Shown: positions 1 through 64,000 of the stretch, in pieces
How the letters are laid out: each line of letters starts with the position of its first letter
Position numbering within the stretch: the stretch's first letter is position 1
Origin: Sphyrna mokarran
Taxonomy: Eukaryota
Assembly (NCBI GenBank): GCA_024679065.1
Contig: JAGIQG010000006.1
Location: 87,296,001-87,360,000 of the forward strand
Length of the DNA stretch: 64,000 nucleotides
Direction: 5' to 3'
Position numbers and translations under genes: made by a program
Notes under the pieces: generated by a model
The model's database searches: none
Told to the model about the DNA's origin: nothing
What the model saw: the letters and a program-made list of their open reading frames with translations, nothing else

Positions 1-229
1 TTTATCGGGCGCCAGTGCGAATGAATACATCTACAACTAAACAAGCTAATTGAAATAACAAACAGTCAATGACCAATTAATCGTCGGGTAGGGTTAAAAA
101 AATCGATAAAAAAAGGATTCGTGTCATTTCGTTCAGGTCGATCAGAAAAGGGAAAGGGAATTACAATTTCTGTGTATTTGGCTGCCCAAGAACAGCAACA
201 GATTTTGGATTCCTACTTTAGCTCACGAC
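1..229 (+). promoter_or_regulatory. Putative promoter / 5' UTR, locally CpG-rich
   Basis: About 14 CpGs in the first 300 nt against strong CpG depletion in most of the window; CCAAT at 73-77; directly upstream of the signal-peptide ATG. Confidence 0.5.
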
Positions 230-296
230 ATGATTCCCTTTCGATTGATTGTATTATTGTTCGCATTATGTTCTCATTCACCCACCGCTGTAACGG
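230..296 (+). CDS. Exon 1, signal peptide [22 protein letters not shown](G)
   Basis: ATG at 230, basic residue then hydrophobic core, phase-1 donor G|GTGAGT at 297. Confidence 0.85.
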
Positions 297-3200
297 GTGA
301 GTAATCTGGCTACTTTTTTTTTAAAAAAGTAAGTAACTTGGGTGGACATACTGAACAAGTGAAAGTGCCAACATAATTAAGGCAAATAATTTTAGTACGT
401 GAACAAAGTGCACGTCTGATGATAAATCTTTTATTGACATGTTAAAAAGGTTTTAGCGCCATAGGATGCTTTGAATGAAATTTCGTGCTTGCATTATCTA
501 GAATAACTTGGTTAATGTATTAATGTTGTTGTTGTTTGATTCAGAAGTTACAATTTTCTAAACTTATAATGCCAGACAGGTGAATATAATTAAAGAAGGG
601 TGTAGATGAAATCTGCACAGATTTCGTTTTTACAGAAACTATGCACTTTGGAACCGGTCTTTATTTTTAAGATCGGGTCCATAAGATGTAGCTTAATCCT
701 TAATAAGCCTGTTCTGCTATTCAGTTGATCATGACTGATTCCTGTCTTGTCTCACAATATGGTCATTTTTGTTTTAAAATTTTAAAAAATAAACCTGCCT
801 TAACTACTATCTTAGTATTTGCTGTAAAAGTACTAAAACTTCTGCCCATTGTGTGTAGGACTGAAATTGGGAAATACTCCTATCAGATTCCCCAACTGGC
901 TACGTTAGCTTTTCTCTATCCACCCTATTAGTTCCTATTGAAAGCTTTAATCAAATCACCCTTTAACCATCTAGATTTGGAGACTACAGTTATAGCTTGC
1001 AGGATTTTAACCTTGGCATCTAGGTATCATTGTAGTAAAAACCATGAAGTATGCCTTCCAAGGCCAATACAGCCATCCTTGGGTTTACTGTGCTGAGTAT
1101 CCTGGTGTGGTCGAACCAGGGCCTTATATATTTGAATCATGGCTTTTCTTTCCTTGTATTCTAGTTCCAGTAGATATAAATATCAGCATTCCATTAGGCT
1201 TTTTGACTACTTATCTTTCTGCAACCCCAAGCCTCTTTAGGCCTCTGACTATTTCTGAAATTTCATCATTGGAAAATGGTGTCCTTTCCATCCTTTTAGC
1301 ACAAAATTAAAACATTTGCTTATTTTAAAAATCCACTTGTCAGAGTTTGCCCATTTATGTAATCAATCGATATCTCCACCGTGACAGTGAGAAATTCAGT
1401 ACACTCTGCACTTGCTCTGCCAAAAGCTGAGCTAAGGATGGTATTGGTTGAGGGAAGAAGAAATTTGGATTAACAAATAGCAATGGCACGTGTATCTTTG
1501 GTAATGATCATTGGAGCAGGTTCTAAACCCTGGTGATGCAATAGTTGGATGCCATTCCTTAATTGCTTTGTCACCTTGATTTCAAAATTTGCAATTGAGA
1601 ACCAAACAAGATGAAAAAATATAATTTCACTTTAGAAAGAAAAAATATGAATAGGCCTTGCATTTTCCTCTGAAGGCAATATAGAAGTAGTGCTGCAAAT
1701 AATCATGGCTGGACATCTTTTTCAGGTGCAAGCACTTGTCAAGCCAATGAAATACATTGTAGCTCTGGATTTTTTCAATGTATTCCTGTCTCTTGGAGAT
1801 GTGATGGAGCACAGGACTGTGATGATGGTAGCGATGAGGAGAACTGCGGTATGTAGCTGGAGGACCACTTGTTCATTCTAACTTAATGGTTCCCAAGACC
1901 TCAGTTGCAACATTTGGGATGATTTGTGACTAGTTTCCCTCTTAAACTTTTTGTTCATTTATTTTGTTCCATATGGCTTTGCAGCAAATGAGCAAAATCA
2001 GCCACAGCTTCCATTACAAGAATGGAGGACAGTGGAAATACTAGGGTCTCGGCGTTCATTCGGAGAAGATGTTAATGTTTTGAGTCCTTTGACTCTACGT
2101 CAGAACTGAAGGAGAACTTTTTTAAAGCTGTAGAAATTGCAAATAGTAACTTCAAAGACAAAAGCCAGGTGCCCTTATGGTGAGGTTTGGGGCAATATAT
2201 GTATGGGATACTTGAAAAAGAAAGGAGGGGGTGGTGTTTAAGTTGCAGGAACAAGGCCAAAATCTAAAGTTGAATTCATACAAGTCAAGTGTTGCAACAT
2301 GCCTAACTGTAAGATATGCTGCCCTTCCAGCTTTCACTGGGGCATTGCATTGACCAAGGATGAGCATGAGAGCAAGATGATTAGACTGTCATTTCTCTGT
2401 CCTTTTGGGATTCCTGTTATGGCATGTATATAGTGTTACTAGATAGTGGACTCCATTTCAAAAGGCAGGTGTCATTCTGACCTTGCATGTGAAGACTTGC
2501 TGCATGCCCAGTAATTGTTTAATCACCAGGCTACAGTCACTGGCCAAGTTTAGGAGGACTGTAAGGTGTTTGACCTTGAGTATCTTTTGAAGTATGGCCC
2601 ATAGTTTAAAGCATGTGAATTGATGTCCTTTTTCTTTCCTTTTAGGCACTGTGACTTGTAATTCATTAGAGTTTACTTGTGCCAGTGGTAGATGCATTTC
2701 CAAAAAATTTTTCTGCAATGGTGCAGATGACTGTGGTGATGGAAGTGATGAAAAGGACTGCAAGTCACGTATCTGTGGCCCTCATGAGTTTCAGTGCAAT
2801 AGTTCTGAATGTATCCCCATGAATTGGCTGTGTGATACTAATGCTGACTGTGCTGATAAGTCTGATGAATCTCCACACCAATGTGGGTATACACTTACAG
2901 TGACCTGTTCTCCTGGTGAGTTTTTATGTAATTCTGGTGAATGCATTCACGGTAACTGGCACTGTGACGGAGATAAAGACTGCCAAGATGGAAGTGATGA
3001 AGACGAATGCTGTAAGTGTATTATTCCTTCTAGTCAAGGATTTACAATGTTTTAATTGGGTTTTTGTCTCCCCTTCCTGATGGTCTAGCAGTGCTAAAAT
3101 TCTTTACTGTCTGGAACCAATAGACTGATCTTGAACTCCTGACATTTTGAATTCTAGAAATGTTAGTATTTGAATGCAATTGACCATGAATGGAGGAATA

Positions 3201-6200
3201 ACTAAGCCGGTGATAAATACAAATTACGTCTCGTGTCATTCCTAAATTAGTATTTGATGCAACTTGCCTCTTTAAAAATATAGTTGCTTTACCTGTCTGT
3301 TGTGGCTGAGTGGACAATTGAGTCAGGAAGTTGAGTTCAAGCCCCTTTCTGAGGGCACTCTACTGTCCTTTTTGGAAGGAATAACCATCAGATCTTTCTG
3401 ATGCCTTGGAAGGATATAAAAGATTCCATGGATGTATCTGGGTAACACACTGTCCCTGTGTCCTGTCACTGTTTATCTACATTCAACAATGGGTATAAAG
3501 TACTTGGACATCCTGAAATCACTATTTTGCCTGAGATTCATTTAAGGAAGAATGGTGCCCATGACATCTGAACTAATTTAATACTACACTACATTTTTGT
3601 TTCTAACCTCCAGGACACTTTGGAGAAAAGTCATTGCAACTCTTAAACTTATTTAAATGTTTTCAGCATTTCTTTCCTGTGATGTCTGACAGTCCAACAT
3701 TTCCAATTGCCAGATTAACAAATGGGTGGGACAGACTATTTAACAAAAATGTCTTCAACTAGGTAATGAGTCTTTCTTTCCAATTGACATAATGTCACAG
3801 GGATGGACATGTTGCCTGACATAACTAGAAACATTCAATGGCATTGCCATTGCCTAATCCCCCATTTTCAACGTCATGGGGGTTATTGACTCGGAACTGA
3901 ACTGTCCTAGTGTGTAAATACTGTAGTGATCAAAGAATAGGAATCCTGTGGCAAGTACTTTGCCACTTAATTCATCAAAACCTTTGCAATATCTACAAAG
4001 CACAAGTCAGGATTGAAGTGGAATACTCTGCTCTTGCCTGGATGGGTGCAACTCCAATAACACAAAGCTTAACACAATCCAAAACAAAGCAACCCTTTTA
4101 ATTGCTACCTTTTCCACAAATATTCATCAGCTGTCTGAGCATCTACACAATGCACTGCAGGAACTTGCCAAGACTCCCTTAGGAAGCATTTGACAAAGCT
4201 GCGATCACTACCATGTAGAAGGACAATAGTAGTAAATATCTGGGAACACTCCCTCCTGAGAGTTCCTTCTTCGTTACACATACCATCCTGACTTAGTGTG
4301 TTTCCTTCTTTGCCACTGGGTCAACATCCTGGAACTCTCCCCTAACAGCGCTATGGATGTACCTACATTGCAGCGATGCAAAAAGGCCACAATCTTTTGA
4401 GGACAACTAAGGATATAATAAATACTGGTCACAAATTAATGAAATAGTGGGGGAGAATCATGAGAAACCTTTAGGGATACATTTTAATTATGGTTTGTGA
4501 CAAATTTATATTAGAAATATTTTGGGATGATTTTTAACATGCTGAATGTTAAAAATAGTGCTAATCTGTTAGCTTACTACATGATTCCTGTTTCTTAATT
4601 GAACTTTTCTTTTCAGCAGCTACTCAAATATGCAAATTTGGTGACTTCAAATGTGGAGATAAATGTATTCCTGAAAGCAAGAGATGCAATGGCTTTGTTG
4701 ATTGTACTGATGGTAGTGATGAGCTCAACTGTAAGAGTAAGTACACACTAGAGTTTAAGAGCATTTTACTGAGCTCCTTTGTTCAAAACTCATTCAACTT
4801 TTCTTTCTACCAGCTCCAGCATGCACAGGGCCTTCTGATTTCCGATGCCAAACTGGAGAATGCATAAATATGAGTCAAGTGTGTGATCGGCGACAAGACT
4901 GCAAAGACTGGAGTGATGAGCCCCTAAAAGAATGTTGTATGTAGCTTTATAGTTCCTCTTCTTCCCCTCAATTCTGCAAACTGAAATAAGGCTGGCAGGC
5001 CTTTAGCCTTTATTAATTTTATTATCTTTAATAGTGAAAAGATTGAATTTTGCTAGTATTAAATGATTTTTTCTAAATAAACATTGTTCTTAGTCACTCC
5101 AAGTATTCCCCCTCCAATGCACCAAGTAATGTTATGATTTGTCCTTGTGCATCAATGTTTAGTTGAATCTAATTAATGTTTTTTTTATTAAATGATATTA
5201 GTTGAATGTGGGCAAATGTGAACTTCACTTGGAACAGAAAGGTTGGAGAATTGAACAAGGATGTGAGACTAGGACAGCAAATTGATGCTGGCCTTTATTG
5301 CAAGGGGAAGGGACTATTGGATTAGGATAGTCTTGCTATAATTGTGGCTTCTGGGGGCAAGGATTATAATTGCACTGAGCAGTTTGGAAAGTTCACCAAC
5401 TTGTTCCTGGAATGGAAGCTTTTCATGTTTGATAAATTGGTTTTATCTGCAGTGGTTTAAAAGAATGATTAATAAGACTTGGCTGGGCAGATACTTTTTC
5501 TCTATCAGGCTAGAAGAAAACTTCCCATCTCAAGATGGGACTCCTTTGAGCATCATTCATCTTTCTCCCTGTAGAGGTAGGGTCATCAAATATTTAAGGC
5601 TGTTTAAATTATTGACAGGAGTCAAAGTGGGTAGTGTTGAGGCTATGACCTGATCATCCATGATCTTATTAAATGGCAGAGCAGGCTTGAGAGGCTGAAA
5701 GAGCTAACCTTGTTGCTGATTTGTACATGTAGATATGTCAAAGTTTCTAATATTAGTAGATCATACACTGCAGCAAGAAGTGCTGGAGCCTGATTCATTA
5801 CCTTAAAGCAACCCAAAAGCCAAAAATTATCTCTTAGAACTGTGCCTTGGTCACCTGTTTGCCATAGCTAAAGTACTCCTCAACAAAACACCAAGTGATC
5901 CAGGGTGAATAGAGACAACAGCAACAAAGAACATCAGTGCTACCTTCTTTTGAGGTTGCACAAGTAAAGATGGTCTTGGATCTTTTGAAAAAGATTCTAC
6001 AGAGCTTAAAGTGTGGCAGGGCAGCAGAATATGATTTCATACCAGAATTTATGAAACACTTGGGGCCCTGAGAATTTTGTCTAGCTGACCTGGTTTTGTA
6101 CAATGGCTGTGAATGCCAAAACAATAACAAATGGTAGCACTCTGCTAGCTGTCAGTTGTGATCTTGACCAAATGAGAACAGTATTGTGTGACTAAGTGAA

Positions 6201-9200
6201 AAGGTTTGAGTGATTGGTAGCAACATCTTGGATTGGGCCTAAGTAGCTTGGCAATATACTTGTTTCTGGGCTTGACCTTGGCTCCAACTGTTTGGGGTGT
6301 AAAGGCCATAACATGGAAAAGAGCTCATACCTGTAGTTAATGACTGTCCAATCTTGCCTGTCAGTTCCACTATAAAATTCTTGGACGAATTCTCCTTCAG
6401 CAGATAGCCCTCAATCCTTCATTAGTCAAGCTGGTTTTTGCTAGCACTATAGCATGGAACAGGTATGTTGAAATCAGCTTTCAAAAAAAACTCAGGCAGA
6501 TGTTGTTTGTGAACCTTGCAGCAGCCTATAACACCCTATGGTGTGCAGCTACTTGGGCAAACAACATTGGAGTACTGTTGAACAGAAGTTCAGAGTTCAC
6601 TTTAGCCATAAAGGCAAACCAAGGCTGTGGTGCTCCAACCTTGTTCAACTTGCACACCAATGATCTTCCAGAAACTATCTCCCAAATTTCAATATGCCAA
6701 CAACATAGTTCTCAACTGAACCTCTGACTGGATCTTAAATGAGGACTTGTCAATATTTGAACAATACTGCAACACACTTACTCAAAGTAAACTCTCCATT
6801 TTCACAAGGCAAAAGGCAATGCTGCTCAACATTTAAATGGCTGCAAGTTAATGTGATTCTAGATAGGTGTTCCTGGAAGATTAGTGTCCTAAACAGTTGC
6901 AGCCATGATCAACTACTCTGGGGTATTGTGATCACCACTCCAAACCTCAGCACTTAAACTCCATGGTTAGTAGTAAAATACTGTGCCCTTTTTGGTCAAA
7001 ATCATCTCACAATTAACACATCAAGCTAAATGCTGCCATGCATATCGTTACAAGAACACCCATATGGAGGGGGGGGGGTGGGTGGTGGGAAGAGCCATCT
7101 CTAAACATGATTTTAGTGTATAGTCCATCTCAATAAATGAATTGAATATGATGACCAAGTACTTTGGTCTTAAACTCATTTCAACCTGACAAGGAAAATG
7201 TGGTCTGTTCTCAGATTCAGGAACAGCCACAGACCCTCCTTGGTGAACCCCCCAGAGGAAGCATTACAGCTAGCCTCTTCTAAGGGAGGGAGCAAGCTAC
7301 GCACCACCACCAGTGTCTAACCTACAGATTCCAAAGAGGCCTATCCAAACTTAATACAGTAGGACTGGAAGAAACTGTTTGCTTGAGGAATTTGCATTCA
7401 CTAAACAAACTAATTGATTTATACTGTTAATTTTACACTGCTTATGGCAGAATTACATTTAATAGCCTTTGATTCTTCAAATAGGAAAGAACATTCTGAT
7501 TTTGTTTTGCAGATATAAATGAGTGCCTGGTGAACAATGGTGGTTGTTCTCATATCTGCAGGGATCTTGCCATTGGTTATGAATGTGATTGTCCACCTGG
7601 CTTTGAACTGGTGGGCAAGAAATCCTGTGCAGGCAAGTTCAATTCCATTAACTTTCTCATTGATCCAGATCATGAATTTGAAAGGATGTTTCTTCTTTGC
7701 AGATATTGATGAATGTCAAAATCCAGAAACCTGTAGTCAAATTTGCATCAATTTAAATGGAGGTTATCAATGCAACTGTCATAAAGGATATCACATTGAT
7801 CCGATCAATGGGGGTTGCAAGGCTGTTGGCAAGTACAATATTTGAAAATATTCCATTAAGTCTGCTGTGAAACAATGTTATGCAACAATATGCAGGTATT
7901 TAACAGCAAAATAAATTTTGTGCTTAAGAACTGAAGGTAAATAGCTATACCCTAAACTGTAATACAAAGCTGAAGTAGATGTTTGCATCTCTACCAACAT
8001 GACAAGGCTGGGTTAAGTATCATTACCTATGTAAAATCATCTGGGTTGACACTGGAAAGGAGTGTTTTCAGTCCACTGTTTGAACTGCATTTGTTGCTCT
8101 TAGAACAATACAGCACAGAACAGGCCCTTCGGCCTTCGATGTTGTGCCGACCAAAATAAAAAGCAATGCCCCTCCTAACTAAACCATTCCCTTCTCATCC
8201 ATATACTTATCCACTAACCTCTTAAACGCCACCAAACTTGGCTCATCTACAACAGCTGCAGGCAGGGCATTCCACTCCCTAATCACTCTTTGAGTAAGAA
8301 CCTACCTCTGATATCCGTCCTATAACTCATACCCCTTAATTTAAAGCTGTGTCCCCTCGTGCTAGCTTTCTCCATCCTAGGAAAATGGCTATCACTGTCC
8401 ACCCTATCTAAACCTCTAATCATCTTATATGCTTCAATAAGATCCCCTCTTAGCCGCCTCCTTTCTAACGAAAACAACCTCAAATCCTTCAACCTCTCTT
8501 CCTAGGACCTGCCCTCCATACCAGGCAACATCCTAGTACACCTCCTCTGTACCCTCTCCAATGCCTCCACATCTTTCTTATAATGTGGGGACCAGAACTG
8601 CACACAATACTCCAAGTGCGGACGCACTAGAGTTTTGTACAGTTGCAACATGATGCTGCGGCTCCTAAATTCAATCCCCCTACCAATAAAAGCTAAGACT
8701 CCATATGCCTTCTTAACAACTTTATCCATTGACTGCCTACTTTCAGTGATCTATTGACACATACACCAAGATCCTTCTGTTCCTCAACACTATTAAGAGC
8801 CCTACCATTAGCCCTATACTCTACACATTTATTGTTCCTGCCAAAGTGCATTACCTCACACTGTTCCACATTAAACTCCATTTGCCACCTCTCGGCCCAG
8901 CTCTGCAACTTGTCCAAGGCACTCTGTAAACTAAAACACCCCTCTTCACTATCTACCACACCACCAACTTTAGTATCATCTGCAAATTTACTGATCCATC
9001 CCTCAATACCCTCATCCAGATCATTTCTAAAAATTACAAACAGCAGGGGCCCCAAAACAGACCCCTGAGGCACACCACTCGTCACCGAACTCCACGATGA
9101 ATATCTCCCATCAACCACCACCCTCTGTCTTCTATCTGCCAGCCAATTCCTAATCCAATTAGCTAAATCACCCTCTATTCCACACATCTGCACTTTCTGT

Positions 9201-12200
9201 AGAAGTCTTCCATGGGCCACCTTATCAAACGCCTTACTAAAGTCCATATATACTACATCAACCGCCTTACCCCCATCCATCTCTCTGGTCATTTTCTCAA
9301 AAAACTCAATGAGGTTAGTAAGGCATGAACTACCCTTCACGAAACCATGCTGACTATCCCCAATCAATTCATTTCTCTCTAAATAACTATAAATCCTATC
9401 CCTAATAATTCTCTCCAATACCTTGCCCACAACAGAAGTAAGACTCACTGGCCTATAATTCCCTGGAAGGTCTCTCTTCCCCTTCTTAACCAATGGGACC
9501 ACATTCGCTATCCTCCAGTCCTCCGGAACCACACCCGTAACCAACGACGACCTGAAGATCAGAGCCAGAGCTCTGCAATCGCCTCTCTTGCCTCCCAGAG
9601 AATCCTAGGGTAAATCCCGTCCGGCCCAGGGGACTTATCCAACTTCAAACCCTCGAGAATTTCGAACACATCCTCCCTATCTACTACAATACTCCCCAAT
9701 TTGCAACCCTGTACCTCAGTGCTCTCCACAGCTACATTTCCAGCACTCTGCGTGAATACCGAAGAGAAATATTTATTCAGTGCCTCACCAATCTCTTCAA
9801 GCTCCACGCACAACTTCCCACTGCTGTCTATGACTGGCCCTAATCTTGCCCTAACCAATCTTCTATTCTTAACATATCGAAAGAAAGCTTTAGGATTCGC
9901 CTTAATCCTATCAGCCAACATCTTCTCGTGTCCCCTCTTAGCTCTCCTCAATTCACTTTTTACCTCCTTCCTAGCTAATCTATAGCTATCCATTGCACTC
10001 CCTGAGCCTTCAAGCCTCATCCTGACATAAGCCTCCTTTTTCTTCTTAACCAGCACATCAACTCTTTTCGTACACCAAGGCTCTCTTACTCGTCCATTTC
10101 CTCCCTGCCTGACAGGGACATACTTATCAAGGACTCTCAGCAGCTGCTCCTTGAATAAGCACCACATTCCAGATGTTCCCAGTCCATGTAGTTCCCTAGT
10201 CCAATCTACGCACCCTAATTCTCTCCTGATGGCCTCATAATTACCCTTCCCCCAGCTATAACTACAGCCCCCAGCTTCATGCCTATCCCTGTCTAGTGAT
10301 GGGCTACCTAGGTTGATTGGGGCTGCATGAGTGGCTCTCCTTCATCTCTGGGCTGCAAGCTGACTTGGTCACTAATTATGATGACTCCAAGAATATGATT
10401 GATTACATTTGATATGTATCAACTCCAAATGGCTAAATAATTGTGCACAATGCAGAGGAACTCTACACCTATAGAGTAATCAGCATGCATCTTACTTCAC
10501 TTGCCTTTGCTTTATGTATCAATTCAGTCATACCAGCAGGGGAAAGAACTGGGTGGTCAGAATAGGACAGCCTGGTACCTGGGACAGTGGCCAACATCAT
10601 GGGCCATATTCAGAACCCAGATGAGTTTTGTGGGGGTGGGTGTACAAAGGTTAGAATATTCAATGTCTTGCAGAAAACCTGTTTATTATTGCCATACCTA
10701 ATAAACTATTGGAGACAAATCATCAACCTCAATTGTTTTGTAAGTTTGCTGCCCTCAGAGGGGTATTTTGAGAAAGGGGACATTCCACAAGGGATCTTAT
10801 TCTCAGCAGGCATGATTGGCCAGATGGTTATCTTCTGTACTGTATGATTGCAAGGAAATCATTGTTCATGTGTTGGTTTTCCTCCTACAGGAGAAGAGCC
10901 CTGTTTAATTTTCACTAATCGTCATGACATCAGGAAAATTGGATTGCATCACATGGAATACACTCAGATAATTGATCAGCTGAGAAATGCTATAGCACTT
11001 GATGCTGACATTGCAGCGCAGAAAATCTTCTGGGCTGACCTGGGACATCATGCAATTTTTAGGTAAGATTTCTGAAATTCCATTATGTAACTGAGAATTT
11101 TCAGTTCAAGATCTGTCTTTCTACATTGAGACACATGAATAAATGCTGATCAACTAACACTGGCTTTGCCTCTCCTGAATTGAATTCTTCTAGATTGTGG
11201 CCCTGCCTGGATATAGAACTCAGTAAGAAGTCTCAACAGATGAGTCAAACTGGTTTAATTGGTAGCAAAAAGCACTTGCTGCCAAATAAAACTGTTGGAC
11301 TTTAACCTGGTGTTGAAAGACTTCTTACTGTGTTTACCCCAGTCCAATGTCAGCATCTGTCATGGTTGTAGAACTTCCAGGAATTGGTATTCTAATTGAA
11401 CTAGAAAAAGTTCAGTCACACGTAGACTTGGATTAATCCTACAATGAAGTTACTGAAAATCCTAGTAGCCATGCTCCAGCACCTAATTGGGGTATACTGA
11501 AGGAGAATTTAGCATGGCCAATGCATCTATCCAAGCCCTTCTGAGGAAGTGGGTGGTAGAGAAAGAAAGCACCTGTTGGAAGCCCATGCAGATTCTGACC
11601 CAAGATAGGAATGGGATCTGCAGTGCTGCCAACTGGCCACTGTGTGCCTGATTTGTTACTCAAGTAGTCCTGAGGTGGCTTGACTCTAGCCCAGGTTAAA
11701 AGCCTGCCACTCTTCCAACCTGATTTTGGATGGGAGAATGTCTTTTTGCTCAAAGACATGGTATAAAGTAAAATTTATATGGTAATTGATTTATGGTGCA
11801 ACATTAAGATCTGAGATTGATAGAGCCCAAGAAGCAATTCATTCAGCCACCATTCAATATGCAGAAGGTGATAGTGATTCAAAGAATGAGGTCTCCATTT
11901 TTTAACTTGGAAGTGAAAATAGACTGAAGGCTTTAAAGCTTGTAGAGTCACAAACTGAAATCATTAACTTCTTTTGAACTAGATGCAGGGCAAATTAATT
12001 TAAAATTGCTCCTGTGATGAAAATGCCAAGTGCAATACAACGAGAATTAGAATTTGAATTTCTTAAATTAAGGTTTAAGAACTGATGCATGGAGAATCTT
12101 GATGCTATTTGCTCCAGAGCTTCCTTTGCAAACTGTAAATGAGTCCAAAACCATGTGACTGAATTGTCAAAAGCCTTGTTTAAAGTTTATTTTCATCATG

Positions 12201-15200
12201 ACTCAAATTGAATGCTGTACGTGGTAACACTTTAAGAAAACAATACCCAGCAGTGGAAAACTCTTCCTGTTTCTGTTTATAGTTTTTGCCTCCATCCAGT
12301 TGGTCTGATACAAATTCTGGCTGCCTTAAGTGATGACAACATGCCAGAAGTGGACTGCTAATGAGTCTGCAAGAAATTAATTGGTTCTTTTTTAACAGAA
12401 GTAAGCCTGTGCAGGGAGCTACTTTTTGAAAGCAAGTAGAAAAGAAGAATTTTTGGCCACAACTCAGCTGCTGCTGTTTTCCCACCCTCCTTTCTGTCTA
12501 ACTAGGGCTATGAATAAAGTATCTTGAATCACTTGAATTCAAATTATGCCAAATGAAAGACAAACATTAGATTGTCACCTTGTTCTGTTTTGCTGCACTC
12601 ATTCCTAATTTTATAAGGTTCTAGTTGAGGAGAAAAAAGGTTTAAACTAGGCCTCTTACTAAAAAGAAACCTGTGCATTAAGACTTGACCTAATTGTTAC
12701 AGTCTGACAAGTACCAAACTTTGGAGCTGAAGTGTTCCAACCACCAATGTGCATTTGCTAACTGGGGGCTGTACAAATGTGAGCTTCAATCCTGAATTGC
12801 TTGGTTTTCAATTTGAATGTTTTATACAGGTTTTCATTGAGAACACTTTTTGTATTTACTTTGACTTCATTGCAGTAAATCAATAGATAACCAAAGTGGT
12901 GCAACGGAGATTGCCAGAGTCATCAATGATGCACGCCTTCCTTTGGGAATTGCAGTTGATTGGATCCACAAGAACATTTATTGGACAGATGCAGGCCTTA
13001 AAATTCTTTCAGTGAGCAACTTTGATGGAACCAAAAGGAAAATCCTCTTTGACACCAATCTAAAGGAACCAGGATCTATAGCAGCTGATCCACTAACAGG
13101 GTATTAAAGAATTTATAACTTGTGTAATTGGTATCAGATGGAAGGTGCTTGGCAATAATTCATACCAAGTTGGTTGCTTGGCATCAGTGGCCAATTTACT
13201 AGTATTGCTAGCCACTTGAGTCTAATTCACAAGTCATTTTGGTTTATTCAATTGTCTATAATTGAGCTTGATCTATGGAATTTTGAATTGATATGTGGCA
13301 GCATGGTCAGATTAGTCATGGTTTAACTTTAATTTGCTATGATTCAATTTGAAGATTTGTCTTTGCTATCCTTCTGGCACATTTGTATATTATCCAAACT
13401 CTGAAAAATAGTGTATTAGAACATTACAGTGCAGTACAGGCCCTTCGGTCCTCTGTTGCACCAACCAATGTAACCAATTTTATGACCCTCTATCCTAAAC
13501 TATTTCAATGCTATCCATATGCCTATCCACTGACTATTTGAACACCCTTAAACTTGAGTCCACAACTGCTGCAGCCAGGGCATTCCACGCCCTTACTACC
13601 CTCTGAGTAAAGAACCCACCTCTAGCATCTGTCCTATAACTCCCACCCCTTAATTTAAAGCTACGTCCCTTTGTTATCCATCTGAGGAAAAAGGCTATCC
13701 ACCCCATCTAACCCTCTAATCATCTTATGACTCAATTAAGTCACCTCTTAGCTGCCTTCTCTCTAATGAAAATAACCTCAAGTCCCTTAGTCTTTCCTCA
13801 TAAGACCTACCCATCATATCAGGCAACATCCTGGTAAACCTCCTCTGCACCCTTTCCAATGCCTCCACATCTTTCTTATGTGGCGACCAAAACTGTACAC
13901 AATACTCCAAGTGTGGCCGCACCAGAGTTTTGTACAGTTGAAACATGACATCTTGGCTCAAATTCAATCCCTCTAGCAATAAATACTAACACTATACACC
14001 TTAACAACCTTATCAACTTGAGTACCAACTTTCAGATCTATGCACCTGTATACTGAGATCTCTCTGCTCATCTACACTAAAAGTCCTACCATTAGCCCTA
14101 TATTCTGCTCTTGCCAAAGTGAATTACCTCACGCTTTTCCACATTAAACTCCATTTGCCACTTCTCAGCCCAGCTCTGCAACTTATCTATGTCCCTCTGC
14201 AATCTGTAACATCCATCCTCACTGTCTACAATTCCTCTGAGTTGGTGTTGTCAGCAAATTTACTAACCCATCCCTCTACACCCTCATCCAGGTCATTTAT
14301 AAAAACAAACTGGTCCCAAAACAGATCCCTGAGGTACACCACTAGTAACTAAACTCCAGGTTGAATATATCCCATCAACCACCACCCTCTATCAGCTAGC
14401 CAATTCCTAATCCAAATTGCTAAATCTCCCTCAATCCCATGCATCTGCATTTTCTGCAGTAGTCTAATTCTTCTATCTACATTGAATATTGAGGTTATGT
14501 TGCAGCTGTCAAACTGAATCCAGTAAAATGTAACTTTGACAATGCCAGTAGAAATTTATCATTTTCACCCAGTGAAGTATTTTGAGTCAAAAGTTCTCTT
14601 CTGACTCTCTTCTTTTTTGATTGTAAGGTTTATATACTGGTCAGACTGGGGTGAACCTGCAAAGATTGAAAAAGCAGGCATGAATGGTGCTGACCGCCAG
14701 CTTTTTGTTAGCAAAGAGATTTATTGGCCAAATGGCATTACTCTTGGTAAGTAAACTGAAAGCTGCTTTGTAGCATTCGTTTATCAGGGACTTGCTTAAC
14801 TCCATACATCCAATCTGTTCACAGATCTTGTGAAAAGCCGCCTCTATTGGGTTGACTCAAAACTGCATATGCTGTCAAGTGTAGACTTAAATGGTCAGGA
14901 TAGAAGGACCATATTGCAGTCTGAAGAATTTCTTGTCCATCCTCTTGCTGTGTCCATCTTTGAGGTAAGAGGCATTGCCAGAACTTTGACTTACTGTAAG
15001 TGGAGCTGGAGTTGAACTAAGTAGCATGAGCTTGTAAGCTCATTTTAACACAGTACTATTTATGAATTGAGTTCAAAGTCTAAAAATAGTGTACTTGCAA
15101 GCAAGGGAGTGATATACCACTCCCTTAGATCAGCTAATAGCTAAATACTGAATAAGACTCAATTATCCTTTCCACCACCAATAGATGTGGGCTTATTGTT

Positions 15201-18200
15201 GAAGGGATAGGATATGCAAGAAGAAAATACTTCCTCCTATTGTAGGAAAGGATCAGTTACTTTTGTGACAAGTGTGCAGAATTAGCATCTGATAAACAAG
15301 CATATTTTTGTTACCCAGGTTGTAGGTGTTAACTAAAATATCCAAATACAAAAATAACTGGTGTTTGCAAGAGATTTGATTGTGGGGCAGAAGTTTAAGG
15401 GGAAAAGTACTTAATGGAATTAGTCAATGTAATTGTAACTTGATTTTGATGTTTGCAGACTTGAGTATTTTTGCTTGGAAGTCATTCTCTTAGATTACTT
15501 TGAAACAAGTCCTTGTGTTTTCTGTATTTTTGCTTGTATACATCAAGTCTTGCATCTAAAAATGTCAGTTGAAATATGCACTTTGTGCAAATCAGTGCAT
15601 ACTTGCACTGGCATCAGAATTTAAGATTTTATGTAATAATAATTTGACTGTTTTAGGATCGCATCTTTTGGATTGATGGGGAGAACGAAATCATTTATAG
15701 TGCTAATAAGTTCACAGGGGCCAATGTGGTGACATTAGTCTCCCATCTTGATGAACCTCATGATATGATTGCTTATCATAAGTTAACACAGCCATCAGGT
15801 AGGACATCTTGATTTTTAAGGGTGAGACTTGTCATTCTCATGAGCTGGACAAGAATCAGCTAGTCAAAATTAACTCATCAGTTTGGAAAATGAAAATCAT
15901 TGACCCTCTTCTGCACTAAAAGGGATTCTTTTGGCCCATCAAGCCTGAACTAAAAGCAATTCCACATAGGCCTTAACCCTGTAATCCCATGAGTTTACGT
16001 TGCCCCTTAGTCGGGGGATAAGCAATTTAGCCTGATTGGCCAACCAATCTAACCTGCCCACTTTGTGTGGGAGGAAACCCATGCTGTTATGGGAAGAATG
16101 TGCAACTGTCTGTACAGTTAGCACAAAGCTGGAATTGAACTCAGGTCCCTACAGCTGAGACAGTAGTACCAACTACTGTGCCAGTGTTGTCCTAAAATAT
16201 CCCCTTTGTTTTAAAAACAATTTTAAGCTATTCCAAGTAGTAAATCTTGTGCTGCAATAATTAGTTTTGTAACTAGTAATCTGACAAGACATTGTACTTC
16301 TATTTGCTGTAATTGTATAGTAAGCCTTTGTCCTTTTCACCCTATGGAAACCAGTTTGTTCTTTGACAAATGACTGACACAACATTTTATACCACTAATA
16401 AAAACTTTAGTTTGTAGTAGATCAAAATTCTGAATTGGCAAGCTGTGGCAAAACTAATCTTTGATTTGATTACGTACCTTTCCCCCAATGATGATTTTCT
16501 TGAATTTTCAACAGGCAAAAATTGGTGCAGTGAGAATTTGAATGGAGGCTGTGAATACATGTGTCTTCCTGCTCCTCGCATAACTGTTAATTCAATAACA
16601 CATACTTGTGTATGCCCAGCTGGCTTGGAACTGAACAAAGATGGAAAGCGGTGTACAAGTAAGAACAATTGGCTCGCTCATGTATTTAACACTAAATTCC
16701 ATGCTTATAACATTCAGTCACAATCTGGGGCAAGGTATTAGAAATTCAACAACACTATTTACATTTCTGCCCAATTAATTTACACAGCTGAAATGTAAAA
16801 TAGTCTGAATCATTAATTGTAATAGACTACAAAAAAAGAGCTTCCACTTATTGAAATGGATCAAATTGCTGCAATTGAAGTCATCAATTTGGTCACTAAA
16901 GTATGATTCACAAATATTTGAGGGGAGTCTCAGTCTCAGTTGACTAGTTGTAATTCACTTGTTAATGACTTGCAACAGATGCATGTGTGGCTAAAATTCT
17001 CACCAATATGGTGAATGACATCAAATGCACTCATTTGCAAAACTTGCCTTGCGGGTAGATATTGTTTTGTGAATTGAATTTAAGTTCATTTTTTTCACGT
17101 ACTACTTGATTGAGCAATATCTTGCTCAAAATCATATTGGGCATCTAAGCTGGAAATCTGAACTGCTTTGACAGCTGGAGTCAAAGCAAAGTTCTGATGG
17201 GCTTCTGTTCTCTGAATTTCTAGGAACCCTTCTGTTTCTTGAGCACAGAGCCTGCCTCCATCTAATATTTCTGAATTGGAGCTATAAACTTCCAAAGACC
17301 TTTTGGAAATATTCCTTGTGCAGTATTTCCTGTCTCTATTTTAAAATTGATAAAACTAAGCATTTTAAACTGGTGGGAATGCAGAATCAAGAGATCATGT
17401 ACCACAAAAGTTTGGACTGTTAATAAATAAACACCAAAAAAAACCATAATGTGAGGTGACTAGAATTGTTCAATTGAATGAAGTTCAGCAGTTTTGGCAT
17501 TAGATTAGCAAATTACCTGCAGTCTTCCAATGTGCTGTTTTAACTTTAGATGCTCTAAATGTCAAACTAGTGGTTTTTCTTGCTAGCTCAAACTTGTAAC
17601 TTCCAGGTTGCTCTTTGTAGATATGGTCCATTTCTGTCTTAGTTGTCTGGCGTTGCTTTAGAGCAATGAAATTAATCCCTGACGTGATAGCCCATCCTTT
17701 GTTGTTTGGCTACATGTGAAGTATATGGGTAACTAGTGCTCGAGGAACCAGAGGTAGAGTGCAGCTATATGAATCTTTAGCACCTTAAACCACTCTTGCT
17801 ATTTCTCTAATAGATGTGCTGGTTAGTAATATGTCAGATCTTATTTTAACTGATCCTCCTTCCAAACAGTTAACACCACAACCTGTGAAGCATCAAACTT
17901 TGTGTGCCACAATGGAGAATGTATACCCAATAAGCTGAAGTGTAATGGTCATGCTGATTGTGAAGATGGATCTGATGAAAATCCAGAACTCTGCAGTAAG
18001 TATTTGCTGTTGTGTACAAGTAAATATTTAGTTTTAAATATGTAAACACACTTGGAAGTAATTTTTGTTTTGTAGTTAAGTACATTTGTCTGCATGATGG
18101 ATAGTAAATTTTCATTTAGCCTCTTCAATGGTTTTGAATATTAAAATAACACCCTCAATCTGAGTGAATACATGTGCTTTAGGGAATGGGTTATTAAGAA

Positions 18201-21200
18201 TGACTGACTCAGAATGGGAGCTGCTGCTTCTGGATGTTATAGGGGCATAAGGCTGATGGGTTTTTCAGCAAATAGTTTATTGATCAGTCAATACAATTGC
18301 CTGTTTTTTTTTTTTAACCCCACGTGCTTCCCCCTCCCTGCCCCCCCCCAGTATTTTCCAGACTTGCTAGTCCCCTTTAGAGACAACTGTATAACTTTAG
18401 TCTAGAATTTTGACCAAAGATCTACTCTACATGAAGAGTAAGAAAGTAACAGGACTATTCTAGATTAAACAATATTGCTGGAAAGGGCCATGTTGCTGAA
18501 ACTTTGTCTTGTACTCATTGAGGCAAATGCTAAATTTCAGGTTGTCTCTATTTTGTAATGCAGTGATAGTTGTCTCATTGAGTTTTGCCAGACAGGGTTT
18601 CTCAATCTGGTAATTCCAAAAGTTGAAGGAGTACATTTCATTAGATGTAAATGAGAGGTATCGGTTTACTGTGAATGTCTAACAATTGGTGGTACAGTAG
18701 CACAGTGGGTGAGCACTGCTGCTTCACAGCTTCAGAGATCTGAGTTTGATTCCTGGCTTGGGTCACTGTGCAAACTCCACAAAACATTCTCGTGTCTGCA
18801 TGGATTTCCCCTCAGTACAAAGATGTGCAGGTTAGGTTGATTGGCCATGCTAAAATTGCACCCCCCCCCACCTTCAAATGTCCTAAGATCTGTAGATCAG
18901 ACAGATTAGCAGGTAAAATATGTAGAGATGTGGAGTAGGGTCTGGATGGGATTGTGGTTGATGTAGATTTGATGGGCTGAAATGGCCTCTTTGGCACTGT
19001 GGGGTTTCTATGATTTCTATCTATTTTCTTGTTTTGTAAGTATAGATGGGTGAGTACAGTCTGTTAAATCAACCAGTCACCCCACAATTTGGTAATGTCA
19101 TGTATGCATTTCTGTATCACTACAATGAGTTACTGTCACAATGACTTGATCAAATAAAACATGTTTTTTTAGCTCATAGGCAGAGTAGCAAAATCCAAAG
19201 TACTAATTGGATATGAATCTGTGTAATTGGGTAGCACTCATCAGTTGAATGAAGTATGCTGAAAGTGACTTTTGTTTTATACTATTCAATCCCTTTAAGT
19301 CTCAAGCGAGACATTTCAGATCCAAGCTGACCAAATAGGCAAGCTTCTTCCTGCCTTGGGCTTGATCTATATGATCTAAGTTATTGGAAGTGCAATGCCT
19401 GGTCCAATGTTTTGATCTTTTTGCATCTTAGCAAAGGCCAAGATGCTGTCTTTTTTTTTGAAAAAGGCTTCAAATGAAGCCTCAAGTGCAGGACGTTAAT
19501 ACTACACTTGATCTTGGCCAAAAAGCTAGAAGTGATATGTGCTCATGTGCATGGCTCTCTTGTTCAAACAAGAGAAATGTTCAGGCCTGCACTTCAATTA
19601 TTGGTGTTTGTGCCAACACTTTACCAGAATTGGACTTGGCACCCATTCAACATTTTTTTACTGTGGCATAAATTCTCAAGTTGAGTGCTTTTGCAATATA
19701 ATTCTCTTCAGCAGTATTCAAATTCTGCACTACCAAACAATTCTTTTAGATTGGAATACTAACCTTTTGAAAGGAATCAATGCCATATTTAAATTCAGGG
19801 CAGGAAGCACTTAGCAATGTGAAACCACATTTGAATGATCAGTGCTTGCTTTTTCTGGCACATTCAGTGTGAAACTATGGGTAATTGCTCACATTAATGA
19901 TTTTCTTCCTTTTGAATAGGATGTTAACAGATTTCCTGTCTGACCTTGCCCAGTGGGTTGATACTGTATCACTCTAGGCAAGCTAGTTATTCCCACCTCC
20001 AAAGTGATATTGATATCTCAATCTGCATTGCAGTAAAATTCTGGTCATTATCATACTGTTTTTGGCAGGTGGTACAATGGTGATTACATTGTGTAAGGAT
20101 CTAAACAAATGTCAATGTGGATTCAATCTTTTCCTTCCCCTTTTGAGGCTTATTGCAATTTTCTTATGAAGGAATGGGGTCCTGTTATCTCTAGGTTAAT
20201 GTCTAGCATTTGTATAAACCAATTAGATGCAATTTGGCTGCTCAAACTTGCTTCATACTTCTCAACACAATCTTGGCCTATCTTATTCTGCTTTGTCCTA
20301 ATGCTGGTAGAAACCCTTGACTTCCTACTTGGATAAAAGTCTTGTCAGGTTCAATATCTTGTTCTTCTAGGCAAGAAGACCTGTGCTTCTGATGAAATAA
20401 GCTGTGGCCCTGGGTTACCATGTATTCCAGTGTTTTGGAAGTGTGATGGAGTAGAGGATTGTATTACTGGCAAAGATGAGGCTGATTGTGGTAAGTAGAT
20501 GCTGGATCAATTTTAAAATTTTCAGTTTGAAAGCTCTTTAATCTGCTATAGAATTGTTCACTCTGCTGTTACCTTCATGCCAACCTCACATTTTGGAACC
20601 TAATTTTACCACTAACCTTCAGCTTGGCCCTTCCTGAGTTCACTAGTTAATCTATCTTTTATTAATATTGATTTTAAATCTGTATTCTTGTTCCTCCTGT
20701 GATTAGCCCTATCTTAGTCTTGCACCTCAATATTCTGGTGCCTTTTCTAATTTCTAGAGTACATAGAACACTACAGCACAAACAGGCCCTTCGGCCCACA
20801 AGTTGTGCTGAACACATCAAAACCTACCCAGCCATAGACCTATCTATAACCCCCAATCCCATTGGATCCCATATACTCATCCAGAAGTCTTTTAAAAGAC
20901 CCCAGCGAGTTCGCCTCGACCACCACCGACGGCAGCCGATTCCATTCACTCACCACCCTCTGAGTGAAAAACTTTCCCCTAGCATCCCCTCTGTACTTGC
21001 TTCCCTGCACCTTAAATCTGTGCCCTCTCGTCGCGACCATTTCAGTCCTGGGAAATAGTCTCTGAGAGTCCACCCTATCTAATCCTCTCAACACCTTGTA
21101 AACCTCTATCAGGTCGCCTCTCAACCTTCGTCTCTCCAGGGAGAACAGTCCCAGCTCCCTCAACCTGTCTTCATAAGGCATGCCTCCCAATCCAGGCAAC

Positions 21201-24200
21201 ATCCTTGTAAATCTCCTCTGCACCCTTTCAATAGCTTCCACGTCCTTCCTATAGTGAGGCGACCAGAACTGCGCACAGTACTCCAAGTGTGGTCTGACAA
21301 GGGTCCTATAAAGCTGCAGCATTACCTCCTGACTCCTGACCTCAATCCCTCGATGAATGAAGGCCAGTACACCGTAAGCTTTCTTAACCACATCCTCCAC
21401 CTGGGAGGCCGATTTGAGAGTCTTATGGACCCGGACCCCAAGATCCTCTGCTCTTCCACACAGCTAAGACTCCTACCTTTGATAGTGTACTCATTCATCC
21501 CGTTGGATCTGCCAAAATGGACCACAACACATTTATCCGCGTTGAAGTCCATCTGCCACTTCTCCGCCCAGTCTTGCATCCTGTCGATGTCCTGCTGCAA
21601 CTTCTGACATCCCTCCAGACCATCCACAACACCACCGACCTTCGTGTCATCGGCGAACTTACTCACCCATCCCTCCACTTCCTCATCCAGGTCATTTGTG
21701 AAAATGACAAACAGCAAGGGTCCTAGAACAGATCCCTGGGGCACTCCACTGGTGACCGACCTCCATGCAGAAAAAGAGCCATCCACAACCACCCTCTGCC
21801 TTCTGCAGGCAAGCCAGTTCTGGATCCACAAGGCCAAAGCCCCTTGGATCCCATGGCCTCTCACCTTCTCAAGAAGTCTTGCATGTGGGACCTTGTCAAA
21901 TGCCTTGCTGAAGTCCATGTACACCACGTCCACTGCTCTTCCTTCGTCAATGTGTTCAGTCACATTTTCGAAGAACTCAATTAAGCTCGTAAGGCACGAC
22001 CTGCCTTTTACAAAACCATGCTGACTATTTCTAATCAACCTAAACTTCTCCAAATGCTCGTAAATTTTGTCCCTCAGAAGCCTCTCCATCAGCTTACCAA
22101 CCACTGAGGTCAGACTCACCGGTCGGTAATTTCCAGGACTATCCCTGTTCCCTTTCTTGAAAATAGGGACCACATCCGCAATCCTCTGGAACCTCTCCCG
22201 TCTCCATCGACGATGCAAAGATCATCGCCGGGGCTCTGCAATGACATCCCTCACCTCCCACAATAACCTGGGGTACATCTCATCTGGTCCCGGAGACTTG
22301 TCTATCTTGATAGCATTTAGAAGTTCTAACATAGGCTTCCTTAATATCTACATACTCAATCTTTTCAGTCTGCCGCAAACTTGTAGTGCATCCTCCCAGA
22401 TCACTTTCCACCGTGAATACTGAGCAAAGTACTCATTAAGCACCTCTGCCATTTCTCCCGGTTCCATACAGACTTCCCCCTTCACCTTTTATAGGTCCTA
22501 TCCCTTCTCTTATCCTTTTACTTTCTACATATTTGTAGAAGGCCTTGGGATTCTCCTTAATCCTACCAGCCAAGGCCTTCTCATGACCCCTTCTGGCTCA
22601 GAAGGGGTAGTGTACAGAATGAATGCAGTATTGTGGCAAAATGAAGATTTGGCTTAATTTTTACAATGAAATATCCTTCAATGAAATTCTTTAAAATTAT
22701 CACCTTTTTTGTCTCTAGCTTTACAAAATATTTACTTTTTTGCAATAAAACTGTTTTTCAGACATTGTTTGCAGTGCAGAAGAGTTTACCTGTGCAAATG
22801 GCAGATGCATTTCCACAGCATTTGTTTGCAATAATGATGATGATTGTGGTGATGGAAGTGATGAGAAAAACTGTGCACCAATTTCGTGTGGCCCACATGC
22901 ATTTCAGTGTAATAATTCTGAATGCATCCCTTTGGGCTGGGTCTGTGACACTAACATTGACTGCACTGACAAATCTGATGAATCTCCAGAACGTTGTGGG
23001 CATGTGCTTCCTTTGACTTGTTTGCCTACTGAAATGCAGTGTGATTCTGGGGAATGCATCCATGCTCGATGGTATTGTGATGGTGATGCTGACTGTAAAG
23101 ATGGAAGTGATGAAGCCAACTGTTGTAAGTGGTCTAATTTTATTAGTACCACATTGGGGTAGCAGATTTGAGTGCTGTGAAATTGGTAACTTTTTAGCAA
23201 GCTAGATCCAAGAATGCCACTGATGTTTTTGCTGATTTTATCAGACCTGATTTTTGCTGTGATTTTTGATCTTCAGGTTCTGTTTTGTTCCACTTGTGGA
23301 ACAAGTTCAGTCTTATTACAATTTTGTCCTATAGCTGCTATAGGTCATGATCAGGTGTTCAGATGTCTGAATCATGCAGTAAAGCATTGATGTTTTGTGG
23401 AAGTGCCAATCCAGCTCCAGTGAGTTGAGTAAAATTTCAATCCATAGCAAATCCTTGTAGATGAGTCCCATCAAAGTGTACTTTGGGTTATACCAGAAGA
23501 TGTGTTTCTCTAAAATACATTGGAGCTATGTGAGCAGAAGTTTGTTTCTCTACACAGCCTTTTGAATAGTCATATGTGTTCAGGTAATAGTTTCTCAAAT
23601 TCATCAGCTAATTTGGGCAGATAGTCATACAAGCATTTGTAACCATGTTAAATATTGATATTTTCCACATGAGAATCCCCTCCTAGAAGTTGTTACTCTT
23701 GAGTAACTCTTTACAGTTTTTTGCCTGTTGCAAAAGCTTCAGGGTATTCCAATAATCAAGAACTCCATCTTGAGTCATAGATACAGTATGGAAACAGCCC
23801 TATTATCCCAACTAGCCCATGCTGACCAGATCTCCTAAACTGGAGTAGTCCCATTTGCCCCATATCCCTCAACCTTTCTTATCCATGTACCTGTCCAACT
23901 GTCTTATGACTTGTAATTGTACCTGTCTCTACCACCAGGTCTGGCAGCTTATTCCATATATGCACCGCACTAAAGTCACTCCTCAGCTCCCTTTTTTTTA
24001 AATTTCCTCCCCCTCACCTTAAACCTATGCCCTCTTGGAGCCTGGGGAAAAGAACATTTCAGGAAATGTTTTGGCACAGTAGAATTTGGATTCACCAAAA
24101 CTAATTGACCTAATGAGCAACTATCTCCAAATCAACACTAAATATCTGGCAGTTATGCATGCACAGTGAAGTTGGGGAGGGAGGGGCTTACAAAATTGTG

Positions 24201-27200
24201 GCTTCCACTTTGCAGAAATGGTTTTGTGAACAGTATAGCATAGGAACAGGTCCTTTTGATCCTCCAACCCTATGCCAATCATGATGCCTGTCTAAACTAA
24301 AACACCCTATTGAGTCTGTATCCTTCCATTAACATTCTGTTCATGTATTCATCTAGTTTCCCTTTTAAATGCTGATATTGTAGCTGCTACCACCATTCCC
24401 CAGGCAGCACATTCCAGACATTCACCTGTGTAGTTTTTAAAAAAAAAAAATTCTCATTTCTAAACTTTTCCCCATGCACCTTTTTTAAACATGTCCCCAG
24501 TACTTGCTGTTTCCTAGGGTAGAAAAATCATCTGACTATCATTCAAACCTTGTAAACCTCTACCAGGTCATCTCTCATAGCTAATACCCTTCAGACCAAA
24601 CATCCTGTTAAACCACCTCTATCCTCTCCAGCATCCCCACACTTCTCATACTGTGGTGATCAGAATTGTGCACACTTTCTAAATAAAGGTTAACTTGAGG
24701 TTCTGTACAGCTGCAGCATGAACTAATTTTTATATTCAATGCTCTGACTGAAGGCAAGCATGCCATTTTTTTTGACTAGCTTATCCACCTGCATTGCCAC
24801 TTTGGATGTTGTACACCCAGATCTCAGCCTGTCAGTATTCCAAAGGATTGTATCATTAATGTATAATTCCTTCATTGTATTTTCAAAAATCCATTATCCA
24901 GATTAAATTGTCATTTCTCCAACTGGTCCATATCTTGCTGAATCCTCTTCACTATTTGTAACTCCACCAATTTTTGTCTGCAAACATACTAATCAGATCA
25001 GCTTCTGTATCAGTCTTGCCGGCTCTCTGATCCTATGTGTCTTCACCTTTTGTACCTTGTCAAAGGCTTTACTGAAGTCAATGACTACATCCACTGCCTT
25101 TCTGTCATCTCATTTATTGTTACTGTCTCAAAACTCAATCAGGTTAGTGAGGCACAACCTCCCCTTCACACAACCATGCTGTCTATCGCCTAAGTCCATT
25201 GTTTCCAAATGTGAATAAATCCTGTCCTTGAGAATTTTTTCCAATTTCCCTACCACTGACTTGAGGCTCACTGACCTATAACTTCCAATGTTGTTCTGTT
25301 GTTTAAGGGCACAGGATAATCTGATTTCCTTTGAGGCATCACCTATAGTCAGTGAGGAAACAGATTTCTGTAAAGGGCCCAGCAATTTCCACCCTTGCCT
25401 CCATCAGTATTCTGGGGTAGATCCCATCAGGCCCTGGGGACTTGTCTATTTAATGCTTTAAGATACCCAAAATATTTTTGATATTGACATGACCTGAAAT
25501 ATCTACATACCCTACCCTAGGCTCCTCATGCATCAAATACCTCTCTTTGAATACTAAGGCAAAGTATTCATTTAGAATTTCATCTATTTCCTTGTTCCAT
25601 GCATAGGTTCCCCCTGCTTTCCTTGAAGTAGACCAATCCTTTGATTACCCTCTGTCCAAGGATGACTCTTGTCCTCTTCCAGAAGTACCTTTTTTAACTT
25701 GTGGAATTATGATCACTGTTCCCAGAAAGTACTCCTATTAAATCTTCAATCACCTGGTTGATTTAGTTTGTGCAAAACCAAATGGCTGGAATAATGAATT
25801 GAATACACCCATTTGCTAGTCAAAATATAGATTGAATATAGCTAGTTGGGTAGGGAGAAAAATTCCTTTTGTCTGCCTCTAAGCCTTTTTATAACATGGC
25901 AGCATGCCTGGTAGAATGTAGAGTACTTGAGGACATGACATACCATACCAATTGGATCTAATCAAAAATTACCCTTTAGTAATGGCTGCTTTGGAACTTG
26001 CTGTCATTTACAGTGTAGACCATGTAACCAGCTTATCTTAAAAATAAAGAACTCTGTTCCTACCAAGTACTTAGATGGGTGCATATCAAGGATTGGTCAC
26101 TGATCCTGAATGATAATTGCTGCTTTTCTGACAAAACCAGAACCCATTTCTATATTGGATGATGCCCTGACACTTGTGATGGAAATTTGGTGTTTACAAA
26201 TCCTAATTTTTTTAAAAATGTGCTTGCATTGCTGATTACTTTGCACAAGTAAGTCTATGCAGTTTCAGTTGTTTAGTATTTGATCTATGTAAAATGTACA
26301 ATGAGCAAAACTTAATCGCCTGTTAGCTATGCTCTAACTTGTGCTTCACTTTTTAACAGCAGTATTTTCTAATAGTTATGTGCATTTTTTTAAATTCAGT
26401 TCAGTTCCATTTTAACTTGTGCAACAAATTTAATGGTGAGGGTGTTGGTAAGCTATTTCAAGAGGATAGCTCAACTTGCTCATTAAGTCAATGTATTAAG
26501 GGAAGAAGGAGCCATGACTTTTCGCTCAGCCTATCCTGAGATTTTCTAGAGGCCTATAACATGCAGGGTACAAATAGTCAACATCTTCTCCTAAAGGTAG
26601 GACAGCCTAAAACTATGGGCATAGGTTTAAGGGTCCAGAGGAACAATTTCCATAGGATGATTGTCTGAAATGAGCTGCCAGAATTGTTTTTAAAAGCATT
26701 TGGACAGTTACATGGGTAAGAGGGATGTGGGTAATTAGCAGTCTAAAAACTAGGTGGCATGGACAAGTTGGACTGTTGATGTTGAGGTCTTTAGTAAATC
26801 AAATGTCATCTGATTTTTCAGCTCTTCCTCCGACATGTCCACCACATTATTTTCCATGTGGCAATGGTAGTTGCATTCCTGCAGACAAGCAATGCAATGG
26901 GTTTAAAGACTGCATTGATGGCAGTGATGAATTGAACTGTAAGAATGGTAAGTGACTGTCCACTAGATAAGAATTAAGTTGCCATTTCCAAGTCACTAAC
27001 CTGACTTTCTATCCCTAGAATGTACAGGGCCAAATAACTTCAAATGTCAAAGTGGAGAATGCATAGCTAAGGTCCAAGTATGCGATCGGCATCAGGATTG
27101 CAAGGACTGGAGTGATGAGCCCCTCCAATATTGTGGTAAGTGTTTTTTAATAGCTTTAATTTGGAAAAACTAAATATATTAACTTACCCTGTTTGCATCC

Positions 27201-30200
27201 CAACCATGATATTTTAAATCATCTTCTGTCGCCCCCACCCCACCATTTTTTTCACTGATTTGAACAGCTCCTCTGTCCAAATAAAGTTTATTCTGCACTT
27301 GTCTATACAATTCATCCAAGCATCACTGGCAATGTATTTTCTTTACCCTGTCACTATCACTTTTTTTATCTTTTGGCAATATCTGAACACATGAATTCAC
27401 ATTACTGTCTTCCACTGTATCCAGTTCTTACCCTCTCCATGACCTTATCCAACTTTCTTGCAATATTCCATCTTGGATGAACTGCAATTTTCATACTTGA
27501 GACTTTTTGTAGCTTCTACCACAACTTGTACGTATTTAACCACTGTCCTGACATATTATTGCCTCGTTAACAACCTTTTGCATTATGTTCAGCCATGAGC
27601 AGAATTCTGATTTTTGACATTCTTTCCACCACCTGAGCACTTGCCTTCAGCATTTAATTCTCATGTCCCTAATACAATCCATCAGCATTCTTATCTTGCC
27701 TTATGACCTATTACAATGCTTGTCCCTCACTTTTGGCACATTCAAAACTCTGCAGCACAATCCTTTGCTACTGTTCTCACTGATTTGTATTTCCTGCTCC
27801 CAACATCAATTTTTGCCTTTTGTAGACTTTGACCCTCCATCCTTCTTTCTCTCATCTAATCCCAGCTCAAAATTTTTATATTCCTGTGACTTGGTGCAAG
27901 CTGCCATTTTGGCTGTGTGGTTTCACCTGTTAACTGATTTTCATTCCTGATTCCCCCTTTGCCTCTACCTTTTTTAATACTATAGTTTAAACCAACTTTT
28001 ATCACTTGTCTTATTCTTGCACCACTACCAGACATGACATCTTGGGTCTCTGTTCAATGTATGAAATAATCTTAACATGGACAAACTGGAGATCTTGATT
28101 AAATTGTGAACATCTTTACACTAGAGTATATTGAGTTTCCACAATCTAGATTACAATAATTGTTTGGAATGTCAGGACTTGATGAATGCCTTGAACTAAA
28201 TTGATGCACATTTCACAATTCAGGCCATTTTAGACTCCACATTGTGCGGGGAGTTCCACAATTGGCATAACTTTAATGTTGAAATGGAGAGTAATTTAAT
28301 AAAGTTGGCCTGCCTATTACACTCCATTTCCCATGCTGTGAAGCTAAGTGCCTTGTGATTCAAACTAAGCTTCACTTCTTTTAACTCAGTTGGACTTGAA
28401 ACCTAAAGTAGTGCAGTCATAACATACTCATTCTCAATTACATTTTCAATTTTTGATCCACAGAATTAATTGCTGTTGAGCAGTTTAAATACTGTTAGTC
28501 ATATACTTTTACAAAAATCTTAATGTTCTGCTTGGGTAACTGTTTTGCAACTCTTCATGACTCTATTTTATATGAAACATGTAGGTTTACATAAATTTCC
28601 TTTGCTAATTTTTATAGCACTATAAGCAGTCTGCCAGTGAATTCTGGACTACATGTCCCTCTCTCTCCCCCTCTATGCAAAATCATTAGAATACTTGCAG
28701 TTTGATTTAGTTTCAAATTTATAAGGATTCTTTCTCTCTACAGATCTAAATGAATGCTTAGTGAACAATGGAGGTTGTCCTCACATCTGCAGAGATCTTG
28801 TGATTGGTTATGAATGTGACTGCCCTGCTGGCTTTGAGTTGATTAATGGAACAACCTGTGAAGGTAAGTGACTTGCTGACATGTATCTGAGTGAGATCAT
28901 TTTTTTTGTGGAAAGAGAATGAAGGTGCTCTAGCCAAATGGTGGGCAATGAATTTACACTAGTCTACATGGTTGGTGGTATTACCATTGATCTTCCTTTG
29001 TCAACACTCAATGTCAACTGACCACAAACTAACTATCCAAGCAAGTTGTATGTAGGGACTCTATGGTAATTGATTCTAAGACCTCCACTACATGTTGTAT
29101 TTGTCTATAGTACACATTAATTACTCGCCAAGACCCCTTGGGCAATGGTTTGATTTTTTTTCACTCCCCTTGCTGGCATAGTACCTAGGTAATATGCAAG
29201 TCAGAATTATAATGCACCTATCCCCTTAACTGGGCTAAAACTAGCACTCCGTACTTAAACACCTTTTTTTGGGAGTACTGTCACTTCATGGGTTGTAGAC
29301 CTTCAAGAAAGCTGTGCACCAATATTTGTGTCAAAGATGGCCACATTTGGGTTATGTCCTGACAAGGTAGATTACAATTGCACTGATCTCTGGATAAGTG
29401 TCCTGAAGATTGTGGTAGGGACAGTACTTTCTGAAACCATCTGTGTTGATTAGATTCCCAATTTTGAAACCAGCCCAGATTAACTAGTTGGAAGTCTGAT
29501 CAAAATTTTGGCCTCATTTGCTTAAAACTTGGGTATTTGAATTTTTTTACAGATATTGATGAATGTCTGGATCCTGGTGCCTGCAGTCAAATTTGTGTTA
29601 ATGTAAACGGAAGCTTTGAATGTGCATGCTTTGCAGGATATCGCATGGATGCAACTAATCACGTTTGCAAGGCAGTTGAAGGTAAATAGAACAAAAATGA
29701 CTTCCCAGCTTGGTGTTTAATTTGTTGAAATGTGGTGTAGCTTTCTTGTACTCATAACTTGTGATATCCCAAGTGGAAAATTTGAAGATGTTTGGAAGAC
29801 TGGGGTAAAGAAATTATCAAATGTAGCATGTTGTTTTGAGTCCTGTTGATGCAAAGTTTTTTGTTGCTGCACCTTGTATACGTATCCAAAAATGGATGGT
29901 GAAGCTTATCTTAATTTTTATATATAAATAATATTTCCATTCCTAGTTTGGAACACAGAGCAACATCCCACTACTTTGTTTTTAGTTAATATTGAAATTA
30001 ACAATGAGTTTAAACCCAGACCAAGAAGTTGAGTATTTGGATTCAAATCTGTTGACTTGTGAAGGGTTTTGATATTGTCATCTCTAATTGCTTTGTCAAC
30101 ACTGACTTGCCTAATGTTGCTGTTTGGGACATGCTGACTTGGCAAAGCTAGATGTCACTGCATGGAATTTAATCTGAAATTCTGGTTGCTGTGAATTTGG

Positions 30201-33200
30201 GGGCCTCAGGTTAACTATGTCCTTAATGTGGTCTATTGGGCTGTTTTCATGAGCAAGGAAATTTGATGCACTTTCAAACCATGTAAATACAACTTTTTTT
30301 TCTAGGCAAAGAGCCTTATTTAATCTTCACTAATCATCATGATATCCGAAAGCTAGGACTGCATCACCACGAGTACACCCAGGTAGCTGTGCAGCTGAGA
30401 AATGCTGTTGCATTGGGTGCTGACGTTGCTGAACAGAGAATCTTCTGGGCTGACTTGGGGCAGCGAGGAATTTACAGGTAATGAATCATGAAGCAGTACT
30501 GGTGGTTACAGTACTGAAACTGTCAATTTTGCTAGATGGGTACTGTTTTGGGTAAAATATTCCTAAGTTTTTGTTTAACTGCATAAGGTTTGTCCTGATC
30601 CCATAGCTTCAGTTGAAACTATTCACTGTTAATCTGCCTGTCTATATCTGAACTTCAACTACCTTATACAGTATCTTTATGTAATGTTGAAGAGGATTGA
30701 CAAATTTCAACTTAATGGCTTTGGTAGTAAGTATTTCCTGGTGCTAAAGCTCCTTTTTAGTATAGTTGATGTAACTATGGTATTTTTTCTTTTAGTATGT
30801 TCATGTATGAAAGGAAAAGTATTTCTCAAGTTATCAAGGATGTTAATCCTATGGGGATTGCAGTGGATTGGATCTACAAGCATATTTACTGGACAGATCC
30901 TGGTGCTAAAACTATCTCTGTGGCTACGTTTAATGGAACTGAAAGAAAGATCCTCTTTGACATGGACTTGAGGGAACCAGCTTCAGTGGCAGTCAATCCA
31001 CTAACTGGGTACTGAATTTTTTTACCTGTCACTGAAGCCGCTTGGCACTTGTAAAATACTTTTATAATGTTCACATCTCTGATCTTTGGATGGCTGAGTG
31101 AATTGGGTGTGGAATTGAGAGGCTAATCTCTTGTGGAAAAAGTAGGAGTGTGAGTGATGTTTTATGAGCAAAATATAGTAGTGCCTGGGATCAGCTGGAT
31201 AACTTCAGTTTTGAAGCGGAAATTGCTTTTAAGTTGTTTCTTTTAGTAACCTCCCATTGATCAAAACTCTAGTTTTGTTTTGAGACAATACAGGAGGGAA
31301 CAATCCCCTTGTTCCTTCAACAAAGGGGAGGGGAAAAGTGTAGCAGTTATCAGTGAAGTTTGAGCAGTCTTTTTAGAAAAATTTAGATAACCATTCACTA
31401 AAGTGTTCCAAGTATTCAATGCTTTTCCCAAATCCCAGACCAGTTGAAGCAGGATTGCAAAATGTGTCTTAGGTAAAAGATGTGGTGTTTTCCTGATGCT
31501 TTGGAAGTTATTGAAACCAACCAAACTAACCTTGGTACTAGCACTGCATGTCTATTGAATTAGTGTTCAATTCTCTAATCTCATTTTCTGGAGTTTGATT
31601 CAGTGAGCCTAGTGACCAGGTTGTGTGGGTGGTGACTTTGAAGGAGGAGAATAAATACTAAGGCTGGATCTATAGCCACTGAGCAAATATAAAGTTGCTG
31701 CTACTGTTTTTTAAAAAAAACTCAGAATTGACCATACAGGGTGCTAGGCCATTATTAACTATTCAGATATAGGGGATTCTATTGGATCCATGTAGTAAAA
31801 TCCAATAAGCCTGAAGGTTCTAGGTAAATGTGTGGTTTGAGTAGGAGCTATCAGATGAGAATTGATGATTCCTTGATTAAATAGAGCTGGAATTCTCTGG
31901 GGTGGGGGTGTGGAATTGTCTTATGAATTTTTGTGGCTGAAATTGCTGCCACTTTGCCTGACAAGATCCTGGTATCTACTAACTGATTCCTAATGATGGA
32001 ATTGTCTGTTCTAGTTAACCCTATCTGGGTTAGGTTGGCAAATTCACTTGATTTGATCTCAAGGGGATTTATAACACCCTCAGTTTATACTTAAATATTT
32101 TATTTCTACACTATTTAAAATCCATTTGTTGTAATTTCTCGATGGCTTTTGACTAATTTAGTGTCCATTGCTTTTCAAAGATTTATTTACTGGTCTGATC
32201 TGGGTGAGCCAGCTGTGATTGAAAAAGCAGGAATGAATGGTGTCCATAGGCAACTTCTGGTTACCAGAGAGATTCAGTCACCAAAGGGTATTGCACTTGG
32301 TAAGTGGGCAAGTAAATTTTCCCTTTTTTTCACTTTTTATTGAGCTTAGTTAATACTTCCAATTTTCTTCTCAGATCTTGTGAAGAACCAACTCTATTGG
32401 GTTGACTCAAAACTGCACATGTTGTCCAGTGTAGACTTAAATGGACAAGACAGAAGAACAGTTCTTTATTCACTTGAATTCCTTGCTCATCCTTGTGCTG
32501 TTTCAGTATTTGAGGTAGTGTCATTTAACAATTGCTATATTTTGCTTTGAGTGTACAGTTGGGTTCTGGAGGATATCTACAATTTGGCAATTATTCTGAA
32601 TCATTACTACTTGAACACATTTGTCTGAATCTCGTGGTTATCATAAACCAGCCATATTTGGAAAATTTATCCTAGGCTAAAGTAATTAGCAAGTTGTTCA
32701 ATATATACCCAGGCAGGAGTCAATTCCTTGCTGTGCTGCCTTAAATCAAAAGACAATGCCCCAGTGGTATTCCGCATGATCTATATTTTTTTGGTCCATT
32801 TCCCAAGAGCCCCTAACTTTTGTGGCCTGGATAAGGGTGCAGGTAAGAACCTGTACCTTGACTGGCTGAAAACCCAGACTACTGCAAAATGTCAGACTGT
32901 CTAACCACAGCTTTGTAATCTAATTTTTGAGTAATCTTTTGTCAATGGCTTAATTTTTTTGCAAGATAACTGTCAAGTTCTTGTAGCTTCTGTTTTCAGT
33001 ACTTTAAAAAAAATTAATAGTCCTAGGGTTGTAGTACCTGCAATTCAAAAGAAAATTATGAATTGAGACTTGAGCCAAATTTGAGTTTGACTTGCACTTT
33101 ATACTGAGACTGATCTATTCTCAATTGCAAGCTGAGTGGTGCACACTTTGCTGTATTATCTAAAGCCAAGCTCCAATTGGGCACAATTCAATTAAGGTTT

Positions 33201-36200
33201 ACTTTTTTACTATGGCTGACTAATGGTTTAGTAGTGATGTTTCTGATTATGGGTGGTGAAATGTTGACAATAGAATTTTCCTAAAGGACTGAACAGTAGA
33301 TCAGAATAAATAAGATTTAGTATCTGTAGCTTATACTTAAAGCTACAGTACATTGAAGTGTCTTGGGTAGAGATGGACAGGGTTGAAAGATTGGTAGCAT
33401 TCTGCTAGTCAGGCTCCTCCTTGGTCAAAAATGGCTGTAGGGAGGGGTGAGATGGGACTTGTGACCTAGCATGTAAGCAAGAAACAGATGAGCAGAATAC
33501 CAGAGATGTGTAACTCATTTGTTAACTCAACTAATGAGTTATTTCGTCTTCAGGATTTTATTTGTAGTAGGCACAAGACATCTTGCAAAGAACAGTTATT
33601 TCCTGCAATTGTGTTCCTATTGTTTCAGGATCATGTATTCTGGTCTGATGAAGTAAGTAAAACCATTTATGCAGCCAACAAGTATACAGGAGCAGATGTG
33701 ATGGTTTTGGTTTCAAATCTTCATCAACCTCAAGATATCATTATTTACCACACTTTAATGCAGCCATCAGGTAGGAAATCTGAAATATTTACTAAATATT
33801 ATTGGCTTTGCATTTGTTGTCTGTAGGGTAGATGTGTCTAACTGCTACCATGTAGATTTCTGGAGGTCAGTAAACTCCATTTTGTTATAGAACAGTAATA
33901 GTTCTATCCATAGATATGAATGTTTTTGAAGGCAAAAATCATTTTTGTTCACATTTGGATTGGTCAGTATGGATATCTTGAGTTTGTGCACAAGTCCATG
34001 ATTTCAATGCACAACGACAACTGAAATGTTGCATGTTTCAAATAGTAAATTTGGGTTTTCATTTGGGGGCCACTATTGTCTCCAATACAAACAAATTTTA
34101 TATTTGGTTTCAACAGGCATAAACTGGTGCAATGAGAAGTTGAAAAATGGAGGCTGTGAATACCTGTGTCTCCCTAGCCCACAGATTAATCAGCTGCCAA
34201 AATATACTTGTGTGTGTCCATCTGGAATCAAGATGAAGAATGAACACTGTGAATTGGGTAAATATTAGTTGAGGTTTGTTCAGTGGTAGTTGGGGTGGCA
34301 GGGGGCAGACTTTGCTATAAGTGAGAATGTAACATGTTTAGAGTGATTATGATTTTACAAAATAAATCAACCTTCAGACTAGGTAATCACTTTTGCATGA
34401 AGGATAGAAAAATTACCCAAGGCCTTGATTGCATGCAGCAATCTGACTACACACTATCCATAACTAATCTGCATACAGCCATAGTTGCATGGTATTATCC
34501 TTGCATTGTGCCTTCTTTCCTTTTGTGCATTAGTTCCAATAGTTGTAGTATTTGCTTTTGGTTGCTGCCAATAGTTGATCCAACAGCTAAGTTCAAGTGA
34601 AGTGATGAAGTCTGTTTATCTGAATAGTTAGGCATATGGGAGGCTTCAATATTTCTGATGTGCAAGTTATTTAGGATAGAAATGCATATTAAGCAAATGG
34701 TAAATGTCCTTTGTAGACAGGAGGAAGCAGTACACAAGTTCCCCAAGGGATTAACTGTTTTTTAGAGGGGATAGTATAAAGAGGAAATGTGAAAGGCTGC
34801 CCAATAAAATATTCTGGGGGCACTAAACTTGAAAGTGGAAATAGATGGACCCATAATCCCACAGTTATAGATATAATCAAGAAATGAATTGTACATTGTG
34901 CCAACCCAGAGGTGGGTGGAATGTTTTTTATTGGTTAAAACCAATATAAGTCAGCAAGAGCTCTCGAACAACAGGATCATGAGATAAACCATTTTGAAGT
35001 TCAGGCTTTATGTAATCTGGTCCAAATTGCTGCAATCTTAACTGCTAACTCATTGGGAGCAATTGTTTAGTTCATCAGTATCCACCCATCCTTGTCATCA
35101 CAATCTCTAATTGTAGCCATTTCACTAATTTGCCTGATACTTAAAAGACATGACTGGACATGTTCATTACTCTGTTTTTCCAAGGCAAACTAAAAGCAAA
35201 TAACTGACTCTTCCCTTTAGATGCCACTAGTTGTTGCCATTCAACATAATAGGTAAATGGAGGGGTGAGAGTTCTTGTGTACTAAGTGTTCAACTTGGCC
35301 ATGTGTCTTAAATTAGCAGAAAACTGCAGTCTTGTTTTCTCTGCTAATTAATGCTGCACATCAAGAATCTGACTTCTGTCATGACGGAAAATGTGTGCCT
35401 ACTAAGTAGCAGTGTGATGGAGGTGCTGACTGCAAAGATGGATCTGATGAAGCCTCAGATGCCTGTTCTAAGTATATATAAAGGTAGTTCAACTACAAAG
35501 CTCAATCACTTTCTCAGGCAAAAAATAGTACAACTTCAACAGTTTCCTTTCTATACACTGCATTTGACTGGGACTTTAATAACTTGATCTGCTAATCTTG
35601 GTGTCATCTGCAGTACAATGTAAAGTCTATTGCACTGAATTTTACCTATTGGACTGCTAACTCTTCATTAAACAATTGAATTGTTAGCACATTTGTAATT
35701 TAGTGGGCAGAAAGATGGATGCAAACATTAAAATTGTTAAATTACTTCACTAGATCAGGTGAAGGTGGTAATGGGGAATCGATGGGAGCTAAAACTGGAC
35801 AACATTTTAAACACTGATTCACTGCCTATTTTTAACTAGTAGCAAATAACAGCCATGGTGCTGGCCTAAAGTGTTAATGTCACATGACCAAAGTTAGTTC
35901 TGGTATAAATGGATATGTTGCACTCTGGCACAAATCTGGGTCTTCACATGGCTCTGCATACTCGGATGTGATGTCTTTGACTACCTTGGGGCAAATCTTT
36001 TTTACTGTAGTTCTTAATCTGAATGTTTGAAATGAAGTTATTGAATAGCTATTTTAAAACCTATTTCAGACACCAGAATCTGTCATATGAATGAAATCAG
36101 CTGTGGCTCTGGATCTCTTCAGTGTATTCCTGTAGATTGGAAATGTGATGGAGAAAAGGACTGTGCAAGTGGCAGTGATGAAGAGAACTGTGGTAGGTTC

Positions 36201-39200
36201 TCAAAGTGGCTGTGAAAATCCCCAGTCATACAGTGTACCTGAAAAGGCACCACTGAGGGTGAATTTGGCTTGGCCGATCAGTTGATATGGTTTGAATTTT
36301 AATTGAAGGTAGACTTGAACTCTATTTAAAGCCCAGGCTATTGCTTGGTTCTGGCAATGAAAATGCTAATCTTTGAGAAGTTAGTTGGTAAACTGATACT
36401 AGTCATTCTTGTCAAGTGCTCAAGACTTTGCAGGTTAACACTTCAACACTAAACTATATCTACTGCTGCTGTCAGATCCTCTTGGTAAAGCAGCACCTGT
36501 TGGCTGAAAATTCATTATCTGAAATAAGAGCAATTTATTTTTCTCAGACCAAATCCATTTTTGGTTGAGTGTTCTTCTACCACTGGAGAATCTTCCTGGT
36601 CTGGCAGCATCTGAAGGGAAAAACAGTTCCAGTTAGAACTGGTAAAATGTCACATTCGCAACATTCTCTGGAGAGAAGCACAGACATGCTGATATTTTGC
36701 TTTTGGATGAGTGATAAACATTAAACTAACATTCCATATGAATAAAATATTTTGCAGGCAACTTTACTTGCAGCCCCAGGGAGTTTACCTGCTCCAGTGG
36801 CAATTGTGTTTCCAGGGCATTTATCTGCAATGGGGAAGATGACTGCAGTGATGGAAGTGATGAAAGGGACTGTGCTCCATCTATTTGTCACCCACATGAG
36901 TTCCAGTGCAATAATTCTCAGTGCATTCCCTTGGATTGGGTGTGTGATAGCAATGCTGATTGTGCTGATCAGTCTGATGAATCTCCAGACCGCTGTGGAC
37001 ATGCTGTTCTTCCTCCTGTGACTTGTGCACCTGGTGATGTTCCATGTGATTCTGGTGAATGCATTCACAGTAAATGGCGCTGTGATGGTGATGTAGACTG
37101 TAAAGATGGGAGTGATGAAGTTAATTGTCGTAAGTAATCTCTGTTTTTATGCCATGCATCTCTTGTATAAATCTGCCAGTTGTGATGAGCCTTCTATATG
37201 GTGAAGGAAAATGTAACCTCTGACAGCAGGGGTACTTGAAGGAGATTTACTTTGGAAATGTTTTAAAAATGTAGAACATTCATTTGATCTTTTTAGCCGT
37301 CATAACGGGTTTAAAAGGTGCCCAGTACTTTATTGCTTTTTAAAACGTATGTCACAAGTAGGCTAGCATTAACACTGCAATGAAGTTGCTGTGGAAAATC
37401 CCCTAGTCACCACACTGCCTGTTTGGATATAGTCCAGGAGAATTCAGCATGACCAATGCACTTAACCTAGCACATCTTTCAGATTGGGGGAGGAAACTGG
37501 AGCACAAGAAACCCATACAGACATGTGTAAACTAATGACCTAAGCCAGGAAGCAAACCCTGATGCTGTGAGGCAGCAGTGTTAACCACTGCCACCATGCT
37601 GCCCCCTGTCAGAAGTTCTGTATATGTGCCACAAGTGAGGACAATCCAGAACTGCTCATGTCGACTAAGCTTGTCACATGCTTATTGTTAATAAACAAAT
37701 GTGATATTGTCAATGCCAAGTTAAATGTTTTGGAACAGCAATGCAATTTCAAGTGAAGCTTCAGCCTTGCAAGTATAGTTATAACAAGCTTAAATATTCC
37801 AGTGCTGTGAATTAAACTTTTGGTCACCCTTTTTTTTACTTCAGCTCCTCACAAATGTAATCCAGGTTATTTCAAATGTGGTGATGGTGCCTGTATCCCT
37901 GGCAATAAAATATGTAATGGAATTTGGGACTGTGCTAATGGCGGTGATGAAGCTGCCTGCAAGAATGGTAGGTTTATAATTCACCAAAATAACTTCTAAT
38001 GTTTTGGGTCATTTCAGAGTTTTTTTACTTTTTGTTCTCCTACAATTAGAATGTACAGGACTTGACAATTTCAGATGTCAAAGTGGGGAATGCATCAATG
38101 TGTCTCTAGTGTGTAATCACCATCCAGACTGCATGGATCAGAGTGACGAACCCCCTGAAGGATGCCGTAAGTTTAAATTTGTAGGTGGGATCAGCTTCAT
38201 ATTCCAATTTAATGAAGCTGATGCTGCTAACTCAATTTTAGTCTTGTGATAGAGACAATATTCCTTTCCTTTGAATGCAAAATCTTGCAAGTTCTTTAAC
38301 TGTTAAATATGCACAGCAATTGATGTAGAAGTGTTGCTGTTCAAAAGCTTTGTGTAAATTAGCTGCAACATGACAATGATCAAAATCTGGAGGATATCAG
38401 TCCTGACAATAGGATTTTACTCTGGAATAGTGTAATGGGATCTTCGTATCCACAGAACAGATGAACCTTGCCAAATTCTAATTGTGTAAAAGATCTAATT
38501 TCATTTTGAAGCTTAAACTGGCACTTCCCACATACAAATTGATTTTGTGAATAGCTGGCCCTAAGTAATGATTGCAACATTCCACTAGTCAGTGTCAACC
38601 TTGTGGCTTATTTCCACTTTGTTTTAAATGTCCTTGTCCATGCCAGTACATTATCTTCCCCCAACCCCCCATCCCAAGTTTACTTGCTAATTTCCTGTGG
38701 TCTTTGTGCCAAAGTGCCTCAATCCATATATGCAAACAGCTGCTTCTCATCTGTTCTGCTGGCTGCATTCTCAAATCCTGAACTGGTTTAGTCAATCTTT
38801 ACCTTTGACTAATCAAGTGCCTTGTCATATCCCTTTTTATTACATCCTTTAATAGATTTTGGCATTCCCAAGTCAGATTTTTTATAGTAGGATTTACATT
38901 TGCTGCCTTCCAATCTAATTATTCTAGAGTACTAATGTATTGTCAACTTTTTTGGCAATTGGAATGTAGACCAGGTGATTGAATTTCAGTCCCATTGTCT
39001 CCCATATGATTTTCACATCTTCAATTGTTTTTGGTGCATTGGCTGTCTCATGTTAGAGGGAGGCTTTTTCCCTCATGAGGCTCAAGGAGCTGTGTGGCCA
39101 TCATTTGTATGTCAAATCCACAAGTTAAGTGTTTTATCCTTTTTGAATTTATTCATTGACTACAGACCTATTGCACTCTTCCCTAATATCTGAACCATTT

Positions 39201-42200
39201 ATATTGCCTCTGCTACATAGTTGTGACTTTTTTAAAAAAAGTAGAGGTTAAAGGCTTAAATTAACATTTCAATGAAGTTGTGAAATTCGCCTAGATGCCA
39301 AAGTCCAGTGCCTGTTCAGGTTAATGCATTTAACCAAAGTCTTTCAGAATGAGGGGGGAGAAACTGGTACACCCCCACAATGATAGTGACCCAAGCTGGG
39401 AATTGAACTTGGGTGCCTGGCACAGTGAAGCAGCAATGCTAGCTACTGTGCTGCCCATATATAATGTAAATTAAATGCCAAGATCCATCCCTCAAACTCC
39501 AGCTTACTAATTCTTCTAGGCAGCTTTCAATTTTGATCATTCATCTTGGACTGTTCAATTTCCATGGCTCATTGTTTCTGCTCCTGAATTAACTTCGGGC
39601 ATTTGCTTGAGTTTCAAGTGTGCAAGATGGCAGAAATATTGTGGTTGACACATCAGTCTCAATTCTAGCTGTCATAGAATACTGATAACTGCTCAAGTAT
39701 TGAGTATTCAAACTCTTGGTATTGAATTACAACAATCCTTAACCACACTTATTATTAAACTCTTGTTGTAAATATCTTGTCTTGTGTTACAGCTGCACAT
39801 TGTATTAATAAGCTTATTTAGAAAATGAATAAAAATTCAAACTTTTTATCATCCTCCAGTTTGAAGATATTAGCAAATTGATTCAGATATAGCTTGGAAG
39901 ATATGAGGGAGGCAGGTATGATTCTGTTGTACTGGAGACACTCTGGAGAAGTGGTGGTCTAACATCTGGCTTTTACTGTCTTTGTAGATGTGAACGAGTG
40001 TTTAGTGAACAATGGAGGCTGCTCTCATACCTGCACTGACCTTGTTATTGGTTACAAATGCGAATGTCCCTCGGGTTTTCAGTTGTCCACAAAGGCCTGT
40101 GTAGGTAAGTAGAATCATAAAGACAGGCTAATGGAAAATGGTCACCTCAAATGATACAAAATTTTATTTTTTTCCAGACATTGATGAATGTCAAACTCCT
40201 GAAACTTGTAGTCAAATTTGTATCAATTTAGAAGGGAGCTACAAATGTGAATGTCACCAAGGATATCACATGGAACCAGTGACTGGCACTTGCAAAGCAG
40301 TTGGTAAGTAAACTTGCTTAAACTGAAGATTTAGTGAATTGAATGGTAGAAACTTCAATTTCTTGCACTTCAAGCTTCCATCCCCTTAATTTTCAAGAAC
40401 ATTATAGTTTGAATGTTACCTTTTGATCCTTTTGGAATCAGCCACACTACAACAATATAGCTGTATAATTCAGACAGTGGGAATAGTATTTCTGGTGTGT
40501 AGTTGGAAATTATTGCAATTATATACAAGTGGACAAAGAACAACACAGCACGAGAAAACGGGCCCTTCGGCCCAATGAGCCTGCGCTGCCATCTTAACGT
40601 CTTAATGACATAGACCAATATAGGGACAATTTGTTACCCAAAGAGCACATTTTTGGGATGTATTATTGGCACTTGTTTCTTATTTCTAAATGTTAATGTT
40701 TTGAATTGCATTTTGGCTCTTAAGCTGGTTCATAACTTTAATGTACATAGGAAAAGAGCCTTATTTGATCTTTGCAAATCGCCATGACATCCGGAAGCTA
40801 GGACTACATCATCGTGAGTATACCCAGGTAGCTGTACGGCTGAGAAATGCTGTAGCACTGGATGCAGATATTGCAGAACAAAGAATCTTCTGGGCTGACT
40901 TGGACCAGCAGGCAATTTTCAGGTAATGAAGTATAGTGCATAAATCCTAGCTTGATGCTAAAACTTGTGCTCTTTGCATAGCATTTCAGTTTTAAATTTA
41001 GATGAGTAAAACTTCAGTTGAATTTCTAATCCAGGACACTAGACATTTTGTGACTTATTTGCTTTTGTGTGGCACTGTGAAATTGAATCTAATTCCACAA
41101 ACATGAACTGCTTAATTTTTATATATTGAATTAAGGCTGTTAACTTTCTTTTGAAGTGAATTGTTTTTACAGTGGATGTGCAAGCTAACCTGACTGTTCA
41201 CCCTGTTTTAGCATGTCTCTGAATAAGTGGGAAGACAGAACTGGCCATTCCATAGTGGTCAAAGATGTAGCTATCCCTGTGGGAATTGCTGTCGATTGGG
41301 TTTATAAGCATCTCTACTGGACTGATCGTGGTACTAAAACTATATCCATGGCAACATTTGATGGAGCCAAAAGGTCAATCTTATTTGACACAGACTTAAA
41401 GGAGCCAGGTTCCATTGAAGTTGATCCACTATCTGGGTACAGTAGTTCTAACTTCTGTAATTTTATTACTAGTTGAGTTCTGAAACTTTAATTTGGGGTC
41501 TGAGGTTATTCCAACAAACTGGGTACAAATCTCCCTTCAGCCATCATGCATGCTGACAATCAAGTGATGTAAAATTGAAAATGAACACATGGAAATAGGA
41601 AATACATGCTGTAATTAGAGGAAATACTGACTTTAGAAGGCTGTATACACTGTCTTAAATGATCATCATGCTAAAATGATTCAATAGCCATCAATTTAAC
41701 TGAATATAGGTTAACACTTGCTGTATGGGATTTTCAAACTCAACTGCATTTCTAATCCAAATGCCAATTTGAGGCATTACTTTGCAAAATTTTGGATGGC
41801 CAGCTGTTTTTTCTAAATATATGCAACAATAGTGGTTTAATTTAAACTGTGGTCGTCCATTTGTTTGACTTCCTTTGTATTTTTAATTAGGTTTCTTTAC
41901 TGGTCAGACTGTGGTGAACCAGCAAAGATAGAAAAATCAGGAATGAATGGTGTGAATCGACAAATCCTTGTTGCCAATGAGATTGAATGGCCAAGTGGCA
42001 TTGCACTCGGTTAGTTAATGACATTTAATTCGTTGAAACCTGCTTTTTGCCTTCTGAAATCTGACCGTACTTTCTTTGCTTCCAGATCTAGTGAAAAGCC
42101 GCCTCTATTGGGTTGACTCTAAGTTGCACACGTTATCCAGCATAGACCTAAATGGGCGGGATAGAAGAACAGTGCTGCATTCGCAAGAGTTCCTTACTCG

Positions 42201-45200
42201 TCCACTTGCTGTCTCAATATTTCAGGTAAGATTGTTGGAAATTAGGGTTTTTATAGCCAGACGTGTATTCTGTTTCGATATCAAATTTCAGAATCCCTAT
42301 TGTGTTGAATCATGTGCCCAGAAAAGTGCTCCTGCCAAATATACTAGCATTGCATGTATTCTGGTCTTAAAAATAAGAGCAGTTTCAAACACTGTTCCAG
42401 AATCTGAAAATTACTGAGAAATTCATTTTCCTGGAATGTACACAAGGCTGCCATTGCTTAATACCCTAATTCAAAATGTCTGAAAAACTTTGGAAGATTT
42501 TACTAGAATGAGCACAGCTATTGCCACCTGTGATTCCTAAGCTTATGCACTCAATATTCTGACTTGCATGCATTTATTAGCAAGTGGATGCATCTTAGCC
42601 ATTCTGAAGTTAGATGGAGGCTGATCATTTTTTGGATTCAATTATTTTAAGATCTGAATGAATAATTTTGATCTAAACTTGCAAAGACTGCATCTATTGC
42701 TCTTTTAAATTGGCACAATGTGGAGCACAAACTATTTTAAAGACTCTCTTTCTGTTCCAGGATAGTGTCTTCTGGATTGATCAGGAGAATGAAGCCATTC
42801 ACGAAGCCAACAAGTTCTCTGGTCAACATGTGCTAACTTTGGTCTCTAATCTGAATGGACCACGAGATTTAATAATTTATCACAAGTTAATTCAGCCATC
42901 AGGTAAGCTTGTACTGTTTTTTTACAAACAAAAAGCAACTTTAATGTTGTATGTCAGCTAAAGGATGGAGGTTTCTACAAGATGGGGTAGTTTTTTCAAT
43001 TTCATGCTGCAGGCTTATGTTGCCAAAAATCTTAGCAAGTCTCACTAATAAAAGAAGCAAATAAAAATATGCTGGAGGAAAAACTCCTGGCAGCTTCTAT
43101 TGGAGAGTTAAGTCTGTTTCTATGGAGCCAACACCAAGTTCAAGTCCAACAGGGTTTATTTAGAATTGAGCTTTTGGACTCGACCTGGTGCCCCCTTCAG
43201 TCCAATACTGATAGCTCCAGAGATAGATTGGAGATAAGAGCTGGAGAAATATGATAGATTTTACACTTTAAGATTTATCCCAACCTATTTTGCTCCATCC
43301 TGAGCTCAATATCATGGACAGAAAGTGCTGATAGTCGTGTTAAAGGCATGATGGCAAAATAGACCTGTAATTTATAGGGCAGGAGGAATTGACATCAGTA
43401 TTTGCCTCTTTGACCTTTTAAGGTACAAATTTATAGAGTTGGTGTAACAATATTAATGAGCTACAATGTAACTAAATGAAAAGGAATTTTTTAAAATGGC
43501 ACACTAAGTAATATCTTGATCTGGGATCTGATTCAATTATAACAGCTTTGAAATTTTGAGCTTTTGATGTGCAATATCTTTGAGGTGGCAATTCATGCTT
43601 CAATTTTAAATATTTTTAAAATGGTTGGTTGGTTTTCTTTTTAGGAAGGAACTGGTGCAGTGTGAATGGAAAAAATGGAGGCTGTGAATATGTGTGTGTG
43701 CCTGCACCTCAAATCAACAGTTATTCAGCAAAATCTGCCTGTCTGTGTCCCCCTGGAATGACGCTTGCGAATGGACAGTATTGTATGGCAGGTACATAAT
43801 CAGCATAAATTCCCTCCATCTTTCTCAAGGAAAGAAACCAAGTGGGAGATTGGCTTGCAGTCTGGAGGATGTCTTGTAAGGGTGATATTATGGAAAATGT
43901 TCATTTATTTCTGAATGTTAATCTACACTCCTGCATAAAATCTGGGTATAATATCTGTGCAAAGTAATGGTGTCACTAGTGATTTTATAGCTATATTCTG
44001 AAGTTTTTTGTGTAGGTAGTCTGACATGTCCTATTCAGAAGTATAAGATGAGCAAGCTGGTATTTAGTATTCCCAGAATTTCCACTTTTTTATGCATACT
44101 TTATCACATCCCTTTCTCCCTCATCTTGCAAGAGGTACATTTTTACTTTTAGTAAAGCAACATGCTAAATTAGTTGTGCAATTGACCTGTTCAAAAGTTA
44201 TTGTTTAAGGTAGACAAGATGATATAGTACGGATTTTGCTGAATTAAGTGTCACTTGTTCCTATTCATTAGTTAACGTGACCTGTAGGGAATCGGACTTT
44301 GTGTGCCACAACAGAGAATGTGTACCCAGAAGATGGCTGTGTGATGGTAAAGCAGACTGTAAAGATGGATCTGATGAAAGTCAAGAAATCTGTTGTAAGG
44401 ATCTGGTTGATTATTTCTGTAATTGAAATCACTGAAAATTTCTTTGTTTCTGGCTTTTACCTTTATGAATGTACTTGGCTTTTTTTTCACCTGAACTGAT
44501 ATTTTTATGGGACAATACTTAAAATCAACCAATGGAATTTTTACATATTCCAGCAAAGTAATATCAATAGGTGAGATACTATAGAATTCAAGTGGCTGAA
44601 AAGTGAGATTCAATAGTCAAGTCTGTAAGTAAATTAAAATGAGTCATTGTGCCCTGGTTCAATTCTAGTAGCAGAAACAAATTCCGTTTGGTAGTGGAAA
44701 TACACTAATCATTGAAAAGTAACTTGCAGCTATGTAAGCAGTCATACTAAAAACTGCTTCTGTTTGAGTACACAAACAGATCTCATAATCTGGCACTCGG
44801 ATTGCTGTTTCAGATGTGAAAACCTGTCTCCTCCATGAAATCAGCTGTGGCCCTGGATCTTCCCAATGTATTCCTGTCTCTTGGAAGTGTGATGGTGAAA
44901 AGGACTGTGATAACGGTGGTGATGAAGAGAATTGTGGTAATGTGGCCTCTGCCAATGAGAAATGCTTGTTAGATTAACTTTGGCAAAACTACTTTTAGAA
45001 ATAAGAAAAAAGTCATAACAGCTGGCTTGTGGCAGCTAACACCATACTTTTCCAGAACAATGAACACTCCAGCTTTTTGTTACAGTAGCTAATTGATAGA
45101 TGAGGATTTTTGTAGCAGAGGAGCAAAGGAGGGTGAATAGCCAAACAATGTGGAGATGAAACAGTTTGGGGAATTAAAAGATCAATTCTAGGTTATAAAC

Positions 45201-48200
45201 CTCCAAGGTACTGTTTGGAACTAGCATTAAGAGCAGTGGTTTTTACCTATTATTTTTAGCTAAAAGAATTTCCCATTCATCCAGGATTTGAACTGTTGGC
45301 ATCAATGTGATTGTGGAGTCTTTAGTAGTGCTGGAGAAGTGGAACTACAGCCTGAATTTTCAGGATGGGAGTGTTTCAACCCCATCTAGAAAGTTGGCAG
45401 GAAAATGCTCCTCCATGCTTGTTGCAGCTTCACAATTCTGGCACCAAGCAAGACTTCTGTATGTATTTGGCTGACAGCTCTCAAGCCCATCCAAGCACAG
45501 TACTGTGGTGTCATGCCTGAGAACTTGCATCCCACAATCTGCAGTGATAAGTAGCAGGGTGTCCAGGAAGGTAGGATGTCTGGAGAATGATCACAAGGGG
45601 ATCTGTTGGATGGATGGAGGGCCTGATTGGCAAGAAGTGAGTGGCCCCAGTCAAAGGCACCTTCTGATTGAGGTGTCATTTACCTTCCCACTGAAGGGGG
45701 CACAACCTCAAGGTGAGGGGAAGGTTTAAGGGAGATGTGTGAAATTATTCACCCAGAATGATGAATTCTGGAATGTGCTGCCAGAGGTGGAAGCAGGCAC
45801 ATTAGTAACATTGAAGCATCTGGGTGGGGAGATTGTAAGGAAGGCGTTTTTAATTGATGATCAATGCAGGCTTAGAGCTGAAGAGCCTGTTCCTGTGATG
45901 TGCTTGTTTGAAGATGGAAGGTATAAACTTTTGTTTTCCTAAACCATTGTTGGGTGCCATTAACAATGGAAATTCCAAATACTGATGGTTGGATTACCTC
46001 ACTGGAGTTTGTCTTTTGTACTTGTACAGCATGAATGTTCCTTGCCACTGATCAGCCCAAGCCTGAATATATCCAGGTCTTGGCATATATTTCTGAACAG
46101 CTTCAGCATCTGAAAGGTCATAGCTGGTGCTAAATACTGCCTCCTTCCCTTTTTAATATGGTAGGGAACACATTGAAGTACTGAAGATGGTGTTAAGCAT
46201 AGGACACTACTGAGGAACTCCTGCAGTGAGGTTCTGGGTCAGAATTTAACCAGCCACAACCTTTTTGTGCTAGCTTTGTCTCCAAGTGATTTCCCATTAA
46301 CTCCAGTTTTCCTAGGGTTCTTTCTGTCCTCTAGTTCAACCATTGACAGGAGCTGAATTCCAGAGTTAGAATAAGATCTGGAGGTGAGTAGCAAAGCAGA
46401 TTGCAGGTTAAATGTCACATGAACAGTACACCCAACAATACCATCTGCTTTTGGTAGAGTAAACTGGGGTAGTAATTGCTAGGTTGGATTTGTCGTTTGT
46501 ACAGAGAACATACCTGGTAATTTTTCCATGCTGCTAGGTAGGCTGTACTGGAACAGCTTGGCTAAAAGGATGAGGTTAGCTTTGGAGCACAAGTACTCTG
46601 TACTAATGGAATGCTGTCAGACCCCTTAACCTTTCCAGTATATGGTACTTTTCAGTGAAATGAAATGAACTGGTCTCTTGTGATGCTGAGAACCTCTGGA
46701 GGAGGCCAAGATAGATCATTCTGCACTTCTGGCTGAAGATTATTATGAATGCTTCAGCCTTTTGCACTGTTGGATTCCTCCATTTGAAGATTGGATATTT
46801 GTGGCATTGTCTTCTCCAATACATTTAATTATCCATCACCATTCACAACAGGATGTGGCAGGACTTGATCTGTTGGTTCTTGGATCACCTTGGCTCTATC
46901 CAGTGCTACTTTGTTTATACAAGTGTTGTAGCTTCACCAGGTTGACACATCACTTAGTGGGTCTGAAGCTGCTTGTGCATTCTTAATTGAACTTGGTGCC
47001 TGATATTAATGCCTGTATGCCAAGACCTGAACACATTCAGGATCAGGCTGATAGTGGCAAGCAACATTCATGCCAAACAAGTACCAGGCAAATATTGAAT
47101 GCTAAAATGTAAATATTTGGTCATGTAGTATGTGTTGTGAGGGAAGTGGTTAAGGTTTCACATCTGTGACACTTAACCAGAATGTAACTTGTGTAAATGA
47201 ATATTTACAGCAGAGGCAGGCAGAGCATACCATACATCTAAGGTGACTAACTGAAATGGGGATATGAAGTAATTAATGAAAAAAATTGCACTTTACTGGA
47301 AGTAACACTGGTCCTTGGATTTAAAGGTGAAACAAGTATTATAAATTCCTTAACTAAGTTTTCCTGTAGGAAAATAGCACATCTCACCTTTTCACTGTAG
47401 AGGTGAGGAGGAAAGCCAGAAATTTTGGTCTGGGTGTTTAAGCACTTTCAGCTGAATGATGACCCAGCCTGAATTTAAGGTCTATCCATCTTAAATACTA
47501 TAAAGTTCAATGGACATAAATGTCTATGGGCATAAATTCTGTCAGAATGAAAGTCATGGCATTGAGGGTACTGGCTGTTAACAGATGGGTTGAGCTACAG
47601 GAAACCAAGTAGGAATAATCAACAGGAGACAAATGCTTCCCATAGTCAAGTCTCAACTGTTCACTTGACTTGTTTGTAGCAGGATGAAGCACCTTTTTTG
47701 ATATTTCTGGTTAAGACCAAGATTAGCTTAACTGGGCAAAACTGACAAAAGATTATGATGTGTGTAAATATGAACAAATTTGGACCACAACACAGTAAGC
47801 TAGAAGTCATGGACATTGAAAGATAATTGACAATCCAATGTGCTGAGAATAATCAAAGCTTGTTGGAATGCTGGTCTTTTGCATAGCTGAAGCATTTCAT
47901 CCAGGCTTAGACCACATCTGGAGCAATTTTGGGCACTGCACTTCAGGAAGGATGTTTTGGTGTTGGAGGGTGCTGTAACTTTAGTTACAAGAACTAATTG
48001 TATCCATGAATTTAGGAGGCTGGATAACTTGAGCTTTCAATGAGAACTGGCAGTAAATAGTGCTAACTGTGAATCTTAAAATTCATATATGGGCTAAAGG
48101 CCTTGGCCAGCATTTATTGTCCATCCCTAGTTGCTCTTTAAGACTGTGGAACATGGGTTCTATAGGTTTTCAGGAAACAATTGATTACAAGAAATTACTG

Positions 48201-51200
48201 TCAAATAAGTCTGAGCTCCACAATCCTTTTAATACATTAGTTTCTACCAGTCTAGAAACTACTGGTTCAAACATAAATATAAAGGTATTTCTATATTACT
48301 ATTTTCAGCTGGTGCTGGGATTCTAGCAACTTGAGTCTGGCCTTTATGTAAAAGGGTTTCTACACAAACTTCTATAATTGTCCTGCAGATACTTTTCAAA
48401 CCATGTCAGCTGGAGATTTCATTTGTGTAAAATAAGAAATAGATTGACCAAATTTGAGTGACAACTGATTTTGATGCTGGCTCCATGTGCAAAATATGAT
48501 CAATATTTGGTATCAATCAATTTGATAGTCATTTTGAATTGTAAATGTGTTTAAGCAGCCTTCAGTGGCAATATTAATACTACTATTTCCTGTTCAATTA
48601 TATTGACTGTTACTCTGGATAGGACTAGTTTCTTGAGCAGACTTTCTTTTTCAGGTACCTTTACTTGTGGCCCAACAGAATTTGCCTGCTCCAATGGCAG
48701 ATGCATTTCAGTGGTATTTATCTGCAATAATGAGGATGACTGTGGTGACAGAAGTGATGAAAAAGGCTGTGTACCAACTGCTTGTGGTGCACATGAGTTT
48801 CAGTGTAATAGTTCTGAATGCATCCCCTTGAGTTGGGTGTGTGACACACATGCTGACTGTGCAGACAAATCTGATGAATTTGCAGACAGCTGTGGGTACA
48901 TCCATTCTCTGACATGTTCTCCAAATGCAATTCGGTGTGGCTCAGGGGAATGCATCCATAGACGCTGGTATTGTGATGGAGATGCTGACTGCAGAGATGG
49001 AAGTGATGAAATCAACTGCCGTAAGTATTCCAGGCTTTCTGCTTTGGGTATTTTAGTGAGTGACAATGCTAGATGAAAAAGTATGCAAATGTTGGTTCAA
49101 GGACCATGATGAGGCCATTTGGTCTGTTCTGCTGACTGGTTAATTCAGATGTATGTCTTGCACCTTTCTGCCACCCTTTAAATCATACTTAATGACCAAA
49201 CTCTAGCTCAAATTTCATTTGTGCCAGAATCCACAGCCCTCAAGGATTCCATTGTCACTGTTCACTGCACACAGAACATTCATTGTACATTAACAGCAAA
49301 ATGTACTTGGCCACTACTAGAGGCCTTTTTTCATGAATAAAATGTCAATGATCACAAATAGTTGTGGAAACTAGGTTAATTCTGAAAGACATTACAGACC
49401 TTGTTGCATGATATGAATTAAGGACAACATGAATCACAAGTTGAAGAGAAAATTAGACATTAATCCATTTTCTTTCACTGAAATTCTTAATCTCTTCCTT
49501 TCTGTTTGGGAGATCACTCTCTTTTGGATAACATTCAGTTAATCTATGAAATTCTTTCAAACTTGCTCACTTCTACACAACTCACTATCTCCACCTGCAA
49601 TTTGGGGTCTACCCTCTTAGTATCTGTCAACAATTGAATAAAGTGTTATCCTTGAAACATATTAGAATACATTCTGTAAGCAATTGTTGTTTTTGCTGCT
49701 GATCTTGCTTTCTAGAAGTCCATGTTATCAAATTTCTGGAAAATAGCTCTTGATCCACTTCATGCTGACTCTTGGTGCTCCATGAGGAGTAATATAGCCT
49801 ATGAATAATGTAGGGATTGCTTTAGCAATTTTCTGCTTAATCCAATAAATTTTTTAAATTCCAGAAGAGAACTTTAGGCTGATTTTTGGGACAAGAATAA
49901 AGCAGCTGTTTTCAAATATTGCATGTATTAACCATTGGTTTTAAAACTGGATGAACTGCCTGAAATGTGACCTGCTATACTATAACTTTCAGCTCATCAC
50001 ACGTGTAGACCAGATCACTTCAAATGTGGTGATGGTACCTGTATCCATAATGACAAGAAATGTAATGGACTGAGTGATTGCCTTGATGCCAGTGATGAAT
50101 CTGGCTGTATAAATGGTAAGTGCATGGTGTTGTTTAGAATGATTGGTTTGTTGTTTTTAAACTGAAGTTCTTCATTATAAATGTATTTCCTCTTTCTGAA
50201 CAGTAGAGTGCAGAGGACCTACTGAATTTAAGTGTGGCAGTGGTGAATGCATTGATATAGCAAAGGTCTGTGACAAACATCAAGACTGCCATGATTGGAG
50301 TGATGAACCAGCCAAAAAATGTAGTAAGTAATGAATTAGTTGCATTGCAGATGTAGAGCTTTTAATGGATTACTGATTTGAACTTCCTGATTTTAAAAAC
50401 TGTTCAATGTTTGGCTATAGTTAAATACCTTTATTGTGGCTACCATTCTAATCAGATTGGTTTAAAGATTATGGTCAGAATTCTCCAGCCATTCACCTCC
50501 CTGCCTCCTGTGGGATTCTTTGGTTTTGCTGCAGATTTTAGTTGAATAACAAATTCTCCATCCTTGCAGCAGTGGCAGGGTGTGAACAGGTGGCCATTGC
50601 ATGTGATTCTGGCTAGAATCTCATTTAGTCTTTATTCAGTGCTGATTTTCATTATGCTTGTGGGGCATTGACTTTATTACACTTGCATTTCTTCAAAATA
50701 TTTGAAATTATAAAAATTTTTCTTCCAGCTTTCAATTAAACTATTTTTGGTTTTATAAGTCATTGACAATCCCTCCTGGGATCTATAAAGCCAAAACATT
50801 TTACTGAATGATCTAAGATTTTCACTTGTACAAAATCAGTGCAATGCAGAGATAATAGTACATTCTCTGTCAATGTAGTCTGTTTTTGCTAGAATTCCAA
50901 ATAGAATCTGTCTCTTTCAAGGATTTAATCAATCCTTATTGTAGGCAGCAGTGTTTACATGGTTCTATGCACCTTTCACAAAGGATGTACTTTTTCTGGA
51001 GTTTGTAGCATCTTTTGTATCTGTTTCCTGTTTGTGCCTTCAACCACTAACCTGTTGGTACTGCTTTCAGTAAAGGGTCACTTGAGGATTTGATCCTGTA
51101 TTTGGACATTGAAATGCTTGGCATCTAATTTTTATGGTGAATTTTCTTCTTCCTTAGAGGTCAAAGGGCATCACAATGCTTTCTACCCAAAGCAGGAATT

Positions 51201-54200
51201 AGGTGACTAGACTTTGATTAAATATTTCTAGTTAGTTGTAGAACTTGTTCTTTGACATTAAATATCTGATCCTGCACTGACTTGGGCATCTCCATCAGAA
51301 TGCAAGTATATAGAGTTGATGAGACCAACCTTTAAAATAGGGTATAGTATTGAACTCATGTCAGAATGAGTCAAACTTGTATTACAAAGTTATGTAGCTT
51401 ACTAGCAAAGCAATTCTATACATGAGTTAAATTTTGGAAGGATGGGGGAAGAGTTCTAAAGTGATTTTATCCTTTTTCCTCCAGATGTGAATGAATGCTT
51501 GGACAACAATGGTGGCTGTTCTCACATCTGTAAAGATCTGACTGTTGGCTATAAATGTGATTGTCCTACTGGTTTTGAGTTGATTGGTAAAACTTGTGGT
51601 GGTAAGTTTACCTCATGTTTAGAGAATAATGGCTTGTTTGATGACACTCCAGAGGATATTGGTGTTTTGTTTTTTTTTTGCAGATATTAATGAATGTAAA
51701 ATTCCTGGGACCTGCAGTCAAACTTGCATTAATTTAAAAGGAAGCTACATGTGCAAATGCAACATTGGATATCAAATGGACCCAGCTAATGGGGTTTGCA
51801 AGGCTGTAGGCAAGTATATTCAGTTGAACATCCAAAAGAGATTGGGTGATCGACTTGTCTAGTCACTTATTCAGGAGCATCCTAGTTTTGCTCAATCTGT
51901 CTGTTTCAGTGACAGACTTGCTAACTAATTGGGATGAAGGGAAGACTCCCATGGAATTGGGAAAACTTCCACTTGTGCAGATCTGCTCTTCTGAACTTGA
52001 ATCATATGAGACTTTTTATAGTAATGATATACCTGACTTGTTTTCAATTAAATGTTAAACTAGTTTGTTACTCAGTTCCCATACATTAAGCATTAAGTAA
52101 CTTGCGCATGAAATGGCCAACTGATCCATCAAGCTTGCCCCACACGTGATGACTGAAGAATTATAACTAAACCACCAATACCCTGGTGTCCCATTTTTCT
52201 CAACTGAAACAATCCAGATACTATAGTGTCAAGTGTATAAGCATTTCTAGGAATCCAACATTGTTGTAGCTTGGTCAAAGTAACTGAAGCACGTTCAATC
52301 TGTTACTCCATTCTTCTAGCTCTCTGAACTCTCATGGATGTTGTTTCTCCTTGCGGGAATGAGATCTGGCTTTAGTAGTCATGTTCATTCTGCATAGTGA
52401 TGTAGAATTGGCAGTGTTGGACTTGGGTAAACAGTAAGGAGTCTGACAATACCAGGTTTAAGCTTGTGTATTATCAAATAAATCGGTTGGACTTGAGGAG
52501 TCTGACAGCATCAGATTTAATGCATTCTGCATAGTGCCATTGAGTTATACTTAACTATAGTTTCTTGTCATTTTTCGTAGATCCTGAAACATTAGCTTTT
52601 TGCAACTTTCACATGGAATATGCAAGTATCCTATCAACACACGTGACAATTTTAATCTAAGCTGAATTAGTTTGCCACTCGCCCACTCCCTCAGTACGCT
52701 ACACTATCAAAGTTTCCAAAAAACACTTATCTACTAGATTTCCCACACTTCCTTACTTTCTAGTGACTTGGTCTGCTAAGGGACTATTAACAGTATCTTT
52801 TCTGACCAGTCAAATCCTACACCCTTTTCTGATAACTTGGTGTAGTCAGGATGAATCTGATGGTAGTGTTTTGTAGCCAATGAGGGAAAGTTAATATTTC
52901 TAGTGGACCTCATTAAAACTTTGATCATAGATTTAAAACATGGTGCCTGACCTGAGAATTTCTAGTTTGATTGCCAGCATCTGCAGTATTTTACTTGATT
53001 CATGTGACCTGCCCTTCCTCACCCATGCAAAATGTTAAGGCATTTCCTCTAACTGTGCTCTAGCCACCATCAACAAACTGATCATTGTAGACGTAGACTT
53101 AACAGTTTGTCCTCACACTGTTGCTTTCTGTGACATTACTTTTACATTGAAATCGTGTGGACTTTGTGTAGGCAATGCATGTAAAAAGGAATGGAGACAA
53201 GGTAATACATAAAAATTTGTTCCAGTCAGATTGCAACATTTCTGGGAGAAGCAAGACGTCTTTGTTGATTTTAGGATGATTCTTGGGATAGATGTGGAGT
53301 ATAATGGCTCCTCTCTTGGATGAATTTCAAATTGGCAGTCACTGTTTTTGAAAAGTCCCCCATGAAAATTGGATGAAATTTTTTAAGTATTGAACTCCCT
53401 CCAGGCAGACAAAGTGTTATGGCAGAAGTAGAAAGATATTACAAGTGGTTAGCATCAAATTAGCCACAAATAATGAAGCAGACTCAAGGGGCCAAATGGC
53501 CTACTCATAGGTGAGCTCCAGGAGAACAGTTGAATCCTTTTTCCACCCAATTTTCAATGACACTTTGAATTTGTCTCCCTTTTGTAAAATGCTTGTAGAA
53601 CAGGTCCACAATCTATTACAGATTACTTTAGTGTTTCCTAGTGGTAATAGTCAGCCCAGTACTAGCTGAGCTAAATAAGCAATTGTTTCTTGGCTTGGAT
53701 TTTAAAATGCCAGTGCTGTGCGCAATGCAACTTTTCAAAAATCCATAGCATAATCCTTGGGCTATATCAAACCATTGAAATTGTTCAATGAAACAAGGTG
53801 GATATGGTCTTCAGAAGTGACTTGAATTCAAGTCTCTTTTTTTTAAACTAGGAAGTAATTAAATATAATTCAAGTGAAAGATTATTTCCTTGCAATGCAA
53901 GTAATACCAATATAAGCTGAACTTGTTGCAACAAGATTGCTTTCATCTCTAAAGCATGGGTAAATAGTTGCTTCAGACAATTTATTTTTAATACTGAATA
54001 ATAGGAATGAATATGGCTTGGGCAATCTGCACTCATCCTCTTTGAAAGGTTTCTGGCAAACTCTAGCTTTGTTCACTTGATCCTGAGGATTGAGACAAAC
54101 TAATAGAATGTGTCCCTTCAAACACATTATGTAAATGCCTTGGTCTCAAGGTAAATGACAGTTGGTTGAGTAAATTGAACATTTCCTTAAATTTCCCAAT

Positions 54201-57200
54201 AGGAGAGGAGCCATATCTGATCTTCACTAATCGCCATGATATCAGAGAACTGGGATTACACCATAAAGTATACAGTCAGGTAGTTGCAGAATTGAGAAAT
54301 GCTGTGGCACTGGATACTGATGTGGCAGAGAAGACCATCTTCTGGGCTGACTTGGGACAGCAGGCAATTTTCAGGTAATATGTTGCACCTCACAACTGAC
54401 CTTATCCAAAACTGCACTCGTTAGCTTAAGTAACCAATTTGGACAAATTTTCTGATGTGCTTCCACCTTTGAACATTTTGTGGCTGAATAGTTTTTGTGA
54501 TGGCTTTGATTTTATTTCATAGTCATTGCATATACTTGACAGATCTACGTGACAGCAATAATCATTCATGCAATTACCTTGTCGAATTAATTTGAACTTC
54601 TTCAAATCATGATTGTTACTTAGTGATCCAGAAAACTATTTAATGACTTAATGTTGATGTGCTAAACTTTGTAATTAGCCTACCTTTTTGCAACTCCCAA
54701 GTAGATGATTTGCTGGTGTTTCAGATGTCCAATATCATCTCTCAAGTTGCATAGTGACTTGAGAGCAACCAGTAAATGGTTGTAATAATACAATATATTG
54801 TGCATTTGAGACACAACTTTTGCATGCAAGATTTAACGGTTTTAATTTGTTTGCTTTAACTTTTTTCTGCAGTATGCTGATGGATGGCAGCACTGGCATT
54901 TCCAGGATTGTTAACAATGTACGAATTCATGTGGGAATTGCTGTTGACTGGATCTACAACAATATTTACTGGACTGATATGGGTGCTAGAACCATATCTG
55001 TTGCAAGCTTTAATGGAATCAGAAGGAAAACACTCTTTGACAGCAACTTGAGAGAGCCAGCTTCTATAGCAGTTGATCCACTATTGGGGTATGAACTTTG
55101 TCTTCAATGTACCATTGGGTATTGATGCTTGATTCACTCTTGCTGGCATTAGTATTTTGTGACTGTTTGGATGATCAAGTAGTCAACCAGATTATCTGGT
55201 AACTACAGATGAGAGCAATGATTTGTCATTACAGCATGACAATCACAGACCATTTTTGCCTTTCCTTGTCTTAGGTTGGAGTTGTCTAACAGCAATCTCA
55301 TTTTTCACTCTACATTTTTCTTTAAATATTTGACCAGTTCCAGTTTGCCTCAACAGCCACTTATTGTCCTAACTCCCTGAATGAATTTGGTTCTATCCTG
55401 CTGTTCCCCCTCAATTTGGTCTTACAGAATCACTAATCCAAAGTTTCTAAACACTTGCATTTCCCTTCTTTAAATTCAATTTTTAAAGATTTAGCCTTCA
55501 GCTAAGTCAATGTATACAATTTTTTATGCATGTTTCATGCTTCTAATCATTCCTATATCTAGCCCAAACCTGGATACAATAATACTGGCCCTAACTGATC
55601 CATAATATGCTGTTTCACCATCTTGAATATAGATTATATATTGGAGGCAATTTTTAATGGATGCTAAATTCACACTGCACAAGGAATAGATTAAGGCTAA
55701 CATTTCATGGATCACTAGAAAGGCTGTTTGCATATCCAAGATTAGGAACAGTTTAACTAACAATTTAGTAAGTTATGCATGTTGAGTACTGATTCCTACC
55801 ATTGTCTTTTGCAGCAAAATTCTTTAAAATCACATCTAGTTTAAACTTTTTTCCCTTTTTGAAGGCTTTGGTATATTGCTGAACAGTGCTACGCACTGAT
55901 GTAATTTGACTGACAGCATTGGCTGAAATTGGGCCATTCAGGGTAAAGGGATCTTCTGGTCCTGCAAGCAGCACACCTTGTTACAAGTTTCTTGGTGGCA
56001 GTGCATTCAACAGGACACAAGATCAGAAGCTTTTACTAGCCAGTGATAGGTTATCTCTACTTTGTGGTACGTGGAAAAGCCCACCCATTCTTTTCAAAAA
56101 TGCTGACAACTTGTAGTTAAATTTTAAAATATTTTGCTGGAAAAAGTGTTTTTAATTGGTTTGCATAAGCTAATGAAATGCCATGTTTGTTTGGAGAGCA
56201 GTAATTGGATATTTTGCAAATTCAAAAGGTATTGGAGTCTTCAATGATACTTGTGTCCTTGTCTCTCAAAGAACCAGTTTCTTTTCTAAGTCTCTCCCAA
56301 TCCTGCAAACCAGTGCAGCTAGTAGTGACTTGCAATGGTGGTAATCATCCTGGGGTCAGAATCTGATTTTTAGAAAGATCTACCCTTAGTTTATGTCTAG
56401 GCTATATGTGTAGAATCACTTTGCAAAACAAACTATACGTGTACCCAATATTACAACTCTACTTAGTATTACAAATTTATCATTGTTAGATTTGCATAGA
56501 AAAACAACTGAAATGTCACTGAAGTTGAGCTGGAATTTAAGAAGCAAAAATGCAATTAAATATGCCCCTGTTCTTGCTTACCACTGCCACACTCCTCACT
56601 AGCCCCCTGCTGCCAATGAATCAGCTCCCTTGAGTCAAATTTGGCATGCTTGAAATTGTCCTCGTTTTCTAATTATCTATCACTGTGTGGGCAAACTCTA
56701 GTTGTGGGTTCATGTTGCATTTGTGTTGACTTGGTTGCATCACCCACTGCTGTTTTATAAAAATTCATTTGGTTCACTTTTTCAAGCATGTCTGCCATTT
56801 TTCCTCTGGCCTGGTTCATGTTACTCCAGATCCACTGTAGCATGGTTGAATCCTGACTGCTTGAGGATAGGTAACAAATGTTGATATTGTCATTGACTCT
56901 GTCCCATGACTAATGGCCCACTACACCTGAAATTACAGATATGCTAGGAAAAATCTTCAAATATGGAAGTGCAGTTTGATTTTCAACCTTGTAGTAATCA
57001 CAGCCATCCCTAGGGTGATGTATGGCAGTAGTCAAGCACTGCTACCTTACAGTACCAGGCATCCAAGTTTAATTCCTGGCTTGGTTATCAATGTGGAGTT
57101 TGTACATTGTTCCCCTCCTAATTTCTGCATAAATTTCCTGTAGGTGCTTGGGTTCCCTCCCACAATCTGAAAGAGATGTTGGTTGGGGGCATTGACTCAA

Positions 57201-60200
57201 AAGGCATTGGAGTGTGGTGACTAAGGGAATTTCACTAACTACATTGCAATGTTAATGTAAGCCTTTAATATAGTAACTTCAGATGGTAGGAAGCAAAATT
57301 AGATGTGCTACCATTTTTAACAGCAATTTAATAAAATTAGCCTTCTGGGGAAAAGACCATAATAAACAACCTGGATGTCTAGACAGAAAAGCAGTGTACT
57401 TATTGCATTTGTTACTGAAGCTTCAGGGACAGTTCAGATTTGATCAAAAAGAATTCAATCTTTTTTATTTAAAGGTATATTTATTGGTCAGACTGGGGTG
57501 AACCTGCAGTGATTGAAAAAGCAGGAATGAATGGTGTTGGTCGCAAGCTCCTGGTTACCAGAGATATTGAATGGCCAAATGCCATTGCACTTGGTGAGTA
57601 GAGCTGTATAAAAGTAGACTGTTTGTTTTTGGTCTTTTGACAAGCATGACTCATTTTGGTTCAATTATCCCATAGATCTTGTGAAAAACTGTCTTTATTG
57701 GGTTGACTCTAAGCTGCATACACTGTCAAGTGTGGACACAACTGGACAGAATAGAAGAACTGTGCTTTCCTCACATGAATTCCTTGCTCATCCTTTTGGC
57801 ATATCCTTATTTGAGGTAAAGTTCATTATGAAAAAGTGTAGCAAAGTTGAAATAATTGACAGATTTTTGAGCTCCAGAGCTTGTATTGGTTATATCTTAT
57901 CTGTTCCTCATATCCATATGAATGGTCAAATTTAAGCTGGCTTATGCAGCATAAGGCAAAATGGTGTGCTGCAAGTGCACTGCTGGAAATAGCAATCTGG
58001 CAGAATATTTGGAGAGGGGGAATCTGAAAAGTTATGGCCTGTACAAATTCTACTTTTTTTAGGTGAGGTGGGCACATTTTGATTTGTCATGTTTATGGGA
58101 TGTGGTTGTGACTGATAAGGCCAACAGGTTGCCCATTGATATCCTTGAGTCAGTTGTATTGCTGTGGGTTATGGAGTAAGTCTATCAAATAAGGATGGCT
58201 GGTTTGCTTCCCTAAAAGGGATGGTAAAGCCTACTTATCTCAAGAGTTGTTGCCGAACATGTCACTTCCAGCATTATGTTGAATTTTTCTGCTTTCAATA
58301 ATGGAAGATCGTTGCGGACAAATGGTCTACATGGATTGGCAGAATGGAACATTATAAAGTCAAAACTCCATTGCTGACACAAATTTGTAATTGCCCATAC
58401 AGCAATTGTATCAGAACCCAGTTACAGTACAAAGCATGTGAAGTTGTTTGCACCCACTGGAGAGTGGATTTGTGGTGAATATTGACTTGTCTTTATGACC
58501 TTTGGAAGTGGTCTCATTTCAGGATCATGTCTTCTGGACTGACTGGAAATATAATACAATCTATCAAGCTAATAAATACACAGGAGGGGATTTGAAGATT
58601 TTACTCTCCCATCTTAAGGAAGCTCGGGACATCATTGTTTCTCATGAGCTTGTACAGCCGTCAGGTAAGAATTCTTATCAATTAGCAAACCTTTGTTTCT
58701 AAACACATTTCCCATTGGCCATTCACCTGATTCTATGGATCAATCACTTTTTACATCTAAATAAAACCAGCTGTTTTTTCAATTCCATGTTTACCTTATC
58801 AAAATTGGACTTCTGAATTATGAATTCAGTTCATGCTTTCAAATGCTGTAAGAACATTGTATTTCAGAACAATTTGGATGTTCACCATGCCTATAACACA
58901 TCTGAAATAGCTGTTTTTAAAATTAGAATGGGGCTTACTTAATTTTGGGTTATCCTGTCCCACTTCAACTACTGATCATGCCATTTGATCTTTCAACAAG
59001 ATCTGTTTGGATTGTGGTTTCCTTCCAAAACTTACCCATGTTAAACAAACATTAAGGGTATATTGTAATTGGTAGAATTTGCTGGTCTTGTCTGGCAGAA
59101 CCTGTTGTGAGTGAGAATAGAGAACTTGGGCTTCGCAGCCAAAACGCCATTAACCTTCTGGGTTGTTTGGTATTAATCAGTTGTTTACCCATACTAAATT
59201 GTCACTCAAACATTCATTTTAAACAAATTTCCAATGTCATGAGTTGCGTTTTATGGTCAATCTTGTAATATACAAATGATCAGTTAAAACTTGACCCATG
59301 AAGCAAGTGGTTATTTCTGCTGGTTTAAGTTTGCAATTTTAGTCACCAGTATTTGTAGACTTACAACACTTGTTCACAAATGTTTTGAAATGCTTTGAGG
59401 TAATTGCAGTTGTATTGGAGCAGAATTTTAACGTTCAAAATGTTTCCAAGAACCATTCAAATCTTGCGATACTAAAGCCAAATGTACTCATCAAAAGATA
59501 AATTGGGTTGGTTTTAACTGGGTGCACAAAAATTGATGAAGGTAGCTTGGTTTAAACTATACATTGAGAACCAATGTGCTTTGTTAGGTGTGAGATTTGG
59601 TTTTGCTTGTTATCACATTGCTCTGAACATGCAATGAGCAGGCAAATGAATAATCTTGCTGGGTTTGGGGCTGTTGGCTACAAGGTGAGATCTAGTCTGC
59701 TTTGAACTATGATGCATGAGAAGAATACTGGCCTCTTGATAGACTTTTTTGTAAATCTGTTTGCAGGCAAAGACTGGTGCAATGAGAATCTGAAGAATGG
59801 AGGATGTAAATATATGTGCCTTCCAGCTCCTCAGATCAACAGTTACACTCCAAAATACACCTGTGTATGTCCATCTGGAATGGAGTTGCAAAAGGATGGA
59901 CAACATTGTAAAGCAGGTAAGCACTGCATATGCTGGAAATAAGTACAAGTGCTGGGGGTCAGCTAGCATTGATGGGAGAGTTGCCTTTCTAATCAACTTG
60001 TAACATTAGCACGCTCAGCCCACTACAGTTCCAGCCTCAACACATGCAAATGCATGTGCAGCACAGTGTTTGGTATGTTTCACTTCTGCTGATCTAATAT
60101 TTTAATATCAGCAGTAATCTACCTACTTGTGGAGGAGTTTTTGGAATCTGGATTTTGTGCTCCACAGAAGGAATGCATGTTAACAAAATGGCAGACAATT

Positions 60201-63200
60201 GTAGTTGCCTTCATTCTGTTGTGCTGTTTTGCAATTATTGATCAACTTGGATACTAAAACTGGTGAATAAGATTTTCCTTGACAGTAGGTGTAATATACT
60301 TGGATTCTCAAAAGGCCTTCACTAAAATTCTGCATAAAAATAGGCATATGCAGACCTTGTTAAAGAGCAGATAGCAAGCTGGTTATAAATGGCAATTACT
60401 CTGGCAGGAGAGTGTTCCCAAGAGATTGGTGCTGGACCATTACTGATTATTTACAGACTGACTAATTTTCACTTTATAGATCATCCAATTGTGGCTGGGA
60501 TGAGGAAGACTGACACAACAATGGACATAATCAAGTAGCTTCAATTTGGCAACAGTATATTTTGTAGATATTACATGCACAATTGTGCATAATTCTGGTC
60601 TCAAAGCACTAAATTCCAAGTATGGTAGACATTAACTGTAGTTCTATCTGGAATGATTGAACAGTTTGGCAACCAGTTGTACCTATCTGGAAGGGAACAA
60701 AGGATGACTTGGAGGCAGTACTTTATCCCACAAACTAGATCATGAATAAGATAGTAAAATGGGAATTAAAGGGAAGATTTACTAAGAAATAGCTTGGAGG
60801 AATTTTTAAGGGAAGCAAGTAGATGGGAAGACATTGTGGAGCATGAATACATTTTGAGCTGAAATAACCTGTCTTTGTGCTGTAAATCCTACATTCAGTC
60901 ATAGCTTTCCTCATTTTCCCTCGGCAAATTCCCAATCATTGGCTGTCTGGTTCTGGCATTAATTTGATTTGGTTCTGATTTTTGTCACTTCCAGGTGTTG
61001 GCTTTTCTTCCTGACGGCACTGTCACCTGCAGCCCATTACTAATCCACTGGTGACACTGTTCTGGCATTGGATTTATTTGCACATGTCCTGATCTTTTAT
61101 CTCTGCCCTTCCCTGTCACTCATTCCACCTGATGCTTCATTAAATCTGTCTCAAAATCCTGTTGCATCTTGAGCTTCTGATCTCATTTTCCTTTCTCCCA
61201 CCTGAGGACATATGCTTGTTACAAGCCCATCTAATTATGTGGAGACTAGGAAGCGGCAGGAAACTTCCTGTTTTGAGCTTGGGTGTATTGATAAGATTCA
61301 CTTTGCATTTTTTAAAAAAAAGTTAGTGTGCCGTTAGTGAGGCATCATTGTATGCCATTACTTTAGGCATGTCTGTCATTGTTTAGATGAGGAATTTTTA
61401 ACCTAATGTATCTTTGAACTTGTAAGATCTGTTTAAAACAGATGCAATATTTTTAAGGCATGTTCAGTTTTGTATAAATCAGTACATTCTGATTCATACT
61501 TTAGCACATATACCAATAGAAAATCTTGTGTTTTATTCATGTGCTGCAAATCTGGATTATTTTAAATTGGACACTATATTTCAACTGCATCTTGGAGTGT
61601 ATCAAAGTTGTTTTAAATGTAAATGTTCCAGAACATTAGTCAAAAACAGGAACCCCTTGTATTCAAAAACCTATACAAGATTTGAGTTTTGCTTCACCTT
61701 TTTTATAGCAGCAGGATGAGCTGGAGAGGATCACTGGACCAAACGTGATCTGAAAGCCAGGGGTAGGCTGGCTTCAGAAACAATTTGTTCATTGCCTAGT
61801 CCTTAACAGGAATTGGGGATACTTGGCTAATACAAAAATGACCTCTACTTGATCAGTAGCTGGCATTTCAAATAATCCTCAATGACAAATTGAATGCTAT
61901 TTATTTTTAATTTTGTACAATCTTCTACAGCTTAATGCATTGCAACCTTTTTGACTTTGTATAAACTGGACAAAGGGTAAAGTTCATGATTGTAAACAGA
62001 TTTTATTTCAGTTGAATGTATCTGTATGCAACGTCTTTGTGGATGAGAACTGTCCAATTACTCAATAACGTGCTTTCCACTGTTTTAATTTCTGATTTGT
62101 GCACACTTTTCTATCTACCACTAGTAAAAACTACATGTGGAATGATGGAGTACAAGTGTAATGATGGACAATGTATACCTAAGAGATGGCAATGTGATGG
62201 CCAAGCTGACTGCCATGATGGTTCAGATGAAAGTGAAGAAGTTTGCTGTAAGTGCTTGTTCTTGGATCAGTTTCTTGCCTACTGTAAGAACCAAATGGTA
62301 GATTGGCTGTTTGTATATCTAATACTTTGGAGTCTGCATGGATTTGTGAGCTCCATTTCCATGTGCTTTCTGAACAACATTCCTTGGTGTCTTTCCTCTT
62401 TCTATCCCCCTGCCTCTTAACATTAGCCATGCTTGCCTTCGCCCTTTTTGTGCTTCCTCCCCTTCCTTATCTGCAACCAATTAACAGCCATATCTTTAGT
62501 CAGCTGGCTGAATTTATTTCAATTCCTTTAAGACCCAATCAACCAAGGTTGATTTACTGACCTAAAATTGTCTCTGGCTCTTGGATAATGTTCTATATAA
62601 TGCTAGTATCTGTAACAAACTTTGCACCTGTAACTGAAACCACAATCTGGTTTTCACAACTAGTGGAAAAATTTCATTTTGCAGACTGCTTGTTTCCTCC
62701 ATAACAGGAGGGACATTGGGGAAGAGGGGGCACAGTACAGTGTTTGAATACATAAGGAGCTTTCACTTGATATAATGCAATTTAGAGAATGTGAACAAAA
62801 TTTAGGAGGGGTAGAAGGAAGGAGAGGTCTGGCATCAGCCCAAATGTTTCCTAAACCTGGCTTGGTCATCTACCTCCTGCAGAAACTGACAGCAAAGGAC
62901 TAAAGTACTTAACTGGGGTTTGAGGAATAAATGGGGGGGGGAAATAGATGTGAAATTCAAAGCTTTTACAGTACTTTAAAAGATGGACAGCATTCTATTT
63001 AAGAACAATATTTGGTGTAAACTTTCTATAATTGGTTATCATTATTGAATCAACCCCATCTTAACAGGCAAAGAAAGCTGACCACTTTAACAGAAACTTT
63101 GCTTATTTCAGACCTGAGAAGCTGTCCCATTGAAGAAATTAAATGTGGCTCTGGATCTCATCAGTGTATTCCAGCTTCTTGGAAGTGCAATGGAATACAG

Positions 63201-63234
63201 GACTGTGATAATGGTGCTGATGAAGAAGACTGTA
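230..63234 (+). CDS. VLDLR-like: Spliced gene, open at the 3' end: giant VLDLR-derived LDL-receptor-family protein with at least 4.2 tandem ectodomain modules (53 exons, about 2740 aa in window)
   Basis: Hand-traced exons with AG/GT (three GC) boundaries and matching phases. Peptides closely match VLDLR ([84 protein letters not shown]). Propeller exon sizes 172, 213-225, 119, 140 and 142 nt recur in every module. Confidence 0.9.
900..1380 (-). mobile_element. Highly decayed CR1 LINE fragment
   Basis: Patchy similarity to the 3' ORF2 region of the CR1 copies in this window (e.g. ggtgtggtcgaaccagggccttatata); limits approximate. Confidence 0.5.
1726..1848 (+). CDS. Module 1, LDLRA (VLDLR LA3-like)
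   Basis: ttttcag|; [41 protein letters not shown]; |gtatgt; 123 nt, phase 1-1. Confidence 0.93.
2646..3011 (+). CDS. Module 1, triple LDLRA exon (LA4-6)
   Basis: tttag|; [16 protein letters not shown]...[11 protein letters not shown]; |gtaagt; 366 nt. Confidence 0.95.
3800..4445 (+). mobile_element. Decayed non-LTR retrotransposon 3' portion (CR1/L2-group, distinct from the FADD-type CR1 copies)
   Basis: Relic peptide [22 protein letters not shown] resembles the post-RT region of this group; ends near aataaatactgg. Confidence 0.6.
4617..4736 (+). CDS. Module 1, LDLRA (LA7)
   Basis: tttcag|cag NAGNAG acceptor; [39 protein letters not shown]; |gtaagt. Confidence 0.9.
4814..4936 (+). CDS. Module 1, LDLRA (LA8)
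   Basis: ccag|; [40 protein letters not shown]; |gtatgt. Confidence 0.92.
5230..5715 (+). mobile_element. Decayed CR1 3' end
   Basis: Relics ggcctttattgcaagggg and gatcttattaaatggcagagcaggcttgagaggctgaa; limits approximate. Confidence 0.5.
5900..7400 (+). mobile_element. Decayed Ingi/Vingi-like non-LTR retrotransposon RT region
   Basis: Ordered relic motifs [57 protein letters not shown]...KLNAAMHIV; many frameshifts. Confidence 0.55.
7513..7632 (+). CDS. Module 1, EGF-A
   Basis: [39 protein letters not shown]; donor G|GCAAGT (GC-AG intron). Confidence 0.92.
7703..7828 (+). CDS. Module 1, EGF-B
   Basis: [42 protein letters not shown]; donor G|GCAAGT. Confidence 0.92.
8101..10293 (-). mobile_element. 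5'-truncated CR1 LINE (ORF2 RT, frameshifted)
   Basis: ORF pieces 9559-10167, 8693-9544, 8502-8729 and 8283-8492 carry [44 protein letters not shown] and RPHLEYC; CR1-type 3' end at about 8101. Confidence 0.95.
10891..11062 (+). CDS. Module 1, propeller exon 1
   Basis: [21 protein letters not shown]...[11 protein letters not shown]; 172 nt, phase 1-2. Confidence 0.93.
11222..11364. repeat. Short palindromic repeat relic (Penelope-like)
   Basis: Inverted arms agtaagaagtct / agacttcttact and tttaattggtagca / tgctgccaaataaa; related pieces at about 43127-43190 and 52400-52522. Confidence 0.55.
11420..11648 (-). mobile_element. Decayed tRNA-derived SINE
   Basis: Shares caatgaagttactg and ggagaatttagcatggccaatgca with the copy at 37345-37605. 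Confidence 0.6.
12876..13100 (+). CDS. Module 1, propeller exon 2
   Basis: KSIDNQSG...[17 protein letters not shown]...[14 protein letters not shown]; 225 nt, phase 2-2. Confidence 0.93.
13416..14465 (-). mobile_element. CR1 LINE fragment, related to the 8101-10293 copy but more deleted
   Basis: [19 protein letters not shown]...[12 protein letters not shown]; CR1 3' end at about 13416. Confidence 0.9.
14628..14746 (+). CDS. Module 1, propeller exon 3
   Basis: AAG acceptor; [24 protein letters not shown]...WPNGITL; 119 nt. Confidence 0.93.
14825..14964 (+). CDS. Module 1, propeller exon 4
   Basis: [28 protein letters not shown]...SIFE; 140 nt. Confidence 0.93.
15657..15798 (+). CDS. Module 1, propeller exon 5
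   Basis: [21 protein letters not shown]...TQPS; 142 nt. Confidence 0.93.
15915..16185 (-). mobile_element. Decayed V-domain SINE
   Basis: Reverse complement of a tRNA head (ggaattgaactcagg; actactgtgcca) and central aacctg...gggaggaaaccc. Confidence 0.6.
16515..16658 (+). CDS. Module 1, EGF-C
   Basis: [21 protein letters not shown]...CVCPAG...RCT; 144 nt, phase 1-1. Confidence 0.92.
17870..17995 (+). CDS. Module 2, LDLRA (LA2-like)
   Basis: aacag|; [41 protein letters not shown]; |gtaagt. Confidence 0.88.
18688..19022 (+). mobile_element. tRNA-derived V-domain SINE with CR1-like tail (HE1-like)
   Basis: A box tagcacagtgg, B box gagtttgattcc, core aaagatgtgcaggttaggttgattggccatgctaaa, tail gatgggctgaaatggcctc...ttctatgatttctat. 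Confidence 0.75.
20371..20490 (+). CDS. Module 2, LDLRA (LA3)
   Basis: [39 protein letters not shown]; 120 nt. Confidence 0.92.
20755..22599 (-). mobile_element. 5'-truncated CR1 LINE, second subfamily, CpG-retaining
   Basis: ORFs 21322-22218 and 20840-21400 with [29 protein letters not shown] and RPHLEYC; 3' tail at about 20755. Confidence 0.95.
22762..23124 (+). CDS. Module 2, triple LDLRA exon (LA4-6)
   Basis: [15 protein letters not shown]...[11 protein letters not shown]; 363 nt. Confidence 0.95.
23772..24052 (-). mobile_element. CR1 3'-end fragment
   Basis: catagatacagtatggaaacagccc...ccttaaacctatgccctc pattern matches the 3' ends of the other CR1 copies. Confidence 0.65.
24228..25750 (-). 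mobile_element. Decayed CR1 LINE
   Basis: Relic [26 protein letters not shown]...[17 protein letters not shown] at 25128-25385. Confidence 0.8.
26340..26785 (+). mobile_element. Highly decayed CR1 3' end
   Basis: gggcataggtttaagg and ggcatggacaagttgg relics; limits approximate. Confidence 0.45.
26822..26947 (+). CDS. Module 2, LDLRA (LA7)
   Basis: [41 protein letters not shown]; 126 nt. Confidence 0.92.
27019..27135 (+). CDS. Module 2, LDLRA (LA8)
   Basis: [39 protein letters not shown]; 117 nt. Confidence 0.92.
28744..28863 (+). CDS. Module 2, EGF-A
   Basis: [40 protein letters not shown]; 120 nt. Confidence 0.93.
29553..29681 (+). CDS. Module 2, EGF-B
   Basis: [43 protein letters not shown]; 129 nt. 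Confidence 0.92.
30306..30477 (+). CDS. Module 2, propeller exon 1
   Basis: [24 protein letters not shown]...[11 protein letters not shown]; 172 nt. Confidence 0.93.
30796..31008 (+). CDS. Module 2, propeller exon 2
   Basis: MFMYERK...[17 protein letters not shown]...[14 protein letters not shown]; 213 nt. Confidence 0.93.
32181..32299 (+). CDS. Module 2, propeller exon 3
   Basis: [20 protein letters not shown]...SPKGIAL; 119 nt. Confidence 0.93.
32375..32514 (+). CDS. Module 2, propeller exon 4
   Basis: [28 protein letters not shown]...SVFE; 140 nt. Confidence 0.93.
33629..33770 (+). CDS. Module 2, propeller exon 5
   Basis: [21 protein letters not shown]...MQPS; 142 nt. Confidence 0.93.
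34117..34257 (+). CDS. Module 2, EGF-C
   Basis: [23 protein letters not shown]...CVCPSG...HCEL; 141 nt. Confidence 0.92.
35348..35467 (+). pseudogene. Module 3, dead LDLRA (LA2-like) pseudoexon
   Basis: Homologous to 44272-44394 but acceptor AG>AA, donor GT>CT, TGG>TAG stop at 35407-35409, first Cys lost and one codon deleted. Confidence 0.88.
36070..36192 (+). CDS. Module 3, LDLRA (LA3)
   Basis: [40 protein letters not shown]; 123 nt. Confidence 0.93.
36758..37129 (+). CDS. Module 3, triple LDLRA exon (LA4-6)
   Basis: [16 protein letters not shown]...[11 protein letters not shown]; 372 nt. Confidence 0.95.
37345..37605 (-). mobile_element. tRNA-derived V-domain SINE
   Basis: gtcacaagtaggct...cattaacactgcaatgaagtt...gggaggaaactggagcac...gctgtgaggcagcagtgttaaccactg. 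Confidence 0.75.
37845..37967 (+). CDS. Module 3, LDLRA (LA7)
   Basis: [40 protein letters not shown]; 123 nt. Confidence 0.92.
38050..38166 (+). CDS. Module 3, LDLRA (LA8)
   Basis: [39 protein letters not shown]; 117 nt. Confidence 0.9.
39250..39456 (-). mobile_element. Decayed SINE, same family as 37345-37605
   Basis: caatgaagttgtgaaa...gtgacccaagctgggaattgaac...gcagcaatgctagctactgtgc. Confidence 0.65.
39988..40104 (+). CDS. Module 3, EGF-A
   Basis: [38 protein letters not shown]; 117 nt. Confidence 0.93.
40178..40303 (+). CDS. Module 3, EGF-B
   Basis: [42 protein letters not shown]; 126 nt. Confidence 0.93.
40536..40600 (-). mobile_element. Very short CR1 3'-terminal insertion
   Basis: agaacaacacagcacgagaaaacgggcccttcggccca matches the CR1 3' ends at 8101 and 20755. 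Confidence 0.6.
40751..40922 (+). CDS. Module 3, propeller exon 1
   Basis: [24 protein letters not shown]...[11 protein letters not shown]; 172 nt. Confidence 0.93.
41212..41436 (+). CDS. Module 3, propeller exon 2
   Basis: MSLNKW...[17 protein letters not shown]...[14 protein letters not shown]; 225 nt. Confidence 0.93.
41891..42009 (+). CDS. Module 3, propeller exon 3
   Basis: [20 protein letters not shown]...WPSGIAL; 119 nt. Confidence 0.93.
42086..42225 (+). CDS. Module 3, propeller exon 4
   Basis: [28 protein letters not shown]...SIFQ; 140 nt. Confidence 0.93.
42761..42902 (+). CDS. Module 3, propeller exon 5
   Basis: [21 protein letters not shown]...IQPS; 142 nt. Confidence 0.93.
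43645..43791 (+). CDS. Module 3, EGF-C
   Basis: [23 protein letters not shown]...CLCPPG...YCMA; 147 nt. Confidence 0.92.
44272..44394 (+). CDS. Module 4, LDLRA (LA2)
   Basis: [40 protein letters not shown]; 123 nt. Confidence 0.92.
44814..44936 (+). CDS. Module 4, LDLRA (LA3)
   Basis: [40 protein letters not shown]; 123 nt. Confidence 0.93.
45940..46990 (-). mobile_element. Decayed non-LTR retrotransposon RT region (probably the family of 3800-4445)
   Basis: Patchy LINE-like sequence (ttgccactgatcagcccaagcctgaa; ggaactcctgcagtga); no intact ORF; limits approximate. Confidence 0.45.
48655..49020 (+). CDS. Module 4, triple LDLRA exon (LA4-6)
   Basis: [16 protein letters not shown]...[11 protein letters not shown]; 366 nt. 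Confidence 0.95.
49993..50115 (+). CDS. Module 4, LDLRA (LA7)
   Basis: [40 protein letters not shown]; 123 nt. Confidence 0.92.
50204..50323 (+). CDS. Module 4, LDLRA (LA8)
   Basis: cag|tag NAGNAG acceptor; [39 protein letters not shown]. Confidence 0.9.
51485..51601 (+). CDS. Module 4, EGF-A
   Basis: [38 protein letters not shown]; 117 nt. Confidence 0.93.
51684..51809 (+). CDS. Module 4, EGF-B
   Basis: [42 protein letters not shown]; donor G|GCAAGT. Confidence 0.92.
52386..52536. mobile_element. 123-nt Penelope-like insertion flanked by a 14-bp direct repeat
   Basis: cattctgcatagtg at 52386-52399 and 52523-52536; the insert resembles the reverse complement of 11222-11364. Confidence 0.65.
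54203..54374 (+). CDS. Module 4, propeller exon 1
   Basis: [24 protein letters not shown]...[11 protein letters not shown]; 172 nt. Confidence 0.93.
54873..55088 (+). CDS. Module 4, propeller exon 2
   Basis: MLMDGSTG...[17 protein letters not shown]...[14 protein letters not shown]; 216 nt. Confidence 0.93.
57012..57270 (+). mobile_element. Decayed SINE, same family as 37345-37605, opposite strand
   Basis: agcactgctaccttacag...attcctggcttgg...tccctcccacaatctgaaaga...cattgcaatgttaatgtaagcct. Confidence 0.65.
57475..57593 (+). CDS. Module 4, propeller exon 3
   Basis: [20 protein letters not shown]...WPNAIAL; 119 nt. Confidence 0.93.
57676..57815 (+). CDS. Module 4, propeller exon 4
   Basis: [28 protein letters not shown]...SLFE; 140 nt. 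Confidence 0.93.
58523..58664 (+). CDS. Module 4, propeller exon 5
   Basis: [21 protein letters not shown]...VQPS; 142 nt. Confidence 0.93.
59767..59916 (+). CDS. Module 4, EGF-C
   Basis: [23 protein letters not shown]...CVCPSG...HCKA; 150 nt. Confidence 0.93.
62125..62247 (+). CDS. Module 5, LDLRA (LA2)
   Basis: [40 protein letters not shown]; 123 nt. Confidence 0.92.
63112..63234 (+). CDS. Module 5, LDLRA (LA3); gene continues beyond the window
   Basis: [40 protein letters not shown]; |gtaagt; 123 nt. Confidence 0.92.
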
Positions 63235-64000
63235 GTAAGTTGTTTTGGTCAGGAAATTGATGCTGGCCCAAAGTGTGAGATCTCATTTGGTCTGCCTGGC
63301 CCTTGCTGTGTTCCCTTCCAACATTTCCTCTTCAATTCTTGATTTCCCTGACGTGAAGCAAGATGTATCTGAATTTTTTTGGGGTGACCAAATGATTTCT
63401 CACTTCCTCTAATTTTACACTAAATGGGCTGATGCTATGATGGCCACAAGAATAAGAAATCAGTGGGCTACTGAATGAGCAAAGGCTTGCCCAATGGCAA
63501 ATGTGCAGCAGAAGATTAAACCTATTCCTGCAATCCAAATTGCTATTGTCAATTTCCCCCCAGTATTGACCGGCTTGCTGTGAGCCATGGGTGTGCCTTG
63601 GCCTTGGACTTTTAATAATGGAACACTGATCTTAGCAGGATTGATATATTCACAGCTAGGAGTGAACTCCAAACAGGCAACTCTAAGAAAAAACAATTAT
63701 GCCTCTTTTGGGAAACTTGAATCCTACAATAGCAGGGAAAACCTGGGTCTAGACAGTACACATTTACTATTTCTGCATTAGTAACATTGAGATGAAAAAC
63801 AAGTAACTTTGCAGGTATTCTGAGCCCTAACATTGTATGCTTAAAGTCTGACCTGCCCCGATGCCCCTGACTTAAATGAGCTAGTAAATTTAATGAAAAA
63901 GACTGACTGGAACCCTGATACTGCTTTAACTTCAGGGAGAACCACAGAATCCTGGCACCAAACTTCTGGCCAGTTATGAAAATTAGCAACATGAATTTGG

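Follow-up and report, generated by a model that had tools for sequence, protein, structure and literature searches.

What kind of receptor is encoded where VLDLR-type exons recur several times along one strand of a hammerhead contig, and is the repetition genuine? The window analysed here is a 64,000-nt stretch of the Sphyrna mokarran genome (contig JAGIQG010000006.1, positions 87,296,001-87,360,000), in which an earlier note had described a giant receptor with one signal exon and five consecutive modules, unfinished at the window edge. To obtain the exon map, a six-frame motif scan was combined with tblastn on the + strand, and splice sites were picked from candidate AG and GT/GC dinucleotides in the expected phase. 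Past the window end, positions are given in extended numbering, which carries the window numbering on into the 200 kb downstream. All module coordinates proposed in the note proved to be exact exon boundaries (Table 1).

Table 1. Features of the five-module gene, in window numbering or, where marked, in extended numbering.
Feature	Position	Strand	Remark
Signal exon (exon 1: start codon and signal peptide)	230..296	+	N-terminus near-identical to Scyliorhinus canicula c3 P0365
Module 1, 12 exons: LA3, LA4-6, LA7, LA8, EGF-A, EGF-B, five propeller exons, EGF-C	1726..16658	+	6 LDLRA, without LA1 and LA2; GC donors after 7632 and 7828
Module 2, 13 exons: LA2-LA8 (7 LDLRA), EGF-A, EGF-B, propeller, EGF-C	17870..34257	+	
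Module 3 LA2 pseudo-exon	35348..35467	+	
Module 3, 12 exons: LA3-LA8 (6 LDLRA), EGF-A, EGF-B, propeller, EGF-C	36070..43791	+	
Module 4, 13 exons: LA2-LA8 (7 LDLRA), EGF-A, EGF-B, propeller, EGF-C	44272..59916	+	GC donor after 51809 (EGF-B)
Module 5, first two exons (in window): LA2 62125-62247, LA3 63112-63234	62125..63234	+	
Module 5 remainder	extended 66874-76977	+	past window end
Thr/Ser-rich stalk exon	extended 78673-78747	+	
Juxtamembrane exon	extended 78982-79062	+	
Last exon: transmembrane helix end, FENPVF, three more residues, stop	extended 79265-79371	+	
AATAAA	extended 79385	+	directly behind last exon

Within the window, the signal exon and 51 further exons (52 exons, 8,221 nt) join into 2,740 codons without a stop, with 28 LDLRA repeats (6+7+6+7+2) and four complete propellers, exactly as the note had counted. 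All 51 acceptors are AG, and donors are GT at 49 of 52 sites and GC at the remaining three. Intron phases repeat identically from module to module, another point on which the note was correct, and all LA and EGF exons are of phase 1-1. The downstream sequence, where the note had suggested looking for further modules and for transmembrane and NPxY exons, contains the remainder of module 5, a transmembrane exon and a tail that reads NPxF, not NPxY. The whole gene comprises 67 exons encoding 3,429 aa with no internal stop and exactly five modules, and ends at extended 79,371, 15 kb past the window. The intact frame is that of a type I membrane protein, with 33 LDLRA repeats (6-7-6-7-7 by cluster), five propellers, one transmembrane helix and a short tail. 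The acidic calcium motif is present in 33/33 LDLRA repeats, and the domain folds have already been solved for relatives. A fused gene of eight modules was ruled out, given the transmembrane exon, stop and AATAAA after module 5 and the signal exon of the next gene at 107,945. Four introns of the gene are of the GC-AG type, those in Table 1 and one with its donor after extended 70677, each following an EGF-A or EGF-B exon; GC donors occur at similar places in the c2 gene described below.

The model is 83.3% identical (2,787/3,345 aligned residues), end to end, to Scyliorhinus torazame VLDLRc3 (BDQ29913.1) vs 62.8% to the named VLDLRc2, and 91.4% and 76.1% identical, respectively, to a 3,484-aa protein of Mustelus asterias and a 3,489-aa protein of the whale shark. 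By these alignments the gene is identified as the shark orthologue of VLDLRc3, already described in 2023, and the present finding adds one species. It resembles the catshark gene in having five units beside c2 and c1, modules orthologous one-to-one and a FENPxF tail, and differs from it in the loss of LA2 from module 3, an Arg at the His586 equivalent of propeller 3 and the inclusion of LA8 in module 1, a repeat missing from the deposited catshark protein.

A literature search for VLDLRc3 found Ohishi et al. 2023 (PMC10015161) alone. According to its text, cartilaginous fishes have three tandem VLDLR genes, c2 with three and c3 with five extracellular units, in agreement with the chondrichthyan VLDLR duplicates mentioned in the note. 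The architecture was thus on record, as were the tandem origin, the synteny and the ovary expression, c2 and c3 being reported there as expressed in the ovary only in the cloudy catshark. The same text states that c2 and c3 were not recovered from transcriptomes of two viviparous sharks, for which the tissues listed do not include ovary. The words 'NPxY', 'cytoplasmic' and 'internalization' do not occur in its main text, where no description was found of the absence of LA1, the NPxF tail, the positional orthology of modules or the loss of LA2 from module 3; the figures may show domain details.

The three genes form an array on one strand within 250 kb, c3 with five modules, c2 with three and c1 with one, each with its own signal exon and tail. 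The c2 gene (signal exon at extended 107,945, intact LA1 at 109,757, FENPVF tail) is 85.2% identical to the named c2, and the c1 gene (eight repeats, FDNPVY, signal exon at extended 233,887, tail at 248,374) is 92.8% identical to catshark c1. A 499-codon frame with BTB and ion-transport domains, closest to Kv2.1 among solved structures, follows c1, and an exon for a SnAC domain lies 48 kb upstream of c3, the genome's other SnAC match adjoining an LDLR-like locus on C938. From human synteny we take these neighbours to be KCNV2-like and SMARCA2-like, and the order of the locus, which the note had suggested checking, would fit SMARCA2-VLDLR-KCNV2. A search of the 2.77-Gb genome with one propeller exon gave 13 matches, nine of them on the window's contig. 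Further VLDLR modules were absent both from the 80 kb upstream and from another 80 kb that begins where the 200 kb of downstream sequence ends. The roughly 80 kb separating the c2 tail from the c1 signal exon (extended 152,900-233,800) showed repeat-like frames only and no VLDLR-like exon.

For the phylogenies, rows were hand-picked from about 370 retrieved proteins, with most bony-vertebrate VLDLRs, isoforms and short fragments left out. A careful tree of 26 rows covered the propeller-EGF-C region together with four LRP1/LRP2 propellers, a quick tree of 82 rows included all 32 LRP1/LRP2 propellers, and a FastTree of 74 rows spanned LA3 to EGF-C. All eight c3 and c2 modules group with VLDLR (support 97/96 in the 26-row tree and 94 in the 82-row tree), apart from the LDLR-like and LRP8-like loci of this genome and split from LRP1/LRP2 at a support of 100; this is the placement that the note had expected of a module phylogeny. 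In the 26-row tree, every c3 module has the catshark module of the same number as its partner (100/99-100). The c2 and c3 modules are joined (97) as sister to c1 (98) in the 82-row tree, a sister relation that the 26-row tree leaves undecided. In the FastTree, eight positional classes (c2 modules 1-3 and c3 modules 1-5) are recovered at 100 each, with batoid members in the c2 classes and a skate model in those of c3 modules 3-5. Therefore, the multiplication predates the split of sharks and batoids, and the modules have not been homogenised since. Branching among the module classes is weakly supported (89 or less) and changes from tree to tree. Counts in other species, another check proposed in the note, gave the same five modules in the same order in shark c3 proteins.

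An expansion from three to five modules within sharks, first hinted at by batoid and chimaera proteins of about 2,150 aa, was considered and rejected. The skate model of 2,154 aa has no signal peptide and falls with c3 modules 3, 4 and 5, so that it looks like a split model, and the stingray, sawfish and electric-ray proteins of this length are c2 in the FastTree. In Callorhinchus milii, the modules of the multi-module VLDLRs P0243, P0005 and P0047 show no positional correspondence to elasmobranch c2 or c3 modules in the FastTree, and some of them come together weakly (83); holocephalan modules may have multiplied separately or been homogenised.

That the array was created by the assembly, or that the gene derives from LRP1 or LRP2, might be suspected from databases, in which orthologues carry automatic LRP1-like or LRP2-like labels or are broken up into several models. 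Chance was set aside by the strand bias of the LDLRA-type motif, with 27 occurrences on the + strand against one on the - strand. Between modules, protein identity is 62-68%, and no unique intron sequence is shared. Among the 77 DNA self-matches in the window, 73 overlap exons and four are intron-only, at 68-76% identity and at or beside old LINE-like pieces. Divergence of this degree, with intron-only matches so few and so old, argues against false duplication by assembly. Independent assemblies carry the identical five-module order, the propellers group with VLDLR and not with LRP1/LRP2, and the positional orthology of modules across species refutes both versions of this reading, whose probability we regard as negligible. 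Decayed LINE-like reverse-transcriptase pieces were seen on the - strand at 8100-10341, 13416-14465 and 20764-22599, in introns of modules 1 and 2, and account for the long intron-only self-matches. Tandem Repeats Finder returned two trivial arrays from the window and nothing else.

The note had proposed at least five copies of the entire VLDLR ectodomain, built from exons 3-15 independently of LRP1/LRP2. The source and the number, now exactly five, were upheld, and the extent of the unit requires correction. For all single-repeat exons (18/18), the highest-scoring exon in this genome's canonical VLDLR is the one with the same number, so the repeated unit runs from LA2 to EGF-C (VLDLR exons 3-15), and LA1 and the O-linked stalk are not part of it. 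No LA1 exon or remnant was found across the five-module gene, and LA1 is kept in c2 module 1 and in c1. Module 3 has six repeats because its LA2 exon is dead, a detail missed in the note. This pseudo-exon bears five lesions (acceptor, donor and first cysteine gone, a codon missing, a stop in frame), a number that makes sequencing error improbable. The c3 proteins of catshark, whale shark, bamboo shark and sevengill have this repeat in full, the Mustelus model has it in a form already shortened, and its loss in Sphyrna mokarran is read from this comparison as lineage-specific. In LA2 of module 2 (17870-17995), Leu replaces the ligand-contact Trp and Asn the first Asp, and this repeat may be weakened in binding.

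These features separate the gene from its closest relatives. Canonical VLDLR (LR8, the vitellogenin receptor, VLDLRc1) is the exon-for-exon source of the modules, with the same phases and propeller regions 67-70% identical, but has a single unit, LA1-LA8, FDNPVY followed by a longer tail, and broad expression; neither its one cluster of eight LDLRA repeats including LA1 nor its FDNPVY is found in c3. VLDLRc2 shares the LA2-EGF-C unit and the NPxF tail, and its modules lie with those of c3 on one side of a supported branch, whereas it has three units, all eight repeats including LA1 in module 1 and, in sharks, a somewhat longer tail. LRP1 and LRP2 (megalin) are of the same size class and multi-cluster design and are probably comparable as multivalent endocytic receptors. 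However, each has eight propellers, set in runs of several among clusters of unequal size and 25-38% identical to the VLDLR propeller, whereas c3 consists of five near-equal units with one propeller each.

The c3 tail reads FENPVF, followed by three residues and the stop. Twenty-two proteins of c2/c3 type were hand-picked from sharks, batoids and a chimaera; 21 end in FENPxF and the other is a truncated model. FDNPVY is present in 82 of the first 123 proteins retrieved. A scan for NPxY gave no match at the c3 or c2 tail, both of which read NPxF. In Table I of PMC2133019, LDLR with FDNPVF has an internalization index of 0.95 vs 1.0 for FDNPVY, a value measured on a motif from which c3 differs in reading FENPVF and in placing it three residues from the C-terminus. 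By analogy with this LDLR variant, endocytosis is probably kept in c3 despite NPxF. A non-standard motif of the fly yolk receptor is reported to be read by a different adaptor (PMC3338440), and a literature search found no report of Dab1 binding to NPxF. In the propellers, all five modules retain the equivalents of LDLR Lys560 and His562, and four retain that of His586; K560, H562 and H586 are thought to drive acid-dependent release in LDLR (PMC5452030). The exception is module 3, with Arg where catshark and Mustelus have His. A few modules of other species likewise carry Arg or another residue there, so His at this position is not a strict requirement.

We assign a probability of about 0.7 to the reading, drawn from sequence and the published ovary expression, that VLDLRc3 acts as a multivalent endocytic receptor on growing oocytes for yolk precursors, with NPxF-dependent clathrin uptake and release at low pH. 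A tandem duplication of VLDLR would have come first, after which, still before the shark-batoid split, the stretch from LA2 to EGF-C (exons 3-15) would have multiplied to five copies. Each LA cluster would bind basic patches of vitellogenin or of a yolk lipoprotein at the oocyte surface, and five clusters would provide avidity or allow several cargo molecules per receptor. The NPxF signal would then bring the receptor-cargo complex into clathrin-coated pits, and at endosomal pH each propeller would fold back onto its own LA cluster and release the cargo. Simultaneous binding of several vitellogenins is also what Ohishi et al. propose, with binding tests deferred, in the text of PMC10015161.

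The main rival reading concerns the cargo. In a fish receptor, vitellogenin binding reportedly requires the first three repeats (PMC11772764, citing Li et al. 2003). With LA1 absent throughout c3, and LA2 missing from modules 1 and 3, the canonical vitellogenin site is incomplete in all c3 modules. The same gene might accordingly have ceased to bind vitellogenin in the manner of VLDLR and instead serve as a megalin-like scavenger of VLDL lipids, carrier proteins or maternal immunoglobulin, with ligands specific to each module and vitellogenin left to c1 and c2, in which LA1 is retained. That each module keeps its positional identity from sharks to a skate, with no homogenisation, would suit such a division of labour, but positional orthology is also expected from age alone. 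The shared acidic ligand motif in every one of the 33 repeats means that other repeats may substitute, and the loss of LA2 from module 3 kept the frame, which suggests redundancy. On balance a change of cargo appears rather unlikely. Less likely still is that shorter spliced or shed forms predominate over the receptor of some 3,400 residues. Given that every module boundary is in phase 1, whole modules could be skipped in frame; the phase 1-1 LA and EGF exons, the catshark c3 deposited without module 1 LA8 and the split models in several databases point the same way. Nevertheless, five modules are served by one signal exon and one tail, and full-length products of 3,423-3,491 aa are on record for five shark species. 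According to PMC10015161, sequencing of RT-PCR cDNA preceded deposition of the catshark VLDLR sequences, and the catshark c3 protein presumably came from one continuous cDNA. The published c3 reverse primer matches the last exon of the hammerhead gene with 3 mismatches (0/200 shuffles); for the forward primer, a search of the window allowing up to 3 mismatches found nothing. We consider a predominance of short forms very improbable.

A bolder reading can be put forward tentatively. VLDLRc3 might, instead of repeating one vitellogenin site five times, be a specialist for uptake only, a second and independently built megalin with module-specific yolk cargo and an adaptor preference of its own. 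This suggestion draws on the dropping of LA1, the replacement of the tyrosine motif by a terminal NPxF and the positional distinctness of the modules since before the shark-batoid split. In the paralogue ApoER2, LA1 is the main reelin-binding repeat (PMC6213145), and the terminal NPxF is common to c3 and c2 from chimaeras to sharks. If true, an uptake-only, megalin-like c3 would help to explain the very large eggs of cartilaginous fishes. Whichever version holds, a full exon model is provided for a gene that is mislabelled or split in databases, and the loss of LA1, the NPxF tail, the positional orthology and the repeat loss sharpen the question of which ligands the three shark VLDLRs bind and bear on whether multiplication of the ectodomain supports the yolk loading of giant oocytes.

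Further VLDLR-related sequences were encountered during the searches. A 239-nt intronless segment with stops (L024:4799-5036 in G000:C113, near 89,875,400 on the - strand) is 83% identical to the c1 coding sequence and, spanning the junction of propeller exons 4 and 5, is taken to be a decayed VLDLR retrocopy fragment. A further VLDLR-like propeller locus lies at L023:3805-5102 (G000:C838). Five shark proteins of 650-710 aa (P0087, P0101, P0102, P0105 and P0118) have three LDLRA repeats only and no NPxY; this three-repeat receptor forms a long branch of unsure placement, near or in the VLDLR group, and is possibly Lrp13-related.
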